The position numbers were made by a program, and so were the translations under genes. 64,000 nt of DNA, from the NCBI GenBank assembly GCA_963790305.1, contig CAWBOC010000009.1, positions 224,001 to 288,000 on the forward strand, read 5' to 3'. This document shows, in pieces, positions 1 through 64,000 of this stretch. Within the stretch, counting starts at the first letter, position 1. Every line of letters begins with the position of its first letter. Source of the DNA: an uncultured Gemmatimonadaceae bacterium. Lineage in GTDB: Bacteria; Gemmatimonadota; Gemmatimonadetes; Gemmatimonadales; Gemmatimonadaceae. Below the pieces are notes generated by a model that had not been told where the DNA came from, made no database searches, and saw nothing but the letters and a program-made list of their open reading frames with translations.

Positions 1-644
1 AACTGGAATCCATGTAGCCCCGAGCGCTCGGCGACCCGCTCATCGACCGCCTGGGCCAGGCGGTCAGCGGGAGGCTCCGCGTGAACGAGCGCTGCTGCCA
101 CGGCACGCCGGTCGCCGCGCTCCGCCGCCGCGTAGAGCGTGACGTAGAACGGCGTGAAGATCACGCCTCCGGCGCCGGCGACCGAGTCCGTGCGCACGCG
201 TGGCCGCCCGGCCCAGGCCAGGGGCCGCCCCCCGTGGTATAGGGCAACGGTTTGTGCCCTATCTTCCTGGACCAGACCTCGGAGATGGCCGAACGCGCGC
301 ATCGTGTCGCCGGGAGATTCCAGCGCCGTGCGCGCGCGCTGCGCAAGCGCCGCCTCAATGCTGTCGAGCGTGACATCGAGGCGCTGCGCGCCACGCGCGA
401 TTCGCCCGCTGCGGTAGGTCGACCAATCCCGCGCGATGCGAGTCAGCTCGCGCTGCGCGATAGCGCCCATCGCGCAAAACGCGGCGAGCGCGAGCGCGGT
501 TGCCGCGCCCCACGCCCGCAGCGTTCGGGGTACCCGCATCAGGAGGATCGCCCCCAGCACGGTAGCGACGGCCGCCGGCACGAGGTACCGTACGTCGGGC
601 GTGCGGAGCCACAGCGCAGCAGTCAGGAGCGCGACGGCCACCAT
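1..644 (-). CDS. Partial membrane protein (N-terminus only), possibly a sensor histidine kinase; runs off the left edge
   Basis: Manual minus-strand translation MVAVALLTAALWLRTPDVRYLVPAAVATVLGAILL...AWAGRP...TPFYVTLY is open to position 1 and has several hydrophobic segments. It is absent from the ORF track because no stop lies in the window. Start uncertain; no kinase motifs visible. Confidence 0.5.
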   Translation of the reverse strand, partial: MVAVALLTAALWLRTPDVRYLVPAAVATVLGAILLMRVPRTLRAWGAATALALAAFCAMGAIAQRELTRIARDWSTYRSGRIARGAQRLDVTLDSIEAALAQRARTALESPGDTMRAFGHLRGLVQEDRAQTVALYHGGRPLAWAGRPRVRTDSVAGAGGVIFTPFYVTLYAAAERGDRRAVAAALVHAEPPADRLAQAVDERVAERSGLHGFQ

Positions 645-771
645 CACTGTCCAGGCGCGCGCCGCGGGAAGTCCCGTCAGGCGCGCGGGTCGTGCTGGTT
701 GGACTTCCTCACCGATGGAAATGACTGTCCCCCTCCCCACCGCCGCGTCGTCGCCGCGCCGGCTCAAAGAG

Positions 772-1467
772 ATGACTCCCGCTCAGGTCGCGGCGATTCT
801 CGCCGAGGATCCGCGCCTCATCGTGCCGGTCGGGACGTGCGAGCAGCACGGCCCACATTTGCCCATCGGGACCGCTACCATTATCGCCGAGCGTCTCGCC
901 GACGATCTATCCGCGGAGTACGGTGTGCTGCGTGCGCCAACGGTGGAATATGGCGTCAACGTCGTTACCGAACGCGCGTTCGCCGGCAACGCTTCCGTGC
1001 GCAAGAAGACTCTGCACCGCATGCTGAACGACCTGCTCGCGTCGTGGGAAGCGACCGGGTTTCGAGAGTTCATCCTCCTCACCGCCCATGAGCACGATCC
1101 CCATCAAGAAGCGCTGGCGACGGTCATCACGTCCGTGGCACGGGTGCGCGTGGTCGACATCTACGCCATCCCCATCGCCGACCTCCTCGAGGGCCAGACC
1201 GAGCACATGCACGGCGACGAGGTCGACACCTCCCTCTTGTTGTTTCTCGCGCCAGAGCTCGTACATCTCGATCTGGCACAGGATTATATGATGTCGCGCG
1301 AGTCGATGCGACGTTACCGGCGCGGTTCGCTGCGCGTCCCGAAAGGGAGTCCCGGTTCGATCGGGCGGCCGTCGCTCGCCTCCCAGGCGAAAGGACGTGC
1401 GCTGTACGAGCGCTTTCGCGAGCGTATCAGCGAGCGAATCTTCCTTGCGCCGGCCCCCGAAGCATGA
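772..1467 (+). CDS. Creatininase/creatinine amidohydrolase family protein
   Basis: Motifs LIVPVGTCEQHGPHLPIG, H..E.DTS and GSIGRPSLAS..KG. Start could be 715 or 721. Confidence 0.85.
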   Translation: MTPAQVAAILAEDPRLIVPVGTCEQHGPHLPIGTATIIAERLADDLSAEYGVLRAPTVEYGVNVVTERAFAGNASVRKKTLHRMLNDLLASWEATGFREFILLTAHEHDPHQEALATVITSVARVRVVDIYAIPIADLLEGQTEHMHGDEVDTSLLLFLAPELVHLDLAQDYMMSRESMRRYRRGSLRVPKGSPGSIGRPSLASQAKGRALYERFRERISERIFLAPAPEA

Positions 1468-1499
1468 ACCGAGACCACCCCGTGGGGTATTACGAGATC

Positions 1500-2177
1500 A
1501 TGCGCAAACTCATTGCGGGTATCGCGGTTGTGAGCCTCGCGCTCCCGGCCTCCGCGCAAGTCGCGGTCGTCGACGAGGGCAGCTTCACGATTTCCCATAA
1601 CGGGACCCGGATCGGACGCGAGGAGTTCGCCATTCGGCGCACGCCGAATCCCGGCGGGGACGTGCTCGTCGCCAACGCGACGGTGGTCTATACCGATCGC
1701 CGCCTGTCGCCCGCCCTCCAGACGGACGCCGCCGGCGCGCCCCTGCGGTATCAGGTCGAGGTCAGTACGGGCGCCGACGTGCAGGAACGCCTCCAGGGAC
1801 GGGTGGGACGGGGGCGCTTCAGCGCGCAGCTCCGCACACCCCGTGGCGAGTCCGCTCGTGAATACGTGGTGGCGGACGGCGCCCTGATCCTCGATGACGA
1901 CGTCTTCCATCAGTACTACTTCCTGGCGCGCGCGGGGCGGACCGGGGCGGTGCCCGTTGTCGTGCCGCGGCGCAACGTTCAGGTCACGATGCGCGTAGAC
2001 AACGAGGGCGACGATGTGGTCACCATCAGCGGGAATCGCATCGCCGCGACTCGTTATGTGATGACCGATCCTGACGGCGGGACGCGGCGGATCTGGGTCG
2101 ACGCGCAGGGGCGCGTCCTCAGGGTCACGCTCGAGAGCCGCGGGATCACCGCGACCCGGGACGACCCTCCTCGCTGA
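1500..2177 (+). CDS. Secreted hypothetical protein (beta-rich)
   Basis: Signal peptide MRKLIAGIAVVSLALPASA; C-terminal IWVDAQGRVLRV; followed by a terminator. Confidence 0.7.
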   Translation: MRKLIAGIAVVSLALPASAQVAVVDEGSFTISHNGTRIGREEFAIRRTPNPGGDVLVANATVVYTDRRLSPALQTDAAGAPLRYQVEVSTGADVQERLQGRVGRGRFSAQLRTPRGESAREYVVADGALILDDDVFHQYYFLARAGRTGAVPVVVPRRNVQVTMRVDNEGDDVVTISGNRIAATRYVMTDPDGGTRRIWVDAQGRVLRVTLESRGITATRDDPPR

Positions 2178-2191
2178 TCGATGGCTGGAGG

Positions 2192-2222
2192 CGAAAAGCC
2201 CCGCTCTCGCGGGGCTTTTTCG
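2192..2222. terminator. Intrinsic terminator, potentially bidirectional
   Basis: AAAAGCCCCGC-TCTC-GCGGGGCTTTTT hairpin shortly after the stop at 2177. Confidence 0.85.
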
Positions 2223-2307
2223 TGTTCGCTACTCTTGACGCGTCGCTGAAACCGGCTGTGCCGGGCCGCCGTACGCTCAGACGTCCTTCCTCCCGAGGCT
2301 CCCCCCG

Positions 2308-3798
2308 ATGCGATTTACCGTGCTCGTCGCGCTCGCGCTCGCCAGCGCCCTGTGGCCTGTTTCCGCCATCGCGCAGGTGGCGGATACGGTGCGGGGCACC
2401 GTGCTCACGCTTGACGAGGCGATCGCGCTGGCCCAGCGCAACAACCCGCTCCACCTCCAGTTTGTCAACGATCGGCGCGCCGCCAGCGCGTCCGTTCGCG
2501 CGGCTTACGGCGCCTTGCTGCCGAGTGCCAGCCTTTCCTTCAGCAGCGAGTACCGGAAAGAGGGCTCACAGCCGTTTCAAGGGTTGAACTTCAGCACGAG
2601 CTCCGATGTGTACCAGTCGTCGTACTGGCTCGGGCTGCAATACGACATCAGCCCGGGGACGTTCATCACACCCAAGCTCGAATCGGCTCGCCGCGATGCG
2701 GTCGAGGCCGACATCGTCGGCTCGAGTCACTCGCTCCGGGCCCTCATCAAGCAGGATTACCTGCAGGCGCTCAAGTCCGAGGCGCAGGCGATTCTCCAGG
2801 ACACGCTCACCGCAACGGCACAGGTGCAGCTGGAGCTTGCGCGTGCCCGCGCCGCCGTCGGCTCGGGGACGCAGCTCGACGTCACGCGGGCCGAGGTCGC
2901 CCTCGGAACGCAGCAGGTCGCGGCGCTCCGGGCCCGTAACACCGCCGAAGTCGACAAGCTTCGCCTCTTCGAGCGTATGGGCGTGGCGCAACCCGCCAAC
3001 GTACGGCTGACGTCGCAGTTCGCCGTCACCGCGCCCTCGATCTCACTCGACGAGGTGATGGGCATCGCGCGTGAAGAGAATCCCACCGTGCGCGCCTTCC
3101 GGTCGCGCGAGCGCGTTGCCTCGCTCGACGTGCGTCGGGCGCAGTCGCAATACCTTCCGTCACTCAGCCTGAGCACCGGCTGGGGCGGTTACACCCAGCA
3201 GTACACCAACGACCGGTTCCTCGTCGAAGGGCAGCGCTCGCAGGTGCTCCAGAATCGGGCGCAGTGCTTCAGCACGGACTCGATCCGCCAGGGCGCTGGC
3301 CTCGCGCCGATCACAGCCTTCTGCAACAGCGAGTTCCAGTTCGGACCCGCCGACGAGGAATCGATCCGCCGCGAGAACGACCGCTTCCCGTTCGATTTCA
3401 CGCGGCAGCCGTTCAGCCTGCAGGCGCGAGTCTCGTTGCCCCTGTTCGACGGTTTCGCACGCGAGCAGCGCGTGCAGGTTGCGCAAGCCTCACGGGATGA
3501 TGCACGCTATCAGGTGCGCCAGCAGGAGCTCCGCCTGACGGCGGACGTCAGCGCGGCATACTTCACCCTCGTTACCGCCGTGCGGGCAAGCGAAGTTCAG
3601 GAGCAGAACGCCGCCAAGGCACGCGAGGAGCTGCGTCTCACCGAGGAGCGCTATCGCGTCGGCGCGGCGACGTTCGTGGAGCTGGCGGAATCACGCTCGA
3701 GCTTCGAGCGCGCCGAGCAGGATCGAATCGCAGCTATTTACGATTACCATCAGGCGTGGGCCGCGCTGGAAAACGCGGTCGGCCGCCCTCTTCGCTAA
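2308..3798 (+). CDS. TolC-family outer membrane efflux protein
   Basis: Signal peptide, LTLDEAIALA..NNP, two OEP-like repeats, SLPLFDGF, ERYRVGAAT. Confidence 0.92.
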   Translation: MRFTVLVALALASALWPVSAIAQVADTVRGTVLTLDEAIALAQRNNPLHLQFVNDRRAASASVRAAYGALLPSASLSFSSEYRKEGSQPFQGLNFSTSSDVYQSSYWLGLQYDISPGTFITPKLESARRDAVEADIVGSSHSLRALIKQDYLQALKSEAQAILQDTLTATAQVQLELARARAAVGSGTQLDVTRAEVALGTQQVAALRARNTAEVDKLRLFERMGVAQPANVRLTSQFAVTAPSISLDEVMGIAREENPTVRAFRSRERVASLDVRRAQSQYLPSLSLSTGWGGYTQQYTNDRFLVEGQRSQVLQNRAQCFSTDSIRQGAGLAPITAFCNSEFQFGPADEESIRRENDRFPFDFTRQPFSLQARVSLPLFDGFAREQRVQVAQASRDDARYQVRQQELRLTADVSAAYFTLVTAVRASEVQEQNAAKAREELRLTEERYRVGAATFVELAESRSSFERAEQDRIAAIYDYHQAWAALENAVGRPLR

Positions 3799-3810
3799 TC
3801 GAGGATCACA

Positions 3811-5099
3811 ATGAGCCGGAAGACCAAGTGGGGGATCGGGGTCGCAATAGCACTGGTGGTGGCGACGGCGGTAGGCGTGGGCGCAGCGAAGAGCGGCAAT
3901 GACGGAACCGAGGTCCGCATGGAAGAAGTCGCGCGCCGCGATCTCGTCGCGTCGGTGACGGCCAGCGGACAGGTCGAGCCCCGGACGAAGGTCGATCTCA
4001 CCGCCGACATCAGCGGCCGCATCGTGCGGCTCGCGGTGAAGGAAGGACAGATGGTCTCGCGCGGGCAATTCCTGCTCGAGATCGAACCCGTGCAGTACCA
4101 GGCAGGGGTTCAACGCGCAGAGGCCGGGCTCGCCGCCGCACGCGCCCAGGAAGCGCAGGCACGCGCGAATCTGGAGCAGGCGCGCAGCAACCTGGCCCGC
4201 TCCGAGGAGATCCGCAGAGCGAACCCGACACTCGTCTCCGCCGAGCAGCTCGAGCAGCTCAAGACGACGCTCGAGGTGAACGAGGCGCTGTACCAGTCGT
4301 CGCGGCACAATGTCGAGCAGTCAGCCGCAACGCTCCGTGATGCGCGGTCGAGCCTGTCCAAGACCGTCATCCTCGCGCCCATGGCCGGACGTGTTACTCG
4401 CCTCAACGTCGAGCTCGGTGAGACGGCGGTTCCCGGCACATTCAACATGGATGCCGCCACGCTGCTGACGATCGCGGACATGAGCGTGCTCGAGACCAAG
4501 ATCAAGGTCGACGAGACCGACGTCGCGCGCATCTCGCTCGGCGACTCGGCGACCGTCGAGATCGACGCGTTCCCCGACACGACGTTCGTCGGACGGGTGG
4601 TCGAGATCTCGAACAGCTCGATCAAGCTGGCGGCCGGGGGCCCCAGGGCTCGGATCAGGCCGTGGATTACGAGGTGACCGTGCAGTTGCTCAACCCGCCC
4701 GACGGAAACGCGACCCGACTTCTCCGCCACCGCCAAGATCATCACCGACACCCGCAAGGACGTGATCGCGGTGCCGATCATCGCGCTCACCGTGCGCGAG
4801 CACGAGACGTCCCGAAGTCGGGCGACTCCGCCGCGATCGCGCTCGGCCGCGAGCCGACGAAGCAGATCGGCCAGCGCGATGTCGAGGGGGTGTTCATCGT
4901 CGGGGCCGACAACAAGGTGACCTTCCGGCCGGTTCGGGTGGGCATCGCCGGGGAGGAATACTTCGAGGTCGTCGACGGGCTTCGGCCAGGGGAGAAGATC
5001 GTGGCCGGTAGCTACCAGGCCATCCGCGAGCTGAAGGATGGCACGACCGTTCGCGAAGCGAAGGAAGAGGAAAAGCCCGCGGCGGGAGCGCAGACGTGA
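3811..5099 (+). CDS. Efflux periplasmic adaptor subunit (MacA-like); three apparent frameshifts near 4640, 4700 and 4805
   Basis: N-terminal anchor, ASGQVEP, coiled coil, APMAGRV. The C-terminal part VDYEVTV / RPDFSATAKII / VPIIAL / GLRPGEKIV is spread over alternating frames. Confidence 0.85.
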
Positions 5100-5905
5100 G
5101 CGCACATCTCGACACGCCGATCAGCAACACCGCCGAGCGCGAAGCGGTCATCCGGACCGCAGGACTGGCGCCTGACGAGGACTGGGTCATCGTCACGCGC
5201 GGCATCCAGCGGGACTACGACATGGGGGGCGAGGTGGTCCACGCCCTCCGTGGCGTGGACGTCGCGATCAGGCGCAACGAGTACGTTGCGATCATGGGGC
5301 CCTCGGGCTCCGGCAAGTCGACGCTCATGAATCTCATTGGGTGCCTCGACACGCCGACGGCGGGCGAGTACTGGTTGAACGGCATGCTGGTGTCGGACAT
5401 GAGCGACGACGAGCTGGCGCGGGTGCGGAATCGCGAGATCGGCTTCGTCTTCCAGACGTTCAACCTTCTTCCGCGGGCGACGGCGCTTCACAACGTCGAG
5501 CTGCCGCTGGTGTATGCCGGTGTTCCGTCGCAGGAGCGCAAGCGTCAGGGCGACGCGAGGCGCTGGAGCGCGTGCAGCTCGGAGACCGTGCCACGCACCG
5601 ACCCAACGAGCTATCGGGCGGTCAGCGGCAGCGCGTCGCGATTGCGCGCGCGCTGGTCAACGAGCCGGCGATTCTTCTGGCCGACGAGCCGACCGGTAAC
5701 CTCGACTCGGGAACGTCAGCCGAGATCATGCGCGTCTTCGAGTCGCTTGGCGACGGAAGGCCAGACGGTGATCATGGTGACGCACGAAGCGGACATCGCG
5801 GCCCATGCGGGTCGAATCGTGGTGCTCCGCGACGGACGCATCTCCTCCGACGAGCGGCGCGACACCTTCGCGCAGCGCGTCGCCCTCGCCCAGGCGGCCC
5901 ACTAA
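5096..5905 (+). CDS. ABC transporter ATP-binding protein (LolD/MacB type); two apparent frameshifts near 5550 and 5748
   Basis: Walker [10 protein letters not shown] and VFQTFNL in one frame; [15 protein letters not shown] and [11 protein letters not shown] in another; VTHE back in the first frame. Confidence 0.9.
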
Positions 5906-5906
5906 C

Positions 5907-7149
5907 GTGCCATTCATCGAGGCCATCCGGCTCGCGCTCTCGCAGATTCGCGCGCAAAAGCTGAAGAGCTTCTTCACGCTCCTCGGCGTCACCATCGGCG
6001 TCATGTTCCTCATTGCGGTCGTCGCCGTCATCAACGGCATGGGCCGCTACATGGAGGAGGAGTTCGCCGGCAAGCTGATGGGCGTGAACACGTTCACGCT
6101 CGCGGCATCGGCCGTACTTCGAGATGCACACGACCGATGAGGAGTGGCGGTCGTTTGCCCGGCGTCCGCGCATCTACTTGCACGACGTCGAGCCGGTAGT
6201 GAAAGCGCTGCCCCCGGACGTCATGTGGGCCATCGAGAGCCGGGACCAGATTCCGGTGTCTACCAAGGACATGCGCCCGCGCGACGTCGAGGCCTTCGCC
6301 GTGGACGGATCCTTCTTCGAGATTCGCAACCTCAATGTCGCGAGCGGCCGACTGATCGCGCCTCACGAGTTCGCCAGTGGGGCAAAGGTCGTGGTCATCG
6401 GGCAGGATGTGAAGAAGCGGTTCTTCCCGACGACGAGTGCCCTGGGACGCGAGATGCGAATTGGAGGCGTTCCGTACCGCATCATCGGCGTCATGGAGGA
6501 GCAAGGGTCCGTGTTTGGTCTGTCGGTCGACAAGTTCGTCGTGGGCCCGATGAACTCGCCGCTGGCGCGATTGCTGAACCGTCGGTTCGGTGTGATCGAC
6601 GGCGTCATCCTCAAGTCGAGCTCCATGCAGGGCATGCGGGACGGCATGGAGCGCGTGCGACAGGTCATGCGGGGCCGGCACAAGCTGCGTCCGGCCCAGC
6701 CGGATAATTTCTCGATCGAGACCACCGAGTCCGCGCTGACCTTCTGGGCGAAGATCGAGAACATCCTGGTGATGGCGGGCATCGTGCTTCCCGCGCTCGG
6801 CCTCGTCGTAGGCGCGATCGTGATCATGAACATCATGCTCGTGGCCGTTGCGCAGCGCACGCGCGAGATCGGCATCCGGAAATCGCTCGGCGCGCGGCGC
6901 CGAGACATTCTGTCGCAGTTCCTCGTCGAGGCCGCGACGCTCAGCACCATCGGCGCGACTTTCGGAATTCTGCTCGGCATCGGCCTCGCAGCGCTCGTCG
7001 CTCAGTTCAGCCCGATGCCGGCGAGCGTCGCCCCGTGGTCGGTCGTCACGGCGGTGATCCTCGGAGCAGGGGTCGGAATCATCTCCGGCATGTACCCGGC
7101 GGCGCGGGCAGCGCGGCTGGATCCGATCGTCGCGCTGCGGCAGGAGTAA
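5907..7149 (+). CDS. MacB/FtsX-type ABC permease; apparent frameshift near 6100
   Basis: [15 protein letters not shown] in ORF 5805-6140; [24 protein letters not shown] and [10 protein letters not shown] in ORF 6124-7149. Confidence 0.88.
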
Positions 7150-7151
7150 CG

Positions 7152-8418
7152 ATGAGCCTCTCCACGCGCGTCTTCAGCTTGCTCGAAGGGTGTCGGCATC
7201 GCCTTCGACTCGATCCGGGCGAACAAGGTGCGCGCCGCGCTCACGATTCTCGGCGTCGCCATCGGGGTGTTCACCGTCGTCGCCATCTCGGCCGCGATCT
7301 ACGGGATCAATCGCAGCGTCGCTCGCGACTTCGAGGCCGCAGGGCCGACGTCGTTCTTCATCTACAAGTTTCCGATCGAGTTCAACATCTGCGACGGCGG
7401 CGACGAAACCTGTCAGTGGATTCACTACCCGCCGCTGACGACCGATGAAGGGGAGGCGCTCGCGCGCCTGCCCACCATTCGGGGCGTCACGACGCACGTC
7501 GGATCGTCGGCAACGTTCAAGCGTAAGGACAGAACGCTCAAGAACGCGCTGCTCGACCTCTACACGCCGGGGTGGACGGACGTCGATGGCGGGGACATTT
7601 CGCCCGGCCGGAGCTTCACGTACGCCGAGAACGAAACGGGCGCGCGTGTGGTGCTGATCAACGACCTGATGGCGGAGAAGCTGTTCGGGGACTCCGATCC
7701 GATCGGGCGATTCATCGCGATCAATGGGCAGCAGTTCCGCGTGATCGGGCTCTACCACTACAAGGCGAGCTTCCTCGGGACGCCTGGTCGCGAAGGCGGC
7801 GACCGCCCTCGAGCGATCGTGCCCTTCGAATCCGGACGCCGGCACCTCGGCGTGTGGACGGAGTGGGCCGACATGACCGTGAAACCGGTCGATGGCGTGT
7901 CTCGCGACGCGGCCATGGACGACGTCATCGCCCGACTCCGGTCCATTCGCGGCCTGAAGCCGGCTACCGAGAATACGTTCTTCGTCACCCCTCAGGAGAA
8001 GCTGTTCGAGTTCTGGAACAAGCTCACCGGCGTGTTCTTCATCGTGATGTTCGTGCTGTCGGCAATCGGACTGATCGTGGGTGGCGTGGGCGTCATCGCG
8101 ATCATGATGATCAGCGTGACGGAGCGCACGCGTGAGATCGGGGTCCGCAAGGCGCTCGGAGCGACCAGGCTGACGATCATGTGGCAGTTCCTCGTCGAGG
8201 CGGTAACGCTCACCGCGGTGGGGGCGGCGGTGGGGCTCGCCATGGGCGCGATCGTCACGTGGCTGGTACGGACCAATACCCCGATCGAAGCGGCGATGAC
8301 GCCGCAGTGGATCGCGGTCGCGGTGGGCGGCAGCGCACTAACCGGCATCCTGTTCGGCATCCTTCCGGCCATGCGCGCGGCACGTTTGGACCCCGTGGAG
8401 GCCCTGCGTCACGAGTAA
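7152..8418 (+). CDS. MacB/FtsX-type ABC permease; apparent frameshift near 7190
   Basis: NKVRAALTILGVAIGV, IMMISVTERTREIGVRKALGA, AARLDPVEALRHE. Confidence 0.9.
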
Positions 8419-8454
8419 CGAAGGCAGCCAACCGACAATGGAATAGACGTAATT

Positions 8455-8510
8455 CGAGGGGCACTTTAAGCGTTACGCGTAAATACTTACGTCGCTTGAA
8501 GTTCCCCTCG
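8455..8510. promoter_or_regulatory. Imperfect 56-bp palindrome with AT-rich core upstream of the Ig-domain gene
   Basis: Arms CGAGGGG/CCCCTCG and AAGCG/CGCTT; internal 10-bp palindrome TTACGCGTAA at 8473-8482. Confidence 0.5.
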
Positions 8511-8516
8511 TTCGCA

Positions 8517-8547
8517 TCGACCACCTCGACAACCTCGACAGCCTCGA
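8517..8547. repeat. Solo arm of the 9-bp CCTCGA(C)NN tandem repeat family
   Basis: TCGACCA CCTCGACAA CCTCGACAG CCTCGA; same unit as the arrays at 34984 and 45042. Confidence 0.7.
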
Positions 8548-8586
8548 TTTTCGTGACCGGAGGGCCGCTCATTCAGTCCTCTCGGT

Positions 8587-10581
8587 ATGAGCGAGATCGT
8601 CCCACGCAGTCGGCTTCCAGTCAACGGCCAGGTCGTCACCAAGGCCACATCGTCGTTCGCCAAAACGGTGTCGACGCTGGCGGCCCTCGTCTCCGTGTTG
8701 TCGTTCGCGCGCGCGTACGGCGTGATTGGAGATGACGCAGCCCACCTCACGGTGGGAGACATCGGTGCAGTATGGGTCGGCATCGCTCCGCTTGCCGACA
8801 CGGCTGACGCGCTGAACGACACGCTGCAGCTCACGGCGACGATCAAGGACAAGAGCGGAAGCGCCCTCGTCGGCGCCTCCCTCAAGTGGATGAGCGACCA
8901 CCCCGAGATTGCCTCGGTGACGCCGAGCGGCGGGGTCGTCGCGCATGCACCGGGAACGACCACCATCACGGCGACGGTCGGTGGACTGGTCGCACGGTCA
9001 CGGATCGTCGTGCGCCCGCACGTCGCCAACGTCCGCGTCGCCGGCGACAGCGAAATCGTAATGCGCGATGGCGAGCAACGCGCGATCTCGGCGCGCGGCG
9101 TCGATCGCCGCGACTACGTGATTCCGGGCTTGTTCGCGAAATGGCGCACGACCGACAGCGCCATCGTCAGCGTCGATTCGAATGGTTTCGCGACGGCGAT
9201 CCGCCCAGGGCGAGCGATCCTCGAGGCGACCATCAGCGGCGTGCGCACACAGGCCCCGGTAACGGTGCTTCCCACCGCCTTCGCGGTGCGGGTCGCCTCC
9301 GGTGACAGTCAGCGCGCCCCCGCGCGCGCCGCACTGCCGCTCCCAATCGTCATTCGTGTCGTGTCGCGGCACGGCCTCCCGATCCCACAGGCCAAGATTC
9401 GATTTCAGCCAGCGACTGGCGAGGGATCGACCGAACCCGACACGGCTACGACGGATGCCGATGGACGCGCCAAGACGGTGTGGAGGCTTGGTCCCATTCC
9501 GGGGTCACGGCGGCTGCTGGTCATGGCCGAGGGGATAGACAGCGCGCTCATCGTGACCGCGGATGCCGAGCCCGTCGCAGCCGAGACTCGCATCGTGGCG
9601 ATAGACACGGCGCAGCTCGCGGACATCGGGGCGAAGCTTCCCCACCCTGTGGCGATTCGACTGACGGACACATTGGGACGCCCGTTGGCGGACATTCCCG
9701 TCACCTGGGTTCCGCTCGACGGGGGCTCACTTACGCCACTGGCGCCGCGAACCGACTCGCTAGGTGAAGCACGCGTCGAATGGACCCTCTCGAATCGCGC
9801 CGGCACACAACGCCTGCGAGCACAGGTCGGTACAACGCGGGCCGTCCCGCCCATCGTGCTCACCGCGACGGCAAAGGCCGGAGCTGCGTCGACCGCATGG
9901 GTCGTTGGCGGCAACACCCAGACCGGCACCGTCGGGGCGCCACTCTCCAAGAAGGTTGCAATCAAGGTGCTCGACCGCGCCGGCAATCCGGTGCCGAGTG
10001 CCGTGGTGTACTTTGCGCCCGTGCGAGGCTCCGTGGGCGACTCGGCGATCATGGCCGACACGAGTGGCATCGCGCGCGCGGTCTGGACGCTCGACCGCGA
10101 GCCAGGCCCGCACTCGATGTCCGTGCGCGTGGAAGGCGTTCCCCGCCCAGTCATCGTGAACGCGACGGCCCGGTCTGGGGCAGCATCAGCCATCGATCTC
10201 ACGCCGAAGCAGGCGGTGGGAACGCCCGGCAAGCTCCTTGGCGACGGTGTCGAAGCCCGCGTCACCGACGAGTTCGGCAACCCGGTGAAGGGCGCCACCG
10301 TGACCTTCAAGGCGAGCGCCGGAGCGCTCTCGCCGGCGCGCGTCGTCACCGACGACAAGGGCCGCGCCCGCACACGATGGACGCTCGGCCGCGATGCCGT
10401 CGAGCAATCGCTGGTCGCGCGCGTGACCGGGAGCGGCGCCAGCGCGACGCTGGCCGCGCGCGTGTCGATTCCGTCGAAGGCCGGCACGTCATTGACCACA
10501 AAGAAGCCCGCGACCACCGGAAAGACTCCGGCCAAAACGCCGGTCCGCTCGAGCGCCAAGCCGACGAAGCGCTCGCGCTAG
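8587..10581 (+). CDS. Bacterial Ig-like repeat protein (Big_2 plus Big_1/invasin-type repeats)
   Basis: Two W.S.....ASV...G.V.A..PG...ITAT repeats, four V.D..G.P.....V.F/W...TD..G.A...WTL repeats, N-terminal hydrophobic segment, Lys/Thr/Pro-rich tail. Confidence 0.85.
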   Translation: MSEIVPRSRLPVNGQVVTKATSSFAKTVSTLAALVSVLSFARAYGVIGDDAAHLTVGDIGAVWVGIAPLADTADALNDTLQLTATIKDKSGSALVGASLKWMSDHPEIASVTPSGGVVAHAPGTTTITATVGGLVARSRIVVRPHVANVRVAGDSEIVMRDGEQRAISARGVDRRDYVIPGLFAKWRTTDSAIVSVDSNGFATAIRPGRAILEATISGVRTQAPVTVLPTAFAVRVASGDSQRAPARAALPLPIVIRVVSRHGLPIPQAKIRFQPATGEGSTEPDTATTDADGRAKTVWRLGPIPGSRRLLVMAEGIDSALIVTADAEPVAAETRIVAIDTAQLADIGAKLPHPVAIRLTDTLGRPLADIPVTWVPLDGGSLTPLAPRTDSLGEARVEWTLSNRAGTQRLRAQVGTTRAVPPIVLTATAKAGAASTAWVVGGNTQTGTVGAPLSKKVAIKVLDRAGNPVPSAVVYFAPVRGSVGDSAIMADTSGIARAVWTLDREPGPHSMSVRVEGVPRPVIVNATARSGAASAIDLTPKQAVGTPGKLLGDGVEARVTDEFGNPVKGATVTFKASAGALSPARVVTDDKGRARTRWTLGRDAVEQSLVARVTGSGASATLAARVSIPSKAGTSLTTKKPATTGKTPAKTPVRSSAKPTKRSR

Positions 10582-10623
10582 AGCGGCTCGCCAAGCTCCC
10601 CGGTCGTGCTCCGAACTCGGCCG

Positions 10624-11829
10624 TTACCGGTACGTCGGATCCAGCTCCGCAAGCTGCGCGCGGATCGACGACCACGCATTCTGGATCTGCGACGACGCCC
10701 GTGCCCGCTGAAGGGCACCATCCACCCGCTTGGCCGCGCCGACCAGCGCCTTACCTGCCAGTGCAGAGCCCTCGATGTTGCCGGAAACACGCACGAGTTG
10801 CTCATACAGCGAGGCATTGTCGGCGAACGCGGAGAGCGCGAACCACAGGTCGACATCGCCCTCCGCGTATGCCCGGCGCGCATCGAGGCGACCGCTCGCG
10901 GAGATCGCCAGGTCCTGACGGTGGCGGCCCACTAAACTCTGGGCACCACGCCGCAGAAGCGATGCCTCCTCCGGCGAGAGAGTCGCGGCATTCGCTGCAT
11001 CCGCCGTCGCTGAGAGACCGAGCGCCTGCGCGGTCCGGCCGTCGAGATTACCGGTCGCAATGATGCCTTTGTCGATCTGGAACTCGAACAGCGCGCGCTG
11101 CGTGGCGTCGTCGAGCTGCCCGTTGATCGAACCGCGATAATAGTTCTGCTGCGCGAGTACCTGCTGAGCGGCGCGAATTCGGTCCGCAGCCGTGTAGATC
11201 GTGAACGCATCGGGCGCCCGTGCGGCCCCGCGGCGACTCAGGACCAGGCCCTGTTCGAGCTGAACCGCGAGCGGGGTGCCCGCCGGCACCCGAACGTCGC
11301 GTGCCTCCGACAGCAGATTGCCCAGTGCAGCCATGATTCCCGACGTGGGACTCCTCTCAGATCCGGCTCCCGCGATTGCCGCCCCCACCCCACCACGTCC
11401 CCCGACCAGCACGACGCGGGCGTTGGGATCCGATTCTATCTGGCGCCGCTCGGCGGCGTCGGTGCTCGTCAACTTTCCGCTCAAGTTGTACGCCTTGCCG
11501 TCGGGCAAGCTCAGCCGATCGAAATTGACCTCGATGACGCCCGACCGCTGCCGATCAGCTGCCTGGGCGAAAGTGACAACTCCCCGGATCCGGCTACCCG
11601 ACGGAATGACGGTGTAGTTGTCCACACGTACGGTATCGGCCACGACCGTCTCGAAGGTCTGACCAACCTTCGCGGTCGCGGACTCGAGCGCGCTCGAGGT
11701 GCGAACGATAATGACGCTACCCTCTGGCAGTACGAGTCGCGTCTGCGCAGCGAGTCCCGACACGGAGAGGAGCGTGAAGCTGAGGGCCCACACGCCGCGT
11801 TCTGAGAACTTCGTTCGACGGGATCTCAT
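10624..11829 (-). CDS. Secreted protein with a beta-rich N-domain and a PG_binding_1 peptidoglycan-binding domain
   Basis: Signal peptide; IRAAQQVLAQQNYYRGSINGQLDDATQRALFEFQ..KG...TGNLD..T..ALG fits PG_binding_1. Confidence 0.78.
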   Translation of the reverse strand: MRSRRTKFSERGVWALSFTLLSVSGLAAQTRLVLPEGSVIIVRTSSALESATAKVGQTFETVVADTVRVDNYTVIPSGSRIRGVVTFAQAADRQRSGVIEVNFDRLSLPDGKAYNLSGKLTSTDAAERRQIESDPNARVVLVGGRGGVGAAIAGAGSERSPTSGIMAALGNLLSEARDVRVPAGTPLAVQLEQGLVLSRRGAARAPDAFTIYTAADRIRAAQQVLAQQNYYRGSINGQLDDATQRALFEFQIDKGIIATGNLDGRTAQALGLSATADAANAATLSPEEASLLRRGAQSLVGRHRQDLAISASGRLDARRAYAEGDVDLWFALSAFADNASLYEQLVRVSGNIEGSALAGKALVGAAKRVDGALQRARASSQIQNAWSSIRAQLAELDPTYR

Positions 11830-11949
11830 GGTTGACACCCCTTCTAAATGAGCATGATAACGCCGGCCCGTTCACGACATCGGTTAGCACGGATCGTTCC
11901 GCCTCGCTCTCTGGCGGTTGGACTATCTCCGCTTCCGAGCGGTGACGGC

Positions 11950-12414
11950 GTGGCCCTGACACTCTGGATCGACGCCGACGCGGCCCCACGAGACGTGAAG
12001 GACATCTGCGTCCGAGCCTCTGGACGCCTCATGCTCGCGACGGTCCTTGTGGCCAATCAGCGTCTGCAACTCCCGCCAGGGTATCCACATCTGTCGGCCG
12101 TTCGGGTCGACGGCGGACCGGACGCGGCCGACCGCTACATCGCGGAGCACGCTGCCGCAGGTGATGTTGCCGTCACGGCGGACATCCCGCTGGCCGCAGT
12201 CCTGGTACCCAAAGGAGTCGTCGTCCTCGACCCGCGCGGTGAGGAGTACACGATGGAGAGCATTGGGGAGCGCCTGTCGGTTCGAAACTTCATGGACGGA
12301 CTCCGAGGGGCCGGCGTCGAGACCGGGGGCCACGTCGCCTACGGCTCGCGCGAGAAGCAGGCGTTCGCGAATGCGCTCGACCGGGCGCTCACGCGCGCGA
12401 TACAGCGGCGCTGA
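11950..12414 (+). CDS. YaiI/YqxD (DUF188) family protein
   Basis: LWIDADAAP, DAADRYI, VTADIPLA, LDPRGEEYT..SIGERL..RNFM..LR. Confidence 0.92.
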   Translation: MALTLWIDADAAPRDVKDICVRASGRLMLATVLVANQRLQLPPGYPHLSAVRVDGGPDAADRYIAEHAAAGDVAVTADIPLAAVLVPKGVVVLDPRGEEYTMESIGERLSVRNFMDGLRGAGVETGGHVAYGSREKQAFANALDRALTRAIQRR

Positions 12415-12493
12415 CTTCCGTGCCCGCGAGCGCCGGCAGGCCCGCGCGCAAGACCTTGTGACACGATTCGTGGGCGCTGATCGTTGACGGACG

Positions 12494-13735
12494 ATGCGCT
12501 ACGCGGACGTCATCACGGTTGCGCTCAGCCAGCTGCGCGCGAATGCGCTGAGGTCGTTCTTCACGACCCTGGGCATCGTCGTCTCGGTCGCGTTTCTCGT
12601 GGCGGTGGTCGCGATCATTCAGGGGATGAACGCGTACGTGCGGGAGAACATCGCTGACGCGATCATTGGCGCCAATGCGTTTCAGGTCCGGCGCGTCCCC
12701 ATTCGCGTCGGCTTCTTCGACGATGAGGAATGGAAGCGCATCCAGCGGCGGCCGCGTGTGACCGCCGACGACGCGCGCAACGTCGCGGCGGCGATTCCGA
12801 ACGCCGTCGCCGTCGGGATGACCTCTGGGTGGCCGACACCGCAGGCGGATGTCGAGTGGCGCGACCGCACCGTCGGTGACGTGCTCGTCTTCGGGGTGAC
12901 GCCGCCCTATCAGGTGGTGCAGGATTATCGCTTCGCGTCCGGCCGCCCGCTCACCGAGATCGACGTGCGTGAGCGCCGGCCAGTGGTCGTGCTCGGCTGG
13001 GACATCGCCGATCGCCTGTTCGAGGGCGCGGACCCGATCGGCCGCCACGTGCGCATCATCGGCCAACGGTTCGAGGTGATCGGGGTGGTCGAGAAAAAGG
13101 GACGCGTACTCGGCCAATCGTTCGACGGCTTCGTCATGCTTCCGCTGAGCGCGTTCGAAAGCCTGTACGGGCGCCGGCAGACGACCACGATCTCGGTGAA
13201 GATGGGCGAAGCCGCGGACGTCGCCGGCGGCATGCGACGCGCTGAAGAGGCAATGCGTATCGCGCACGGGCTGCGGCCCGGGGAGGACAACGACTTCTCC
13301 GTCGAGACGGCCGACGCGCTGGTCGACTTCTGGAAGCGCCTGACGCGGGTGTTGTTCAGCGCGATCCCGGCCGTCGTCGCGATCGGTATCGTCGTCGGTG
13401 GCATCGTCATCATGAACATCATGTTGATGGCGGTGAACGAGCGCACCCGCGAGATCGGCATTCGGAAATCGGTGGGCGCGCGTGCGCGCGATATTCGTCG
13501 CCAGTTTCTCGCTGAGGCCGTGGCGCTCGCCACGCTGGGAGGTATTGGCGGTGTCGGTGCGGGATGGGCATTCGCGCAGCTCGTCGCGGCCGTGTCGCCG
13601 CTTCCTGCTCGAGTGACGCTCTGGTCCGTGGTGCTCGCGCTGGCGCTCGGCGCAGGGGTCGGTGTGCTGTTCGGCGTCTACCCCGCCTCACGAGCAGCGC
13701 GACTCAACCCCATCGCCGCGCTGCGAGCGGAATGA
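12494..13735 (+). CDS. MacB/FtsX-type ABC permease
   Basis: [49 protein letters not shown]. Confidence 0.92.
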   Translation: MRYADVITVALSQLRANALRSFFTTLGIVVSVAFLVAVVAIIQGMNAYVRENIADAIIGANAFQVRRVPIRVGFFDDEEWKRIQRRPRVTADDARNVAAAIPNAVAVGMTSGWPTPQADVEWRDRTVGDVLVFGVTPPYQVVQDYRFASGRPLTEIDVRERRPVVVLGWDIADRLFEGADPIGRHVRIIGQRFEVIGVVEKKGRVLGQSFDGFVMLPLSAFESLYGRRQTTTISVKMGEAADVAGGMRRAEEAMRIAHGLRPGEDNDFSVETADALVDFWKRLTRVLFSAIPAVVAIGIVVGGIVIMNIMLMAVNERTREIGIRKSVGARARDIRRQFLAEAVALATLGGIGGVGAGWAFAQLVAAVSPLPARVTLWSVVLALALGAGVGVLFGVYPASRAARLNPIAALRAE

Positions 13736-15003
13736 GTCCTGTCCTCAAGGCCCTGCGCGCCGTTCGCGCGGACACGCTGGCCGAGAACATCGGCATCGCG
13801 CTCGACACTTTGCGCGCCAACAAGCTGCGATCGGGTCTCACGGTGCTGGGCGTTGTCATTGGCGTATCGACGGTGATGGCGATGGCGGCCATCGTGCAGG
13901 GCATCCGCGAGCAGATCGTGCACACGATCGAGATCGCCGGGCCGACGACGTTCTACGTGATCAAATACTTCTCGCAGACGCCGCTCAATCCGGACCAGTT
14001 GCCCAAGGAAGTTCGCGTTCGGCCCGATCTCAACGCGAGGGATGCCGAGCGAATCGCGCAGCTGCCGGAGGTGGATTACAGCGCGGTCTGGGCCCAGCTG
14101 TTCGGGCGCCTCGAGTATCGCGGTGCCCGCACGCAGATGATCACCTTCTTCGGCGCGGACGAGCGGTACCAGGAGGTCCAGGGCGGCGAGCTCGTCGACG
14201 GACGGTGGTTCACCTCGGCCGAGCTCGCCAGTGGCGCTGCCGTGGTCGTGCTCGACGAAGGGATGGCCCGCCGGATCTTCGGCTACGTGAACCCGTTAGG
14301 CGAGCGCGTGCAGGTCTCGGGACGGCCGGCTCGCGTGATCGGGCTCTACGTGCCTCCCGAGAATATCTTCGCGCCTCCCGGACAGGAGATCGGCGCGATC
14401 ATCCCGTTTCGGATGGCGGACCAGCAGTACACGATCGACAAGACCAACGCCCTGTGGATCGTGGTGAAACCCCGCCCCGGAGTGACGGTCGCGGAAGCGC
14501 AGGACGCCGTCACGGTGGCGTTGCGCAACATGCGCAAGCTGCGGCCTGGCGATCCAAACACGTTCGACCTGATCACGCAGGACCAGATCCTCGATACGTT
14601 CAACAAGATCACCGGTGTGTTCTTTCTGGTGATGATCGTGCTCTCGAGCGTCGCCCTGCTGGTGGGCGGCATTGGCGTCATGGCGATCATGATGGTGTCG
14701 GTCACCGATCGCACGCGTGAGATCGGCGTTCGCAAGGCGTTGGGCGCCACGCGACGCGACATCCTCGTGCAATTCCTCATCGAGGCCGCGACGCTCACCG
14801 GCATTGGCGGCGCCATCGGCATCGCGTTCGGCCTGATGTTCGGTACCCTCATCACGCGCGTCATGGACATCCAGGCCGGCGTTCCGATGTGGTCCGCGGC
14901 GATCGCTGCCGCCGTGTCGATCGCGATCGGCATTGTCTTCGGCCTGCTTCCCGCCAACCGCGCGGCGCGTCTGGAGCCAGTGGAGGCGCTGAGGTACGAG
15001 TAA
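13732..15003 (+). CDS. MacB/FtsX-type ABC permease
   Basis: NKLRSGLTVLGVVIGV, IMMVSVTDRTREIGVRKALGA; ATGA overlap with the upstream gene. Confidence 0.92.
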   Translation: MSPVLKALRAVRADTLAENIGIALDTLRANKLRSGLTVLGVVIGVSTVMAMAAIVQGIREQIVHTIEIAGPTTFYVIKYFSQTPLNPDQLPKEVRVRPDLNARDAERIAQLPEVDYSAVWAQLFGRLEYRGARTQMITFFGADERYQEVQGGELVDGRWFTSAELASGAAVVVLDEGMARRIFGYVNPLGERVQVSGRPARVIGLYVPPENIFAPPGQEIGAIIPFRMADQQYTIDKTNALWIVVKPRPGVTVAEAQDAVTVALRNMRKLRPGDPNTFDLITQDQILDTFNKITGVFFLVMIVLSSVALLVGGIGVMAIMMVSVTDRTREIGVRKALGATRRDILVQFLIEAATLTGIGGAIGIAFGLMFGTLITRVMDIQAGVPMWSAAIAAAVSIAIGIVFGLLPANRAARLEPVEALRYE

Positions 15004-15010
15004 GGGCGAC

Positions 15011-15078
15011 TACGGAATGCGGAATGCGGAAGTCCGTGATGGAGCGACCTTACGAACTTCCGCATTCCGCATTCCGTA
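15011..15078. repeat. Palindrome of 7-bp (GCGGAAT) tandem units
   Basis: Perfect 23-bp inverted repeat TACGGAATGCGGAATGCGGAAGT (15011-15033) / 15056-15078. Confidence 0.92.
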
Positions 15079-15102
15079 TTCGGCCCCTTATCTTCCCTCC
15101 CC

Positions 15103-15819
15103 ATGTCGGTCGACATTCTCGCCATCGCCGCGCACCGGGATGACGTCGAGCTCACCTGTGGCGGGACGCTGCTGGCGGCGGCGGCGCGCGGGCGACGTAC
15201 GGCGATCATCGATCTCACCGGGGGGGAAGCCGGCACGCGGGGCTCGGCGGAGCTGCGCGCGAAGGAGGCGGAGCGCGCAGCGCACGTACTCGGCGTCACC
15301 GCACGCGAGAACCTCGGATTCCCCGATGCCGCGTTGGTGAATACACCGGACTCGCGCGCGAAGGTTGCCGTCGCGATCCGGCGCTTTCGTCCGCGCGTCG
15401 TCATTGCGCCGGCCTCGTATGGGCGGCATCCCGATCATCGCATTGCCGCCGAGCTCGTGCGTGACGCGTGCTTCATCGCGGGATTGGCCAAGGTGGAGCC
15501 GGGCGTTCCCGCGCATCGACCGTTCAAGATCGTGCATTCCCTCACCTATCGTGAGGATCCGGTGAAGCCGACGTTCATCGTCGATATCAGCGAAGTCTTC
15601 GAGCGAAAGCTGGAGGCGATCCGATGCTACGCCTCGCAGTTCGACGGCGTCACGCAAGCGGGCGAAGTGTACCCCAACGGCGATCCCCTGCTCGACATCG
15701 TTCGGCATCAGGCGGCGCACTACGGATCGCAGATTCGCACCCGGTACGGAGAACCGTTCTTCACCCACGAAACGATGCGCGTCGACGACATCGCGGCGCT
15801 CGAGGTGTCGACATTTTGA
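15103..15819 (+). CDS. bshB1: Bacillithiol biosynthesis deacetylase BshB1 (PIG-L family)
   Basis: DILAIAAHRDDVELTCGGTL, DLTGGEAGTRG, RHPDH, YGEPF. Confidence 0.85.
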   Translation: MSVDILAIAAHRDDVELTCGGTLLAAAARGRRTAIIDLTGGEAGTRGSAELRAKEAERAAHVLGVTARENLGFPDAALVNTPDSRAKVAVAIRRFRPRVVIAPASYGRHPDHRIAAELVRDACFIAGLAKVEPGVPAHRPFKIVHSLTYREDPVKPTFIVDISEVFERKLEAIRCYASQFDGVTQAGEVYPNGDPLLDIVRHQAAHYGSQIRTRYGEPFFTHETMRVDDIAALEVSTF

Positions 15820-16598
15820 GCGACCATTCCGCGCCCGCCGGCGGCGGGGAGATCACGTACCCCTCGTATCTCGCTCTCGACGAGCTCCTCACGCTGCAGC
15901 GTCCACGCTCGACCCCCGAGCACCCTGATGAGCTGCTCTTCATCGTCGTCCATCAGGCGAGCGAGCTCTGGTTCAAGGTATTGTTGCACGAGCTCGAAGC
16001 GCTGGTGACACAGCTTCAGCGCGGTGACGTTCTCGCCAGCGTGTTCGCCCTCAAGCGCATCAACGCGCTCATGAGCATCGTCACGGCGCAGCTTTCGGCC
16101 CTCGACACCCTGCCGCCGCATCGGTTCGCCGAGTTTCGTGGATACCTCGGCTCCTCCAGTGGATCGCAGAGCGCGCAGTTCCGCGCGCTCGAGGCCGCGT
16201 CGGGACTGCGGGAGCCGCACTTCCTCGCCGCACTCGAGGAGCATGGCGATCCGCCGGCGCTGGTGAAGGAATGGCTCGCGCGTCCGACGCTCCAGCAGCT
16301 GTTCGATGACTTGCTCGATCGACACCACGTGACGCTCGAAGCGGTGTATCAGGACCCTGCGCAGTCACCGCTGCTGATGCTGGCCGAGAGCCTGCTCGAG
16401 TACGAGCAGTCGTTCGCGCTGTGGCGGTATCTGCACGTTCAGCTGGTCGAGCGCATCATCGGTCCCCTCACCGGAGGCACGGGGGGCACGCTTGGCGCAA
16501 AGTACCTCCAGCGGACCGTGTCGCAGCGATTCTTCCCCAAGCTGTGGGAAGTGCGTGCACGATTCTTCGGATCGGATGCAGGGGCGTCGTCGCGGTGA
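15816..16598 (+). CDS. kynA: Tryptophan 2,3-dioxygenase
   Basis: Y..YL.LD.LL..Q, HPDELLFIVVHQASELWFK, SGSQSAQFR, VERIIG..TGGTGGT, FPKLWEVR. Confidence 0.92.
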   Translation: MSDHSAPAGGGEITYPSYLALDELLTLQRPRSTPEHPDELLFIVVHQASELWFKVLLHELEALVTQLQRGDVLASVFALKRINALMSIVTAQLSALDTLPPHRFAEFRGYLGSSSGSQSAQFRALEAASGLREPHFLAALEEHGDPPALVKEWLARPTLQQLFDDLLDRHHVTLEAVYQDPAQSPLLMLAESLLEYEQSFALWRYLHVQLVERIIGPLTGGTGGTLGAKYLQRTVSQRFFPKLWEVRARFFGSDAGASSR

Positions 16599-17224
16599 AG
16601 GAGCTGGACATCTCGATTCCGATGGGCACGCGAACCCCCGAGTGGCCGGGGGACAAGCCGTTCTCGTGCGGGTGGACGATGACGCTCGCGAAAGGCGGCA
16701 GCGTGAATCTCTCCGCCATCACGACGAGCCCGCACGTCGGCACGCACGCCGACGCGCCGCTTCACGTGCACGACGGGTGGCCAGCCTCGCACGAGCTGCC
16801 CTTGAACGTGTTTGCGGGACCCGCGTTCGTGTGCTCCGTCGATCCATCGATCGACACCGTCGAGCCGGGTGATCTGACATCGCTGCCATCCCGGGGCGCG
16901 GTCGAGCGTCTGCTGCTGCGCACCCAGTGCGGCGTCGCCGGCGGAGCATTTCCGAGCCGATGGCCGGTGTTGTCGGTAGACACTGTGCGCATGCTGCTCG
17001 CGCGCGGCCTCGTACTGTTAGGCGTCGACACGCCGTCCCTCGATGGCCTCGACAGCAAGACGCTGGACGTGCACAAGGCGGTCTTCAGCGGCGGCGCGTT
17101 CAATCTGGAAAATCTCGATCTGCGATCCATCGAGGATGGGGAGTACGAGCTCGTCGCCTACCCACTGCTGCTGTCGGATCTGGACGCAGCGCCGGTGCGG
17201 GCGATTCTCAAGGAGAAGCGATGA
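16595..17224 (+). CDS. kynB: Kynurenine formamidase (cyclase family)
   Basis: HVGTHADAPLH, LLGVDTPS.D, ENLDL, DAAPVRAIL; adjacent to kynA. Confidence 0.85.
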   Translation: MKELDISIPMGTRTPEWPGDKPFSCGWTMTLAKGGSVNLSAITTSPHVGTHADAPLHVHDGWPASHELPLNVFAGPAFVCSVDPSIDTVEPGDLTSLPSRGAVERLLLRTQCGVAGGAFPSRWPVLSVDTVRMLLARGLVLLGVDTPSLDGLDSKTLDVHKAVFSGGAFNLENLDLRSIEDGEYELVAYPLLLSDLDAAPVRAILKEKR

Positions 17225-17234
17225 GGAACGAGCA

Positions 17235-19569
17235 GTGAGGCGGTCCGCAGTCGTCGTGTTGATCGGGCTTTTCCCCGCTGTGCTCGCCGCCCAGGATGTC
17301 ACCACCGGCGTCGTGGCTGGCCGTGTCACCGCGCGCACCGATACCGCCGCCGCCGCTCTCGCGGTTCATAACGCCACGGTCACGCTCGTCGGGAGTCCAC
17401 GTGCCACGACCACGGGAGCCGACGGGCACTTCGCCCTCGACCGCGTCCCTCCCGGTCCGGCGACGCTGCGCATCCGCCTTCTCGGATACCGGCTGGCGGA
17501 GCGCAACCTTCTCGTGCGCGCGGGCGATACCGTTCGGGTCGACGTCATCCTCGAGCGCGAAGCACAGCTTCTCTCCCCCATCCGCGTCGACGCCCTGTCC
17601 AGCGATGCGGAAGCGTTCGTATCGAAGCCTAACGTCGCTACGGTGACCGTTGGCGCAGCCGCGATGAAGGGCGTCCCTGGCGTGGGTGAGCCGGACGTCG
17701 TTCGCGTCGTGCAGCTCCTTCCTGGCGTCGTCGCACGCAATGACTTCAACACCGGCCTCAACGTTCGTGGGGGCGAAGCCGATCAGAACCTGATTCTGCT
17801 CGACGGTCATCCGATCTACAATCCGTTTCACCTCGGGGGTCTGTTCAGCACGTTCATGGACGCGACGGTGGGTGGCATTCGAGCTCATGACCGGCGCCTT
17901 TCCCGCCCGCTTCGGCGGCCGGCTGTCGAGTGTGCTCGACGTCCGCTCCGCCGATGAAGCGCGCCCCGGGGTCCACGCGTCGGCAGACCTTTCCGTCATT
18001 GGCGCAACCGCGCGTCTTTCGGGCGCCTCAGGCAATGAACGCGGAACGTGGAGCATCGCTGGACGTCGCACGTACGCCAATGCCGTGACCTCACTGTTCA
18101 GCGACGACATTTTTCCCTACCACTTCCGCGACGTCCATGCGCGCGGAGCCTACGCGCTCTCCGGCAACGTGCGACTGGCGGTGACGGCATACCTCGGCAA
18201 GGACGTTCTGGACGCGAACCTCTCGGAGTTCGAGAGCGACTCGGCGCCATCGAGGGCGAGCGAGGGGCGGTGGGCGTTCAACTGGGGAAATCGCGTCATC
18301 GGCGCGACGATCTCCAAGGACCTCGACGCCACTGCGCGCATCCCGCTGCTCGGGTGGCGGCTTGGCGAGAGCTCGACCCTCGAGCAACGCGTCTCGGCAT
18401 CGCAGTTCTCGACGCTCCTCGACCTGGGCGATGGGGCGTTCGCCCAGCGCAACGAGGTGAGCGATTTCAGGCTCACCGGCTCGCTCGTGGCACGCACGGC
18501 GGCGCACGATCGCTCCATCGGGTACGAGCTCGCCACGCATCGCATTCGCTACTCGTCAGGCTCGACGCAAACGGGGGCCACCGACTTCGACCTGCGACAA
18601 CGCCCGACCTCGGCGGCGGCGTGGATCAACGACTTGTGGCGGCCGTCACCGAGATGGCTCCTCGAATGGGGACTGCGAGCGGAGGCTCTGTCGGAACGCG
18701 ATTGGGCGGCGCTCTCGCCTCGCGTATCGGTGAAGTACTTCGCGACGCCCGAGCTAGCGCTCACCGCGGCCGCTGGTCGCGTCACGCAGTGGATGCACTC
18801 GATGGCTGGGGACGGCCCGCTGCGCTACTTCGAGGTGTGGCTCGCCAGCGACTCCATCACGCCGGTCGCGACCGCGTGGCACTGGGTGGCGGGCGCCGAG
18901 CGACGCGTGCGTGACGTGGGATCGGTTCGGCTCGAGGCGTTCGCCAAGCGCTATGACCGTGTGCTGGAAGCGAACTGGTCCGAGAATCCGCAGGTGCCGG
19001 GTGACGAGTTCTTCGTCGCCGAGGGCAGGTCGTATGGCGCTGACATTCTCGCGCGGTGGCAGCCGACGTCCAGGCTCGCCGGCTGGGTTTCGTACTCGTA
19101 CGGCGTGAGCACACGCTCGCGTGACGGAATGCGCTGGGCGCCCGGCCACGACCGGCGGCATGACGTCGACGTGGTCGCGACCTGGCGGCTCACGAAATAC
19201 CGCTTCGGCGCTCGCTTCGGCTTTGCGACGGGTACGCCATACACGCCGATCGTCGGCGAGATCGCGCGCCGTGTATACGACCCGTCACGGGACAGCTGGG
19301 GAACCGGGAATTCCCGTCTGTGGATCGAGGCCCTGGGCGGGGCACGGAACGGAGCCCGCTTCCCCGCGTCGCACCGGCTTGACCTGGATGCATCGCGTGA
19401 ATTCCAGTTCCGCGGCGCGACGGTCTCGCCGTACGTGAGCGTCGTAAACGCCTACAATGCGCAGAATGTGTTCGTCTACCTCTACGATTACTCGACCAAT
19501 GCTCCGACGCGTCGAGCGATCTCGCAGTTTCCGGTGCTCCCGAGCGTGGGGGTGCGCGTTGTTTTCTAG
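17235..19569 (+). CDS. TonB-dependent receptor with carboxypeptidase-regulatory-like N-domain; apparent frameshift near 17878
   Basis: GEPDVVRVVQLLPGV, VRGGEADQNLILLDG, YNPFHLGGLFSTF, then GAFPARFGGRLSSVLDV in the next frame; C-terminal Phe. Confidence 0.9.
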
Positions 19570-20735
19570 GCGCTTGCCCCAGCTCGCGCTCCTGCTCGTT
19601 CTCGTGGCATGCGAGATCGAGGAAGTCGGGATTCCCCGCACGGACGCGCAGGTCGCGCTGCACGCGGTGTTGAGCGCGAGCGCGCCGAACCAGGTCGTGC
19701 TCCTCGAGCGGACGAGAAATGGGACGGTCGCGATCACCGCGCCGGCCTTCGAGGTGCCTGACCCCGTGTTGAGCGATGAGGGCATCGCGGAGAGCGGGGC
19801 GATCATCACGCTGACGACTCCGAGCGGCCGGACGCTCGTGGCGCGTGAGGACATCACGGTCCGCGGCGACAATAAGGGGCGCGGCGTTTATCGATTCGCC
19901 CTTCCCGGCGATTCGCTCGAACGCGGCGGCACGTACCAGCTCAACGTGCGAACGGTGAGGAATGAGGTTCTCGCCGCGGAGACATCGGTGCCGGCGGGAA
20001 ACCCCGCCGTGGCAGCCGTCCAGGACACGTTCGATCGCGTGCAGGATACGCTCCTGCTCGCGTGGCCGTCCGCTCCCGGAGCGCGCAGCTACCTGGTCCG
20101 CATCGAGACGCCCTTCGGTCCGCGGTCTTTCTTCACGGACGGCACGCAGGTCCGCCTGACTGGCGAGCTGCGCAACATCGACGTCGATGCGCTCCCCCGC
20201 GTTTTCATCCCGGGGTTTCCGCAGGCGGTGACGGTCTCGGCGGTCGACTCCAACTTTTTCGACTGGTTCCGAACGCACAGCAACGCCATTCTCGGGTACC
20301 GGGCTGATCAATCGTGTCAGCGGCGGGATCGGCGTATTCGGCTCGGTGGTGCGACTGCGCTTCGAGGACTACCACGTCGTATCGCCGCAGACGGAGCCGG
20401 AAGCAGGGACGTTTCGGTTCGTGGGCACGCCAGAGCAACAGATCTCGACGCCGGTGCTCGGCCTGGAGCTGTATGTCGAGTCGCGGGCTGCGCGGGCGGA
20501 TCAGGCGCACGCCGTGAGCGGCCGCTATCACAAGCGCCCGGCGTTGGGTCAGGTCGGGTGCCTCACCTGCGGCCTACTCGGTACCGCGCGGGATGGTCGC
20601 GTCGAGCTGGCCTTACTGGGCGACTGGTACGCGCGAGACACGGCGGACCTGTTCGTGGGGCAGATACGCGGGGATACGATCGTCGGCACCTTCCGCGCGG
20701 CCGGCGGGCTCGTGCGGTTCGTTAGGCAGCCGTAG
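19559..20735 (+). CDS. DUF4249-like lipoprotein partner of the TonB receptor; apparent frameshift near 20290
   Basis: Lipobox-like LVAC; after the shift it reads LINRVSGGIGVFGS. Start uncertain. Confidence 0.65.
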
Positions 20736-20744
20736 CGCCAAGGC

Positions 20745-21209
20745 TCACGGGCGCTCCGCTGGAGCCGGTGCGTCGCGATAGACGGTCTCTGGAGACGGGC
20801 GGAGGAGCTTGATCAGATCCTCTGGCGGTACGCCAGGCCCTGCGGAGCGCACGGGAATGCGACCGTTGGGCGGCAGGAGGGGAGCCGTCGACGGCCCCGG
20901 CAGGATATCGATCGTTTTGTCGCCGAGGAGTCCGAGTGTCCGCACGTCAGCGGAATCGCCTGTTCGGAGCGGGACCTCCTGATGAAAAGCGAGATCAACC
21001 GCCAGGCCATTGGTATCGAAAGCCATTCGCGACACGATGCCAACCACGACGCCGCGATAGGTGACCGTCGAGCCTTCGCGCAGTCCCTCGCTGTGGCTCA
21101 TCACCGTGCGCGCCCGCTGCACCGTGCGCTCGCTGCGCCACACCCGTACCGAGAGCGCAGCGACGATCGCGACAGCGACGGCGAGCGTGGCAATGAGCCG
21201 AGCCGGCAT
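20745..21209 (-). CDS. MlaD/MCE domain protein
   Basis: N-terminal anchor, GLREGSTVTYRGVVVGIV, GLLGDKTIDILPG. Confidence 0.88.
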   Translation of the reverse strand: MPARLIATLAVAVAIVAALSVRVWRSERTVQRARTVMSHSEGLREGSTVTYRGVVVGIVSRMAFDTNGLAVDLAFHQEVPLRTGDSADVRTLGLLGDKTIDILPGPSTAPLLPPNGRIPVRSAGPGVPPEDLIKLLRPSPETVYRDAPAPAERP

Positions 21210-21212
21210 GGG

Positions 21213-21623
21213 TTAATGCAGCCGCTTGCGAAAGTATTGCACGCAGAGCGTTGCCTCGAAGCCTAACGCGGCGTGGGCCTGAAGGCTGAGGGTGTTGTCG
21301 AGCTCGACGTCCGATCCAAGCTCGTCGTAGCCTTCCTCCCTGCACCAGCGCTCCACCGCCGCGACGAGCGCCCGACCAACGCCGGCGTGGCGAAGCTGCG
21401 GAGCGACCCACCATCCCTCAATGTACGGCACCGGGGTCGAGTCGCATCCCTCCGCCCACGGGCGAAGCGAGAAGGACACGAAGCCGCCGAGCCCCCCGTC
21501 GTCCCGTTCCCAGACGTACACCGTTTCGTCGGAGAAGTCGTAGCTGTCGCCCCCTGGCCAGAGCGTCCGCATCATCTCGGTCACGTCGGGCAGTTCCTCG
21601 GAACGCATGAGGCGGGCGGGCAT
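21213..21623 (-). CDS. Aminoglycoside 6'-N-acetyltransferase-like GNAT
   Basis: LRPWAEGCDSTPVPYIEGWWV, ELGSDVELDN..S..AH.ALGF, YFRKRL. Confidence 0.82.
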   Translation of the reverse strand: MPARLMRSEELPDVTEMMRTLWPGGDSYDFSDETVYVWERDDGGLGGFVSFSLRPWAEGCDSTPVPYIEGWWVAPQLRHAGVGRALVAAVERWCREEGYDELGSDVELDNTLSLQAHAALGFEATLCVQYFRKRLH

Positions 21624-21640
21624 TGTGATGCGACGACGCC

Positions 21641-22078
21641 TTACGCCACTGAGGCGGCTGCGTCGGCCGCCCACTGGAAGCACAGGGTAAAGCCGTCGGG
21701 ATCCTTTACCCACAGCTGCTTCATGCCATAGGGCGCGACGGCCGGAGGCTGCACCGCCACGCCCTTCGATCGCAGGTGCTCGTACGCACCGTCGACGTCG
21801 GGGCACCCGAAAAAGAGACCGGTGTCATCGTGTGCAGCCACGCGGTCGGGATCAGGAGCCGGTGGACGCTCCGCGTCCGGATCGTACAGCGTGTTGAGCA
21901 TCAGGTCCGCGCCGTCGCGGCGGATCCAGACCCATCCATAATCATCATCCTTCGTCTGACCGGGCGGCGGAGCCGCCTGTACGAGCTCGAAGCCGAGGAC
22001 GTCACGATAGAACGCGAGCGACGTCGGCATGTCGAAGACCTGGATCAGCGGGCAGACGTGGCGAAGCTCGGGAGCCAT
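21641..22078 (-). CDS. VOC/glyoxalase/bleomycin-resistance family protein
   Basis: SLAFYRDVLGF, PYGMKQLWVKDPDGFTLCF. Confidence 0.9.
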   Translation of the reverse strand: MAPELRHVCPLIQVFDMPTSLAFYRDVLGFELVQAAPPPGQTKDDDYGWVWIRRDGADLMLNTLYDPDAERPPAPDPDRVAAHDDTGLFFGCPDVDGAYEHLRSKGVAVQPPAVAPYGMKQLWVKDPDGFTLCFQWAADAAASVA

Positions 22079-22201
22079 GGGGACCTCACAGTGCAGCGCT
22101 CTCGTCAGGGTTACGACTCGTCAGGTAGCGGCGAGCATGCTACGATGGAAGCGATTGCCTCGAACGGCAAGTCGACGACGAACCTCGAGGACCTCGGGTA
22201 G

Positions 22202-22552
22202 TCAGGCCACCTGCACCACGTACGAGATCAATCGCTGGATCTTTGCGCGCTGCAGAACGAACACATCGCAGAACGCCAGGTTGAGAATACCCCCATCCTT
22301 CCTCTCGGTGCGGACCGTGCCCTCGGCGACGACGACGTCATTCTCTTCCGTCATCCTGGTGACGGTGATCGCGGGCCTGCCGACGAAGGCCGGATTCTCG
22401 ATCTCATTGTCGAAGGCCGCCTTTCCCACGAGGTGAAAGGCGCCAGGCATTTCCCACACGACGTCATCGGTCAGACACGACAGGATCAGCCCGTGGTCGC
22501 CTCTGCGGAAGGCGTCCATGTACTGCTCGACCGTTCGTTTGTTCTCCGTCAC
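22202..22552 (-). CDS. SnoaL-like/NTF2 family protein
   Basis: NKRTVEQYMDAFRRGD, LTDDVVWEMPG, VVVAEG, FCDVF. Confidence 0.85.
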   Translation of the reverse strand: MTENKRTVEQYMDAFRRGDHGLILSCLTDDVVWEMPGAFHLVGKAAFDNEIENPAFVGRPAITVTRMTEENDVVVAEGTVRTERKDGGILNLAFCDVFVLQRAKIQRLISYVVQVA

Positions 22553-22618
22553 GGTGTCCCCGCGCTACTTGGAGAGGTCAGGCGGCCGGTGCAGCCGCAT
22601 CTCGCCGAGGGACACGAG

Positions 22619-23185
22619 CTACCCGCCAATCCGTTCGCGCGCGTCATTGTCGTCGCGACGCAGTGAAAGCGCGAGGTGTTCGACGGTGTCGCGGACATCA
22701 CCCTGACGTAAGCCGTCGGGCTCGCGCCCAAACGTCGTGAAGCCCATCGCGCGGTACAGCTGACCCGCGGCGACCGCACGCTCGACGACTGTGAGTGTCA
22801 GTCTCTCGACGTCCGGCCACGTCCGAGCCTCGACGATTATCGCTTCGAGCAGGCGCTTTCCAAGCCCGTGACCGCGCTGCTCCGGTAACACGTACATGCC
22901 CCAAACGATCGCCGTGTGCCGCGCCTTCACCGTCGCCTGCTGGAGACATCCGGTCACGCCAACCAGACCGTCGCCGTCGAACGCTCCGAACACGGCACGG
23001 CCAACTGGTGTGCGTGCCGGTGTAAGACGCTCGGCAATCGTCTCCAGGGGGAGCGCCTGAGCCTCAGCGTACGTCGATCCGAACGCCTCTGGGCATTCGC
23101 GGAGCCCGTAGAGCCGGAGCGCCTGAAACACTGGTGCGTCGCCCGGGCCGAGTTGTCGAATATGGACGGCGCCGCCCGTCGGCAA
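22619..23185 (-). CDS. GNAT family N-acetyltransferase
   Basis: IVWGMYVLPEQRGHGLGKRLL, LYRAMGF..FGREP; TTG start with GGAGAGG upstream. Confidence 0.9.
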   Translation of the reverse strand: MPTGGAVHIRQLGPGDAPVFQALRLYGLRECPEAFGSTYAEAQALPLETIAERLTPARTPVGRAVFGAFDGDGLVGVTGCLQQATVKARHTAIVWGMYVLPEQRGHGLGKRLLEAIIVEARTWPDVERLTLTVVERAVAAGQLYRAMGFTTFGREPDGLRQGDVRDTVEHLALSLRRDDNDARERIGG

Positions 23186-23233
23186 TTGGGCCTCTCCATG
23201 ATGAAGCGCTCCGGCATCTCGACCCCTTGTAAA

Positions 23234-23343
23234 GGTGCCGTCCCGGGACTCGAACCCGGGGACGGGGTTCCGGCGCCCTTGGCGCTACGCGGGAGTCGAA
23301 CCCGCTGCGCCGGCCTTCCCCTGGAAACCAGCTCCACGGCACC
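23234..23343 (-). ncRNA. Putative tRNA-like/Y-RNA-like structured RNA with two T-arms
   Basis: Terminal stem GGUGCCGU/ACGGCACC; T-arms GCGGG-UUCGACU-CCCGC and CCCGGG-UUCGAGU-CCCGGG; internal helix CCGGCGC/GCGCCGG; fully intergenic. Confidence 0.7.
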
Positions 23344-23349
23344 GCTACG

Positions 23350-23355
23350 AATCTA
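23350..23355 (-). promoter_or_regulatory. Putative -10 box for the tRNA-like RNA
   Basis: TAGATT separated by 6 nt from the first G of the terminal stem; -35 match is weak (CTGCGA). Confidence 0.5.
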
Positions 23356-23366
23356 ATACTGCGTGG

Positions 23367-24087
23367 TCATTGTCGCAGCGGCGTTAGGCTCTCGACAGCG
23401 CTCAGCGCCGCAAGAACGGCCGCGGCATCGCTCAAATCCGGCAGGATGGTCGTCGCTCCCGCGGTCCGCAAACGATCGGCACGAACCCCCGTTGCAATGC
23501 CGACGAACGGCAGCCCTAACGCCCGTGCGGTGCGGACGTCCCAGGGAGCATCCCCAACGCTCACCACGCGGCGAAAGGCGATCCCTGCCTGCACTTCGGC
23601 CTTTTGCCAGGCGAGCCGGACAATCTCCTCGCGCGACTCCGCATCATCAGCGCACGCCATGGGTAAATCACTTGCCACAAGTCCGGCGGCGCGGAGCTTC
23701 ACCGTGGCGGAGGCAAGCCAGCCTCCCGTGGCGAGCGCGACGTGCCACCCAGCACGGCGGAGATGCGGAAAGAGTGCGGCAGCGCCTGCGATGGCGACGA
23801 ACCGCTCCGGGGCACGTGTGAGCTCCGCGCGGAGAATCGCGAGAAAGCGCCGCTGGATCTCAGCGACGTCGTGCGCCTCATCGGCGTGGGTGCGATACCG
23901 GGCCCACAGATGGCGCGCGATGGCGCTGTCGGTCACGTGAGGCGTGTCGGACCAGTCGATGGCCTCGGCAGCGACGGCGAGGGTTTCCGCAACGGCGCGG
24001 GCGTAGCACTCATCGTCCACGGCATTGGTAGCCGTCAACGTGCCGTCGATGTCAAAGATCGCGAGCTGACTCGTATCAGCGCTCCAT
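23367..24087 (-). CDS. HAD-superfamily hydrolase (start uncertain)
   Basis: LAIFDIDGTL motif I, ATGG motif II, VGDAPWDV motif IV. The ATG at 24087 is out of frame by one base (possible indel); the in-frame alternative is TTG at 24149. Confidence 0.82.
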
Positions 24088-24255
24088 TGGTCGGCAGAAC
24101 GCAGCGCGGCAGGGTGAACGGCGGTGGCCTCCGAATATCGCCGTCGCAAATTGCATCAGCCAGTCATGAGCCCACCGCGCAACGAGCGCCTTAAGCGTCG
24201 AGACACCTCCGCAATACGTGCGGGCTCGGCATAACCCCCTTATATTTCCCGAGTT

Positions 24256-25416
24256 ATGCCCGCGCCGATCTACCTCGACCACGCCGCCACGACCCCCGTT
24301 CGACGGGAGGTCTTCGAAGCCATGGAACCCTTCTATGGCCCTCGCTTCGGCAATCCCTCCAGCACGCATCGCTGGGGGCGCGAGGCGCGCGCGGCACTCG
24401 ATGAAGCACGCGAGCGCGTGGCCCGATGTCTCGGCGCCAACACTGACGAGATTTGCTTCACCTCCGGCGGCACGGAGGCCGACAATCTCGCCGTCCTCGG
24501 ACCGTGGCGGGCGCGCGACCCCAAGCGCACGGCGGTCATCAGCACCGCCATCGAGCACAAGGCCGTGCTCGCCAGCATTCACCAGGCCGGGCGCGAGGGC
24601 GCCGAGGAGCGCATTGCTCCTGTCACGAGCGATGGCATCGTCGACGTCAACGCGTTCGCGAATCTCCTGGGCGACGACGTCGCGCTGTGCTCGATCATGT
24701 GGGTCAACAACGAGATCGGCACCATCCAGCCGATCCCCGAGCTGGCCCGGCGCGCCAAGGCGCACACCATCGTCTTCCACACCGACGCGGTGCAGGCCTT
24801 CGGGAAGATACCGATCGACGTGCGAGAGACGCCGGTCGATCTGCTCACCATCTCCGGCCACAAGATCGGAGCACCGAAGGGGAGTGGAGCGATCTTCATC
24901 CGGCGCGGTACCCAGCTCGAGTCGCTGCTGCACGGGGGATCCCAGGACCGTGGACGTCGCCCGGGGACGGAGAACGTTGCGGCCGCCGTCGGCCTCGCTC
25001 GCGCGGGGGAGCTTGCGCTGGAGGAGCGTGAGCGAGAGATGGCGCGGCTAGGTGTCCTCCGTGACCGTCTCGAAGCGGCGCTCGTTCAGCGCGTACCCGA
25101 TGCGATCGTGCATGGTCGCGGCGCACCGCGCGCGCCTCACATCCTGAATCTCTCGGTCCCGGGCACCGACAGCGAGTCGCTCCTCATGGCCCTCGACCTC
25201 GCCGGCGTCGCCTGCTCGTCAGGCTCGGCGTGCCAGAGTGGGAGCGTGACGCCATCTCACGTCCTCGAGGCGCTTGGCGTCCCGCGCGATCTCGCGAGCG
25301 CCGCCGTGCGCATGAGCCTCGGCGCCATGACCACGGAGGAGTGCATCACGCGCGTCTCCGAGCTCTTCCCTGCTCTCATCACCAAGGCGCGCCGGCTTGC
25401 CGGCGCCGTGAGCTGA
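24256..25416 (+). CDS. iscS: Cysteine desulfurase (IscS/NifS family)
   Basis: IYLDHAATTP, FTSGGTEADN, HTDAVQ, SGHKIGAPKG, SSGSAC. Confidence 0.93.
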   Translation: MPAPIYLDHAATTPVRREVFEAMEPFYGPRFGNPSSTHRWGREARAALDEARERVARCLGANTDEICFTSGGTEADNLAVLGPWRARDPKRTAVISTAIEHKAVLASIHQAGREGAEERIAPVTSDGIVDVNAFANLLGDDVALCSIMWVNNEIGTIQPIPELARRAKAHTIVFHTDAVQAFGKIPIDVRETPVDLLTISGHKIGAPKGSGAIFIRRGTQLESLLHGGSQDRGRRPGTENVAAAVGLARAGELALEEREREMARLGVLRDRLEAALVQRVPDAIVHGRGAPRAPHILNLSVPGTDSESLLMALDLAGVACSSGSACQSGSVTPSHVLEALGVPRDLASAAVRMSLGAMTTEECITRVSELFPALITKARRLAGAVS

Positions 25417-25418
25417 CG

Positions 25419-26522
25419 ATGGCCCCGCGAGTGCTCGTGGCGATGTCGGGCGGCGTGGATTCGTCCGTGGCCGCGGCGCTCCTCGTCGAGCGCGGCTACG
25501 ATGTCATCGGCGCGACGATGAAGCTGTTCTGTTACGGGGAGGACGTTCCCGATCGTCCATGCTGCTCGCTCGACTCGATCGACGACGCGAGACGGGTATG
25601 CGAACGCCTGGGCGTTCCGCACTACGTGCTCAATCTGGAGAGCGCATTCGGGCACGACGTGATCGACAACTTCGTGAGCGAATATGCGCTTGGGCGCACG
25701 CCCATTCCCTGCGTGCGCTGCAACACCTTCACGAAGTTCCGCGATCTGCTGCACAAGGCGGACGCCGTCGACGCCGACTTCATCGCCACCGGACACTACG
25801 CGCGCGTCGCGGGTGGTGAGCTGATGCGTGGTCTGGATCCCAACAAGGATCAGACGTACTTCCTGTGGGGGATCGATCGAGCGGTCGTGCGACGGATGCT
25901 GCTGCCGGTCGGCGACCTCACCAAGGCTGAGACGCGCGCACGAGCGCATGCGCTTGGCCTCGAGGTCGTTGCCGAGAAGCCGGAGAGCCAGGATATCTGC
26001 TTCGTGCCCGATGGCGACCACGTTCGCGTTCTCGAGCGACACCTCGGCGCTGGAGCCCCATCGCTTTCGATGGGCCCGATCGTCACCACCGACGGTCGCA
26101 TCGTCGGCCACCACCACGGCTTCGCACGCTACACGATCGGCCAGCGACGCGGGCTTCCGGGGGGCTCGCCGGTGCCGATGTACGTCGTCGCGATCAGACC
26201 GGCGGACCGCGCCGTCGTCATCGGGCCGCGTGAGGCGCTGCTTGGTCGTGGCGTCGTCGCCCGCGACGTGAACTGGCTCGTAGATGCGCCGCCGCAGGTC
26301 GGAGCGCACGTGAGTGTTCAGGTGCGTCACCGTGCGACTCCAGCTCCGGCTGAGCTCGTGCGACGGGACGATGGCGAGATCGAGCTGGCGCTGGACGAGC
26401 CGGTGGCCGCGATTACGCCCGGCCAGTCTCTCGTGATGTACGATGGTGCGCGAGTGCTCGGCGGGGGGTTCATCGAGCGCGCGCAGGGGATGCGTGCGGG
26501 GTTGCCGGTGCTCGCGGCCTGA
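25419..26522 (+). CDS. mnmA: tRNA 2-thiouridylase MnmA
   Basis: AMSGGVDSSVAA, TPIPCVRCN, ATGHYAR, KDQTYFL, ESQDICF, TIGQRRGL, ITPGQ. Confidence 0.97.
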   Translation: MAPRVLVAMSGGVDSSVAAALLVERGYDVIGATMKLFCYGEDVPDRPCCSLDSIDDARRVCERLGVPHYVLNLESAFGHDVIDNFVSEYALGRTPIPCVRCNTFTKFRDLLHKADAVDADFIATGHYARVAGGELMRGLDPNKDQTYFLWGIDRAVVRRMLLPVGDLTKAETRARAHALGLEVVAEKPESQDICFVPDGDHVRVLERHLGAGAPSLSMGPIVTTDGRIVGHHHGFARYTIGQRRGLPGGSPVPMYVVAIRPADRAVVIGPREALLGRGVVARDVNWLVDAPPQVGAHVSVQVRHRATPAPAELVRRDDGEIELALDEPVAAITPGQSLVMYDGARVLGGGFIERAQGMRAGLPVLAA

Positions 26523-26534
26523 TCGCGTGGACGC

Positions 26535-27692
26535 TTAGTACTTCATCCCGCCCGCCTCCGCAAACTCCTTCATCAGGCGCTCCTGCTCCTCGGAGAGGTG
26601 GGGCGGGACGGTGACATCGACCTCGACGATGAGGTCACCGCGCTGGCCGTTGCGCTCGATGCCCTGTCCACGCACGCGGAACCGCTTTCCCGGCGGCGTG
26701 CCGGGCGGGATCTTGATCGTCACCTTCTTGCCATCGAGCGTGCGCACGGCGATCCGGGAGCCGAGCGTCGCCTGAGCGATGTTGAGGGGCACCTTCGCGA
26801 CGAGGTCGTTCCCTTCCCGCTGAAAGAAGCGGTCCGGCTCGACCTGAAAGTTGATGATGAGATCACCGGGCGGTCCGCCGTTAGGCCCCTTTCCGCCCTG
26901 GCCACTCAGACGCAGGCGCGTATCCGTATCGACGCCGGGCGGGACGGTGATCATGACGGTCTTGCGAACACGCTTCTCTCCGGCACCGTTGCACTCGGGG
27001 CAGCGCTCGGTGGGCACCTGCTTGCGCCCAAGACACATCGGACACGGACGGCTGACGGCGAATCCACCCTGCCCGAATGTGACGTTGCCACGTCCGTTGC
27101 ACTCGGGGCAGGTCTTCATCGTCGCACCCGGCGCGGCGCCGGAGCCGTGGCAGACCGGGCATTCCTCGTTCACTTCGAGCTGCACCGGCACCTTGCCGCC
27201 AAGCGCGGCGACGCGGAACGGAACGGCGAGCGTTGCCTCGATCGACTGTCCGCGCTCGGGACCAGCCGGTTTGCCGCGAGTATTCGCCGCCCCTCCGCCG
27301 AACATCGAGCTGAAGAGGTCGCCGAGTCCACCGAGACCGCCGATATCCACGTCCTCGAAACGGAACCCACCGCTCGCACCGGTTCCTCCTGGCGCGCCCG
27401 GACCCCCGGGCCCGCCGGGGCGTGCGCCTCCGAACCCACCGCCGCGACGCTGGGCGAAGTCGCCGAAGGCGCCCAGACGACGCATTTCGTCGTACTGTTT
27501 GCGCTTTTCGGCGTCGCCGAGGACGTTGTACGCTTCAGAGATTTCCTTGAAACGATCGGCGGCCTTGGGATCGTCGCGGTTGGCGTCGGGGTGCCACTTT
27601 TTCGCCAGGCGACGGTATTGCTTCTTGATCTCGTCCGGCGATGCGGACGCGGAGACGCCCAGGACCGCGTAATAGTCCTTCGTCTGGGCCAT
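26535..27692 (-). CDS. dnaJ: Chaperone DnaJ
   Basis: J-domain with HPD, G/F-rich linker, four CxxC(x)GxG-type repeats, C-terminal domain. Confidence 0.96.
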
Positions 27693-27709
27693 GAGTGCCT
27701 AACGCCGTC

Positions 27710-28345
27710 TCATTGCGACCACTGGCGGACGACGACGCGCGCCGGTCGCAGCAGCTGGCCGCCGAACCGGTAGCCTGGCTGGAAGACCTGAGACACGACG
27801 TGGTCGTCCTCGGGCGCCAACGCCGGCTCGGTCGCGACCGCTTCGTGCACCGACGGATCGAACGTCTGGTTGACCGGATCGATCAGCTCGAGACCGGCGG
27901 CCCCGAGCGACTTGAGCAGCTTCTTCGCCACGAGATCGACGCCCTCGATCACCGAGCGTGCGTCGGTGGACGCCGGATCGACCGCGGTGACGCGCCCCAG
28001 ATCGTCGAGTGAATCGACGATGTGCTTGAGGAGCTCACCCTGCGCGCGCGCCCCGCTTTCTGCGCGCTCGCGTGTAGTCCGCTTGCGATAGTTGTCGAAC
28101 TCGGCAGCGAGGCGCAGGTACTTGTCGCGAAGCTCGGCGACCGCGCGGTCGGACTCGCCGATGACGCGCGTGTCCGCCTCGCTATCCTCGTCTTCGGCGT
28201 CGGCGCTGGACTTGGATGCGTTCGGAGCATCCGCATCGTCAGGGACCCCGTCCCCCTGAGGAGCGGCGCTCGCCGCCACCTCATCATTGCGCTGCTTTTG
28301 CTCGCGCGCCGTCTTGTCGGCGCCCGATTTCACGTCATCTCGCAC
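27710..28345 (-). CDS. grpE: Nucleotide exchange factor GrpE
   Basis: YLRLAAEFDNYRKR, FDPSVHEAV, GY....LLRPARVVV; GTG start with GAGG upstream. Confidence 0.95.
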   Translation of the reverse strand: MRDDVKSGADKTAREQKQRNDEVAASAAPQGDGVPDDADAPNASKSSADAEDEDSEADTRVIGESDRAVAELRDKYLRLAAEFDNYRKRTTRERAESGARAQGELLKHIVDSLDDLGRVTAVDPASTDARSVIEGVDLVAKKLLKSLGAAGLELIDPVNQTFDPSVHEAVATEPALAPEDDHVVSQVFQPGYRFGGQLLRPARVVVRQWSQ

Positions 28346-28451
28346 GGTAGACCTCGTTTCGTTGCCAAGCCCGCGTCGCCGGCCCGAGCACGACGCGTAC
28401 CTCAATAACATCGCTTCCGAGACTGGGACGGGCAACTGCCGGGCCGGTCGC

Positions 28452-29705
28452 TCAAGCGTCGCCCAACATCCGCCGAACGAGGTCGAGCGCGCCCTGCGAC
28501 GCACGCTGTCGAATTTCCTCTCGGTTCCCCGGGTACACGCGTTGGCTCGCGCGCACCCGGCCGTCGACGTCAGCCGCCACCCACACGAGCCCAACCGGCT
28601 TCTCCGGCGTTCCGCCGGAGGGGCCGGCGATGCCGGTAATCCCAATGCCGATCTGCGTCCCGATTCTGCCGCGGATGCCCGTCGCCATTTGGCGTGCCGA
28701 CTGCTCACTCACCGCCCCGTGCGCGCGAATCGTCGCGGGATCTACGGCCAGCAGATTGACCTTCACCTCGTCGTCGTAGGCAATGACGCCGCCCGCAAAC
28801 ACGTCGCTCGATCCGGGCACCGCAGTGAGCCGCGCCCCGAGCATCCCCCCGGTGCAGCTCTCGGCGACCGCGATCCGAAGGTTGCGCACGCGCGCACGCT
28901 GGAGGACCACGTCGGCGAGATCGGTGTCCTCTTCGCCGTAGATGTGCTCACCGATGATCGGGCGGAGCTCCCCAATCGCAGCCTCGAGGAGCGCGGTCGC
29001 CTCTGTACTCGACATCCCTCGCGTCGTGAGGCGCAGATCGATACCGGCGATGCTCGGCAGATACGCGACGGGCAGCCCTCGCACCGCACGCGCGCGGTCG
29101 CCGAGCAGGTCGGCGAGGTGGGACTCGGATATACCCATGCACCGAATCGTTCGCGAGCGCACGACTTCGCGCACGCCACCCATGCGCGCCTCGAGCTCGG
29201 GAACGATGACGTCGAGCGTCATCCCTCGCATCTCGCGTGGAACGCCGGGGAGCATCGCGACCCAGCGCCTGCGATCGTCCTCGATCCAGATTCCGGGCGC
29301 CGAGCCGTGCCGGTTCTCGAGCACGCGCGCACCTTCGGGCACCAGCGCCTGCTGGCGGTTCGACACCGGCATTCGTCCCTTGAAGCCGTAGAGACGAAAG
29401 CGCTCCTCGATCATTGCGACGATTTCTTCGCGCATCTCGAGGCGACGACCGAACAGTGCGGCGATGGCGGGCTTCGTCAGGTCATCCGCGGTGGGACCGA
29501 GCCCGCCGGTGGTGATGACGGCGCCGGTGCGCTCGAGTGCGTCGCGAACGGCGGCGGCTATCGCGTCCGCGTCATCGCCAACGGTCGCCCGCCGCACCAC
29601 CTCGACCCCAAGCGTCGCCAGCTCCCGTGCGAGATACACCGCGTTCGTGTCGGTGGTGAACCCGAGGAGGAGCTCGTCGCCGATGGTGATGATCTCGATC
29701 TTCAC
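28452..29705 (-). CDS. cinA: Competence/damage-inducible protein CinA (MoCF-like plus PncC domains)
   Basis: IGDELLLG...DTN, TGGLGPTADDLT, AESCTGG, ITGIAGPSGG. Confidence 0.95.
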   Translation of the reverse strand: MKIEIITIGDELLLGFTTDTNAVYLARELATLGVEVVRRATVGDDADAIAAAVRDALERTGAVITTGGLGPTADDLTKPAIAALFGRRLEMREEIVAMIEERFRLYGFKGRMPVSNRQQALVPEGARVLENRHGSAPGIWIEDDRRRWVAMLPGVPREMRGMTLDVIVPELEARMGGVREVVRSRTIRCMGISESHLADLLGDRARAVRGLPVAYLPSIAGIDLRLTTRGMSSTEATALLEAAIGELRPIIGEHIYGEEDTDLADVVLQRARVRNLRIAVAESCTGGMLGARLTAVPGSSDVFAGGVIAYDDEVKVNLLAVDPATIRAHGAVSEQSARQMATGIRGRIGTQIGIGITGIAGPSGGTPEKPVGLVWVAADVDGRVRASQRVYPGNREEIRQRASQGALDLVRRMLGDA

Positions 29706-29711
29706 GGCGAG

Positions 29712-29803
29712 GGCGCTAAAGGCGCTAGGGGCGCTAAGGGCGCTGGAAGTGCCAAAGGCGCGTGCCGTTCAGCGCCCCTAGCGCCTCTCGCGCCTCTAGC
29801 GCT
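29712..29803. repeat. Palindrome of 9-bp GGCGCTRRR tandem units filling the pgsA-cinA gap
   Basis: GGCGCTAAA GGCGCTAGG GGCGCTAAG GGCGCTGGA... versus AGCGCC CCTAGCGCC TCTCGCGCC TCTAGCGCT; the last unit contains the pgsA stop. Confidence 0.85.
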
Positions 29804-30524
29804 CCGTCTTACGAAACACCGAGCCATACCGCCGCAGATATAGCGCCATCGACCACACCGTGAGCCCGACCGCGACGGCCATCGTCAACACACCGGCGAT
29901 TCCGTTGAACCACACGAAAATACGCCAGGCGAGGGACGTCCACTGCTCCTGCGCGGCGAGGGTCGCGGCGCCGAACCAGAAGAAGGCGATGCCCACCCAC
30001 GTCCACTGGAAGCCCGTCTTCACCTTGGCGGGGCCGATCGCGCCAATCACGACACCGCGCTTCGCGGCCGCCTGGCGAAAGACCGTCATGAACAGCTCGC
30101 GGCCGAGGACGATGGCGAGAATCCACCATGGGAGGCCGACGGGGCCCCATGGAGTCAGAAACGGGAAGGCGGCGCCGTTGCCGTCCGCGCGCAGCATGGG
30201 GCCAAGCACTCCCTCCACAGCGGGCGTTCGATGCGGCGAGATGAGGGAGGGGTCGCCGCCATTCCCCGCCAGCAGGAACATGGGGACGAAGGTCGCGAGG
30301 AGGAGCAGCTTGTCGGCAAGCGGATCGAGCAGCGTGCCGAGCCGCGTGACGAGGTTGCGGCTGCGGGCGAGCTTGCCGTCCCAGTAGTCGGTGACGGCCA
30401 CGACGATGAACAGCGCGAACGCGGCGAACCGGAGCGGCCACGACGGCGCGAACGGCAGCAGCGCCACGAGCGGCGAGATGACGATACGACCGACCGTGAG
30501 CGAGTTCGGGAGATTCAATGCCAT
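29796..30524 (-). CDS. pgsA: CDP-alcohol phosphatidyltransferase (PgsA-like)
   Basis: NLPNSLTVGRI, TDYWDGKLAR, G.LLDPLADK, RELFMT.FR, KVKT. Confidence 0.88.
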   Translation of the reverse strand: MALNLPNSLTVGRIVISPLVALLPFAPSWPLRFAAFALFIVVAVTDYWDGKLARSRNLVTRLGTLLDPLADKLLLLATFVPMFLLAGNGGDPSLISPHRTPAVEGVLGPMLRADGNGAAFPFLTPWGPVGLPWWILAIVLGRELFMTVFRQAAAKRGVVIGAIGPAKVKTGFQWTWVGIAFFWFGAATLAAQEQWTSLAWRIFVWFNGIAGVLTMAVAVGLTVWSMALYLRRYGSVFRKTER

Positions 30525-30578
30525 TGGCGCGGAACGCGAAGGATCAGGCTCCTACGAACCTGCGCAAGCGGCGTGCGA

Positions 30579-31256
30579 CTACGCCAGCGTCTTCAGTACC
30601 AGCTTGGATACCGCCTTCAGCGTCTCGAACACGCCCTCGCCGGTCACGGCGACCGCCTCGAAGTAGGGCGCGCGCTCCACCCATTCGCCGCTCTTGATCT
30701 GCTCGACCAGGTTCTCGCCGGCGTGATATGGGTCGGGGGTCACGCGCGCGCGCTGCGGATCGGAAACCTCCCAACCGGGATTGAGGGAGGACTGCAGCTC
30801 GCTGATGTTGGCCGCGTTCGGCAGATCGCGCTTGTTGTACTGCACGATGAACGGCATCCGCGTCAGGTCGTAGCCGTATTCCTGCATGTTGTCATACAGG
30901 TTCTGCATCGATTCCTGATTCGCTTCCATGCGCTCGATCTGCGAGTCCGCCACGAACACGATGCCGTCGACGCCCTTGAGAATCAGCTTGCGGCTCGCGT
31001 TGTAGTAGACCTGACCGGGCACCGTGTAGAGGTGAAAGCGCGTCTTGAAGCCCCGAATCGTGCCGAGGTCGACGGGGAGGAAATCGAAGAAGAGCGTGCG
31101 CTCGGTCTCTGTCGCCAGGGAGATCAGCTTCCCGCGCGTCGACGGATTCACCTTGCCATACACGTGCTCGAGGTTGGTGGTCTTCCCACCGAGCCCCGGG
31201 CCGTAATAAACGATTTTGCAGTTGATCTCGCGCGAGGCGTAATTGATCATCGACAT
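30579..31256 (-). CDS. mglA: MglA-family small GTPase
   Basis: [52 protein letters not shown]. Confidence 0.95.
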
Positions 31257-31271
31257 GGCCGTTCCCTCTCC

Positions 31272-31763
31272 TTACTGGAACAGCTTGTCGATCTCATCCT
31301 CGGCGCCCGCCAGGATGTTCTTCTCGGACTTCTGCTCGCCGGATTGCGCGCGCTGGAACATCTGGGCGAAGAGCTTCGTCAGCTCCTCGACCGTCTGCTT
31401 CACCTTGAGCCTCACGAGTCCCAACGTCGTGCGATTGTCGAACAGGATCACGAGGATCACGCGGCGGGCAATGTCCGCGAGATACATCGACTCCTGCTCG
31501 CCCTGGTGAAAGAGCGAGTTGAACTCGGTCTCGCCAATGAGGCGGGCGAGCTGATCGTTGGCGCTGAAGTCGGCAGCGGTGAGCGTCGCGAAGGCCGTGG
31601 GGTCGAACCGCGGCTGCTCCCCCACCGTGGCGACCAGCTGGCCGGAGCGATCGACGAGCAACGCGCAGCGCGCGTTGCTGTCATTGAGGAACTTCTGGAG
31701 CGACTTCTGAATCGCGCCGAAATCGTCCTCCGTGAACGACCAGCTTGCTGCACCAACGGGCAT
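31272..31763 (-). CDS. mglB: MglB roadblock/LC7 protein
   Basis: LARLIGETEFNSLFHQGE, FDNRTTLGLVRL, EIDKLF; directly upstream of mglA. Confidence 0.92.
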   Translation of the reverse strand: MPVGAASWSFTEDDFGAIQKSLQKFLNDSNARCALLVDRSGQLVATVGEQPRFDPTAFATLTAADFSANDQLARLIGETEFNSLFHQGEQESMYLADIARRVILVILFDNRTTLGLVRLKVKQTVEELTKLFAQMFQRAQSGEQKSEKNILAGAEDEIDKLFQ

Positions 31764-31774
31764 TGTGTCTCAGC

Positions 31775-32050
31775 CTAGGCGAGGGACTCTTCCATTCGGC
31801 GCAGGATGCGCAAGCCGCGCCGTTTCAGCTTGGCGTGCTTCTCCCAATTCACGTAGTCACGCAGGAGGAGGACGTTCTCCGTTGTGTGGTGTCCGCGGAG
31901 ATAGCCCAGGGCGGCGAGCCGGCGCAGCTTGCGATTGCTGAACAGATCGCGCCGGTACCTGCGTGTCTGCTGACTCCAGACGATTAAGCCCACCAGGAGG
32001 CCACCAGCGAAGCCTCCAGCGAGATAGAGCACGCCGTCCCGATTATTCAC
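31775..32050 (-). CDS. Small membrane-anchored hypothetical protein
   Basis: One TM segment (LYLAGGFAGGLLVGLIVW) and a basic helical tail; overlaps the recR stop. Confidence 0.7.
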   Translation of the reverse strand: MNNRDGVLYLAGGFAGGLLVGLIVWSQQTRRYRRDLFSNRKLRRLAALGYLRGHHTTENVLLLRDYVNWEKHAKLKRRGLRILRRMEESLA

Positions 32051-32634
32051 ATGGCCCTCCGAGCACTCAACGCCTGGGCGATGGTGACGCCGTCGGCATA
32101 CTCCAGGTCGCCCCCGATCGGGATCCCTCGAGCGATCCGCGTCACCGCTGCCCCCAATGGAGCGACCTGGCGCTGCACGAAGAGCGCGGTGGCCTCACCC
32201 TCGAGGCTCGGGTTGGTCGCGACGATGACTTCGCGGATGTCGCCGGACTCGATCCGGTCGGTCAACTGGCGGATGGTGAGATCGTCGGGGCCAATGCCAT
32301 CGAGGGGAGACAGCCGCCCGCCAAGCACGTGGTAGACCCCTCGGAACTCACCCGCTCGCTCGATGGCCCCAATGTCCGACGCCTCCTCGACGACGCAGAT
32401 GACGGTGCGATCGCGCCGTGCATCGCGGCAAATGCCACAGGGATCGGCCTCGGTGAGGTTGGAGCACACCGAGCACCGGTGCACCCGGTCGGACAGCTCC
32501 CCGAGCACCGTCGCCAGCCGCTTGCTCTGCTCGGGAGGCTGCTTGAGGAGGTGATATGTCAGGCGAAGTGCCGTCTTCCGACCGATGCCCGGAAGCTTCG
32601 CGAGCTCCGTGGCGAGGTCGTCGATCGCCGACAT
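32047..32634 (-). CDS. recR: Recombination mediator RecR
   Basis: LPGIGRKTALRL, C4 zinc finger, ICVVEE, YHVLGG, ATNPSLEGEATA. Confidence 0.97.
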   Translation of the reverse strand: MSAIDDLATELAKLPGIGRKTALRLTYHLLKQPPEQSKRLATVLGELSDRVHRCSVCSNLTEADPCGICRDARRDRTVICVVEEASDIGAIERAGEFRGVYHVLGGRLSPLDGIGPDDLTIRQLTDRIESGDIREVIVATNPSLEGEATALFVQRQVAPLGAAVTRIARGIPIGGDLEYADGVTIAQALSARRAM

Positions 32635-32635
32635 C

Positions 32636-32953
32636 CTAGAACGGCAGCTTGAAGGGGAGCGGGAGTCCGCCGGTGAGCTTGCGCATTTCCTCCTGCGCGA
32701 GGTCGGTCGCCTTCTTTTGTGCATCGGCGACCGCGACGGCGATGAGATCCTCCAGCATCTCGACGTCCGCGGGATTCACGACGCTCGGATCCAGCTTGAC
32801 GGAGCGCACCTGCCCCTTGCCATCGGCCGTGACGGACACCATGCCGCCACCGCTGACACCGGTGACGCTCATGTTCCCCAGCTCATCCTGAATCTGCTGC
32901 AGCTTGCCCTGCATCTGCTGCGCCTGTTGCAGGATCTTGGTGAAGTCGGCCAT
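32636..32953 (-). CDS. ybaB: YbaB/EbfC nucleoid-associated protein
   Basis: QAQQMQ, SGGGMVSV, DVEMLEDLI; between dnaX and recR. Confidence 0.95.
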   Translation of the reverse strand: MADFTKILQQAQQMQGKLQQIQDELGNMSVTGVSGGGMVSVTADGKGQVRSVKLDPSVVNPADVEMLEDLIAVAVADAQKKATDLAQEEMRKLTGGLPLPFKLPF

Positions 32954-32987
32954 GAGGAGGAAGCTATCGGGCGGGTTTGCGTAATAC

Positions 32988-33063
32988 AATGCAGAATGCG
33001 GATTGCGGAATGCGGAAATGCGTTGGGGGACCATTCGAATCCGCATTCCGCATCCCGCATTCT
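32988..33063. repeat. Palindrome of 7-bp (AATGCGG) tandem units
   Basis: AATGCAG AATGCGG ATTGCGG AATGCGG versus AATCCGCATTCCGCATCCCGCATTCT; same unit as 15011-15078. Confidence 0.88.
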
Positions 33064-33066
33064 CTC

Positions 33067-34746
33067 TCACTCGAGCAACTCGAGATCCAATTCCTCAATC
33101 GCTGCGTCTAACGCCGGATCTTTCTTCCGCAGCATCTGCGCGCGCTCCTGTCGGGCTTGATCCTCGGTGAGACGCTTCGGGGCATCGGCGACCGGCGTGC
33201 TGGGCTGCTCGACGCGCCGAACGACCACTTTCGTCGCACCATCGAAGGTGCCCGCGAGCGCGGCGATCACCTCTGCGGCGCCGCTTTCGATCGTCTTCTC
33301 GAAGATCTCGTTGGGTTTCTCGAGTTGAACGGTGATCGTACCATGCGCCGAGACGGCCACGGGAAGGGCGTGTTCGAGCGCTGACACGAGCATCGGGCGG
33401 CCCATCGATCGCACTCGGTCGACGACCTCTCCCCACCGCTCGCACAGAACGTTGAGGTCGAGCGCCGCACGCGGGGCGGGTTTGGGTGCCGGACTCGGGG
33501 CGTCGGCGCGTGGAGGGGGAACCGGCGATGGTTCCGCGCGGCGAGGCGACGGTCGCGGTGCATCCGGCACGCGGCGGCTCGTCGACGGCACGTTGTCTTG
33601 CGCGCCCGCTCCGCCACCGATGCCGCGCAGCAGATCCTCGAGCTCCACCGTGCGGTCGAGCAGCGCGAATCGCACCAGCAACGTCTCGAGCAGCAGCTGC
33701 TGTTGGGAGCTCTTGCGATAGAAGGGCTCGATCTCCGCGATCGCGCCGAGCATGCGGAGGAGATCAGGAGCCGTGAACCTGTCACGCCGGGCGCGCAGCG
33801 CCGCACGGGTTTGCTCCGACACTTCCGGTGCGTCGCCGCCGAGTGTGACGGCGAGCTGCGCGCGCAGGAGATCAGCGAGTCCGGCGAGAAAGACGGCGAA
33901 GTCGATGCCCGACTCGGCGAGGCGTCCAACCGCCGGAAAGACGTCGACCGCCCGCCGCTCGGCAATGAGCTCGAGGAGGCCGAGGTATTCGTCCTCGGGA
34001 ACGAGGCCAAGTGCGCTCCGAACGGCGCTCGCCGTGAGGCGGCCCTCGCCCATCGACAGAACCTGATCGGTCAGTGAGAGCGCGTCGCGCATGGAGCCGT
34101 CGGCCGCGCGGGCGATCATCGCCAGCGCGTCGTCGTCAGCGCCCACCCCTTCGGCCGCCAGTACGGTCATGAGGCGCTCGCGCACTTCCGCGGGCGAGAT
34201 GCGCTTGAAATCGAAGCGCTGGAGTCGGCTCATTACCGGCGCCGCGGCCTGCGTGATACGCTGCGGGTCCGTCGTCGCGAACACGAAGATCACTCGCGGC
34301 GGCGGCTCTTCGAGAATCTTGAGCAGCGCGTTCCATGCCTCACGAGTGAGCATGTGCGCTTCATCGACGATGTAGACCTTGAAGCGCCCTTCGGCCGTCG
34401 GGGCGTACATTGCGCGCTCGCGCAGCTCACGCGCGTCGTCCACGCCCCGATTGGAGGCGGCGTCGATCTCAATGACGTCGAGGCTCGCCGAGCCGCTCCA
34501 GATCCGGGTGCATGAGGCGCATTCCCCACAGGGCTCCCCCTCCGGAGCACCACGCTCGCAGTTCAGCGCCATCGCGAGAACGCGGGCGAGCGTCGTCTTC
34601 CCGACGCCGCGCGGCCCACACAGGAGATACCCATGCGCCACGCGCCCGCGCGCGATCGCTCCCTTCAGCGTGTTCGAGACGTGCGATTGCACCGCGACGT
34701 CGGCGAAGCGCTTGGGGCGATACTTCCGGGCGAGAGCGAGATACAT
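33067..34746 (-). CDS. dnaX: DNA polymerase III subunit gamma/tau
   Basis: LARKYRP, GPRGVGKTT, EIDAASNRGVDD, IVDEAHML, LLKILEEPP, GSMRDALSL. Confidence 0.97.
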   Translation of the reverse strand: MYLALARKYRPKRFADVAVQSHVSNTLKGAIARGRVAHGYLLCGPRGVGKTTLARVLAMALNCERGAPEGEPCGECASCTRIWSGSASLDVIEIDAASNRGVDDARELRERAMYAPTAEGRFKVYIVDEAHMLTREAWNALLKILEEPPPRVIFVFATTDPQRITQAAAPVMSRLQRFDFKRISPAEVRERLMTVLAAEGVGADDDALAMIARAADGSMRDALSLTDQVLSMGEGRLTASAVRSALGLVPEDEYLGLLELIAERRAVDVFPAVGRLAESGIDFAVFLAGLADLLRAQLAVTLGGDAPEVSEQTRAALRARRDRFTAPDLLRMLGAIAEIEPFYRKSSQQQLLLETLLVRFALLDRTVELEDLLRGIGGGAGAQDNVPSTSRRVPDAPRPSPRRAEPSPVPPPRADAPSPAPKPAPRAALDLNVLCERWGEVVDRVRSMGRPMLVSALEHALPVAVSAHGTITVQLEKPNEIFEKTIESGAAEVIAALAGTFDGATKVVVRRVEQPSTPVADAPKRLTEDQARQERAQMLRKKDPALDAAIEELDLELLE

Positions 34747-34841
34747 GGGGGCGAAAAAACGGGGCGGGAGGAGGGGCCGCTGAGAAGATACGCCGCCGAA
34801 ATGGAAACGCGCGAGCCCGGACGATAGTCCGGCGCCCGCGC

Positions 34842-34946
34842 GAGTGCCTCAGGTCTTACGGGGCAGCGTCCACCACACATACCGCTGCTACCTGCGGGGT
34901 CCTGACGGGATTAGTGAGCTCGCGCCCCCCGGGACCTGAGGCACTC
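34842..34946 (-). ncRNA. ffs: Signal recognition particle RNA (small 4.5S type)
   Basis: Perfect 14-bp terminal stem GAGUGCCUCAGGUC/GACCUGAGGCACUC; core CCGUCAGG...AGCAGCGG; conserved position upstream of dnaX-ybaB-recR. Confidence 0.9.
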
Positions 34947-34948
34947 TA

Positions 34949-34977
34949 AAGCTAGTCGGTCGCGCGCGGGGGTTCAA
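34949..34977 (-). promoter_or_regulatory. Sigma70-type promoter of ffs
   Basis: TTGAAC (34977-34972), 17-bp spacer, TAGCTT (34954-34949). Confidence 0.7.
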
Positions 34978-34983
34978 CTCAGG

Positions 34984-35063
34984 GGTTGTCGAGGTCGTCG
35001 AGGTGATCGAGGAGAGGCAAGGACGTTCCTCGATCACCTCGACACCCTCGACCACCTCGATCA
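34984..35063. repeat. Palindrome of 9-bp TCGAGGTNN tandem units
   Basis: GGTTGTCGA GGTCGTCGA GGTGATCGA GGA versus TCC TCGATCACC TCGACACCC TCGACCACC TCGATCA; ends in the ltaE stop codon. Confidence 0.88.
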
Positions 35064-36086
35064 CGTCATTTGCTCAAGCACCTCCGCAACGACCGTCGCA
35101 GCCTGCCGTACCGCGCTCTCGCCGACGTCCAGGTGGGTCACCGCGCGAATGCGCGACGACGACCAGGGCGTCAGGAGCACGTCGCGTCGCGCGGCCTCGG
35201 CCACTACCGCGAACGCGTCGATCGAGCGTGGCAGGTCGAGCATCACGATGTTGGTGTCGGGAGGAACGACGTGTGCGCCGGCGACGCCGTCGACGATCGA
35301 CGCGTAGACCTTCGCCGTCGCGTGATCCTCGACGATGCGCGACAAGTGGGCCTCGAGCGCATGAAGCGCCGCCGCGGCGAGGATTCCCGACTGCCGCATG
35401 CCGCCGCCAAAGCGCTTGCGCACCGACCATCCCTCCGCGATCAGGTCGCGCGGTCCGGCAAGCGCGGCACCGACGGGGCAGCCGAGCCCCTTCGAGAACG
35501 ACACCATGACGGTGTCGGCGATCGAGGCGAGGGTGGCCAGTGCTTCGCCGGTCGCCGCGGCCGCGTTCCAGAGGCGTGCACCATCGAGATGCACGGGGAG
35601 GGCATTCGCGCGCGCGACGGTCGCGATCTCGCGCATGGCGGCAAGCGACGTCACCCGCCCTCCAGCCCCGTTATGCGTGTTCTCGAGACATGCGAGTGAC
35701 GCGCGCGGCACATGAGGCGACGTCGGTCGAATCGCGGCCGACAAGGCAGCCGCGTCCATGACGGGATTGCCAGCAACGGGCCGCACCTGCACACCGGCAA
35801 GCGCGGCGGCACCCGCCACCTCGTAATGCAGGATGTGCGCACCGGCATCGAGCAGTATTTCGGTCCCCGGCCGCGAGAGAAGCCACACCGCGGCCTGGTT
35901 CGCCATCGTGCCGCTGGGGAAGAAGAGCGCGGCATCCTTCCCGAGCAGATCGGCGACGCGTTGCTCCAGGCGCCGGGTAGTCGGATCGCCGTCCAGCACG
36001 TCGTCGCCCACCTCCGCCTCCGCCATGGCGCGACGCATGGCGGGCGTGGGCTTCGTCACCGTATCGCTTCGCATGTCGATGCGCAT
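35061..36086 (-). CDS. ltaE: Low-specificity L-threonine aldolase
   Basis: IDMRSDTVTKP, PSGTMANQ, LENTHN, HLDGARLWNA, SKGLGCPVG, GGGMRQSG. Confidence 0.93.
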   Translation of the reverse strand: MRIDMRSDTVTKPTPAMRRAMAEAEVGDDVLDGDPTTRRLEQRVADLLGKDAALFFPSGTMANQAAVWLLSRPGTEILLDAGAHILHYEVAGAAALAGVQVRPVAGNPVMDAAALSAAIRPTSPHVPRASLACLENTHNGAGGRVTSLAAMREIATVARANALPVHLDGARLWNAAAATGEALATLASIADTVMVSFSKGLGCPVGAALAGPRDLIAEGWSVRKRFGGGMRQSGILAAAALHALEAHLSRIVEDHATAKVYASIVDGVAGAHVVPPDTNIVMLDLPRSIDAFAVVAEAARRDVLLTPWSSSRIRAVTHLDVGESAVRQAATVVAEVLEQMT

Positions 36087-36194
36087 TGGCGGAAGATGCG
36101 CGCTTCGGTTGTGACGGGAAAGCGCCCAATGGAAAAGCGGCCCGCTCTGATCGAGCGGACCGCTGGTCTCATGCAATCTGCTGTGCTGTGGACG

Positions 36195-36395
36195 CTACGG
36201 CTTTACCTCGACGGTCGGCCGCTTGACGACCAGCGTGTCCGTCGTCGTTCCTACATCGACATCGGGGGTGCGAACGGTATCCGTGGTCGTCCCGACCGTC
36301 GGGCGCTCGACCTCGTACTCTCCCTCCCCCGTCTTCTTGCAGCCCGCCAGCGTTATCGCTGTCGCGGTGAGTGCTACCAATGCGATTGTGCGCAC
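36195..36395 (-). CDS. Small lipoprotein
   Basis: GGAGGA RBS and GTG start; lipobox LAGC; short VxxPxV repeats. Confidence 0.7.
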   Translation of the reverse strand: MRTIALVALTATAITLAGCKKTGEGEYEVERPTVGTTTDTVRTPDVDVGTTTDTLVVKRPTVEVKP

Positions 36396-36449
36396 GAGGA
36401 ATCCTCCATGAGGCGTGCCTCTTCCCAAAGGGCAACCTTCGCGCCACGG

Positions 36450-37358
36450 TCAGTCCTCGAAGGTTTCCCGCTGCAAACGCCTGACGCGGCGAAGCTCATA
36501 TACCTGACCCACTTCGCCCCCCAGGATGAAGATCACCGCCGCATAGTAGACCCACGTCACCATGATGACGATGACGTAGAGCGTCCCCGTGTAGAGGCTA
36601 CCCGGTTTGAAGGATTCGAGAAACGCCGTGAAGCCGTACTTCGCCAGCTCGAACATCGTGCTCGTGAACGCGGCGGCGATCAGCGCGGCCTGCCAGCGAA
36701 CGCGACGCACAGGAAGAAACTTGTAGAGCGAGAAGAACATGAGGATGAGCACCGAGTACGCGAGCGCCCAGCCGACGTAGAATTCGAGCGTACCCATCAC
36801 ACCCTGCGCAATCCCGAAGCGCGAGAGCGCGCTGACGCCACGCGTGGTCGCCAGCGTCAGATACGCGCTGAGCACCGTGTTCGCGGCAAAGAGCAGCGAC
36901 GCGAGCACGGTGATCTTGATGTCGAAGATCTTGCCCTGGATGATCCCCCGCTCCTGCTCAATGTCGAAGATCTCGGCCAGCACCGTCCGCAGGGATCCGA
37001 ACAGACGCGTCGAAAACCACACGAACCCGATGGCACCGAAGAGGCCCACCTTGCCGCGGGCAGCGATGATCTCGTCGATCAGCTTGCGGAGCGGCGAATC
37101 GGCGCGCTCGGTGCCTGGCGGCAGCAGTCCGTTGATGAAGACCCAGATGCGCGACGAGGCGTCGGCCGCCGTCTGGTCGAGGATGTAGCCGAGCGCCGAG
37201 AAAAGCACGAGGACAAAGGGGACGGCGGCGAGGAGGAGGTTGAACGAGACACCTCCCGCCAGAAAAAAAATGCCATCCTCGCCCGCGTTGTCCCAGACGC
37301 GCTTGGCGTAGTCGCGAAGCGTCCACCCGATGCGCTTCGGGAGCGACCGGCGGGGCAT
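36450..37358 (-). CDS. YihY/virulence factor BrkB family membrane protein
   Basis: AGGVSFNLLLAAVP, LYKFLP, YTGTL, WVYYAAVIFILGGEV. Confidence 0.9.
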   Translation of the reverse strand: MPRRSLPKRIGWTLRDYAKRVWDNAGEDGIFFLAGGVSFNLLLAAVPFVLVLFSALGYILDQTAADASSRIWVFINGLLPPGTERADSPLRKLIDEIIAARGKVGLFGAIGFVWFSTRLFGSLRTVLAEIFDIEQERGIIQGKIFDIKITVLASLLFAANTVLSAYLTLATTRGVSALSRFGIAQGVMGTLEFYVGWALAYSVLILMFFSLYKFLPVRRVRWQAALIAAAFTSTMFELAKYGFTAFLESFKPGSLYTGTLYVIVIMVTWVYYAAVIFILGGEVGQVYELRRVRRLQRETFED

Positions 37359-37404
37359 GCGTTAGGCGCGACGGCGGCCGGGCGCCCGTTGGGCCGGCCG
37401 CCGC

Positions 37405-37899
37405 TCAGCCTTCGGCTTCGTCGAGATCCTCGTCGAGGTCCGCATCCACCGCCGCTTCGACGCGACCGCGGCGTCCGCGCGACTCCCGGGCGACGTCAGC
37501 GCCCGCCTGGTAGGCGGCCTTGCTCTCGGCGATGCGCCGCTCGAGGTCTTCGCGCGCCTGATGCGCCGCTTCGCGCCCCGCCTCGATGGCGCTCGCGGCC
37601 TGGCGGCGCTTGAGCTCGAGCGCCGAGCGGGCCGCCTCGAGCTTGTCCTCGACGGTGCGGCGCGCGTGCTCGTACCGGTCGGTGACGTTGTCGGCCAGCT
37701 CACCCGCTTTTTCGCGCGCCGCGCGTTTCACCTTGCGCGCCTCGCGCCGCAGCCGGCGGCGTGTCTCCAGCCCGGAATCGGGCGCGAGCAACAGAGCCAC
37801 CCCCGCCCCTAGCGCGATCCCGACCAGGAATGAGCCGAAGCTCCCACTGGTCCGCTCAATGACTACGTAGGCTTCGTCGTCGTACTCGTGTCTCGACAT
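37405..37899 (-). CDS. YtxH domain protein
   Basis: FLVGIALGAGVALLLAPDSGLETRRRL followed by a coiled coil. Confidence 0.88.
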   Translation of the reverse strand: MSRHEYDDEAYVVIERTSGSFGSFLVGIALGAGVALLLAPDSGLETRRRLRREARKVKRAAREKAGELADNVTDRYEHARRTVEDKLEAARSALELKRRQAASAIEAGREAAHQAREDLERRIAESKAAYQAGADVARESRGRRGRVEAAVDADLDEDLDEAEG

Positions 37900-37911
37900 G
37901 TGTGCGCTCTC

Positions 37912-39381
37912 CTAGCGCCGCTTTTTCGCCTTCGGTTCTTCCTTTTTCGCCTTCGTGGGCGGGGCGCTCACGGAACGCTTCTCGGGCCGCGCGGCCCCAT
38001 CCGCACCGTTGGATCCCATCAGGCGCGACAGCTCGCCACGCAGCTCGCCCGTGGACGTTCCGAGCAGCTTTGCCGACCGCTCCATGTCCCCTCCGGTGGA
38101 AGCGAAGGTACGGAGGATCAGCTGCCTCTTCGCGTCAGCAAGGGACGAGCCGACAGGAACGCTCACCACCGCCGGCACCTCACCGCTCGCCCGCAGGTGC
38201 CGGGGCACGATGTCGGCGGCGCCAATCGTCGAGCTGCGCGACATAATGACCGCCCGCTCGACCGCATTCTTCAGCTCCCGCACGTTGCCCGGCCAATTGT
38301 ACGACAGGATCCATTCCCAGGCGGCATCGTCGAAGCTGGTGACCTTCTTGTTGTTCTGGCGGGAGAATCGAATCAGGAACTCGTTCGCGAGGAGCTTGAT
38401 GTCCCCCACGCGCTCACGCAGCGGCGGGAGATAGATGGGTACGACGGCCAGGCGGTAGTACAGGTCTTCCCGAAGCTCGCCGTCAGCCAGGGCCTTCTCG
38501 AGATCCTTGTTCGTCGCCGCCACCACGCGGATGTCGACGCTGATCTCCTTCTTGCCGCCAAGGCGTCGCACTTGCCGTGACTCCAGCGAGCGCAGGAGCT
38601 TCACCTGGATGTCGGTGGGCATCTCGGCGACTTCGTCGAGAAAGATCGTGCCGCCGTGCGCGAGCTCGAAGGCGCCCTGCTTCTCGTTCGTGCTTCCGGT
38701 GAAGGCACCCTTCTCGTGGCCGAACAGCTCGTTCTCGAGGATGTCCTTCGGCAGCGCGGCGCAGTTGAGCGCGAAGAATGGACCCTTCTCGCGGTCGCTC
38801 TTGTTGTGCAGCGCACGCGCAACGAGCTCCTTGCCCGTGCCCGACTCGCCGAGGATGATGACGCTGGCAGTCAATGGCGCCACCGCCTCGATGAGCTGGT
38901 ACACCGAGCGCATCTGCTCCGACTGTCCAGTGAGCTCGCCGTAATGCGTGAGATTGGCGAGCTCGCTCGTCAACGCACGATTGGTCTGCTTCACCACGAA
39001 CTTGTCGACCGCCTTCGGGATGAGAGCCTTCAGGCGGTTGAGCTTTTCGCTGTTCAGCGGCTTCTCAATGTAGTCGTAGGCGCCCTGCCGCATCGCCTGC
39101 ACGGCGGAATCGACCGTCGCCTGGCCGGTGATGATGATGCACTCGGTGTGGATCTCACGCTGCTGCATCTCCTTGAGCAGCGCGAGTCCGTCGAGCTTCG
39201 GCATCTTGAGGTCGGCCAGGATGACGCCGTACGCGTCATTCGACAGACGCTCCAGCGCTTTCTGGCCATCGACGGCGACGTCGACGGCGTACCCCTCGTC
39301 GGAGAGGATCGCGCTCAACCCATCGGTGATCGCACGCTCATCGTCGGCGATCAGAATCTTCGCTGGCTGCTTCGTGGTCAT
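37912..39381 (-). CDS. Sigma54-dependent response regulator (NtrC/AtoC family)
   Basis: REC domain (ADDE, DLKMP), GESGTGKE, ELFGHEKGAFTG, FLDEV, WPGNVREL, HTH. Confidence 0.95.
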   Translation of the reverse strand: MTTKQPAKILIADDERAITDGLSAILSDEGYAVDVAVDGQKALERLSNDAYGVILADLKMPKLDGLALLKEMQQREIHTECIIITGQATVDSAVQAMRQGAYDYIEKPLNSEKLNRLKALIPKAVDKFVVKQTNRALTSELANLTHYGELTGQSEQMRSVYQLIEAVAPLTASVIILGESGTGKELVARALHNKSDREKGPFFALNCAALPKDILENELFGHEKGAFTGSTNEKQGAFELAHGGTIFLDEVAEMPTDIQVKLLRSLESRQVRRLGGKKEISVDIRVVAATNKDLEKALADGELREDLYYRLAVVPIYLPPLRERVGDIKLLANEFLIRFSRQNNKKVTSFDDAAWEWILSYNWPGNVRELKNAVERAVIMSRSSTIGAADIVPRHLRASGEVPAVVSVPVGSSLADAKRQLILRTFASTGGDMERSAKLLGTSTGELRGELSRLMGSNGADGAARPEKRSVSAPPTKAKKEEPKAKKRR

Positions 39382-39968
39382 TCTGTCTCGGCACTGCTGC
39401 GCGTTCGCGCAGGAAAGAGCAACGTCAGACCGGACGGCTCCGGCTGAAGCCGAACGTCGACGGGTAGTTTCGGGTTGACGCGTGGACCTGCGAACCGGGC
39501 GAGGACACGATCACCATTCCCGGAAATATGCACTCGAATCGCGACTCCCGGGCCCAGCATGTGGTCGAGTGTCGCCGCTAGCGCGGCTCTGGCGTCGTCC
39601 GCGGCCATGTCGATACCCGTGGACCCCTCGCTAAGGTCCAGAGAGACGCTGCCACCTTCCGCGCTGGCGAGCGCATCGTACAACGTGATCACAGGTCCTG
39701 CCAACACCGCCAGATCGCTCCGCGCCGGTCGGGCCAGGGCCAGCAGCGCGTCGATCAGCCTGGAGGCGCGTTCGAGCTCACCCGCCGCCGCCGTCGCGAA
39801 CGGCAGAACGGCGGCCGGCTCGACCGTTTGCCGCGTGCACCGTGACCGGACCACCTCGAGGTTGACGGCAACGGCATTCAGGGGATTCCTGATCTCATGC
39901 GCGACTCGCCCCGACAAATGCTGCAGTGCCCTCAACCATTCGTTGGACGAAGTGCCGTCCTCCCTCAT
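39378..39968 (-). CDS. Short HisKA-domain protein with degenerate ATPase domain
   Basis: H-box VAHEIRNPLNAV; no recognisable N, G1 or G2 boxes; 196 aa with no sensor domain. Confidence 0.75.
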   Translation of the reverse strand: MREDGTSSNEWLRALQHLSGRVAHEIRNPLNAVAVNLEVVRSRCTRQTVEPAAVLPFATAAAGELERASRLIDALLALARPARSDLAVLAGPVITLYDALASAEGGSVSLDLSEGSTGIDMAADDARAALAATLDHMLGPGVAIRVHISGNGDRVLARFAGPRVNPKLPVDVRLQPEPSGLTLLFPARTRSSAETE

Positions 39969-41392
39969 TCGCCGGCATCGGGGTCATCCGGAGCCGCGAC
40001 CACCGCGGGCGTCAGGCCATCCGGCGCACGCCAATGTTGCTGCGCCGGCGACACCCACTTCTTCACCAGGTCAGCCGTGCCCACGACCGCCAGCTGCTCG
40101 AAGAGGAACGCGAACTTCTCGTCGTACACACGCCCGAGCGTCCCGCGAACGGAGTCCGGCAAGTCCCACAGCTCGCGCTTGAACGGCCCCAGCGCCTTCT
40201 TGCGGGTCTTGTAGTAGAACTGGTCGGCGGAATCCTTCGGCTTGCGCTCGTCCGCGGCATTTTCGTCGAGCCACTTGTAGATCTTCTCCCGCATGTTGGC
40301 CGGGATATGATCGTACATGAGGTTCTGGAAGTTGGTAGCGAGGTGAATCTCGCAGGCACCGACCCGTGGAAACGCATTGAAGGCATCGTCAGGCAGCGTG
40401 GATGCGCCATGCTGGACGGCGCCGGCGAGCCCGTATTCCTTCTCCGAGACTCGCGAAAGCTCCTCGAGCGCCTCGAGATCGAGCTTCACGTCGGCCATCT
40501 TGCCGTCAGGTAGCACGACGCCCCCATGCGACGTCCCCGTCTGCACGCTGATTTTGGAGAGGCCGACCGCTTTCTTTCCAAGGCGTTCCCGCAGGGTGCG
40601 GTTGTAGCCCTCCATGAACGCGCGCAGCTCATGCACGTTCGAGTTGTGGCCGCCGACCTCGCCGATCTCGCCGCCGACCGAGATCGTCACGTCGTCGGGC
40701 TCGATCTCGCGGATGTACGACGTGATCTCCACCGCCTGCTCGTAGTTGAGACGTTGCTGCTCGTCGAGGGACGGCTTCGAGATGTCGACCAGCGTCGACG
40801 TGTCGACGTCAATGTTGTAGAAGCCGGCCGTCACCGCCTCGAGAGCCAGCTGCTTCACCGCAGCGACCTCGCCGTCCGGGTCCACCACGAACTTCTTCGC
40901 GTTGACCTGGAAGTGGTCACCCTGAATGAACACGGGACCGCGGAACCCTTCGCGCAACGCCGCCCCCAGAATGACGGCAACGTACTCCGAGGGTCGCTGA
41001 TCGGTGTAGGCGATCTCCGAGCGGGCGATCTCGAGAATGAACGCGCCGGCGTTGAGGCGAATCGCCGTGCGGAATATCGAGCGCGCGGTATCGTACGTCA
41101 TGCCGCGCACGTTCATCGCCGGAACGGTCCAGCCGCCGGGCGCGTCCCCGCGCCCGCGGGCGAGGTAGAGGTCGTTGATCGACGCGGCCTGCACGCCGAC
41201 TTCCTGTCCGATCTCCCAGATGAGCCACCGCGCGTGGTCGCGCGCCTGCCCGTGACCGAAGACCGCCTCTCGCACCAGCGCATCCATCGCCGGCGACGCG
41301 AGATCCGCTTCGCGCGTTACGACGACGTGACCATTATCGACGCGAACAGCTCCCCCCACCGTCTGGGAGGTCCGGGTCGCTTGACTATGCAT
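39965..41392 (-). CDS. fba: Class II fructose-bisphosphate aldolase family protein
   Basis: VPAMN, QGDH, GEIGEVGG, GTSHGG, VQHGASTLP; located in the glycolytic operon. Confidence 0.85.
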   Translation of the reverse strand: MHSQATRTSQTVGGAVRVDNGHVVVTREADLASPAMDALVREAVFGHGQARDHARWLIWEIGQEVGVQAASINDLYLARGRGDAPGGWTVPAMNVRGMTYDTARSIFRTAIRLNAGAFILEIARSEIAYTDQRPSEYVAVILGAALREGFRGPVFIQGDHFQVNAKKFVVDPDGEVAAVKQLALEAVTAGFYNIDVDTSTLVDISKPSLDEQQRLNYEQAVEITSYIREIEPDDVTISVGGEIGEVGGHNSNVHELRAFMEGYNRTLRERLGKKAVGLSKISVQTGTSHGGVVLPDGKMADVKLDLEALEELSRVSEKEYGLAGAVQHGASTLPDDAFNAFPRVGACEIHLATNFQNLMYDHIPANMREKIYKWLDENAADERKPKDSADQFYYKTRKKALGPFKRELWDLPDSVRGTLGRVYDEKFAFLFEQLAVVGTADLVKKWVSPAQQHWRAPDGLTPAVVAAPDDPDAGE

Positions 41393-41461
41393 CCATCCTC
41401 CGAAGAAGTGCCGTGCCTGACGTACTTTGGGTGGGTCGGGTGCGTTCGGCAAGGGCGATGC

Positions 41462-42847
41462 TCACACTACCGATCTTGGATCCGGCTTGGGCAGCGCGTC
41501 CCATTCCTTTCGCGCCTCGCGTGCGTCCGGGCGCCCGAGCATCCCGTAGGTGTAGCGCTTCCCGAGCTCGACTCCGGGCTGATCGAGCGGATTCACCTCA
41601 TACAGCGCCCCGGCGATGACGGTGGCGATCGCGAGCATCATGAGCATCGACCCCACGTGCCAGGCGTCGAGCGTCTCACAGGTGATCGTCATGTTGGGAC
41701 GCCCCCGCCGCGCCAGGGCCCCAGCGGTCGCCTGACGCTCGACATCGAGCAGCTCGCCCAGCGAGTGGCCGCCGAGATACGCGAGCTCGGGGATGTCGGG
41801 GTGCAGCTTCGGAATCGCAATGTCGGTCGCGCGCGAGCCGACGGCAATGAAAGTCACGGTCTTGTCGAGCGGACCTTCCATGAACAGCTGAACCTGGGAA
41901 TGCTGATCGGTCGCGCCGAGCGCAGGAATCGGCGTCGGTCCAACACTGGTTCCGTCAGCTTTGGTCTTCCCCAGACTCTCCGCCCACAGCTGCACGAACC
42001 AGTCGCCCACGTCGCGCAGGTTGTCGCTGTATGGCATGATGACGTGCGTGCGCAAGCCGTGTTGTGTGTCGGCGAGCCACTGGAGCATGGCGTACGTCGC
42101 CGCCGGGTTCTTCCGCAGCTCGCGCGCGCCGCATCGCTCGGCCATGTCCCCGGCGCCGGCCATCAACGCCTGGATGTCGATGCCGATCAGTGCCGCCGGG
42201 AGCAGTCCCACCGCCGACAGTACACTGAATCGACCACCGACATTGGGGGGGATGTCGAGCGCGGGAATCGATTCTTCGCGCGCAATGCGACGGAGCGATC
42301 CCTTCTCGGGATCGGTGACGAACACGAGGTGGCGTTGGAACTTGTCACCCAGTGCTTCGATGAGCCGTCCGCGCACGACGAGATACTGCGCCATCGTCTC
42401 GGCGGTGCCACCCGACTTCGACACGACGAGAAACAGCGTTCGGCCGACCTCAATGCGGCCGAGCAACTCCGCCATGGTTACCGGGTCGACGTTCTCCAAC
42501 ACGTGGAGTCGCGGGAAGTAATCGCGCGCCTCGTCGCCAAGCTCGTTCCACCGGATGGATCGGAGCGCCGAGCGAAGCGCGATGGGCCCGAGCGCCGAGC
42601 CGCCGATCCCGAGCACGACAATGTCGCTGAACGCCTGCCCCGCGCCCTCCGCAAACTGGCGGATCTGGTCGGTGCTTTGGTGGGCAGCGGGGAGATCGAG
42701 AAACCCCAGCTCGCCGCGCCCCCGCCGCTCGTCGAATACCGCCATCGCGCGCGCGAACGCATCGCCCGCGCTCTCAATGGCGGCGAGGGGAATCCCGCCG
42801 GGCACGTTCTCGGCGAGCATGTTCGTATAGTCGAGCCGCAGCGCCAT
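41462..42847 (-). CDS. pgi: Glucose-6-phosphate isomerase
   Basis: GIGGSALG, SKSGGTAET, VGGRFSVLS, QLWAESLGK, DQHSQ, DQPGVELGK. Confidence 0.97.
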   Translation of the reverse strand: MALRLDYTNMLAENVPGGIPLAAIESAGDAFARAMAVFDERRGRGELGFLDLPAAHQSTDQIRQFAEGAGQAFSDIVVLGIGGSALGPIALRSALRSIRWNELGDEARDYFPRLHVLENVDPVTMAELLGRIEVGRTLFLVVSKSGGTAETMAQYLVVRGRLIEALGDKFQRHLVFVTDPEKGSLRRIAREESIPALDIPPNVGGRFSVLSAVGLLPAALIGIDIQALMAGAGDMAERCGARELRKNPAATYAMLQWLADTQHGLRTHVIMPYSDNLRDVGDWFVQLWAESLGKTKADGTSVGPTPIPALGATDQHSQVQLFMEGPLDKTVTFIAVGSRATDIAIPKLHPDIPELAYLGGHSLGELLDVERQATAGALARRGRPNMTITCETLDAWHVGSMLMMLAIATVIAGALYEVNPLDQPGVELGKRYTYGMLGRPDAREARKEWDALPKPDPRSVV

Positions 42848-42848
42848 G

Positions 42849-43628
42849 TCAGTCGATCCGAATGGTGAGACCGTCGAACGCCGGCGCGATCCCGGCCGGC
42901 AGCTCCGCCTCGAGGTCGGCGTGCCGGTTGTCGTGCGTGAGATGCGTGAGGTACGTGCGCTCCGCGCCAAGCTCGCGCGCGACGCGCACCGCCTCGGGGA
43001 TGCTCAAGTGCGTCGGATGCTCGGTGCGAAAGAGTGCGTTGATGACGAGCACCCGCGCGCCACGCATCTGCTTCATCGCAGGCTCCGGGACGCTCTTCGC
43101 GTCGGTGATATACGCAAGCGGGCCAATGCGATACCCGTAGACCGAGAACGGGCCGTGCGGCACCGCGACAGCCATCACGTGCACACCGCCCAGCTCCACC
43201 GACTCGCCATCCCCCAACGCTCTCGCGTGGCCCTCGGGCTTCGAGGTTCCCGGTAGCGGGCGAATGGTATCGTCGAAGATGTAGGGGAACCTCCGCGCGA
43301 GGCGATCGAGCGTGTCGCGGGCACCGTAGATCGGCAGCGCGGCGCCGCGGCGAACGGAGATGGCGCGAAGATCATCAATGCCATGGGTATGATCCGCGTG
43401 ATCGTGCGTGTAGAACACGGCATCGACGCGATCAATGTCGGCGGCGATGAGCTGTACACGCAGCTCCGGTGGCGTATCGATGAGGATCTTCGTCCCGTCG
43501 TCCGTCTCGACCAGGGCGCCAACGCGGGTGCGTCGATCGCGAGGATCTGGAGAGCGGCATACCTCGCAGTGACATCCGAGCTGGGGCACGCCGAAGCTCG
43601 TGCCCGTGCCGAGGAAGGTCAGCTTCAC
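42849..43628 (-). CDS. MBL-fold metallo-hydrolase (PhnP-like)
   Basis: LGTGTSFGVP..GC.C.VC, THDHADHTHG, AYITD, THLTH. Confidence 0.9.
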   Translation of the reverse strand: MKLTFLGTGTSFGVPQLGCHCEVCRSPDPRDRRTRVGALVETDDGTKILIDTPPELRVQLIAADIDRVDAVFYTHDHADHTHGIDDLRAISVRRGAALPIYGARDTLDRLARRFPYIFDDTIRPLPGTSKPEGHARALGDGESVELGGVHVMAVAVPHGPFSVYGYRIGPLAYITDAKSVPEPAMKQMRGARVLVINALFRTEHPTHLSIPEAVRVARELGAERTYLTHLTHDNRHADLEAELPAGIAPAFDGLTIRID

Positions 43629-45097
43629 ACCACTTCGACCTTCATCATGTTCGTGCTGCCAGGCTGATCGAAGGGCACCCCCGCCGTGACGACGACTCGC
43701 TCGTTCGGCTTGGCCAGCCCGCGCGCACGCGCCGCGGTGAGCGCATGTCCCACCATCGCGGTGTAGTTCCCCGCGCTCGGCACGAGCTCGGGCTGCACGC
43801 CCCACACCAGGGCCAGCTGACGGTACGTGCGCTCGACGTCGGTCGCGGCCAGGATGGGAACCTCCGGACGGTGTGATGCAACCACACGCGCGCTGAATCC
43901 ACTTTTGGTGAAGACGATGATGAGCGGCACCGCGAGCATGCGAACCGCCGCGACGGTCGCGGCGGCAATGGCGTCCTCGGTCTCCACGGGCCCGTCGGAC
44001 CGGCGCAGCCGTGCGTGATCGGTCACGCGCTGTTTCGGCGCGGGATGACTCTCGATCTCGGTGATGATGCGGCTCATCGCGCGCACGGCGAGCTCGGGAT
44101 ACTGCCCGGTCGCTGTCTCCGCCGACAGCATCACGGCGTCCGTGCCGTCGAGGATCGCATTCGCGACGTCGCTCGCCTCGGCGCGCGTGGGCCGCGGATT
44201 CTCGATCATCGACTCGAGCATCTGCGTGGCGGTGATCACCGGTCGGCCGGCGGCGTTGGCCAGCGCGATGATGCGCTTCTGCGCAATGGGCACCTCCTCG
44301 AACGGCAGCTCCACGCCGAGATCGCCGCGCGCAACCATTACGGCGTCGGCGACACGCAGGATGCTGTCAATGTTCGCGAGCGCGGTGTCCTTCTCGATCT
44401 TCGCGACGACGAGCATGTGCGGCGGAACGAGCCGACGGAGCCCCTCAATGTCCTTCGCCCGTCGCACGAACGAGAGCGCGAGGTAATCGACTTCCTGGCC
44501 CACCGCGAACTCGATGTCGGCGCGATCCTTCTCCGTGATCGATGGCGCGGAGACGAGCACGCCGGGAAGGTTGATTCCCTTGTGGCTCGACATGGGCCCG
44601 CCGTGGACGACGCGAGCCACAACGCGCGGCGGATGCACCTCGAGCACGACGAGGTCGAGCAGGCCGTCGTTGATGAGGATGCGATCTCCGACCTTTACAT
44701 CGCTCGCCAGCTCGCCGTACGTGACGGGAATGTCCTCCCCTTCCGCAACCGCGTCGGGGGCCAGCACGATGTCGTGCCCCTCGACCAGCATGACGGGCGC
44801 GGGAAGGTCTCCGATGCGTATGCGAGGTCCCTGGAGATCTCCCAGGATGGCGATGGGGCGGCCGATCTCCTTCGCGATCGCACGCACCGCGCTGATGACT
44901 TCCTCATGCTGCTCGTGCGTGCCATGCGAGAAGTTGATACGGGCGACGTTCATCCCGGCCGTGATGAGGGCGCGCAATACCGTGGGCGAGGACGACGCAG
45001 GCCCGATCGTGCAGACGATCTTTGTGCGGGCGGTATGACGAGAGGTTGTCGAGGTGGTCGAGGTCGTCGAGGGTGTCGAGGTCGCTACCGTGCTCAT
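43625..45097 (-). CDS. pyk: Pyruvate kinase
   Basis: RTKIVCTIGPAS, RINFSHG, DLQGPRIR, AKIE, MVARGDLGVE, ATQMLESM, PTRAEASDVANA. Confidence 0.97.
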   Translation of the reverse strand: MSTVATSTPSTTSTTSTTSRHTARTKIVCTIGPASSSPTVLRALITAGMNVARINFSHGTHEQHEEVISAVRAIAKEIGRPIAILGDLQGPRIRIGDLPAPVMLVEGHDIVLAPDAVAEGEDIPVTYGELASDVKVGDRILINDGLLDLVVLEVHPPRVVARVVHGGPMSSHKGINLPGVLVSAPSITEKDRADIEFAVGQEVDYLALSFVRRAKDIEGLRRLVPPHMLVVAKIEKDTALANIDSILRVADAVMVARGDLGVELPFEEVPIAQKRIIALANAAGRPVITATQMLESMIENPRPTRAEASDVANAILDGTDAVMLSAETATGQYPELAVRAMSRIITEIESHPAPKQRVTDHARLRRSDGPVETEDAIAAATVAAVRMLAVPLIIVFTKSGFSARVVASHRPEVPILAATDVERTYRQLALVWGVQPELVPSAGNYTAMVGHALTAARARGLAKPNERVVVTAGVPFDQPGSTNMMKVEVV

Positions 45098-45155
45098 GCG
45101 ATCCTCCCCTCGATCACCTCGACAGCCTCGACGACGTCGACACCCTCGAGCCTCA
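45042..45155. repeat. Palindrome of 9-bp TCGAGGTNN tandem units spanning the tal stop and pyk start
   Basis: GAGGTTGTC GAGGTGGTC GAGGTCGTC GAGGGTGTC GAGG versus CCTCGATCA CCTCGACAG CCTCGACGA CGTCGACAC CCTCGA. Confidence 0.88.
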
Positions 45156-46274
45156 CCTCCCCACCACCTTCTGCTCGAGTCGCTCCAGCAATCCCTCGAA
45201 GGACTTCTGGAAGGAGGCCAGACCATCGACCAGGAGCTTGTCGGTCACGGAGGCGAGTGAGATGCCCAATGACTCCAGGTCCGCGATTGCGCGCCGCTCG
45301 CGGTCGATGTCCGCGTCGACCGTGCGCAGGACGATGCCGTGGTCGCGGAATGCATCGATCGTTTGCGGTGGCATCGTATCGACGGTGTCGGGGCCGATGA
45401 GCGCTTCCACGTACATCACGTCCCGGTACGCTGGATTCTTGGTGCTGGTGCTCGCCCAGAGCGGGCGCTGCACCCGCGCACCCTTGGCGACCAGCGCGTC
45501 CCACCGCGCGCCCGAGAAGCGCTCCTGAAAGAGCGCGTAGGCGAGCTTCGCGTTGGCGATCGCAATGCGCCCGCGCAGCGCACGCAGGCGCTCAGCGTCG
45601 GCCGAGGACATGTTCGCCACCCGCGCATCGATACGCTTGTCGACTTCGGTATCGACGCGGCTCACGAAGAAGCTCGCGACCGATGCGATTCGATCGACCG
45701 GCTTGCCGGTGCGGACGCGGTCCTCGAGACCGCCCAGGTAGGCCTCGATGATGTCGGCGTACGCGTCGAGCGCGAAGAGCAGCGTGATGTTGACGTTGAT
45801 GCCCTCGGCAATGAGGCGGCGTGCGGCGATCGCGCCGTCGCGCGTGCCTGGCACCTTGATCATCACATTCGGGCGGTCGACCAGAGTCCACAGCCGACGC
45901 GCCTCGGTGAGCGTCTCCTCGACGTCATGCGCCGCGCCCGGCGACACCTCGATCGACACGAAGCCATCCGCATGACCACTGGTTTCGTATACCTGCCGGA
46001 ATACGTCGCAGGCATCGCGCACATCGTCGGTGGCGATCATCTCGAACAGCTCCCACGATGTGTGGGTGGCAGGCGCAGCCGCGAGCTGATCGTCGTACGC
46101 GTCGGAGTCGGTGAGCGCCTTCTCGAAGATCGTCGGATTTGACGTCATACCGGTCAACGCATCACGCTCGATGCGCTGGGAGAGCTCGCCGCCGCGGAGG
46201 AGGGACCGGTCGATGTAGTCGAGCCAGATCGATTGTCCGGCATCGTGAAGCGCGTGCAGCGGTGTCTTCGGCAT
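45153..46274 (-). CDS. tal: Transaldolase
   Basis: GQSIWLD, GMTSNPTIF, VSIEVSP, NVMIKVPGT, NVNITLLF, SFFVSRVD, LWASTSTK. Confidence 0.96.
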   Translation of the reverse strand: MPKTPLHALHDAGQSIWLDYIDRSLLRGGELSQRIERDALTGMTSNPTIFEKALTDSDAYDDQLAAAPATHTSWELFEMIATDDVRDACDVFRQVYETSGHADGFVSIEVSPGAAHDVEETLTEARRLWTLVDRPNVMIKVPGTRDGAIAARRLIAEGINVNITLLFALDAYADIIEAYLGGLEDRVRTGKPVDRIASVASFFVSRVDTEVDKRIDARVANMSSADAERLRALRGRIAIANAKLAYALFQERFSGARWDALVAKGARVQRPLWASTSTKNPAYRDVMYVEALIGPDTVDTMPPQTIDAFRDHGIVLRTVDADIDRERRAIADLESLGISLASVTDKLLVDGLASFQKSFEGLLERLEQKVVGR

Positions 46275-46432
46275 GGATTGGTCAGCGGCGGTGACGTGTC
46301 GCGCCGGCATTGTCAGCGGCGTTCCTGTCGAAAGATATCATCTGCTGGGCCGGTCCGCTCGCTTCCCGCCATCCGGCGTGCCATGCATCTTCGGCGCGTG
46401 ACATTTCACGCGTTTTCTCCCCAGCCCACCCC

Positions 46433-47449
46433 GTGAGCGACGCAGAGCGGTCGATTGCCGTCCGCGCTCGCGATCTCGCGAAGCAGCTCGACGGCACGCT
46501 CGTTCCGGCTGTCCCGGTGCCTCGATGGTCGAGTGGCGCGCTGCACGGGGACGCACAAACCGCATACGCCACGTGGATGGCGCGGCAACCGGTGAGCGGA
46601 GTGGCGGTGTGGGCACATACCGGGCGCGGCCTCCACCTCGACGCTTCGACTCGGGACCAGGTACTCCTGGCCTGGCGGACGGCAATGCCAGCGCCGGCGC
46701 TCATCATCGCCGGATGCGGGGTGCCCGCCGACGGCGGCCCGCTCCCTAGCGATCCCCCGACGCGCACCGATCACGTCATCCGCCGCACCGTCGCCGTGGC
46801 GGAAGCGGCACGGGCGGGCGGTGCGGACGCGTTGCTCGTCCACCCCCCTGGGCACCTCGCAGGCCTTCCGGATGCTTCCGGCCGCGTCCTCGCCCTGCAC
46901 AACGCCCTGGCTGAGGTCGGACTCCCTCTCGTCGCCTTTCTGCTCTATCAGCGGGCCAGCGGGTTGGAGTACGACGACTCCCTTCTGGACGGGCTGCTCG
47001 CGCTCCCGCACGTGGCCGGCGTGAAACTCGCCACGCTCGATTCCGTCATGCGATTCCAGACGGTCGCAGCTCGCCTGGCCGCAAATCACCCGGACCGGCT
47101 TCTCATTACAGGTGAGGATCGCTTTCTGGGGTACTCGTTGATGATCGGAGCCCGATGCGCGTTGATCGGCATGGGCGCGGCGAGAACGAGCATGCAGCAC
47201 GCGCTCGTACGGGCAGCTGTCACCAACGACGCTCCGGCGCTCGTACGCCTGACGAGCGCGTGCGACGCGTTCGCCGCCGCGACGTTCCTCGAGCCGATGG
47301 AGGGCTATATTCGGCGCATGCTGTGGGCGTTGGCGGAAGACGGGATAATTCCTGACGACGCGTGTCACGACCCGGCGGGCCCGGCGCTCGACCCGAATGA
47401 GCGGACGCGCCTCGTGGAGGCGATGCGCGCGCTGGAGGAAGTCGCGTGA
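46433..47449 (+). CDS. DapA/class I aldolase-lyase family protein (divergent)
   Basis: VPAVPVP, AHTGRG in place of GTTGE, GADALLVHPP, conserved Tyr, VAGVKLAT lysine, TGED. Confidence 0.8.
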   Translation: MSDAERSIAVRARDLAKQLDGTLVPAVPVPRWSSGALHGDAQTAYATWMARQPVSGVAVWAHTGRGLHLDASTRDQVLLAWRTAMPAPALIIAGCGVPADGGPLPSDPPTRTDHVIRRTVAVAEAARAGGADALLVHPPGHLAGLPDASGRVLALHNALAEVGLPLVAFLLYQRASGLEYDDSLLDGLLALPHVAGVKLATLDSVMRFQTVAARLAANHPDRLLITGEDRFLGYSLMIGARCALIGMGAARTSMQHALVRAAVTNDAPALVRLTSACDAFAAATFLEPMEGYIRRMLWALAEDGIIPDDACHDPAGPALDPNERTRLVEAMRALEEVA

Positions 47450-48669
47450 GACGCGAGCTGCCGGCGCAGGCGCCCCTTCCCGAGCGCATCCGAAACCAGA
47501 TCGCGGACGAGTTCGAAGCGCGCGCCGATAACCCGCTCACGGAGAACCTTCGCGAGTGGGCCCTCGAACGGTGGGGCGTCGACATCGCGGGACGGTATGC
47601 GGGGCGAAAGATCCGCGTGCCCTTTGGAAAGGCGTCGGGGCAGCTCTCGATGACTCCGCAGCAGGTCGAGACCGACGCACTCGCCGGCCTCGGCTTCGTC
47701 GTGCTCAAGACGGTCATCGCGCAAGACAACAGTGGCGAGCGCGGAATGTCGGCGTGGGCGATCCACGAGACGCACATGCACGTCGAGCGCATCGAGGACG
47801 AGGACGGTACGTCGGGTTGGACGGTGACGTGGCGCGGTCGCGGCTGGGACAAGCCGTTCTCGAGCTACCTTCGACTGCTGCGCGCCGCGGTCCCCATTGG
47901 CGCCGAGCACGACATGCCAGTGGCAGCGTCGGTGAAATACCATCTGCCGGCGAGCCCCGACGAGCCATTTCGCGAATCCGAATACCGCTACACCACCCAG
48001 GCGCTCGCGGCGGCATGGCGCGACGCGGCCGGCAGGGGTGCGCCGATCATCGAGAAGGACTTCAGTCCCACGCTCGCCGCCGATGAGCGGTCCGAGGAGC
48101 GCGCGAACGTGCTGCGGTGGCTGCGCGAGGTGCCGCATCTCGTCGCCAATGCCGGCGCCGGTCCGATCGACCTCGGCATTAAGGTCATGAACGCGCGCTT
48201 CGACGATGCATTTCAGACCGAGATGCTCGCCGCGCTCGAGGACACGGAGCGAGTACGCTTTCGCGTGGCCTTCAATCGTCTGTTCGACCAGGAGCGTGGT
48301 GTCGCCTACGGCGGCCCGGCGCTCGCACGCCGGAATCTCCAGGCACTCAATGCATTCATCGCGCAGCAGGGCGCTCCGCCCGCTGCGCTCTCCGGCACGG
48401 GCGACATCCACTCGGGACGTCGCATGATCGAGTACGCGCTGCGAGGAGCGGAGAGCGGCCAGATTCACACGTTCTTTCAGCTCCCGCGCGCGCTGTACCG
48501 CTCGGGGTGCGCATCGCGCACCGCGGCGGCACTCCATGACCTCGTGCTCCACCCGGACCACGGCCTCGTTGCATGGTTGATCGCCCTCGGTGAGATGGGA
48601 TGGATCGAGCGGCGCGACGGCGTGCTGCACTTTCTCGACATCAGCTCGCAAGTTCCCAGTCAGCGTTGA
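47446..48669 (+). CDS. Dihydroorotate/dihydropyrimidine dehydrogenase-like FMN TIM-barrel protein
   Basis: PFGKASGQLS, GFVVLKTV, GIKV, SGTGDIHSG...EY..RGAESGQIHT resemble DHOD FMN-binding motifs. Confidence 0.6.
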   Translation: MRRELPAQAPLPERIRNQIADEFEARADNPLTENLREWALERWGVDIAGRYAGRKIRVPFGKASGQLSMTPQQVETDALAGLGFVVLKTVIAQDNSGERGMSAWAIHETHMHVERIEDEDGTSGWTVTWRGRGWDKPFSSYLRLLRAAVPIGAEHDMPVAASVKYHLPASPDEPFRESEYRYTTQALAAAWRDAAGRGAPIIEKDFSPTLAADERSEERANVLRWLREVPHLVANAGAGPIDLGIKVMNARFDDAFQTEMLAALEDTERVRFRVAFNRLFDQERGVAYGGPALARRNLQALNAFIAQQGAPPAALSGTGDIHSGRRMIEYALRGAESGQIHTFFQLPRALYRSGCASRTAAALHDLVLHPDHGLVAWLIALGEMGWIERRDGVLHFLDISSQVPSQR

Positions 48670-49847
48670 CGGCGGCGATCACGATCGAGCGCGCTCGTCT
48701 GTGGGTCATCGCGCTCCCCCTCACGGTGCCCTTCGCCATCAGCGGCGGCGTCATGCACGTTCGCCGATCCCTCATCGTCGAGCTCGGCACCAGCGATGGG
48801 GCGACAGGTTTCGGTGAGAGCGCTCCCTTCGAGCTTCCCTTCTATTCGTCGGAAACGCTCGAGAGCGCGCGCTGGCTCCTCACGAGCGTTCTGCTTCCGC
48901 GCCTGATCGGCCGCACCCTCGACAACCCGCTGGCTGCCGATGGGATCCTCCGTGCGGGAGTTCGGGGAAACCCCTTCGCGCGCGCTGGTGCGGAAACGGC
49001 GGTCTGGGATCTGTTCTGCCATCGACGAGGCGTGCGGATGCTGGATCTCCTGGTCAATGCCCTGCGCACCATGGGCGTCGACGAGCGGCATCTTGCGCCC
49101 CGTCCTCAGGTGACGTGCGGGGTCGCGCTCGGGATTCCTGAAGATGGGGCACCCGTTACGCTGGCTCGCTGGACTCGTGAGGCGCTGGCGCAGGGCTACC
49201 GGCGTGTCAAGATCAAGATCCGGCCGGGTTGGGACGTCGAGCCGATACGGGCCGTTCGCGAGGTGCTCAAGACGGCCGCGCGCCCCGTGCTACTTTGGGC
49301 CGACGCGAACGGATCGTACGACCTCGACGGCGACGCGGATGCGTTGCGTGTCATTGATGCGGAAGGACTCCGCTTCATCGAGCAGCCGCTGCAGCACGAC
49401 GACCTCGTCGATCATGCCGCCCTGGCGAAGCGACTTCGGACTCCGGTCTGTCTCGATGAATCCTTGCGCGACGCGCGGTGGGCGCGTCATGCGCTCGAGC
49501 TCGGTGCCTCACGCATCTGGAACATCAAGGTGCAACGGTTAGGCGGCCTCGCCGAAGCCCTGCGGGTGTACGCTCTCGCTGCGGCGAACGACGTCGAGCT
49601 GTGGGGCGGCACCATGCCAGAAACGGGAATTGGCGCGCGCGCGATCCTCGCGCTGGGCGCGCTGCCGCGCTTCGTGTACCCGAGCAATGTCGAGCCGAGT
49701 GACCGGTGGTACGCATCAGGAACGGATCCCTTTCCGCTCGTCATGACTGCGGACGGGACGATGCCGGTGCCGAGTGAGAAGGGGATATCGACGTTAGGCG
49801 TGGGCGACCGTCTGCGCGAGCACGCAACGGTCGTATGGAGCTCGTGA
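48666..49847 (+). CDS. Enolase superfamily o-succinylbenzoate synthase/N-acylamino acid racemase
   Basis: GYRRVKIKIRPGWD, DANG, EQP, LDES, NIKVQRLGG, WGGTMPETGIG. Confidence 0.85.
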   Translation: MTAAITIERARLWVIALPLTVPFAISGGVMHVRRSLIVELGTSDGATGFGESAPFELPFYSSETLESARWLLTSVLLPRLIGRTLDNPLAADGILRAGVRGNPFARAGAETAVWDLFCHRRGVRMLDLLVNALRTMGVDERHLAPRPQVTCGVALGIPEDGAPVTLARWTREALAQGYRRVKIKIRPGWDVEPIRAVREVLKTAARPVLLWADANGSYDLDGDADALRVIDAEGLRFIEQPLQHDDLVDHAALAKRLRTPVCLDESLRDARWARHALELGASRIWNIKVQRLGGLAEALRVYALAAANDVELWGGTMPETGIGARAILALGALPRFVYPSNVEPSDRWYASGTDPFPLVMTADGTMPVPSEKGISTLGVGDRLREHATVVWSS

Positions 49848-49884
49848 CCGGACGTTCGACCGCAGTGCCCCACCACCGAGATCT

Positions 49885-51609
49885 CTACTGACCTCGGAGC
49901 GCCTGCGCCGAGTAGAGCCGCCCGCCGATCGACACCCATCGCACCGCGGACGGCGACTCGGGGATGCCACGCAGCGTGCCCTGGACGATGACGAAATCGG
50001 CCGGATCTCCTTCGCGCAATACGCGCGCGACGACGGTGTCGCTGGATGAGAGCAGACGCGGCGCGAGACCGCCATCACGATCGAGGCCCGCTTGCACCTC
50101 TCGCGTCGTCGCGTCGTCCTGCACCGCCAGCCGCATCGCGACAATGCCCCGTGCGAGCGCGCCTGCGCCCCAGCCAAGATCGGACACACTCCATCCGTCG
50201 GCGCGAACACCGGGGATCACCGTGAGCCCGGTGCCCCGCACCACGGGAACGCCCTTCTCGACCTTCACTTGGGCACGGCTCCCGATGCGCGCGATGCGCC
50301 CATCCTCGACGAGGAGGACAGCGTTGCGCCGTGGCCCATCGGAAACGCCATCGAGCACGGTCGCTCCAACAATGGCAAAGCGATCGGACCGGGTCGGCTT
50401 CACATCGTCGGCCGCATCGCGCACCAGTCGCAGCGCATCGCGGCGCGCCAATGCGAGCAGGTAGGGCATCGCCGCCTCCCAACCTTCTCGCAACGCGAAC
50501 GTTCCCGTCATTCCGCCCAATGAGGCGATGAGGCCCCCGGTCGTATCGGCCCAGAGCGTTCGGCGTCCCCATCCCGACCCACTCGCTCCAATGCGCTCGA
50601 GGATGATGCGCCGATCACCAATGAGTACCGAGTCGCGGCCGACCACCGTTAGGCTCACGGCCGAGTGTCCGGGGATGGCGAGGCTCGTTGGCCGACTCGA
50701 CCGATTCCACCGGCGCAACAGTCCCCCCCACGGCGAAACGGCCGGCGATTCCGGGAGCACGAAGAACCCCGACGGTGTCTTCACGGTGCGCGCGGTCGAG
50801 CCCGTGCCAATGCGAGTGCGAGCGCCAAGCACCGTCACCGTCGCACCCTCGTCGCCTTCGACCTCGAGCCGTCGCGGGATGTAGCTCGAGTCGGTGCGCA
50901 GGGTGACGAGGAGCGGTTTCGCTGAGCTCGCTGCCGACTCCACCCGCGCAATGATGGCCAGCGAGTCCTTGCCACGCACGAGCTCCCACCATTCGCGCGC
51001 CACGCCCTTGCCGCCGACATAGTGCCGGAGCGTACCACGTTCCTCGACATGAATCGAAGCACTGAACGGCACGTTCCGGCGAAGAGAATCACCTGCCAGC
51101 ACCGGGGCAGCGGCGTCGCATGCCACTCGCCACATCGTCACGTCGGCGGTCTGGACCTGCCGCTCGAAGTCCCACGTCGTTTCGGCGATACCGCGCAGCG
51201 TGTCGCCGCGGTGATCGAGTGACATGTTCACGCCGCTGAACCCCGTCGTCCACCGGAGCTGGATGCTGTCCGCCCGGCCCATGTTCCACCATGAATAGCG
51301 ATGCACGCTGGGCGTCGCGCCGGGCGCCGGGCGCAGCAAGAGATTGCGTCGCTCGTATGGACGCGTTCCGATCGTCGAATCGATCAGGACGCGCGAGGGC
51401 GGCGTCACGATGCGCTCGTCGGGACCCAGCATCAGGGTCGGCGTCCAGGCGCCCATCCGGACCTCCCAGCATCCGACCACGTCCGGCCAACTGGCGAGAG
51501 GCGCTGGAGCCACCCGCGCTGGGGCGACCTCGATGGGCTCGCGGGGTCCGCAGGCAATCGACGCCGCTGCGGTGGTCAACGCGAGTAGATAGCGCGTGCG
51601 CGTCAACAT
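49885..51609 (-). CDS. Lipoprotein-like hypothetical protein ending in a gutted amidohydrolase module
   Basis: Lipobox-like SIAC; AIVGATVLDG...VEDGRIARIG...TVIPG and LREGDPADFVIV present, but no HxH or barrel between them. Confidence 0.65.
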   Translation of the reverse strand: MLTRTRYLLALTTAAASIACGPREPIEVAPARVAPAPLASWPDVVGCWEVRMGAWTPTLMLGPDERIVTPPSRVLIDSTIGTRPYERRNLLLRPAPGATPSVHRYSWWNMGRADSIQLRWTTGFSGVNMSLDHRGDTLRGIAETTWDFERQVQTADVTMWRVACDAAAPVLAGDSLRRNVPFSASIHVEERGTLRHYVGGKGVAREWWELVRGKDSLAIIARVESAASSAKPLLVTLRTDSSYIPRRLEVEGDEGATVTVLGARTRIGTGSTARTVKTPSGFFVLPESPAVSPWGGLLRRWNRSSRPTSLAIPGHSAVSLTVVGRDSVLIGDRRIILERIGASGSGWGRRTLWADTTGGLIASLGGMTGTFALREGWEAAMPYLLALARRDALRLVRDAADDVKPTRSDRFAIVGATVLDGVSDGPRRNAVLLVEDGRIARIGSRAQVKVEKGVPVVRGTGLTVIPGVRADGWSVSDLGWGAGALARGIVAMRLAVQDDATTREVQAGLDRDGGLAPRLLSSSDTVVARVLREGDPADFVIVQGTLRGIPESPSAVRWVSIGGRLYSAQALRGQ

Positions 51610-51731
51610 GCTCGTCCTCGGAGCCACCTCGATCCTCCTGAATTCCGTTCTCGCCGAGCGCCCGCGGGCGCCTTTACGCCGGCACAATGCACAAACCTTG
51701 CTCGCGGGCCGTTCCGCCCTGAAACCGCAAT

Positions 51732-52340
51732 GTGAGGTCCGCGTACGGCCTTGGGGTCGGCGCAGGCGGGGGCGTGCGCGGGCTAATGATCGGCGGCGTT
51801 GGCGTAGGCAGCGGCGGACGCCTCAGCGGAATCACCATCGCAGGCGTTGGCGCGGGGTCGGGCGGAGGGGTCGACGGCCTCACGATCGCCGGGCTTGGCG
51901 TTGGAAGCGGCGGCCAAGTCCGAGGGATCAGCATCGCGGGGCTTGGCGTCGGCGCGGGCGGGGGCGTCTCCGGCGTCAGCATCGCCGGGCTTGGAATCGG
52001 CTCGGGCGGAGAGATCCGCGGGCTGGCGATCGCTGGAGGCGGCGTGGGATCTCCGAAGATCTCCGGGATCGTGATCACCGGCATCGGGGCCGGCACGCTC
52101 GACTTCAACGGGGGCGTGATCGCGCCTTTCTACTTTCGTATCGAGAAAGAGGGGTCGATGCGAGGCGTATCGGTGAGCGGGTTCAATCGCCTGAGTGGCG
52201 TGCAGCACGGGCTCACGATCGGCGTGCTCAACATCGCCGAAGAGCTGCGTGGTGTGCAGATCGGCCTCATCAACATCGCGCGTCGCAACCCGAAAGGGCG
52301 GCGCGTGCTACCGGTCGCGAACTGGGGCTCGCGCGACTGA
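51732..52340 (+). CDS. Gly-rich 15-aa repeat protein (LA_2272-like), probably 5'-truncated
   Basis: About seven G(L/I/V)xIAG(L/V)GVG(S/A)GGxx repeats and GVQIGLINIA...LPVANW; no signal peptide or RBS. Confidence 0.6.
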   Translation: MRSAYGLGVGAGGGVRGLMIGGVGVGSGGRLSGITIAGVGAGSGGGVDGLTIAGLGVGSGGQVRGISIAGLGVGAGGGVSGVSIAGLGIGSGGEIRGLAIAGGGVGSPKISGIVITGIGAGTLDFNGGVIAPFYFRIEKEGSMRGVSVSGFNRLSGVQHGLTIGVLNIAEELRGVQIGLINIARRNPKGRRVLPVANWGSRD

Positions 52341-52805
52341 CGCCTGCGTCGCGGCCGGTGAGCCCCGAATGAAGGCGATGAGATCGGTGGGTTGCGGCTC
52401 GGCGCCCGCACCGCGAACGAGCATCGAGACCTGCCCGCGGTGGTAGCTACCGTGCATGGCCACGTGTAGCAGGATGTCCTCGATCGCGTTGTCGAACTCG
52501 TCGCCGGCGCTGTTTCGATAGTGCACCACGCGCCGAACGTCGCCACTCGCCAGGCGGTCGAGATATGCCCGAAATGTGCGGCCATTCTCCGCCGCGACCT
52601 GCGCGCATTCATCGACCGTCAGTATTGGCCAGACCGGTATGGACGGCGGCCGCTGCTCGAGCCGCGCGACCCAGACATGCTCCGCGCCGAGCACGTGCGC
52701 GTAGAGATCGAGCGCGCGCTTCGGAACTCCTGATTGGCGGAGCGATTCGAGGATGCGCTCGTCCGCCCAGGCCATGTGATCAACCAACGTCCGGAGATGG
52801 TTCAC
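52308..52805 (-). CDS. DinB/YfiT family protein
   Basis: HMAWADERIL, AHVLGAEHVW, LLHVAMHGSYHRGQ. Confidence 0.9.
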   Translation of the reverse strand: MNHLRTLVDHMAWADERILESLRQSGVPKRALDLYAHVLGAEHVWVARLEQRPPSIPVWPILTVDECAQVAAENGRTFRAYLDRLASGDVRRVVHYRNSAGDEFDNAIEDILLHVAMHGSYHRGQVSMLVRGAGAEPQPTDLIAFIRGSPAATQASVARAPVRDR

Positions 52806-52815
52806 GTACCGGGCC

Positions 52816-53175
52816 TCAGAGCCGCGCGGGCTCCTGGACGGTCCGCTCGTCGATGACGTTCCCGGTGTTGAGCGTACCCGCCGGCTCGAACAACACCACT
52901 TCGACCTCGTCCTCAGCGACCGGGCGATGCTCGACGCCTCGCGGCACCACGATCATTTCGCCAGGTCCGACATCCACCACGCGATCGCGAAACTCCATGC
53001 GAAAACGCCCGCGGTGGACGAGAAAGAGCTCGTCTTCGTGGTCATGGTGATGCCACACGAACTCCCCGCGAAACTTGACGAGCTTGACGTGCTGCCCGTT
53101 CAGCTCGGCCACTATTCTCGGACTCCAGTGCTCGTCGATCGCGGCGAACTTCTCCCGAAGATCGATGCCGACCAT
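52816..53175 (-). CDS. Cupin domain protein
   Basis: HWSPRIVAELNGQHVKLVK, FVWHHHDHEDELF, VPRGVEHRP. Confidence 0.92.
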   Translation of the reverse strand: MVGIDLREKFAAIDEHWSPRIVAELNGQHVKLVKFRGEFVWHHHDHEDELFLVHRGRFRMEFRDRVVDVGPGEMIVVPRGVEHRPVAEDEVEVVLFEPAGTLNTGNVIDERTVQEPARL

Positions 53176-53176
53176 G

Positions 53177-53635
53177 TCAGTCTCCCGCGCGGGCCCGCGT
53201 CGACAGCGGCGGACACGCCGCGCCGATCGCTGCCACAATCTCTCCGCGTGAGCGTCCGGCTGTCCAGCCGTATGCGGTCTCGAGCTCGTCTGTGATCCGG
53301 GCCAGCACATTCTCGCGTGGATACCCGACGGCGAGGTCCCACTGCGCCTCGGCGCAAAATGCGTCGGCCTCGGAGCGCAGCTTTCCGTCGATGGTCAGCC
53401 GTGCGGCGTACGAGCGGACGGCCCCCATCTCCTCGCATTGAGCGGCGTGCGCGCGCTCATGAATCTCGGCCAGCGTACGTGAGCGCCCGCTCAGTGTCGA
53501 ATCGATCCGCGTGATGGGGCCGACAATCGGAAGACAGATCGTCATCCCATCGAGTCCTTTGGGGAGCGGAGCGCGCGCGGCCGCGAGCGAAAGCGCGAGG
53601 AGCCCAGGCGCCAGCAGCCAGACTACGCGACGCAT
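53177..53635 (-). CDS. Small secreted hypothetical protein with HExxH motif
   Basis: Signal peptide; IHERAHAAQ followed by EADA. Confidence 0.55.
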   Translation of the reverse strand: MRRVVWLLAPGLLALSLAAARAPLPKGLDGMTICLPIVGPITRIDSTLSGRSRTLAEIHERAHAAQCEEMGAVRSYAARLTIDGKLRSEADAFCAEAQWDLAVGYPRENVLARITDELETAYGWTAGRSRGEIVAAIGAACPPLSTRARAGD

Positions 53636-53763
53636 GGAGATGCGGCGATCGCGCGCCACGGTGTGGAGCCGATGCGTCACGAACAGGTGCGATCCGGGCA
53701 TGGTCGCTTCCCCTCGACGCCCGTTTTCGGGCACTCGACGTGGAGGGCGCTACGAAACTCCGC

Positions 53764-54204
53764 CTATGCACCTCGTAGCAAGTCAAGAAGCGCGCCGAAC
53801 ACCACGATCGATCCCCACACCGCGAGTCCGATGAGCAGAAGGAGCGCAAGGAGGATTCCCGCGACCGTGAGCGCACTTGCTTTCTTCGTCGATGCCGGCT
53901 GCTCGCGCCACGACTCGAGGAGCCGCACGTTGCGAGTGTTGGCTCGCCAGGCGACGTCGAAGACATCGCCAATGAGCGGGATGGCGCCGAGGACCACGTC
54001 AATGGCGACGTTGGCGAGCATCCGGCCGAGTACCGGCGTGGGCGCTCCAGACCGCGCGGCCTGGAGGACGATGAGCCCGGAGAAGAGGCCGCCGGCAACG
54101 TCACCTCCGCCCGGAAGGAGGCCGAGGAGCGCATCCAGGCCAATGCGGATGTTCGTGCCCGGAATTCGAATTGCCTCGTCGAGGACACGCGCGAGGTCGC
54201 GCAT
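53764..54204 (-). CDS. DUF4112 family protein
   Basis: LDEAIRIPGTNIRIGLDALLGLLPGGGD, GAIPLIGDVFD..WRANTRN. Confidence 0.9.
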   Translation of the reverse strand: MRDLARVLDEAIRIPGTNIRIGLDALLGLLPGGGDVAGGLFSGLIVLQAARSGAPTPVLGRMLANVAIDVVLGAIPLIGDVFDVAWRANTRNVRLLESWREQPASTKKASALTVAGILLALLLLIGLAVWGSIVVFGALLDLLRGA

Positions 54205-54214
54205 GGGGCTGCGC

Positions 54215-54667
54215 TCAGTCGGCGAGGTCAGGGCGTCCCTCCAGGCGTATCATCGTCGCCGTCATGATCGCGACCTCGCGCTCCTCTGTCCCATTGATTG
54301 CCTTGACCGTTCCTTCACAGATGGTCAGGGTTCGTCCCGCGCGTCGTACCCGGCCGCTGGCCAGAAATCGTTCACCACGTCCGGGAGCGAGCAAATTGAC
54401 CTTGAACTCCACGCTCATCACTCCCGAACCCGACGGCATGAGCGACAGCGCCGCATAGCCGCAGGCGCTGTCCGCGATCGAAGCGACGGCGCCGGCGTGA
54501 AGTACCCCGTGCTGCTGCGCCAGGTCATCGCGCCATGGAACCTCAATGACGACCGCCCCGGGAGCAACGGACACGATGCGTGCTCCGATCGTCCCCATGA
54601 ATCTCTGCCGCGCGAAGGAGTCGCGAACGCGGCGTTCGTAATCGGGATCTGGCGCCGAGCGGGGCAC
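54215..54667 (-). CDS. PaaI family thioesterase
   Basis: QQHGVLHAGAVASIADSACG, EFKVNLLAP, GRTL. Confidence 0.9.
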   Translation of the reverse strand: MPRSAPDPDYERRVRDSFARQRFMGTIGARIVSVAPGAVVIEVPWRDDLAQQHGVLHAGAVASIADSACGYAALSLMPSGSGVMSVEFKVNLLAPGRGERFLASGRVRRAGRTLTICEGTVKAINGTEEREVAIMTATMIRLEGRPDLAD

Positions 54668-54670
54668 TCG

Positions 54671-55003
54671 TCAGACGATGGTCAGCTTGAAGTACAGCTC
54701 GCCACCGGGATACTCCGGCGCGCGGTCCCATCGCCGCTGCGAGTCGGAGATCATGTCCCGCGCCGTCGTGATGGACGCGGGCGCGTCGAGGGGAAGCGCG
54801 AACGATCCCTGGTGCATGAGCGATTTCGTGCGCGTGCCATCGGCGAGGCGCACCCACCCTTCCCATGATTCGACGCGCATGCCCGCGCGACCGAGGTGAT
54901 CGAGTGCGGTGAGCGCATCGTCGTGCCGCATTACCACGTCCTGCTTCGAGAGCGATCGTGCCGCCAGCTCCTCTGGCAGGACCGCAAGATTCGAGGATGA
55001 CAT
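54671..55003 (-). CDS. Hypothetical protein
   Basis: 110-aa ORF co-oriented and tightly packed with its neighbours; protein-like composition. Confidence 0.55.
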   Translation of the reverse strand: MSSSNLAVLPEELAARSLSKQDVVMRHDDALTALDHLGRAGMRVESWEGWVRLADGTRTKSLMHQGSFALPLDAPASITTARDMISDSQRRWDRAPEYPGGELYFKLTIV

Positions 55004-55053
55004 ACAGGCAATCTCGCGCGTCCGTGCCGTCACGCGCCAGTCAGTGGCCGCCT

Positions 55054-55509
55054 TTACGGCCCGCCGAGTGTGTAGCCGCGCGCGAGTGCAACGGCGACGA
55101 AGACGATCACCACGATCAGAAACGCCTCTATGGTGCTGATGCGGGCGATGCGGCGCGCCGCTCCGAACGCCGCGGTCTGGTTGCGTCCCATGGCACGGCG
55201 CCAGCGAATGAGCGTGATCATCGGCCAGATCTCGAGCGCGACGACGAGCAGGAACAATCCCATCTTCAGATGGAAGAGGGGATTCTGGAGATAGTACGAC
55301 GTCGCCTTGTCCGTGCCCACGAGCACGCGCGCCAGCCCGGTGGAGAACCACAACACGGCCGCGACGGCCCACCAGCTATCTGCCGCGAACGCACGCCGTA
55401 TCGCGGCCCCGTCTACGATCCCGCGGAGCGCACGGCTGCGCGCCCAGACCGCACCCAGGCCTATTCCCAGCGCGATCAAGTGTGTGGCGGCGAGCAGGAG
55501 GCGCAGCAC
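55054..55509 (-). CDS. DUF2214-like membrane protein
   Basis: HLIAL, D..W...A.L...TGLAR, K...YYL.NPLFHLKM.LF, WP.ITLIRWR. Confidence 0.8.
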   Translation of the reverse strand: MLRLLLAATHLIALGIGLGAVWARSRALRGIVDGAAIRRAFAADSWWAVAAVLWFSTGLARVLVGTDKATSYYLQNPLFHLKMGLFLLVVALEIWPMITLIRWRRAMGRNQTAAFGAARRIARISTIEAFLIVVIVFVAVALARGYTLGGP

Positions 55510-55667
55510 GCGGTGAGTCCCGGGGGGGTAGAGTGGCCTTCGAGTCGCGCAACCATACACCGTCGAGGCAGGGGCTGCAATGTGGAATCCGCCCTGGTTG
55601 CGCATCGCGGGTCGCGTGGCCACGTTGAGAAGCAGGCATTCTTCTGCCCTATGTCAGGAGGTCGCTC

Positions 55668-56915
55668 ATGCCCGGCACAATGCCCTCCATCGACCGCGAT
55701 GCGCTCACGCGTTTGAAAGCAGGGGACGAGCAAGCGCTGCGACGCATCTTCGACGACCACTACTCCACGCTGACCCAGGAAGCGGCCACCGTGCTCGAAG
55801 ATCCGGGCGGCGCGCCGCGGGTCGTCGAAAGCGTGTTCGTCCGCGTCTGGGACGAGCGAACGGAGTTCGAGTCGCCGGAAGCGCTGGAGTCGTTCCTTCA
55901 CAAGGCGACCCGCGAAGCAGCCGCTCGCGCGCAGAGTCGTCGCGCCTCGCTGCATCGATTCGAGTCGCACGAAGGTGTGCACGCCCACGGCAACTCGCAC
56001 CGCAAGGAGCCAACGACCGCGGGCGAAGCGTGGTCGCACGTGGAGCACACCATTTACGCGCGCTCGCATCGCGGCGAGACGCTGCATCAAATGGCCGATC
56101 ACTCGCGCCACGCCACCGCCGAGCACGTCGGCGGAATGACGAAGCGGAAACCCTGGCTCTGGCCCGCCATCGGACTGGCGGCCGTCGCGCTCGTGATCCT
56201 CACGCCGATCGCGCTCATCGATCGGGCGAGCGAGGACCGCGCGGTGACCGCGGGAATTCGCTCGCGAGAAGCGCGCACGCTCGTCGCGCGCCAAGGCAGC
56301 CGTACCGCCATTCGTCTCGGCGACGGCACCGACGTCACGCTCGGCGGCGACTCGCGACTCACTGTACCGCCCGGATTCGGCGACCGGCTGCGCGGTGTTG
56401 GATTGGAAGGCACCGGGACGTTCGTCGTTGCACCGGAACAGCCGCTCGTGTTCCAGGTGCGCACGAAGGACGTGGCCATCAAGGCCCTCGGCACCACCTT
56501 CACTGTCCGCGCGTATCCCGATGAGAACTTCGTCGCCGTGCGCGTGAAGGAAGGACAGGTCACCGTGCAGGGGCAACAGGACCCGCGCACGCTGACCGCG
56601 GGTCAGGCCGTGATGGTCGACGCCCAGGGCGTCATCCGCGAGCCCACTCAGCAGGAGATCGACGAAGCGCTCGCCTGGTCCGACGGCCGCCTGGTGATGA
56701 ACCAGAAACCAATGCGAGAAGCACTGCAGCATCTCCAGCGGTGGTACGCGCTTGGTCTCGTCGTCCGCGACTCCTCGATCCTGGACCGCCCCGTGTCCAT
56801 GAACGTGTCGCTCGACTCCTCGCGCAACGCGATCGCGGCGCTGGAGCAGAGCGCGAACGTGAAATTCGGATACGAGGGTCGTGTTCGCGTGTTGAGGGAT
56901 GGGGTGAAGAAATAA
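55668..56915 (+). CDS. FecR-family anti-sigma protein with N-terminal ECF sigma region-2-like domain
   Basis: N-terminal LKAGDEQALRRIFDDHYSTL...VVESVFVRVW; TM segment; FecR motifs LGDGTDVTL, LEG...F.V, LGTTFTV, VKEGQV; C-terminal AWSDGRLV...LQRWY. Confidence 0.85.
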   Translation: MPGTMPSIDRDALTRLKAGDEQALRRIFDDHYSTLTQEAATVLEDPGGAPRVVESVFVRVWDERTEFESPEALESFLHKATREAAARAQSRRASLHRFESHEGVHAHGNSHRKEPTTAGEAWSHVEHTIYARSHRGETLHQMADHSRHATAEHVGGMTKRKPWLWPAIGLAAVALVILTPIALIDRASEDRAVTAGIRSREARTLVARQGSRTAIRLGDGTDVTLGGDSRLTVPPGFGDRLRGVGLEGTGTFVVAPEQPLVFQVRTKDVAIKALGTTFTVRAYPDENFVAVRVKEGQVTVQGQQDPRTLTAGQAVMVDAQGVIREPTQQEIDEALAWSDGRLVMNQKPMREALQHLQRWYALGLVVRDSSILDRPVSMNVSLDSSRNAIAALEQSANVKFGYEGRVRVLRDGVKK

Positions 56916-57001
56916 GGGTGCTCAGGGTGCTCAAGGTGCTCAGGGTGCTCAGGGTTCACCTCCCTGAGCACCCTGAGCACACTGAGCACCCCGAGCACCC
57001 T
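56915..57001. repeat. Palindrome of 9-bp AGGGTGCTC tandem units
   Basis: About 4.5 units on each arm (56915-56954 / 56962-57001) with a 7-nt loop; begins in the fecR stop and ends 5 nt before the ackA ATG. Confidence 0.93.
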
Positions 57002-57006
57002 TCCTT

Positions 57007-58251
57007 ATGAACGTCCTCGTCCTCAACGTCGGCTCCTCCTCACTCAAGTTCGAGCTCATCGGGACTGACGCCGAGCGCATCGAGGCGAACGCGGATACGC
57101 GACTCGCCGGCGGCGCGGTGGAGCGGATTGGCGGGGAGGCCGTGTTGTCGCTCGACGTGAAGGGACGTGGCGGGCAGCGGTCGGTCGCGCCGCTGCGGAA
57201 CCTTGCCACCGCCGTCGAGCACGTGGCCGCGTGGCTGGTGAGCGAGGAGGCGGACGCGGGGATTGCCACGCTCGCTGAGATCGAAGCGGTGGGCCATCGT
57301 GTCGTGCATGGCGGCGAGGATTTCGCGCGATCGCAGCGCATCGACGAGGCCGTTCTCAAGGCGCTCGATGAGCTGGTCGAGCTCGCCCCGCTGCACAACC
57401 CGCATAACATTGCCGGCATCCGCGCCGCGACGCGCGTGTTCGGACCCGGGGTTCCACAGGTGGCGGTGTTCGACACCGCGTTCCATCACTCGCTCCCCGA
57501 GGTCGCGTACCTGTATGGCCTACCCTACCAGCTGTATCGCCGGTACAAGGTGCGGCGGTACGGATTCCACGGGACCTCGCATCGGTACGTCGCGCACCGC
57601 TACCGTCAGCTCACGGGTCGCTCGCGCGAGCGCACCCGACTCATCACACTCCACCTCGGCAACGGCGCGTCGGCGTGCGCGATTCTCGGTGGGGAATCGA
57701 TCGACACGTCAATGGGATTTACACCGCTCGAGGGGCTCGTCATGGGCACGCGGTCGGGAGATCTGGATCCCGCGATTCTCGACTTCGTGGCCAGCAAGGA
57801 AGGGCTGACGCTCTCGGAGATGGAGACGCTGCTCAACAAGCAGTCGGGGCTGCTCGGTCTCTCGGGTCTCACGCCCGACATGCGCGAGCTGCTCAACGAG
57901 ATCGAGGAGCACGACGACCGGCGCGCGCGGCTGGCGGTGGAGGTGTTCTGCTATCGCATCCGCAAATACATCGGCGCGTACCTGGCCGTGCTCGACGGTG
58001 CCGATGCGATCGTGTTCGCCGGTGGAATCGGGGAGAACGCCGCCGCGATCCGCGCGCGGGTCTGCAGCGGTCTCGAGTGGATGGGAATCAGCGTCGATCC
58101 CGACGCCAATGCCTCGCTCACGACGGGACGCGAGGGGCGATTCAGCAAATCGGACAGCCGGGTCGAGCTCTGGGTGATCCCGACGGACGAGGAGCTGCTG
58201 ATTGCGCGCGATACGTGGAGGGTGGTCACGGGGGCGCCGTTGCGATATTGA
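57007..58251 (+). CDS. ackA: Acetate kinase
   Basis: [64 protein letters not shown]. Confidence 0.97.
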
Positions 58252-58591
58252 AACGGCAAAGATGACAGAATTCAGAACCGCATTGAAGCATCCAGGTTCA
58301 AAGGGGGGACGCGGATTCTGCGGATGCAACGGATACTGCGGATTGCTCCATGCGCCGTGATCCTTCTTAGACAGGAGCCAAAGGGCGGTTGCCTTTTCCT
58401 GCGCGAGGAGAGTTCTCGGCGCCAGGAGCGATCCGCCTGATCCGCGAAATCCGCGAAATCCGCGTCCCCCCTTTGAACCTGGATGCCAGCGTCGCGCACG
58501 TCGTTCGCCACAAACGACCACGGGGAGCCGCCAACTGGCTCCCCGTAGGTTTTGTCGGAATTCCATTCTGAATTCTGTCATCGTTGCCGTT
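58252..58591. mobile_element. Nested inverted-repeat element (MITE/REP-like, non-coding)
   Basis: Outer 26-bp IR 58252-58277 / 58566-58591 (1 mismatch); inner perfect 30-bp IR 58288-58317 / 58457-58486 continuing into 9-bp GCGGATNNN arrays. Mobility is inferred, not shown. Confidence 0.6.
58520..58546. terminator. GC-rich hairpin between convergent genes, probable terminator
   Basis: ACGGGGAGCC-GCCAACT-GGCTCCCCGT followed by AGGTTTT. Confidence 0.6.
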
Positions 58592-59027
58592 CTCTCACGA
58601 CGAACGCGTACAACAACCCGATCAACCCAACCTGAATCATCGCCCCCGGCGCGAGCGCCGGCGTCGCACCCATCATCGCCTCGCGAAAGAGCAGCCACCG
58701 CGCCGCGTTCGGGTTCTGCTCGAGCTCGAACTCGACATTTCCCGCGTAGTGCATGTAGAAGCCGATGAATCCGGCGACGATGAAGAGCGTCATCAGGATT
58801 CCCCACGCACGAGCGCTCGCGCGGCTCGGGGCCAACGCGTGCCAGGCAAGTGCGGCCAGCCCCAGCCCAAGCAGAATCAGCGGGACGAGCTGCCATGTGT
58901 CCTCGAAGTGCTCGATGAGGAGCAGCTCCACGAGGAGGCCGGCCATGGCCAGCACGAGGATGACGACGAGAACGCGCCGGACGAGGGCGAGGACCGCCTC
59001 GCTCGAACGCTGGTCAGTGGTGAACAT
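58578..59027 (-). CDS. Four-TM hypothetical membrane protein
   Basis: Hydrophobic helices; ELLLIEHFE..WQLVP, HY.GN.EFELE, GATPALAPG. Confidence 0.75.
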   Translation of the reverse strand: MFTTDQRSSEAVLALVRRVLVVILVLAMAGLLVELLLIEHFEDTWQLVPLILLGLGLAALAWHALAPSRASARAWGILMTLFIVAGFIGFYMHYAGNVEFELEQNPNAARWLLFREAMMGATPALAPGAMIQVGLIGLLYAFVVRERQR

Positions 59028-59041
59028 GGCGGCCTAACGCA

Positions 59042-59413
59042 TCACGTCGATGGCTTGCGGCTGTCGTAACGCCTCGAGGTGATCACGAGTAACGCCGCCC
59101 CGATGAGGAGGACGAGCGCAGCCGGGAGCAGGAGCCAGGTGGTAATCGAATAGGGCATGCGCCGCGCAAGAACCACGAACAGGGCCGCGAAGAGCAGGCA
59201 GATGAACGCGGCAATGCGCAGCTGCCAGCCCGCGGTCGCGAAGGCTCGGTCGCTGCGAGCCAGCAGCGTCTGCACCGCCGCGACGTCCCCTTCGCAACGT
59301 CCTCGGCAGGCGGACATCTTGTTCACGTCGGCGGTGCAGCCCTCGCAAAGCCCGCGGCAGCAGTTGCGACAGGTGGCGACCGCGTCGACGTCGCGGTGGT
59401 AGTAGCAGCGCAT
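59042..59413 (-). CDS. Small membrane protein with N-terminal B-box-like zinc finger
   Basis: C-x2-H-x8-C-x2-C-x4-C-x2-C pattern and two C-terminal TM helices. Confidence 0.7.
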   Translation of the reverse strand: MRCYYHRDVDAVATCRNCCRGLCEGCTADVNKMSACRGRCEGDVAAVQTLLARSDRAFATAGWQLRIAAFICLLFAALFVVLARRMPYSITTWLLLPAALVLLIGAALLVITSRRYDSRKPST

Positions 59414-59546
59414 CTCGAGGCGACGGGGCGAAAACGACGGCCTCAATGTCGTCGCATCGCGGCGCAGGCGCCAGCCTGGCGGGTGCTCTGGCGAGGGGCA
59501 TCACATCGCCATCACATTCAACCACCGTCAACCGCCGAGCCTTTCC

Positions 59547-62093
59547 ATGCGAGAGTCCTCCGTCTGCCGTTTTCTCATGCTGTGCACGCTCGCACTGTCA
59601 GCGTGCGCGAGCCGACCTCAGGATCCCGCGCCCACACCGGCGCCACAGCAACAGGGTCAGCCGCCGGAGGGGCAGACCGCGCAGCCACGCCGACGCGCAC
59701 GTCCGTACGCGCAGGTCGTCACCGATCGGGCGGTCACCGACACCGGCGGCATCACGGTGCATCGCGTCGAGGACCGCTGGTTGTTCGAGGTTCCCGATTC
59801 GCTCATGGGAAGGGATTTCCTGCTCGTCAGTCGCATCGCGGGGGTGCCGCCGAACTTCGGCGGCTTTCTCTCGGCGGGAACGTCGATCGAGGAGCGCGTG
59901 ATGCGATGGGAGCGACAGCGCGATCGCATCATCCTGCGCACGATCTCGTACGACGCCGTCGCCGATGACACGCTGCCGATCGCGATCTCGGTCGCGAGCA
60001 ACAACGTTGGCGCCATCCTCGCGGCGTTCCCCATCGAGGCGTACGGCAAGGACAGCGCGTCATTCGTCATCGACGTCGGGAGCTTCTTCTCCGGCGACAC
60101 CCCTGCCCTCTCCGGGCTGTCGCCGGCGCAGCGCCGCCAGTACCAGGTTCGGCGGCTCGATCCCGCACGCAGCTTCCTCACCTCGGTAAAATCGTTCCCG
60201 CAAAACGTCGAGGTGCGCCACACGCAAACGTACGACGCTACCGAGCCGCCGGCGGACCGGACCAGCGGAACGATTTCGCTGGACATGCGCCAGTCGATCG
60301 TGCTGCTCCCCAAGGTTCCCATGCGGCCACGCTACGCGGATGCGCGCGCCGGGTTCTTCGCGGTGACCCGGGTGAACTACGGCCTCGACGTGCAGAAGGC
60401 GGATTCGCAGAGCTTCATTCGTCGCTGGCGGCTCGAGCCCAAGGATCCCGCGGCGTACGCGCGCGGAGAGCTCGTGGAGCCGGTGAAGCCGATCGTGTAC
60501 TACATCGACCCGGCGACGCCCACGCGGTGGCGCCCGTACGTGCGGATGGGAATCGAAGACTGGCAGAAACCGTTCGAGAAGGCCGGCTTCAAGAACGCGA
60601 TCCTCGCCAAGGATCCGCCGAGCGCGGCTGACGATCCGGATTGGGATCCGGAAGACATTCGATATTCGGTGGTCCGGTGGGCGGCGAGTCTCGTGCGCAA
60701 CGCCGTGGGTCCGAGCACGTCGGATCCGCGCACCGGCGAGATCATCGAGAGCGACATCACGTTCTATCACAACCATATGCGGTCGTACCGGAATCGTCTG
60801 CTCATCGAGACGGGCGCCGCCAACCCGGTGGCTCGCACGCTCGACATGCCTGAAGCGCTCATGGGCGAGACGATGCGGAAGGTCATCACCCACGAGGTCG
60901 GCCATGCGATCGGCCTGCCGCACAACATGATCGCGTCGAGCTCCATCCCAATCGACTCGCTGCGGAGCGCCTCCTTCGCCAGTCGGTACGGCGTGTCGCT
61001 GACGATCATGGACTATGCGCGGCAGAACTACATCGCGCAGCCCGGTGACAGCCTCACGCCGACGTCGTTCGTGCGGCGTCTTGGCCCCTTCGATGACTTC
61101 ATCGTCAACTGGGGCTATCGGGTCATTCCGGAGGCGCGCACGCCGGAAGAGGAGCGTGCCCTGCTCGACCGATGGCTGCGCGAGCAGAGCGGACCCATGC
61201 GGTACCGCTATCTCCCGCAGTACCTCGCGGGCGTCGATCCTCGCTCGCAAACCGAGGACGTGGGCGACGATCCGGTGCGCGCCAGCACGTACGCCATCGA
61301 GAATCTCAAACGGGTGGTGCCGAATCTCGTCGGGTGGACCACCCGCAACGGTGACGACTACTCCGAGCTCAACGAGCTCTACGGCGAGGCGTTAGGCATG
61401 TGGGCGCGGTACATGGGCCACGTCGTCTCGGTGATCGGAGGGGTGCAGGTCGACCTCAAGACCGCCGACCAGGACGGGGTCGTTTTCAGCGCGGTCGACC
61501 GCGAGCGCCAGCAGGCCGCGCTCCGGTTCCTGGGCGAGCAGGCGTTCCGCACGCCATCCTGGCTGGCTCCCGACGAAATCCTTTCGCGCATCGGGCCACC
61601 CGCGGGGCAGACGTCGCTCGTCGATCGTCAGGCGGCCGTCGTCACCCAGCTGCTCGACGCTCGGCGACTTGCACGGCTCGCGCAGTCCGAGACAATGAAT
61701 GAGCGCAATGCCTACGCGCCGGCGGTCTACCTCGCTGACCTGCGACGCGCAATGTGGGGAGCGCCAGGCTCGCTGACGACCCCCGATGCCAATCGTCGCA
61801 CGCTCCACCGTGTCTACCTTGAGCGCCTGGCGGCGCTCGTCGAGCCGCCGCAGGCGCCACCGGCCGGCGGCGGTCAAGGGGGCGGAGCGGGCGGACCCCC
61901 GCAGGAGCCGCCATCGCCACTCCTTGTAGCGCCTAACGTGCCACGGACCGATCTTCCCGCGCTCGCGCGGAGTCAGCTCCGCGCCATTCAGGCCGACGCT
62001 CGCCGCGCCGCGGGTGTCGCACCATCGGCCGTCGTGCGCGCGCACTGGCAGGATGTGGCGGATCGCGTGGAGAAGGTGCTGAGGCCGGACTGA
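59547..62093 (+). CDS. Zinc-dependent metalloprotease lipoprotein (DUF5118/DUF5117/DUF4953 type)
   Basis: Lipobox LSAC, RWRLEPKD, KPIVYYIDP, DPRTGEII, HEVGHAIGLPHN, IMDY Met-turn. Confidence 0.92.
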   Translation: MRESSVCRFLMLCTLALSACASRPQDPAPTPAPQQQGQPPEGQTAQPRRRARPYAQVVTDRAVTDTGGITVHRVEDRWLFEVPDSLMGRDFLLVSRIAGVPPNFGGFLSAGTSIEERVMRWERQRDRIILRTISYDAVADDTLPIAISVASNNVGAILAAFPIEAYGKDSASFVIDVGSFFSGDTPALSGLSPAQRRQYQVRRLDPARSFLTSVKSFPQNVEVRHTQTYDATEPPADRTSGTISLDMRQSIVLLPKVPMRPRYADARAGFFAVTRVNYGLDVQKADSQSFIRRWRLEPKDPAAYARGELVEPVKPIVYYIDPATPTRWRPYVRMGIEDWQKPFEKAGFKNAILAKDPPSAADDPDWDPEDIRYSVVRWAASLVRNAVGPSTSDPRTGEIIESDITFYHNHMRSYRNRLLIETGAANPVARTLDMPEALMGETMRKVITHEVGHAIGLPHNMIASSSIPIDSLRSASFASRYGVSLTIMDYARQNYIAQPGDSLTPTSFVRRLGPFDDFIVNWGYRVIPEARTPEEERALLDRWLREQSGPMRYRYLPQYLAGVDPRSQTEDVGDDPVRASTYAIENLKRVVPNLVGWTTRNGDDYSELNELYGEALGMWARYMGHVVSVIGGVQVDLKTADQDGVVFSAVDRERQQAALRFLGEQAFRTPSWLAPDEILSRIGPPAGQTSLVDRQAAVVTQLLDARRLARLAQSETMNERNAYAPAVYLADLRRAMWGAPGSLTTPDANRRTLHRVYLERLAALVEPPQAPPAGGGQGGGAGGPPQEPPSPLLVAPNVPRTDLPALARSQLRAIQADARRAAGVAPSAVVRAHWQDVADRVEKVLRPD

Positions 62094-62105
62094 GGCCGAA
62101 AGCGC

Positions 62106-64000
62106 CTAGAGCTTCATCTTCTCGACGAGCGCCTGAAACCTCGGGGATTCTCGAAGCGGGTCGAATATCGGGTTGATTCGGAGATACGCCACCCAGCCGC
62201 GCCGCTCCTCGCGTGCGCGCTCGGTCCAGTCGAGCGCCTGCTCGACATCGCCGATTCCGAGGTACAGCGTTGCGAACGCCACCGAGGACACGTAGCCGCT
62301 CTCGGCACGCTTCTCGAGATCGTTGACGAGTGCGAGCGCCCCCTCTCGATCGCCTTTCCGGCCGAGGACGTAGCCCAGCGTTGCGATCGCGTACGGGCCC
62401 GCGCCGCGAAGCGTGATCGCCTCGCGGAGCACGCGCTCCCCTTCGACCAGGTCTCCGTCGATGGCGTGTGCGAGGCCAAGCACGCGGTACGTCTCCTCGG
62501 CCTCGGGATTCATCTCGATGGCGCGTGAGAGATGATACCGCGCCTGTTCGTACCGGCGCGCGTAGTAGTACAGCCAGCCTAACGTGCGACGAATGGACAC
62601 CGAGGCCGGGTCGAGCTCTTGCGCGACATGACCCTCGAGTAGCGCCTCGTCGAGCCGCCCACGCGAGGCCAGCGAGAACGCATGCCACTGGTGCGCCGTC
62701 GCATATCGAGGGTCGAGCTCGATCGCGCGCCGGAATTCCTTGGTGGCACCCTCCCAGTCCCAGTCGTAGATGAACATGCTCCACGCCAGCGACGTGTGGG
62801 CCTCGGCCAGTGATTCATCGAGGGCGAGCGCTTTCCGCGCGTACTCTTTCGCGCGCTCGTGCCACTCCTGCACAGGAACGCTGCGGTAATCGAGCAGCAG
62901 GGCGAACGAGTCGGAGAGTCCCGTGTACGCGAGGGCATACTTCGGGTCCTCGCTGATCGCCTGCTCGAAGAAGTCGATTGCCTCGAACACCGCCTCCTGC
63001 GACCGCTTGTTCCACGCGTGGCGCCCGCGCAGATAGAGCGAGTGTGCCCGCACGTTCTCCGTTTGCCGTCGGGCGACCGGCGTCTCGAGTGACGCGAACG
63101 TGGTCGCGCGCAGCGTGCTCACGATCGTGTTCGCGATCTCGTCCTGAATGGCGAACACATCCTCGAGCGTCCGATCATACCGCTGCGACCAGAGCAGCTG
63201 TCCGTCATCGGTGGAGGAGAGCTGGGCAGTGATGCGAAGGCGCTCTCCAGCCTTTCGCACCGTCCCATCGAGGACGACGGATGCGCCGAGCAGGGCGCCA
63301 ATCGCGCGGACATCCTGGGCCTTGCCTTTGAGCGCGAACACCGACGTCCGCGATGAGACGCGCAGCCCCTCGACCTTCGCCAGAGCGACAATCAGCTCAT
63401 CGGTGATGCCATCGCTGAGGTACTCGTTTTCGGCATCGGAGCTGGCGTTGATGAACGGCAGCACGGCGATCGTGCGCGGCGCCGCGCGAGCCGTGGACAG
63501 CCGCGGGAGTGCGCTCGCGTCGAGTGCGGCGAGGAACTCGTTGACGCTCCCATAACGCGCCTCGGGCGCCTTCGCCAGCGCCTTGGTGAGGACCTGGTCG
63601 AGCGCGAGGGGCAGCTCCGGGCGCACGGCGCGCATCGAAGGCGGCGTTCGTGTCACATGCATCGCCATCGTCGCGCGGCTGTTCGGCCCGCGGAACGGTG
63701 GGTCGCCCGTCAGCATCTCGTAAATCACGCACGCGAGGCTGTAGAGATCGCTCGGCACTCCGAGATCGCGCTCCCCACTCGCCTGCTCGGGGCTCATGTA
63801 TTCGGGCGTGCCGAGCGCGAGTCCCACCTCGGTGATCGCCTGAGTGCTCTCGGTGGAGCAGACGAAGGCGATGCCGAAATCGGCGAGCATCGCCTGCCCC
63901 TCGGAAAGGAGGATGTTCTCTGGCTTGACGTCGCGGTGCACGTACCCGCTGCGGTGCGCGCTCTGGAGCGCCGAGCCGACCTCGTGCGCTACGCGCAGCG
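62106..64000 (-). CDS. Ser/Thr protein kinase with TolB-N-like and TPR domains (5' end outside the window)
   Basis: HRDVKPENIL, DFGIA, GTPEYMSPEQ, IAVLPF...YLSDGITDELI, TPR helices. Confidence 0.95.
   Translation of the reverse strand, partial: LRVAHEVGSALQSAHRSGYVHRDVKPENILLSEGQAMLADFGIAFVCSTESTQAITEVGLALGTPEYMSPEQASGERDLGVPSDLYSLACVIYEMLTGDPPFRGPNSRATMAMHVTRTPPSMRAVRPELPLALDQVLTKALAKAPEARYGSVNEFLAALDASALPRLSTARAAPRTIAVLPFINASSDAENEYLSDGITDELIVALAKVEGLRVSSRTSVFALKGKAQDVRAIGALLGASVVLDGTVRKAGERLRITAQLSSTDDGQLLWSQRYDRTLEDVFAIQDEIANTIVSTLRATTFASLETPVARRQTENVRAHSLYLRGRHAWNKRSQEAVFEAIDFFEQAISEDPKYALAYTGLSDSFALLLDYRSVPVQEWHERAKEYARKALALDESLAEAHTSLAWSMFIYDWDWEGATKEFRRAIELDPRYATAHQWHAFSLASRGRLDEALLEGHVAQELDPASVSIRRTLGWLYYYARRYEQARYHLSRAIEMNPEAEETYRVLGLAHAIDGDLVEGERVLREAITLRGAGPYAIATLGYVLGRKGDREGALALVNDLEKRAESGYVSSVAFATLYLGIGDVEQALDWTERAREERRGWVAYLRINPIFDPLRESPRFQALVEKMKL

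Follow-up and report, generated by a model that had tools for sequence, protein, structure and literature searches.

Hairpins whose arms consist of short tandem units lie between genes throughout the window (the whole 64-kb stretch of DNA analyzed here). Two of them have GCGGAAT 7-mer units, namely the hairpin at 15004..15085, with units that begin 7 nt after the stop codon of a MacB-like permease gene and with a bshB1-like gene next, and the hairpin at 32988..33063, which lies 3 nt after the dnaX stop codon and is followed by ybaB. A GGCGCT 9-mer hairpin (29712..29803) is located 5 nt from a minus-strand stop codon (29809), with cinA next. The TCGAGG 9-mer units form a hairpin at 34984..35063, which touches the stop codon of a threonine-aldolase-like gene and has an SRP-RNA-like gene downstream, and another at 45042..45152, 1 nt from the stop codon of tal (45153, minus strand); the loop of the latter contains the ATG of the pyruvate kinase gene (45097-45095, minus strand), and its arm, when translated, reads as a Ser/Thr-rich leader. 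The AGGGTGCTC 9-mer hairpin (56914..57002) overlaps the stop codon of a FecR-like gene and precedes ackA. The convergent gap after ackA is filled by an outer TCAGAAT 7-mer hairpin (58252..58591; inner stem 58520-58546) that abuts two stop codons and encloses a GCGGAT 9-mer element with GCATCCAGG ends (58288..58486), a member of a GxxExxY-associated class, 36 nt from the ackA stop codon. The stop codon at 8418 is followed by a decayed hairpin with TCGAGG 9-mer units (8419..8560), of which the right arm lies at 8517-8547 and the inner stem at about 8453-8510, while the left arm is eroded.

The initial annotation of this DNA had described seven hairpins and an arm at 8517, and it was right about their positions and units. 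The arm, there considered solitary, is the right arm of the decayed hairpin, the stem of which is discernible in all five relatives. Siting at stop codons, also proposed, is borne out for six of the seven hairpins, which are at most 7 nt away from, or overlap, the stop codon of a gene transcribed into the hairpin; the exception is the GCGGAT element at 58288-58486, and the hairpin around it at 58252-58591 had not been listed. At 45042, the adjacent plus-strand TGA is lost in two of four relatives, and the relevant stop codon is that of tal on the minus strand. Fold z-scores of the window hairpins against shuffled sequences range from -7.5 to -18.4 (-2.6 for the 8419-8560 remnant). A search of the window against Rfam gave no matches at the gathering score, and the microRNA matches below the cut-off are generic hairpin matches.

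In related genomes the same junctions often hold hairpins made of other units. At 15004..15085 the relatives have GCGGATT, GAGTGAG or GAGGACT-type units; at 29712..29803, GGTGCTC or GGTCCTC units are present in four of five relatives; at 32988..33063, four of five have GAGGAAC units; and at 34984..35063, GGGCCAA-type units occur in two of four relatives, with a collapsed hairpin in one. The junction at 56914..57002 shows four unit classes and one non-periodic hairpin among eight congeners, and the GCGGAT element at 58288..58486 is missing from the same junction in all eight congeners. Assembly artefacts, which the initial annotation had named as a possible refutation, are rejected given that congeners hold such hairpins at the same junctions; moreover, contigs from four soil runs, representing DNA of relatives, pile up on the repeat at 56837-57003, showing that such repeats exist in them as well, and one soil-run contig has 133 different letters spanning 56878-57007.

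Genome-wide, a class-aware detector finds 346 hairpins of 13 classes, and a class-blind detector finds 222 palindromes; neither finds any in the two shuffles made for each (codon-block shuffles for the latter), and a chance origin is rejected. The arms mostly comprise 2-4 exact units, rarely 5-6, and in 221 of the 222 palindromes the purine-rich arm precedes the other one. The expected enrichment at stop codons holds for the classes associated with four-helix-bundle genes (96 of 126 abut stop codons vs. 38 expected) and fails for the GCGGAT class and its kin, the GxxExxY classes (5 of 30 vs. 4.9 expected). Convergent gaps are enriched in elements (122 of 346 elements vs. 308 of the 2094 gaps with a length of at least 60 nt), and 68 of 94 elements in such gaps lie within 15 nt of both stop codons. 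Copies have non-periodic ends and inner cores in common; no pair of near-identical copies, at a score of 0.85 or above, is present in the genome, which is unlike a recent copying burst. One chimeric element has arms that belong to two classes. The unit sequences had been taken as five unrelated ones; three 9-mer classes, however, have a GAGG core in common, and their partner proteins form a single clade, so that these classes are not unrelated. The hairpins constitute about a dozen repeat families at gene junctions, most of them with a tiny partner gene.

The partner genes encode either a four-helix-bundle protein (PF05635, Avd-like) or a GxxExxY protein (PF13366, putative nuclease fold). All 10 such genes of the genome lie inside arms, as the link suspected by the initial annotation implies, and are accompanied by 10 different units, one each; five of the 10 have frameshifts, including those of three abundant classes. 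In a broader set of 135 loci, the same unit flanks the gene on both sides in inverted orientation at 95 and in direct orientation at 23 (mismatched-flank figure, 12.7), and the same-unit arrangement was seen by eye at 19 of 20 further loci. Three GxxExxY loci are known from proteins or site matches alone. The gene is antisense to both neighbors at 35 of 50 loci. TIGR02436 scored above cut-off in all three proteins scanned, and genes within arms match TIGR02436 or TIGR04256. The partner gene of the AGGGTGCTC 9-mer class is present in three relatives (G002, G003, G007) and was not found in the source genome.

The four-helix-bundle partner has the fold of Xcc0516 (2GSC; TM 0.94, 42% identity), and the structures of Xcc0516 and BT_0352 contain five chains, on which model each subunit of a ring may bind one repeat unit. 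The protein also resembles Avd (4DWL, TM 0.81), and its scores with the Avd profile NF033474, for which the cut-off is 80, are 29.4 and 27.8 (a weak match, E 8e-7). It is not known to have a catalytic role. In all 21 GxxExxY sequences the D, E and K residues as well as a QxxxY motif are invariant, and the best structural matches of these proteins are Cas4 SSO0001 (Z 7.8, rmsd 3.2, 96 aligned residues) and other nucleases, none of which reaches Z 8 or E 0.001; the proteins are candidate PD-(D/E)XK nucleases. A comparison of protein residues with unit bases across 48 representatives below 55% identity did not confirm a residue-to-base code, with a Mantel r of 0.08 (p 0.08); one residue-to-base column reached a family-wise p of 0.007, and the residue after EG had a nominal p of 0.001 (family-wise 0.32). 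Neither the RAYT profile (PF01797, Y1 HUH transposase) nor that of reverse transcriptase (PF00078) has a match in the source genome, which is 94% complete, and the former result speaks against the REP-type system that had been suggested; DUF559 has no profile match in this genome either.

The abundance of a class follows the presence of its gene. Among the congeners, which are not independent, all 13 genome-by-class combinations with the gene have 38-282 pattern matches, and 11 of the 14 without a detected gene have 0-1; the remaining three gene-less combinations still have 17-32. In the Xanthomonas family, at least eight matches occur in 23 of the 39 gene-bearing genomes vs. 4 of the 41 that lack the gene; four gene-less xanthomonad genomes still have 23-33 matches, and the GxxExxY gene is missing from all four xanthomonad genomes checked, which counts against a cutting role for it there. 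One genome, G050, has 10 genes yet only 3 detector matches in 140 kb. Two genomes free of the gene, G037 and G078, give 5 matches in 200 kb and 4 in 172 kb, of which by eye at most one is a hairpin of the present type, compared with about 11 of 16 matches in 120 kb of G059; the contrast is weak, given the low count in G050 and a gene search confined to four-helix-bundle genes. At one site a full cassette in G008 corresponds to a same-class hairpin without a gene in the source genome, in support of the earlier suggestion that the hairpins are empty sites of a cargo-carrying element, and one cassette type occupies two sites.

Junctions occupied in one species tend to be occupied in another: 29 of 36 vs. 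12 of 151 in the comparison with G004, and 28 of 33 vs. 6 of 171 with G005; two other analyses of occupancy point the same way. The class differs at 12 of 29 and 20 of 28 of the occupied junctions, respectively, and the strictest detector gives weaker swap counts (6 of 16 and 11 of 19). The variation among relatives that had been anticipated thus exists, but its main kind is exchange of a whole hairpin for one of another class at the same junction rather than simple presence or absence; many of the 36 one-sided orthologous sites are degenerate elements overlooked by the detector. Direct repeats flanking the elements are much like those of controls, with none at the empty site C5:146311, so that target-site duplication is not apparent. 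The stop codon is altered at 27 of 62 ends adjoining an element vs. 15 of 85, and mismatches in the last six codon positions amount to 0.23-0.29 vs. 0.12-0.17; the elevated divergence extends over at most about six codons of the adjoining gene.

From these sequence comparisons, we consider it probable (about 0.6) that gene-bearing master cassettes maintain gene-less copies through replacement at fixed sites. A master cassette, located outside the window, is ~450-600 bp long and has a tandem arm rich in purines, followed by a small gene for a four-helix bundle (Xcc0516/S23p fold, Avd kin) or for a GxxExxY protein of a putative PD-(D/E)XK fold and then by the arm in inverted orientation, and the window hairpins would be gene-less copies of such small cassettes. 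The protein is likely to act in trans on arrays made of its own unit, with either the extruded hairpin or the single strand rich in purines as its probable target, and to cause cleavage or strand exchange at a junction already occupied by a hairpin, directly in the case of GxxExxY and via host repair enzymes in the case of the four-helix bundle. Repair from another copy would then overwrite the old element with the new one. Such rewriting would recur until selection halts it at the reading frame, which we propose as the reason why elements are flush with stop codons; once the gene is lost, its class would decay or be overwritten. A bolder version, to which we give somewhat less than even odds, is that this is widespread replicating DNA lacking a transposase or reverse transcriptase, in which re-programmable small proteins, belonging to two unrelated folds, each recognize a tandem unit of their own and replace rival hairpins at fixed junctions, such that families compete for sites.

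The most serious alternative, albeit an unlikely one, is that the hairpins are RNA elements selected by the host, in which case the junctions would need a hairpin to stabilize mRNA, to provide an RNase III site, to terminate transcription or to slow translation. The partner would then bind RNA and regulate its own array, and ordinary gene conversion among repeats would turn the classes over. The persistence of sites across species fits this explanation, as do the compensated changes that keep the arms paired (26 vs. 7.2 and 8 vs. 2.9 expected), the solved structures in which, going by entry titles, Avd is bound to RNA, and the cleavage of the Coxiella intervening sequence (IVS) stem by RNase III (PMC4990558). 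However, the sense strand shows no bias of G-U over A-C pairs (115 vs. 119), the pairing signature that an mRNA-level element, as initially proposed, would leave; in addition, a dozen classes are interchangeable at one site, elements are enriched in convergent gaps, the coding tails beside elements diverge faster, and the gene is mostly antisense to both neighbors.

Spread through an RNA intermediate appears improbable. Here, the cassette or hairpin would be excised from a transcript like an rRNA IVS, bound by an Avd-like ring, reverse-transcribed with errors and homed to existing hairpins. This scenario would account for the uniqueness of each copy and for the match to the Avd fold and, below cut-off, to its profile, and siting after stop codons would fit a transcript-linked process; yet the genome, 94% complete, gave no reverse transcriptase match, GxxExxY cassettes with their putative nuclease-fold protein have the same build, and empty copies show no clear orientation bias relative to transcription, albeit in small counts. 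An origin independent of the proteins, whereby periodic hairpins arise at permissive junctions by slippage and template switching, with the small genes as mere passengers in the arms, is largely disfavored and the least probable of all: variable unit numbers, unique copies and the arrays retained in some gene-less genomes are what it predicts, whereas the one-to-one pairing of gene and unit, the tracking of the gene by class abundance, the common non-periodic ends and inner cores, and the nearly invariant precedence of the purine arm are not.

Replacement of families at the same sites between species, together with the partner genes that most families have, is indicative of self-maintaining DNA elements of a type not yet described. 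The whole system was not found described in the open-access literature, most subscription papers being outside the scope of the search, and its parts are known singly. If the bolder version is correct, ORF-bearing rRNA IVSs, the heptamer repeats of cyanobacteria and the GGGAATC repeats of Xanthomonas would have one origin. The cassette reading would also trace both the mobility of rRNA IVSs and several published but unexplained repeat families to a shared cause; the two uncharacterized protein families TIGR02436 and TIGR04256, one of which has solved structures, would gain a testable function; and the swapping of competing families at fixed sites, accompanied by accelerated change in stop codons and C-termini, would constitute a new way in which genomes change.

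Among known systems, MITEs have inverted ends and a gene-bearing partner, and homing elements have fixed sites and altered flanks. The hairpins differ from both, and from IS elements, in that they lack target duplications, their cassettes carry no transposase gene, and their targets are many junctions, each open to different classes. REP elements carry a terminal tetranucleotide tag, GTAG or CGTC, which is not apparent by eye in the element ends inspected. As in REPIN-RAYT systems, as described by Bertels and Rainey (bioRxiv 10.1101/2021.07.10.451892), a genome contains many non-autonomous extragenic palindromes, the family is tied to a low-copy gene and persists in the lineage; dependence of high-copy extragenic palindromes on a low-copy gene was likewise found here, among kin that are not independent. 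Unlike REPINs, the present hairpins come without a detected Y1/HUH transposase, their partners being a four-helix bundle or a putative PD-(D/E)XK fold, their arms are tandem 7-11 nt units with the gene inside one copy, and, rather than forming near-identical copies, their classes replace each other at fixed sites. The proposed mode of maintenance would resemble that of REPIN-RAYT, with different proteins and with in-place replacement. The accessory protein Avd of diversity-generating retroelements (DGRs) shares the fold of the four-helix-bundle partner, but the partner scores below the Avd cut-off in a genome without a PF00078 match.

STRR heptamers are a repeat type comparable to the heptamers of Xanthomonas and Nostoc. 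The Xanthomonas GGGAATC and Nostoc GGGGA(C/T)T repeats are heptamer arrays of about four units near stop codons, in Xanthomonas often as inverted pairs, and the report interprets them as G-quadruplexes and makes no mention of "helix bundle" (Rehm et al., 2015, PMC4692102). In our analysis, arms of the GGGAATC type enclose the sole PF05635 gene in each of three Xanthomonas genomes, and GGGGACT/GGGGATT arms enclose one PF05635 gene of Nostoc linckia, although most units in the source genome lack G-tracts; the same kind of element may explain the Xanthomonas and cyanobacterial repeats. The TAACTGA repeats of Beggiatoaceae are also unexplained intergenic heptamer arrays of patchy spread, but almost all are direct arrays upstream of start codons (PMC4679880).

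The 23S IVS of Coxiella burnetii contains a TIGR02436/PF05635 ORF, terminal inverted repeats and tandem GACAGAT heptamers, and an ORF-bearing 23S IVS of Leptospira is cited in the same source (PMC4990558). By this published description, the Coxiella heptamer is close to the GATGACAGAAT/TCAGAAT class, and an S23p/four-helix-bundle ORF between inverted repeats with tandem heptamers is likewise found in the master cassettes, not in the empty copies of the window. In contrast to the IVS, the window elements and the cassettes of the source genome lie between protein genes and not inside a 23S rRNA helix, the cassettes of the four-helix-bundle family are mostly antisense to their neighbors, and there are hundreds of empty copies. 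The ORF-bearing rRNA IVS appears to be one of the sites at which the four-helix-bundle cassette family has landed.

The hairpins of inverted tandem 7-11 nt units belong to a real, genome-wide system, the parts of which are known singly and the working of which is undescribed. The window corresponds to positions 224001-288000 of contig C9 of the host genome (4.31 Mb in 13 contigs, 94% complete). A class-blind detector, applied to this genome to locate three-fold periodic 5-mers in inverted pairs, yielded 222 loci, with periods of 7 (120 loci), 9 (96), 10 (5) and 11 nt (1) and with the purine-rich arm coming first in 221 of them; it found no loci in either of two codon-block shuffles. A class-aware catalogue contains 346 elements of 13 classes, with none in two shuffles. 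All seven hairpins and the single arm listed in the initial annotation are present in the window, and six of the seven touch a stop codon or lie at most 7 nt from one, as originally described. The siting does not hold for the seventh, which is nested inside an unlisted outer hairpin (58252-58591). The arm at 8517 exists but is not solo, being part of a decayed hairpin visible in five of five relatives (8419-8586); the right arm is kept across the genus while the left arm decays, and TTGACA occurs within the right arm in four relatives, which may reflect promoter reuse. Twelve TCAGGAG-class elements (e.g., C10:304219 and C9:828998, contig:position) are filled by a three-hairpin core around CTCATCAGATGAG, which occurs 15 times in the genome, shows many compensated pairs and is found with GGGCCAA arms in the relative G005.

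Siting was assessed against our own calls of 4012 genes, in which stops are more reliable than starts. By gap type, 186 elements are co-directional, 122 convergent and 38 divergent, compared to 1286, 308 and 500, respectively, for all gaps of at least 60 nt. After exclusion of elements that share more than 15 nt with a called gene, stop-codon siting extends genome-wide to the classes of the four-helix-bundle genes (PF05635, Avd-like), where 96 of the 126 co-directional elements have the upstream stop at most 10 nt away (37.8 expected under uniform placement) and 15 have the start at most 10 nt away, but not to the classes of the GxxExxY genes (PF13366; 5 of 30 co-directional elements, 4.9 expected). 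For the four-helix-bundle classes in residual gaps of at least 60 nt, 45 of 62 elements are near the upstream stop (7.4 expected). In convergent gaps, 68 of 94 elements are at most 15 nt from both stops.

Several individual sites deserve mention. Four elements (C1:30457, C1:151191, C9:90399 and C9:158689) have tRNA genes at most 60 nt away, one of them sitting between tRNA-Trp and tRNA-His. The loop of the window hairpin at 45042 holds the pyruvate kinase start codon, so that the 9-mer arm would encode a leader rich in Ser and Thr and about 20 residues long (45042-45097, minus strand); in relatives with 8-mer arms, the start appears to lie just outside the arm. Unpaired GCGGAAT arms stand on either side of tuf and of a short gene that may be broken (C9:409235-410551, C7:189546-189906), so host genes may occasionally be enclosed by arms. 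Two GCGGAT-class hairpins (C7:4664-6088, C12:2464-3887) contain in their loop an IS3-like element, recognized by eye from its translation, and may therefore be IS targets. Elsewhere in the window, an SRP RNA-like gene upstream of dnaX (34845-34940, minus strand) scores 39.6 bits (gathering score, 40) and has a CGCAG loop instead of the usual GGAA, and the N-terminal part of a FecR-like gene product (55668-56915) weakly matches ECF sigma factors, suggesting a possible sigma/anti-sigma fusion.

The partner suggested initially was either a RAYT/HUH transposase or a four-helix-bundle or GxxExxY gene. Profile searches of the 94% complete genome gave no match to PF01797 (RAYT/HUH), PF04480 or PF00078 (reverse transcriptase), disfavoring the transposase, and detected six PF05635 and four PF13366 genes, all ten of which lie inside arms of this kind, with a different unit for each (the left arm at C5:66 is truncated by the contig end). 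Five of the ten contain a single frameshift, either genuine or caused by faulty assembly. Among 135 four-helix-bundle loci from the host's family, xanthomonads and Nostoc, 95 carry the identical unit, inverted, on both sides (controls: 23 in direct order, 12.7 with mismatched flanks). At 35 of 50 loci the four-helix-bundle gene is antisense to both neighbors and at one it is sense; in Xanthomonas the gene is in sense orientation. At several of the loci L016-L074, a TANNNT hexamer was seen by eye a few bases 5′ of the start, as in leaderless transcripts.

In a model-based structure comparison, the four-helix-bundle protein resembles Xcc0516 (TM 0.94), BT_0352 and Avd. All 21 GxxExxY proteins compared conserve D, E, K and QxxxY, with Cas4, Hjc and restriction nucleases as the best structural matches, at middling scores. 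The seven proteins with 9-mer arms fall into a single clade (100/99) of a 58-protein tree, so that the three GAGG-type 9-mers of the initial annotation are related, at odds with the original view of the units as unrelated; within the genus, proteins sharing a unit cluster. The tree and the structure model include one sequence from the unpublished genome G054, and the family tally includes G015 and G054; no conclusion rests on these.

Class abundance follows the partner gene. Across nine congeners, in which 53 of 55 PF05635 matches were examined, pattern matches to the GGGCCAA class number 38-147 in the five genomes with the gene versus 0, 0, 0 and 1 in the four without; GGCGCT, 48-282 in five versus 17, 1, 0 and 0; and GGTGCTC, the class of the window hairpin at 56915, 114-251 in three versus 32, 20, 0, 0, 0 and 0, the host genome being without the GGTGCTC gene. 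In the Xanthomonas family (one genome unscored), at least 8 GGGARWC matches are present in 23 of 39 genomes with PF05635 versus 4 of 41 without. Related genomes do not count as independent cases in these comparisons, and several of the assemblies are incomplete.

The junctions persist while the classes change. At all seven window junctions compared (the 8517 remnant aside), most relatives have a hairpin, often of another class. The expected variation among relatives was borne out in the form of class exchange at shared sites, examined with three detectors in G004 and G005 over 400 kb apiece, roughly a tenth of either genome. Junctions occupied versus unoccupied in the host were occupied in G004 at 27/32 versus 9/155 and in G005 at 26/28 versus 8/176 (first detector), at 16/23 versus 15/164 and 19/25 versus 8/179 (strict detector), and at 29/36 versus 12/151 and 28/33 versus 6/171 (third detector; for gaps of at least 40 nt, 29/36 versus 9/60 and 27/31 versus 1/49). 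Class calls are imperfect, with the class differing at 16/27 and 21/26, 6/16 and 11/19, and 12/29 and 20/28 shared junctions in G004 and G005, respectively. Among the pairs listed, there are clean whole-hairpin exchanges and one chimera. Beside elements, the stop codon is altered at 27 of 62 ends (controls, 15/85 and 10/154) and mismatch over the last six codon positions is 0.23-0.29 (controls, at most 0.19); comparison with G004 and G005 revealed no target duplication at element flanks. At C6:325497 and C9:804703, where G005 holds full elements, the host has minimal hairpins whose arms are a single unit each, possibly products of collapse or excision. Cassettes (arm, small gene, inverted arm) move too, since one type occupies two sites and, at another, an empty host hairpin is matched in G008 by a cassette of its class.

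These observations are best accommodated by protein-directed replacement at existing hairpins, to which we assign a probability of roughly 0.6. Gene-bearing master cassettes would maintain gene-less hairpins by overwriting them at fixed junctions, with the partner protein directing replacement at hairpins already present and selection at the reading frame bounding it; binding, cutting and copying are steps that we infer. Arm pairing is maintained, with 26, 8 and 6 compensated changes versus 7.2, 2.9 and 3.9 expected for independent columns (relatedness uncontrolled), and G-U pairs are not favored on the sense strand. No element copy in the host genome has a near-identical twin, and a residue-to-base code between protein and unit was sought and not confirmed. 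The GxxExxY gene is missing in all four xanthomonad genomes searched and is therefore not required by the four-helix-bundle classes.

We found no description of the whole system in the open-access literature searched. The GGGAATC-type arms that flank the sole PF05635 gene in three Xanthomonas genomes correspond to repeats described by Rehm et al. (PMC4692102), in the accessible part of that article without a link to the gene. In Nostoc linckia, a PF05635 gene is flanked by GGGGACT arms; arms are present on both sides at six of seven Nostoc loci examined, the plasmid copy of PCC 7120 having them on one side only. The Coxiella 23S IVS (PMC4990558) combines the PF05635-type protein of the present cassettes with inverted ends and GACAGAT heptamers, and therefore looks like one landing of the four-helix-bundle cassette family. 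REPIN-RAYT works alike, except that its transposase is missing from the present system.

What the first reader, a model, noticed from the sequence alone, without database searches (positions are those of the whole stretch)
8517..58486. Family of periodic palindromes: one architecture, five unrelated unit sequences, sited at stop codons
Seen: hairpins whose arms are 3-5 tandem 7- or 9-bp units in head-to-head orientation at 15011-15078 and 32988-33063 (GCGGAAT), 29712-29803 (GGCGCTRRR), 34984-35063 and 45042-45155 (TCGAGGTNN), 56915-57001 (AGGGTGCTC) and 58288-58486 (GCGGATNNN), plus a solo arm at 8517. Six start within about 8 nt of, or overlap, the upstream stop codon, mostly inside housekeeping operons. 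In the 9-mers about 6 positions are fixed and about 3 vary. Inference: conserved geometry with different sequences suggests a dedicated generating or recognition mechanism (REP-like mRNA elements, or empty sites of a cargo-carrying element). My unverified recollection is that similar arrays flank four-helix-bundle or GxxExxY genes in other genomes.
Basis: partly seen in the sequence, partly recalled or inferred. Interest (0 to 1): 0.75.

Follow-up and report, generated by a model that had tools for sequence, protein, structure and literature searches.

The report
Empty mobile repeat-hairpin cassettes between genes
These repeat-built hairpins look like gene-less copies of small mobile DNA cassettes that slot in right behind bacterial genes, and they may explain where the puzzling short tandem repeats of many bacterial genomes come from.

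Summary
The arrays are real: 7 periodic palindromes against 0.02 expected. The host is a Gemmatimonadaceae bacterium. At the same gene junctions, relatives carry nothing, the same architecture with another unit, nested copies, or the arms around a small gene. That gene is a four-helix-bundle protein (TIGR02436) with 7/8-mer arms or a GxxExxY PD-(D/E)XK-family protein with mostly 9-mer arms, also in other phyla. The same layout bounds a 23S rRNA intervening sequence. Homologous copies, loop included, sit at different junctions, so they spread as units. Best reading: cargo-less, non-autonomous copies of IVS-like cassettes. Corrections: the units are not all unrelated; the 58288 hairpin is nested in a sixth class (58252-58591); one arm probably encodes the pyruvate kinase N-terminus; stop-codon proximity may be survivorship. 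No mobilising enzyme was identified, and no RNA-strand pairing signal was found. Heptamer arrays and IVSs are each in print; my 10 searches found no paper joining them with these cargo genes.

The parts
8451..8512 (+). Non-periodic hairpin, probably the inner stem of an element whose left arm is reduced to one TCGAGG unit; follows the stop (8418) of an FtsX/MacB permease gene
   Evidence: remnant reading is inference from similarity to the inner end of the 45042 element
8517..8548 (+). Solo right arm, TCGAGGTNN class (9-mer), upstream of an Ig-domain gene (8587)
15004..15085 (+). 7-mer GCGGAAT element; starts 0 nt after the FtsX-type permease stop (15003), ends 17 nt before the start of a PIG-L family deacetylase gene
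29712..29803 (-). 9-mer GGCGCTRRR element between pgsA-like (CDP-alcohol phosphatidyltransferase; last codons and TAG lie inside the first units) and cinA (GTG 6 nt after the arm)
32988..33063 (-). 7-mer GCGGAAT element, 3 nt after the dnaX stop; ends on a conserved -35-like/17 nt/-10-like motif just before ybaB (ATG 32953)
   Evidence: promoter role is inference (it was below the cut-off of the scan)
34984..35063 (-). 9-mer TCGAGGTNN element overlapping the stop of a threonine-aldolase-family gene (ltaE-like), ahead of the SRP RNA gene (34845-34940)
45042..45152 (-). 9-mer TCGAGGTNN element between transaldolase (stop 45153) and pyruvate kinase
45095..45109 (-). Shine-Dalgarno-like GGGGAGG and ATG in the inner stem and loop of the 45042 hairpin: the only in-frame ATG/GTG/TTG for pyruvate kinase after the transaldolase stop, so the 3' arm would be read as a Thr/Ser-rich N-terminal extension
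   Evidence: translation; L061 has stop and GTG adjacent, no insert; use in vivo is inference
56914..57002 (+). 9-mer AGGGTGCTC element overlapping the fecR-like stop (56915), ending 4 nt before the acetate kinase ATG (57007)
58252..58284 (+).
58288..58486 (+). 9-mer GCGGATNNN element with non-periodic outer stem, nested inside the outer element
   Evidence: same unit class follows a GxxExxY gene in L101
58520..58546 (+). Loop hairpin of the outer element, shared with the copy after dnaJ in L003
58559..58591 (+). Right arm of the outer element; holds the stop (58578) of the convergent ORF

Best explanation
The window's arrays are cargo-less, non-autonomous copies of small cassettes built like 23S rRNA intervening sequences: a G-rich arm of tandem 7-9-mers, optionally one short gene, and the complementary arm. 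SHOWN: full cassettes carry a four-helix-bundle gene (7/8-mer arms) or a GxxExxY gene (mostly 9-mer arms); empty, filled, nested and absent states occur at the same junction in relatives; homologous empty copies occur at different junctions. INFERRED: cassettes enter gene junctions, and persist where they harm neither reading frame nor downstream promoter or start, which is directly behind a stop codon. The cargo is lost by slippage or recombination between repeats, leaving a hairpin that can itself be copied or invaded. Units drift in concert through slippage within an arm plus copying between arms and between loci. In mRNA the stem loops out the insert; a ribosome stopped on the base of the stem could open it and expose the next start, making the insert nearly neutral. 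LEAST CERTAIN (about 0.35): spread is started in trans by a cut at the hairpin, with the GxxExxY PD-(D/E)XK-family protein the best candidate, and completed by recombination. The four-helix-bundle protein has no known catalytic role and would need a partner.
For: Orthologous junction dnaX|ybaB: arrays called in 15 of 59 loci (automatic; about 2 look false, L002 was missed), scattered over the tree; pgsA|cinA 9 of 58. The five members of the window's clade share the position but have different units with both arms changed together. dnaJ|mnmA (35 loci): 8 with gaps of 14 nt or less, empty hairpins (L003, L005, L029), and four-helix-bundle cassettes in opposite orientations (L035, L058) inside one starred clade with empty L048/L073. 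Clean 107-nt presence/absence between L027 and L032, 89% identical. Same element with its loop at different junctions: window 58252 vs L003 15285; L042 4345 vs L023 349 at 84% over 81 nt. Arrays near cargo genes: 13 of 18 on at least one side, 7 of 18 on both, against 19 of 326 (Gemmatirosa) and 6 of 1021 (80 loci) called genes on both sides. A four-helix-bundle ORF within Azospirillum 23S rRNA has inverted heptamer arms. Warrier 2016 (PMC4990558, passages) reports tandem GACAGAT/GACAGAA heptamers in a 23S IVS with RNase III cutting at the first repeat; GACAGAA is in the window's outer arm. Copy variants are mirrored in the partner arm 20 of 74 times against 4.25 expected. The 5' arm is G-rich in 52 of 55.
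Against: No cargo gene lies in any window element, and no mobilising enzyme was identified. No target-site duplication is visible in the one clean indel. Mismatches show no G-U bias to the transcribed strand (43 vs 45), so RNA-level pairing is not shown to be under selection. 5 of 18 cargo genes had no array at the strict threshold (3 of them show inverted arms by eye), and L091-L094 have at most short or weak inverted pairs. Background array density was not measured for the non-Gemmatimonad plasmids, and cyanobacterial DNA is array-rich. Cargo genes are rare beside empty copies: 3 in 490 kb of Gemmatirosa against 38 short-loop pairs. Both cargo copies in the 80 loci are truncated. Mirroring within the window alone is weak (3 of 15 vs 1.0 expected). 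The tree is the quick version.
Confidence: 0.62

Rival explanations
1. Purely mutational origin: polymerase slippage makes a short tandem array and fold-back template switching makes its inverted partner, independently at each junction; no mobility, and cargo genes are simply co-located.
For: Mirrored variants and arm-length variation fit local copying; L041 has an expanded array relative to L055. Rehm 2015 (PMC4692102, Discussion read) cites a slippage hypothesis for heptamer excess.
Against: Non-periodic termini and loops are shared between copies at different junctions and in different genomes; whole-unit indel; fixed polarity 52 of 55; unit length tracks cargo family; the same unit occurs across phyla (L088 vs L087; L085 vs L042).
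Confidence: 0.14
2. Host-selected RNA elements (terminators, 3' stabilisers, RNase III sites or REP-like translation regulators) kept for what they do to the operon; the sequence is free as long as the stem forms.
For: Strong predicted stems (z -6.6 to -19, approximate shuffle); position behind stops; several lie between a stop and a downstream promoter-like motif. REPs within 15 nt of a stop stall ribosomes (PMC12306157, passages).
Against: Most relatives lack them at the same junction (44 of 59; 49 of 58). None of the 9 window hairpins checked is followed by a U-tract. No sense-strand G-U bias. Function does not explain periodicity, nesting or cargo. Secondary effects on expression remain likely.
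Confidence: 0.14
3. REPIN/TIR-type elements moved by an HUH tyrosine transposase (RAYT/TIRYT) encoded elsewhere in the genome.
For: Size, dispersal, nesting, apparent lack of target duplication and position downstream of genes resemble REP/REPIN families (PMC3733652, passages). Only 64 kb of this genome could be seen.
Against: No GTAG/CGTC tag in REP orientation seen at window element ends; a recalled RAYT motif pattern gave no hit in 80 loci, the window, L081 or L087; genes found between arms were four-helix-bundle or GxxExxY. An HUH helper in trans is not excluded.
Confidence: 0.08
4. Assembly artefact.
For: Short repeats can be mis-assembled and the relatives are mostly MAGs.
Against: The same architecture occurs in dozens of independent assemblies and in complete plasmids of cultured strains; copies are imperfect and vary.
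Confidence: 0.01

Closest known systems
23S rRNA intervening sequences (IVS) carrying an S23p / four-helix-bundle ORF (TIGR02436, PF05635; Warrier et al. 2016, PMC4990558)
   Same: Terminal inverted repeats forming a long stem, tandem heptamers in the stem (GACAGAT/GACAGAA), same cargo family, decay of the cargo ORF; an Azospirillum IVS fetched here has the full periodic two-arm layout.
   Different: Window copies lie at mRNA gene junctions, have no ORF, include 9-mer classes tied to another cargo (GxxExxY), nest, and are dispersed; RNase III excision untested.
GGGAATC / GGGGA(C/T)T heptamer arrays of Xanthomonas and Nostoc (Rehm et al. 2015, PMC4692102)
   Same: About four heptamer copies, intergenic, G-rich arm within 50 nt after the stop, 70-75 inverted pairs per Xanthomonas genome; the GGGAATC unit itself occurs at pgsA|cinA in L010. 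Probably the same phenomenon.
   Different: That paper reads them as G-quadruplex formers of unknown role, and no cargo or mobility link appears in the parts I read. Most units here lack G-tracts; 8-, 9- and 11-mers also occur.
TAACTGA heptamer repeats of Beggiatoaceae, Cyanobacteria and Bacteroidetes (MacGregor 2015, PMC4679880); STRR heptamers of cyanobacteria (recalled, not retrieved)
   Same: Short intergenic heptamer arrays inside housekeeping operons, patchy across phyla, mechanism of transfer stated as not evident.
   Different: Described as single direct arrays just upstream of start codons (one inverted case in 170); would correspond to solo arms.
REP / REPIN / TIR elements with RAYT or TIRYT transposases (Di Nocera et al. 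2013, PMC3733652)
   Same: Small dispersed palindromes downstream of genes, sometimes supplying the stop codon; an autonomous form is the same repeat around a gene.
   Different: No GTAG/CGTC tag, arms are periodic, flanked gene is not an HUH transposase.
Integron attC sites (recalled)
   Same: Structure-conserved, sequence-variable imperfect palindromes starting at a stop codon.
   Different: Periodic arms, housekeeping operons, no cassette array or integrase seen; analogy only.

Membership tests
23S rRNA IVS (S23p type) | Located inside an rRNA gene | tested here: not met
   No Rfam hit at gathering score in the window; elements lie between protein genes. Met only by relative L095.
23S rRNA IVS (S23p type) | Terminal inverted repeats forming a long stem, with tandem heptamers | tested here: met
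   GACAGAA in the 58252 arm matches a unit in PMC4990558
23S rRNA IVS (S23p type) | Four-helix-bundle ORF in the loop | tested here: not met
   None in the window; present in relatives L035, L058, L081
23S rRNA IVS (S23p type) | Excised from the transcript by RNase III | not testable with these tools
   needs RNA data or an in vitro assay
REP/REPIN | GTAG or CGTC tetranucleotide at one end of the palindrome | tested here: not met
   Inspection by eye sequences; definition from PMC3733652
REP/REPIN | RAYT (HUH) gene flanked by the same repeat | tested here: inconclusive
   Recalled-motif pattern found none in the window, 80 loci, L081 or L087; rest of the genome unseen
REP/REPIN | Multi-copy, extragenic, downstream of genes | tested here: met
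   55 of 59 intergenic with 86% called coding; median 12 nt from stop
MITE | Target-site duplication | tested here: inconclusive
   None visible in the single clean indel L027/L032; other pairs too diverged
Intrinsic terminator | U-tract after the stem | tested here: not met
   0 of 9 hairpins; none listed at the four array sites inside 28000-46000
G4-forming heptamer SSR (Rehm 2015) | Four runs of three or more G | tested here: not met
   Only the AGGGTGCTC arm approaches this (3 of its 4 full copies plus a partial fifth have GGG); other window units lack G-tracts
CRISPR array | Repeats of 23-47 nt separated by unique spacers | tested here: not met
   Units are contiguous 7-9-mers

The most novel reading that the evidence does not exclude
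A cross-phylum class of minimal mobile cassettes, 'mRNA intervening sequences', with a period code: 7/8-nt arms go with the Avd-like four-helix-bundle protein and 9-nt arms with the GxxExxY PD-(D/E)XK protein. The proteins would recognise the periodic stem rather than a sequence and copy it into gene junctions, by hairpin cleavage or an RNA-templated route using a reverse transcriptase in trans. Empty copies would be the source of the unexplained heptamer arrays of many bacteria, and 23S rRNA IVSs would be the members that landed in rRNA.
Probability: 0.27. Interest if true: 0.9.

Novelty: new variant of a known kind. Interest (0 to 1): 0.7.

Why it matters
It joins three separately reported puzzles: abundant bacterial heptamer arrays of unknown origin, two widespread protein families of unknown function that interrupt conserved operons (TIGR02436, TIGR04256), and the origin of 23S rRNA IVSs. 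It gives each protein a candidate substrate, its own flanking stem, that can be tested in vitro. The elements also remodel operon junctions; here one appears to supply the ribosome-binding site, start codon and N-terminus of pyruvate kinase.

Tried and rejected
Rfam at gathering score and ARAGORN on the window: nothing. DNA searches of plasmids with three window elements to find cargo bracketed by the window's own units: only a Gemmatirosa GCGGAT arm; two searches gave short or coding chance matches, not fetched. Four-helix-bundle search of phages: no match. G-U strand bias test: negative. Target-duplication search in the 22 closest locus pairs: one clean indel. Long-loop pair search in 490 kb of Gemmatirosa, 80 loci and the window found no further cargo family; that filter also missed known cargo cases, so it is insensitive. 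Stop codons in all three frames as the reason for 7-mers: rejected, because GCGGAAT, GAGGAAC and GGGAATC hold no stop. Left arms as Shine-Dalgarno donors: arrays pair with an anti-SD decamer better than shuffled units in 41 of 58 (median -5.8 vs -4.4 kcal/mol); suggestive only. Of the 10 paper searches, searches returned nothing, and searches returned irrelevant lists. Homologue, fold, atlas and complex tools were not used.
Full report
OBSERVATION. All arrays are present as described. A detector for inverted arms with internal period finds 7 in the window; 100 fourth-order Markov simulations give a mean of 0.02 and a maximum of 1. Pfam (68 ORFs) places them at these junctions: FtsX permease|PIG-L deacetylase, pgsA-like|cinA, dnaX|ybaB, ltaE-like|SRP RNA (39.6 bits vs cut-off 40), transaldolase|pyruvate kinase, fecR-like|acetate kinase, and acetate kinase|convergent ORF. 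Short gene names are my labels for the Pfam matches. Arm starts lie 0, -8, 3, -3, 0, -2 and 0 nt from the upstream stop. None of 9 hairpins is followed by a U-tract.

HOST AND RELATIVES. The one genome scan, with the window's MglB, returned the best 80 of 537 confirmed matches: Gemmatimonadota by record title except two titled only 'bacterium', top identity 96% (1.09 Mb). At dnaX|ybaB an automatic call finds arrays in 15 of 59 loci, about two of them doubtful and L002 missed; at pgsA|cinA 9 of 58, mglA|pgsA 6 of 70, ybaB|recR 4 of 65. Carriers are scattered over the tree (quick IQ-TREE, 72 of 81 rows; the careful search did not finish). Many non-carriers have gaps of a few bases or overlapping stop/start. 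In the window's own starred clade all five members have an element at dnaX|ybaB, between the stop and a conserved promoter-like motif, with units GCGGAAT, GAGGAAC, GAGGACT, GCGGATT/GCTGATT and GAGGACC; each change is present in both arms. At pgsA|cinA the same clade shows GGCGCT, GAGGTGCTC, AGGGTCCTC and a 20-nt gap without array. The unit therefore turns over at a fixed site, and the 'unrelated' units are partly one drifting family.

GENERAL ANATOMY. The detector gave 64 hits, merged to 59 elements, in 1.25 Mb (80 loci, window, two Gemmatirosa plasmid stretches that had been chosen for a match, so not a random sample). 55 of 59 are intergenic although 86% of the DNA is called coding by my simple gene caller. 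The 5' arm is G-rich in 52 of 55. In 49 co-directional gaps the median distance is 12 nt to the stop and 45 nt to the next called start (Wilcoxon p=5e-5); 24 of 49 lie within 10 nt of the stop and 10 of 49 within 10 nt of the start. Periods are mostly 7 and 9 (26 hits each), with some 8, 10 and 11. After dropping 5 listed hits (2 in coding DNA, 1 reversed pair, 2 keys of duplicate hits) and those with too few copies, 46 remained. In these, variant bases are mirrored in the partner arm 20 of 74 times against 4.25 expected, but only 3 of 15 against 1.0 in the window; G-U-compatible mismatches do not favour the transcribed strand, 43 vs 45. The second result is against selection for an RNA stem and favours DNA-level copying.

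MOBILITY. The window's outer element shares its first 25 nt exactly, plus loop hairpin and right arm, with an uninterrupted element after dnaJ in L003, a different junction. L042 (after ltaE) and L023 (after dnaX) share arms and loop at 84% over 81 nt; Gemmatirosa holds repeated composites. L027 has a 107-nt element that L032 (89% identical) lacks, with no visible target duplication. Nesting is common (L005, L023, L029, L042).

CARGO. L035 and L058 carry truncated four-helix-bundle ORFs (TIGR02436, 74.5 bits for L035; L058 by tblastn) between inverted arms at dnaJ|mnmA, in opposite orientations. Clade-mates L048 and L073 have 1- and 9-nt gaps, and L029 a nested empty 9-mer element. From plasmid tblastn I fetched 6 of 9 hits, 1 further of 33 and all 7 non-self hits of 8. 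Four-helix-bundle genes of Gemmatirosa, five cyanobacteria and Azospirillum have 7- or 8-mer arms; the Azospirillum one lies in 23S rRNA. GxxExxY genes (TIGR04256; PF13366 PD-(D/E)XK) have 9-mer hairpins in Gemmatirosa, one of them the window's GCGGATNNN class, and clear inverted arms in Bacteroides, Bernardetia and Sphingomonas; Fusobacteria, Treponema, Persicobacter and Prevotella show short, weak or one-sided arms. By a fixed threshold, 13 of 18 cargo genes have an array on at least one side and 7 of 18 on both; background for both sides is 19 of 326 and 6 of 1021 genes, for either side 97 of 326 and 145 of 1021 (no background for the other phyla). No GxxExxY gene had period 7; one four-helix-bundle gene (L082) had 9 along with 7, and one GxxExxY gene (L090) was scored as 8. 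The four-helix-bundle protein matches PDB 2GSC and, below cut-off, the Avd models.

A LOCAL CONSEQUENCE. After the transaldolase stop, the only in-frame ATG/GTG/TTG for pyruvate kinase is at 45097, in the hairpin loop, 5 nt behind a Shine-Dalgarno-like run; the 9-mer arm would be read as Thr/Ser repeats. L061 has stop and GTG adjacent with no insert. An upstream in-frame ATG at 45226 overlaps transaldolase and seems unlikely. This is inference from sequence.

MECHANISM. Shown: architecture, patchy distribution, unit turnover, dispersal of whole units, cargo association. Inferred: insertion at junctions filtered by selection, loss of cargo between repeats (the L081 GxxExxY gene lies between two near-identical hairpins, a ready substrate), concerted drift of units, and near-neutrality in mRNA through ribosome opening of the stem. 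Not shown: the enzyme, RNase III processing, any host function. I put 0.62 on the cassette-remnant reading and about 0.35 on GxxExxY-initiated spread.

LITERATURE. Warrier 2016 (PMC4990558; passages): IVS with S23p ORF, tandem heptamers, RNase III excision, origin unclear. Rehm 2015 (PMC4692102; abstract, passages, Discussion): inverted heptamer pairs near stops, role open. MacGregor 2015 (PMC4679880; abstract, passages). Di Nocera 2013 (PMC3733652; passages) and RepRanger (PMC12306157; passages) for REP definitions. PMC3936711 (passages) notes 23S_rRNA_IVP genes inside cas operons, as in L082. The term GxxExxY occurs in 3 library records, 2 listed; the one I opened mentions it only as a neighbour of an RT. 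Ten searches found no paper linking the arrays to these cargo genes. The library lacks most subscription papers and I opened no supplements, so prior description is not excluded. STRR and attC comparisons are recalled.

VERDICT. A real, widespread feature. It works like an IVS/REPIN-type non-autonomous element but is a member of neither family as defined. New variant of a known kind; interest 0.7.

Noticed in passing
window 23225-23350 (-): tRNA-like element: acceptor-type stem closing several arms, two with T-loop motifs; ARAGORN negative, Rfam only weak matches (17-18 bits), fold z -2.0.
   Followed up: partly
window 34845-34940 (-): Small SRP RNA just under the Rfam gathering score (39.6 vs 40), conserved upstream of dnaX in relatives.
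   Followed up: yes
window 32953-32989 (-): Conserved -35-like/17 nt/-10-like motif ending 7 nt before the ybaB ATG, suggesting a leaderless or near-leaderless transcript.
   Followed up: partly
window 51747-52011: 48/96-bp tandem repeat, GC-rich, in a region where the two ORFs tested had no Pfam match.
   Followed up: no
L068 dnaJ|mnmA gap; L036 after 3342: A different, non-periodic palindrome family beginning GTCATCC, in L068 beside a periodic solo arm.
   Followed up: no
L012 11896-12606: Two ACGGAT-type 9-mer elements with a duplicated flank of about 70 bp at pgsA|cinA.
   Followed up: no
L087 21864, 38315, 42155: An 11-mer class of the same architecture in Gemmatirosa; cargo unknown.
   Followed up: no
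L017, L028, L030 mglA|pgsA: GCTGATA-type arms enclose a promoter-like TAGAAT/TAACAT motif, so the loop can hold a promoter.
   Followed up: no
L081 33754-34130 (-): GxxExxY gene with one frameshift, either decay or sequencing error.
   Followed up: partly
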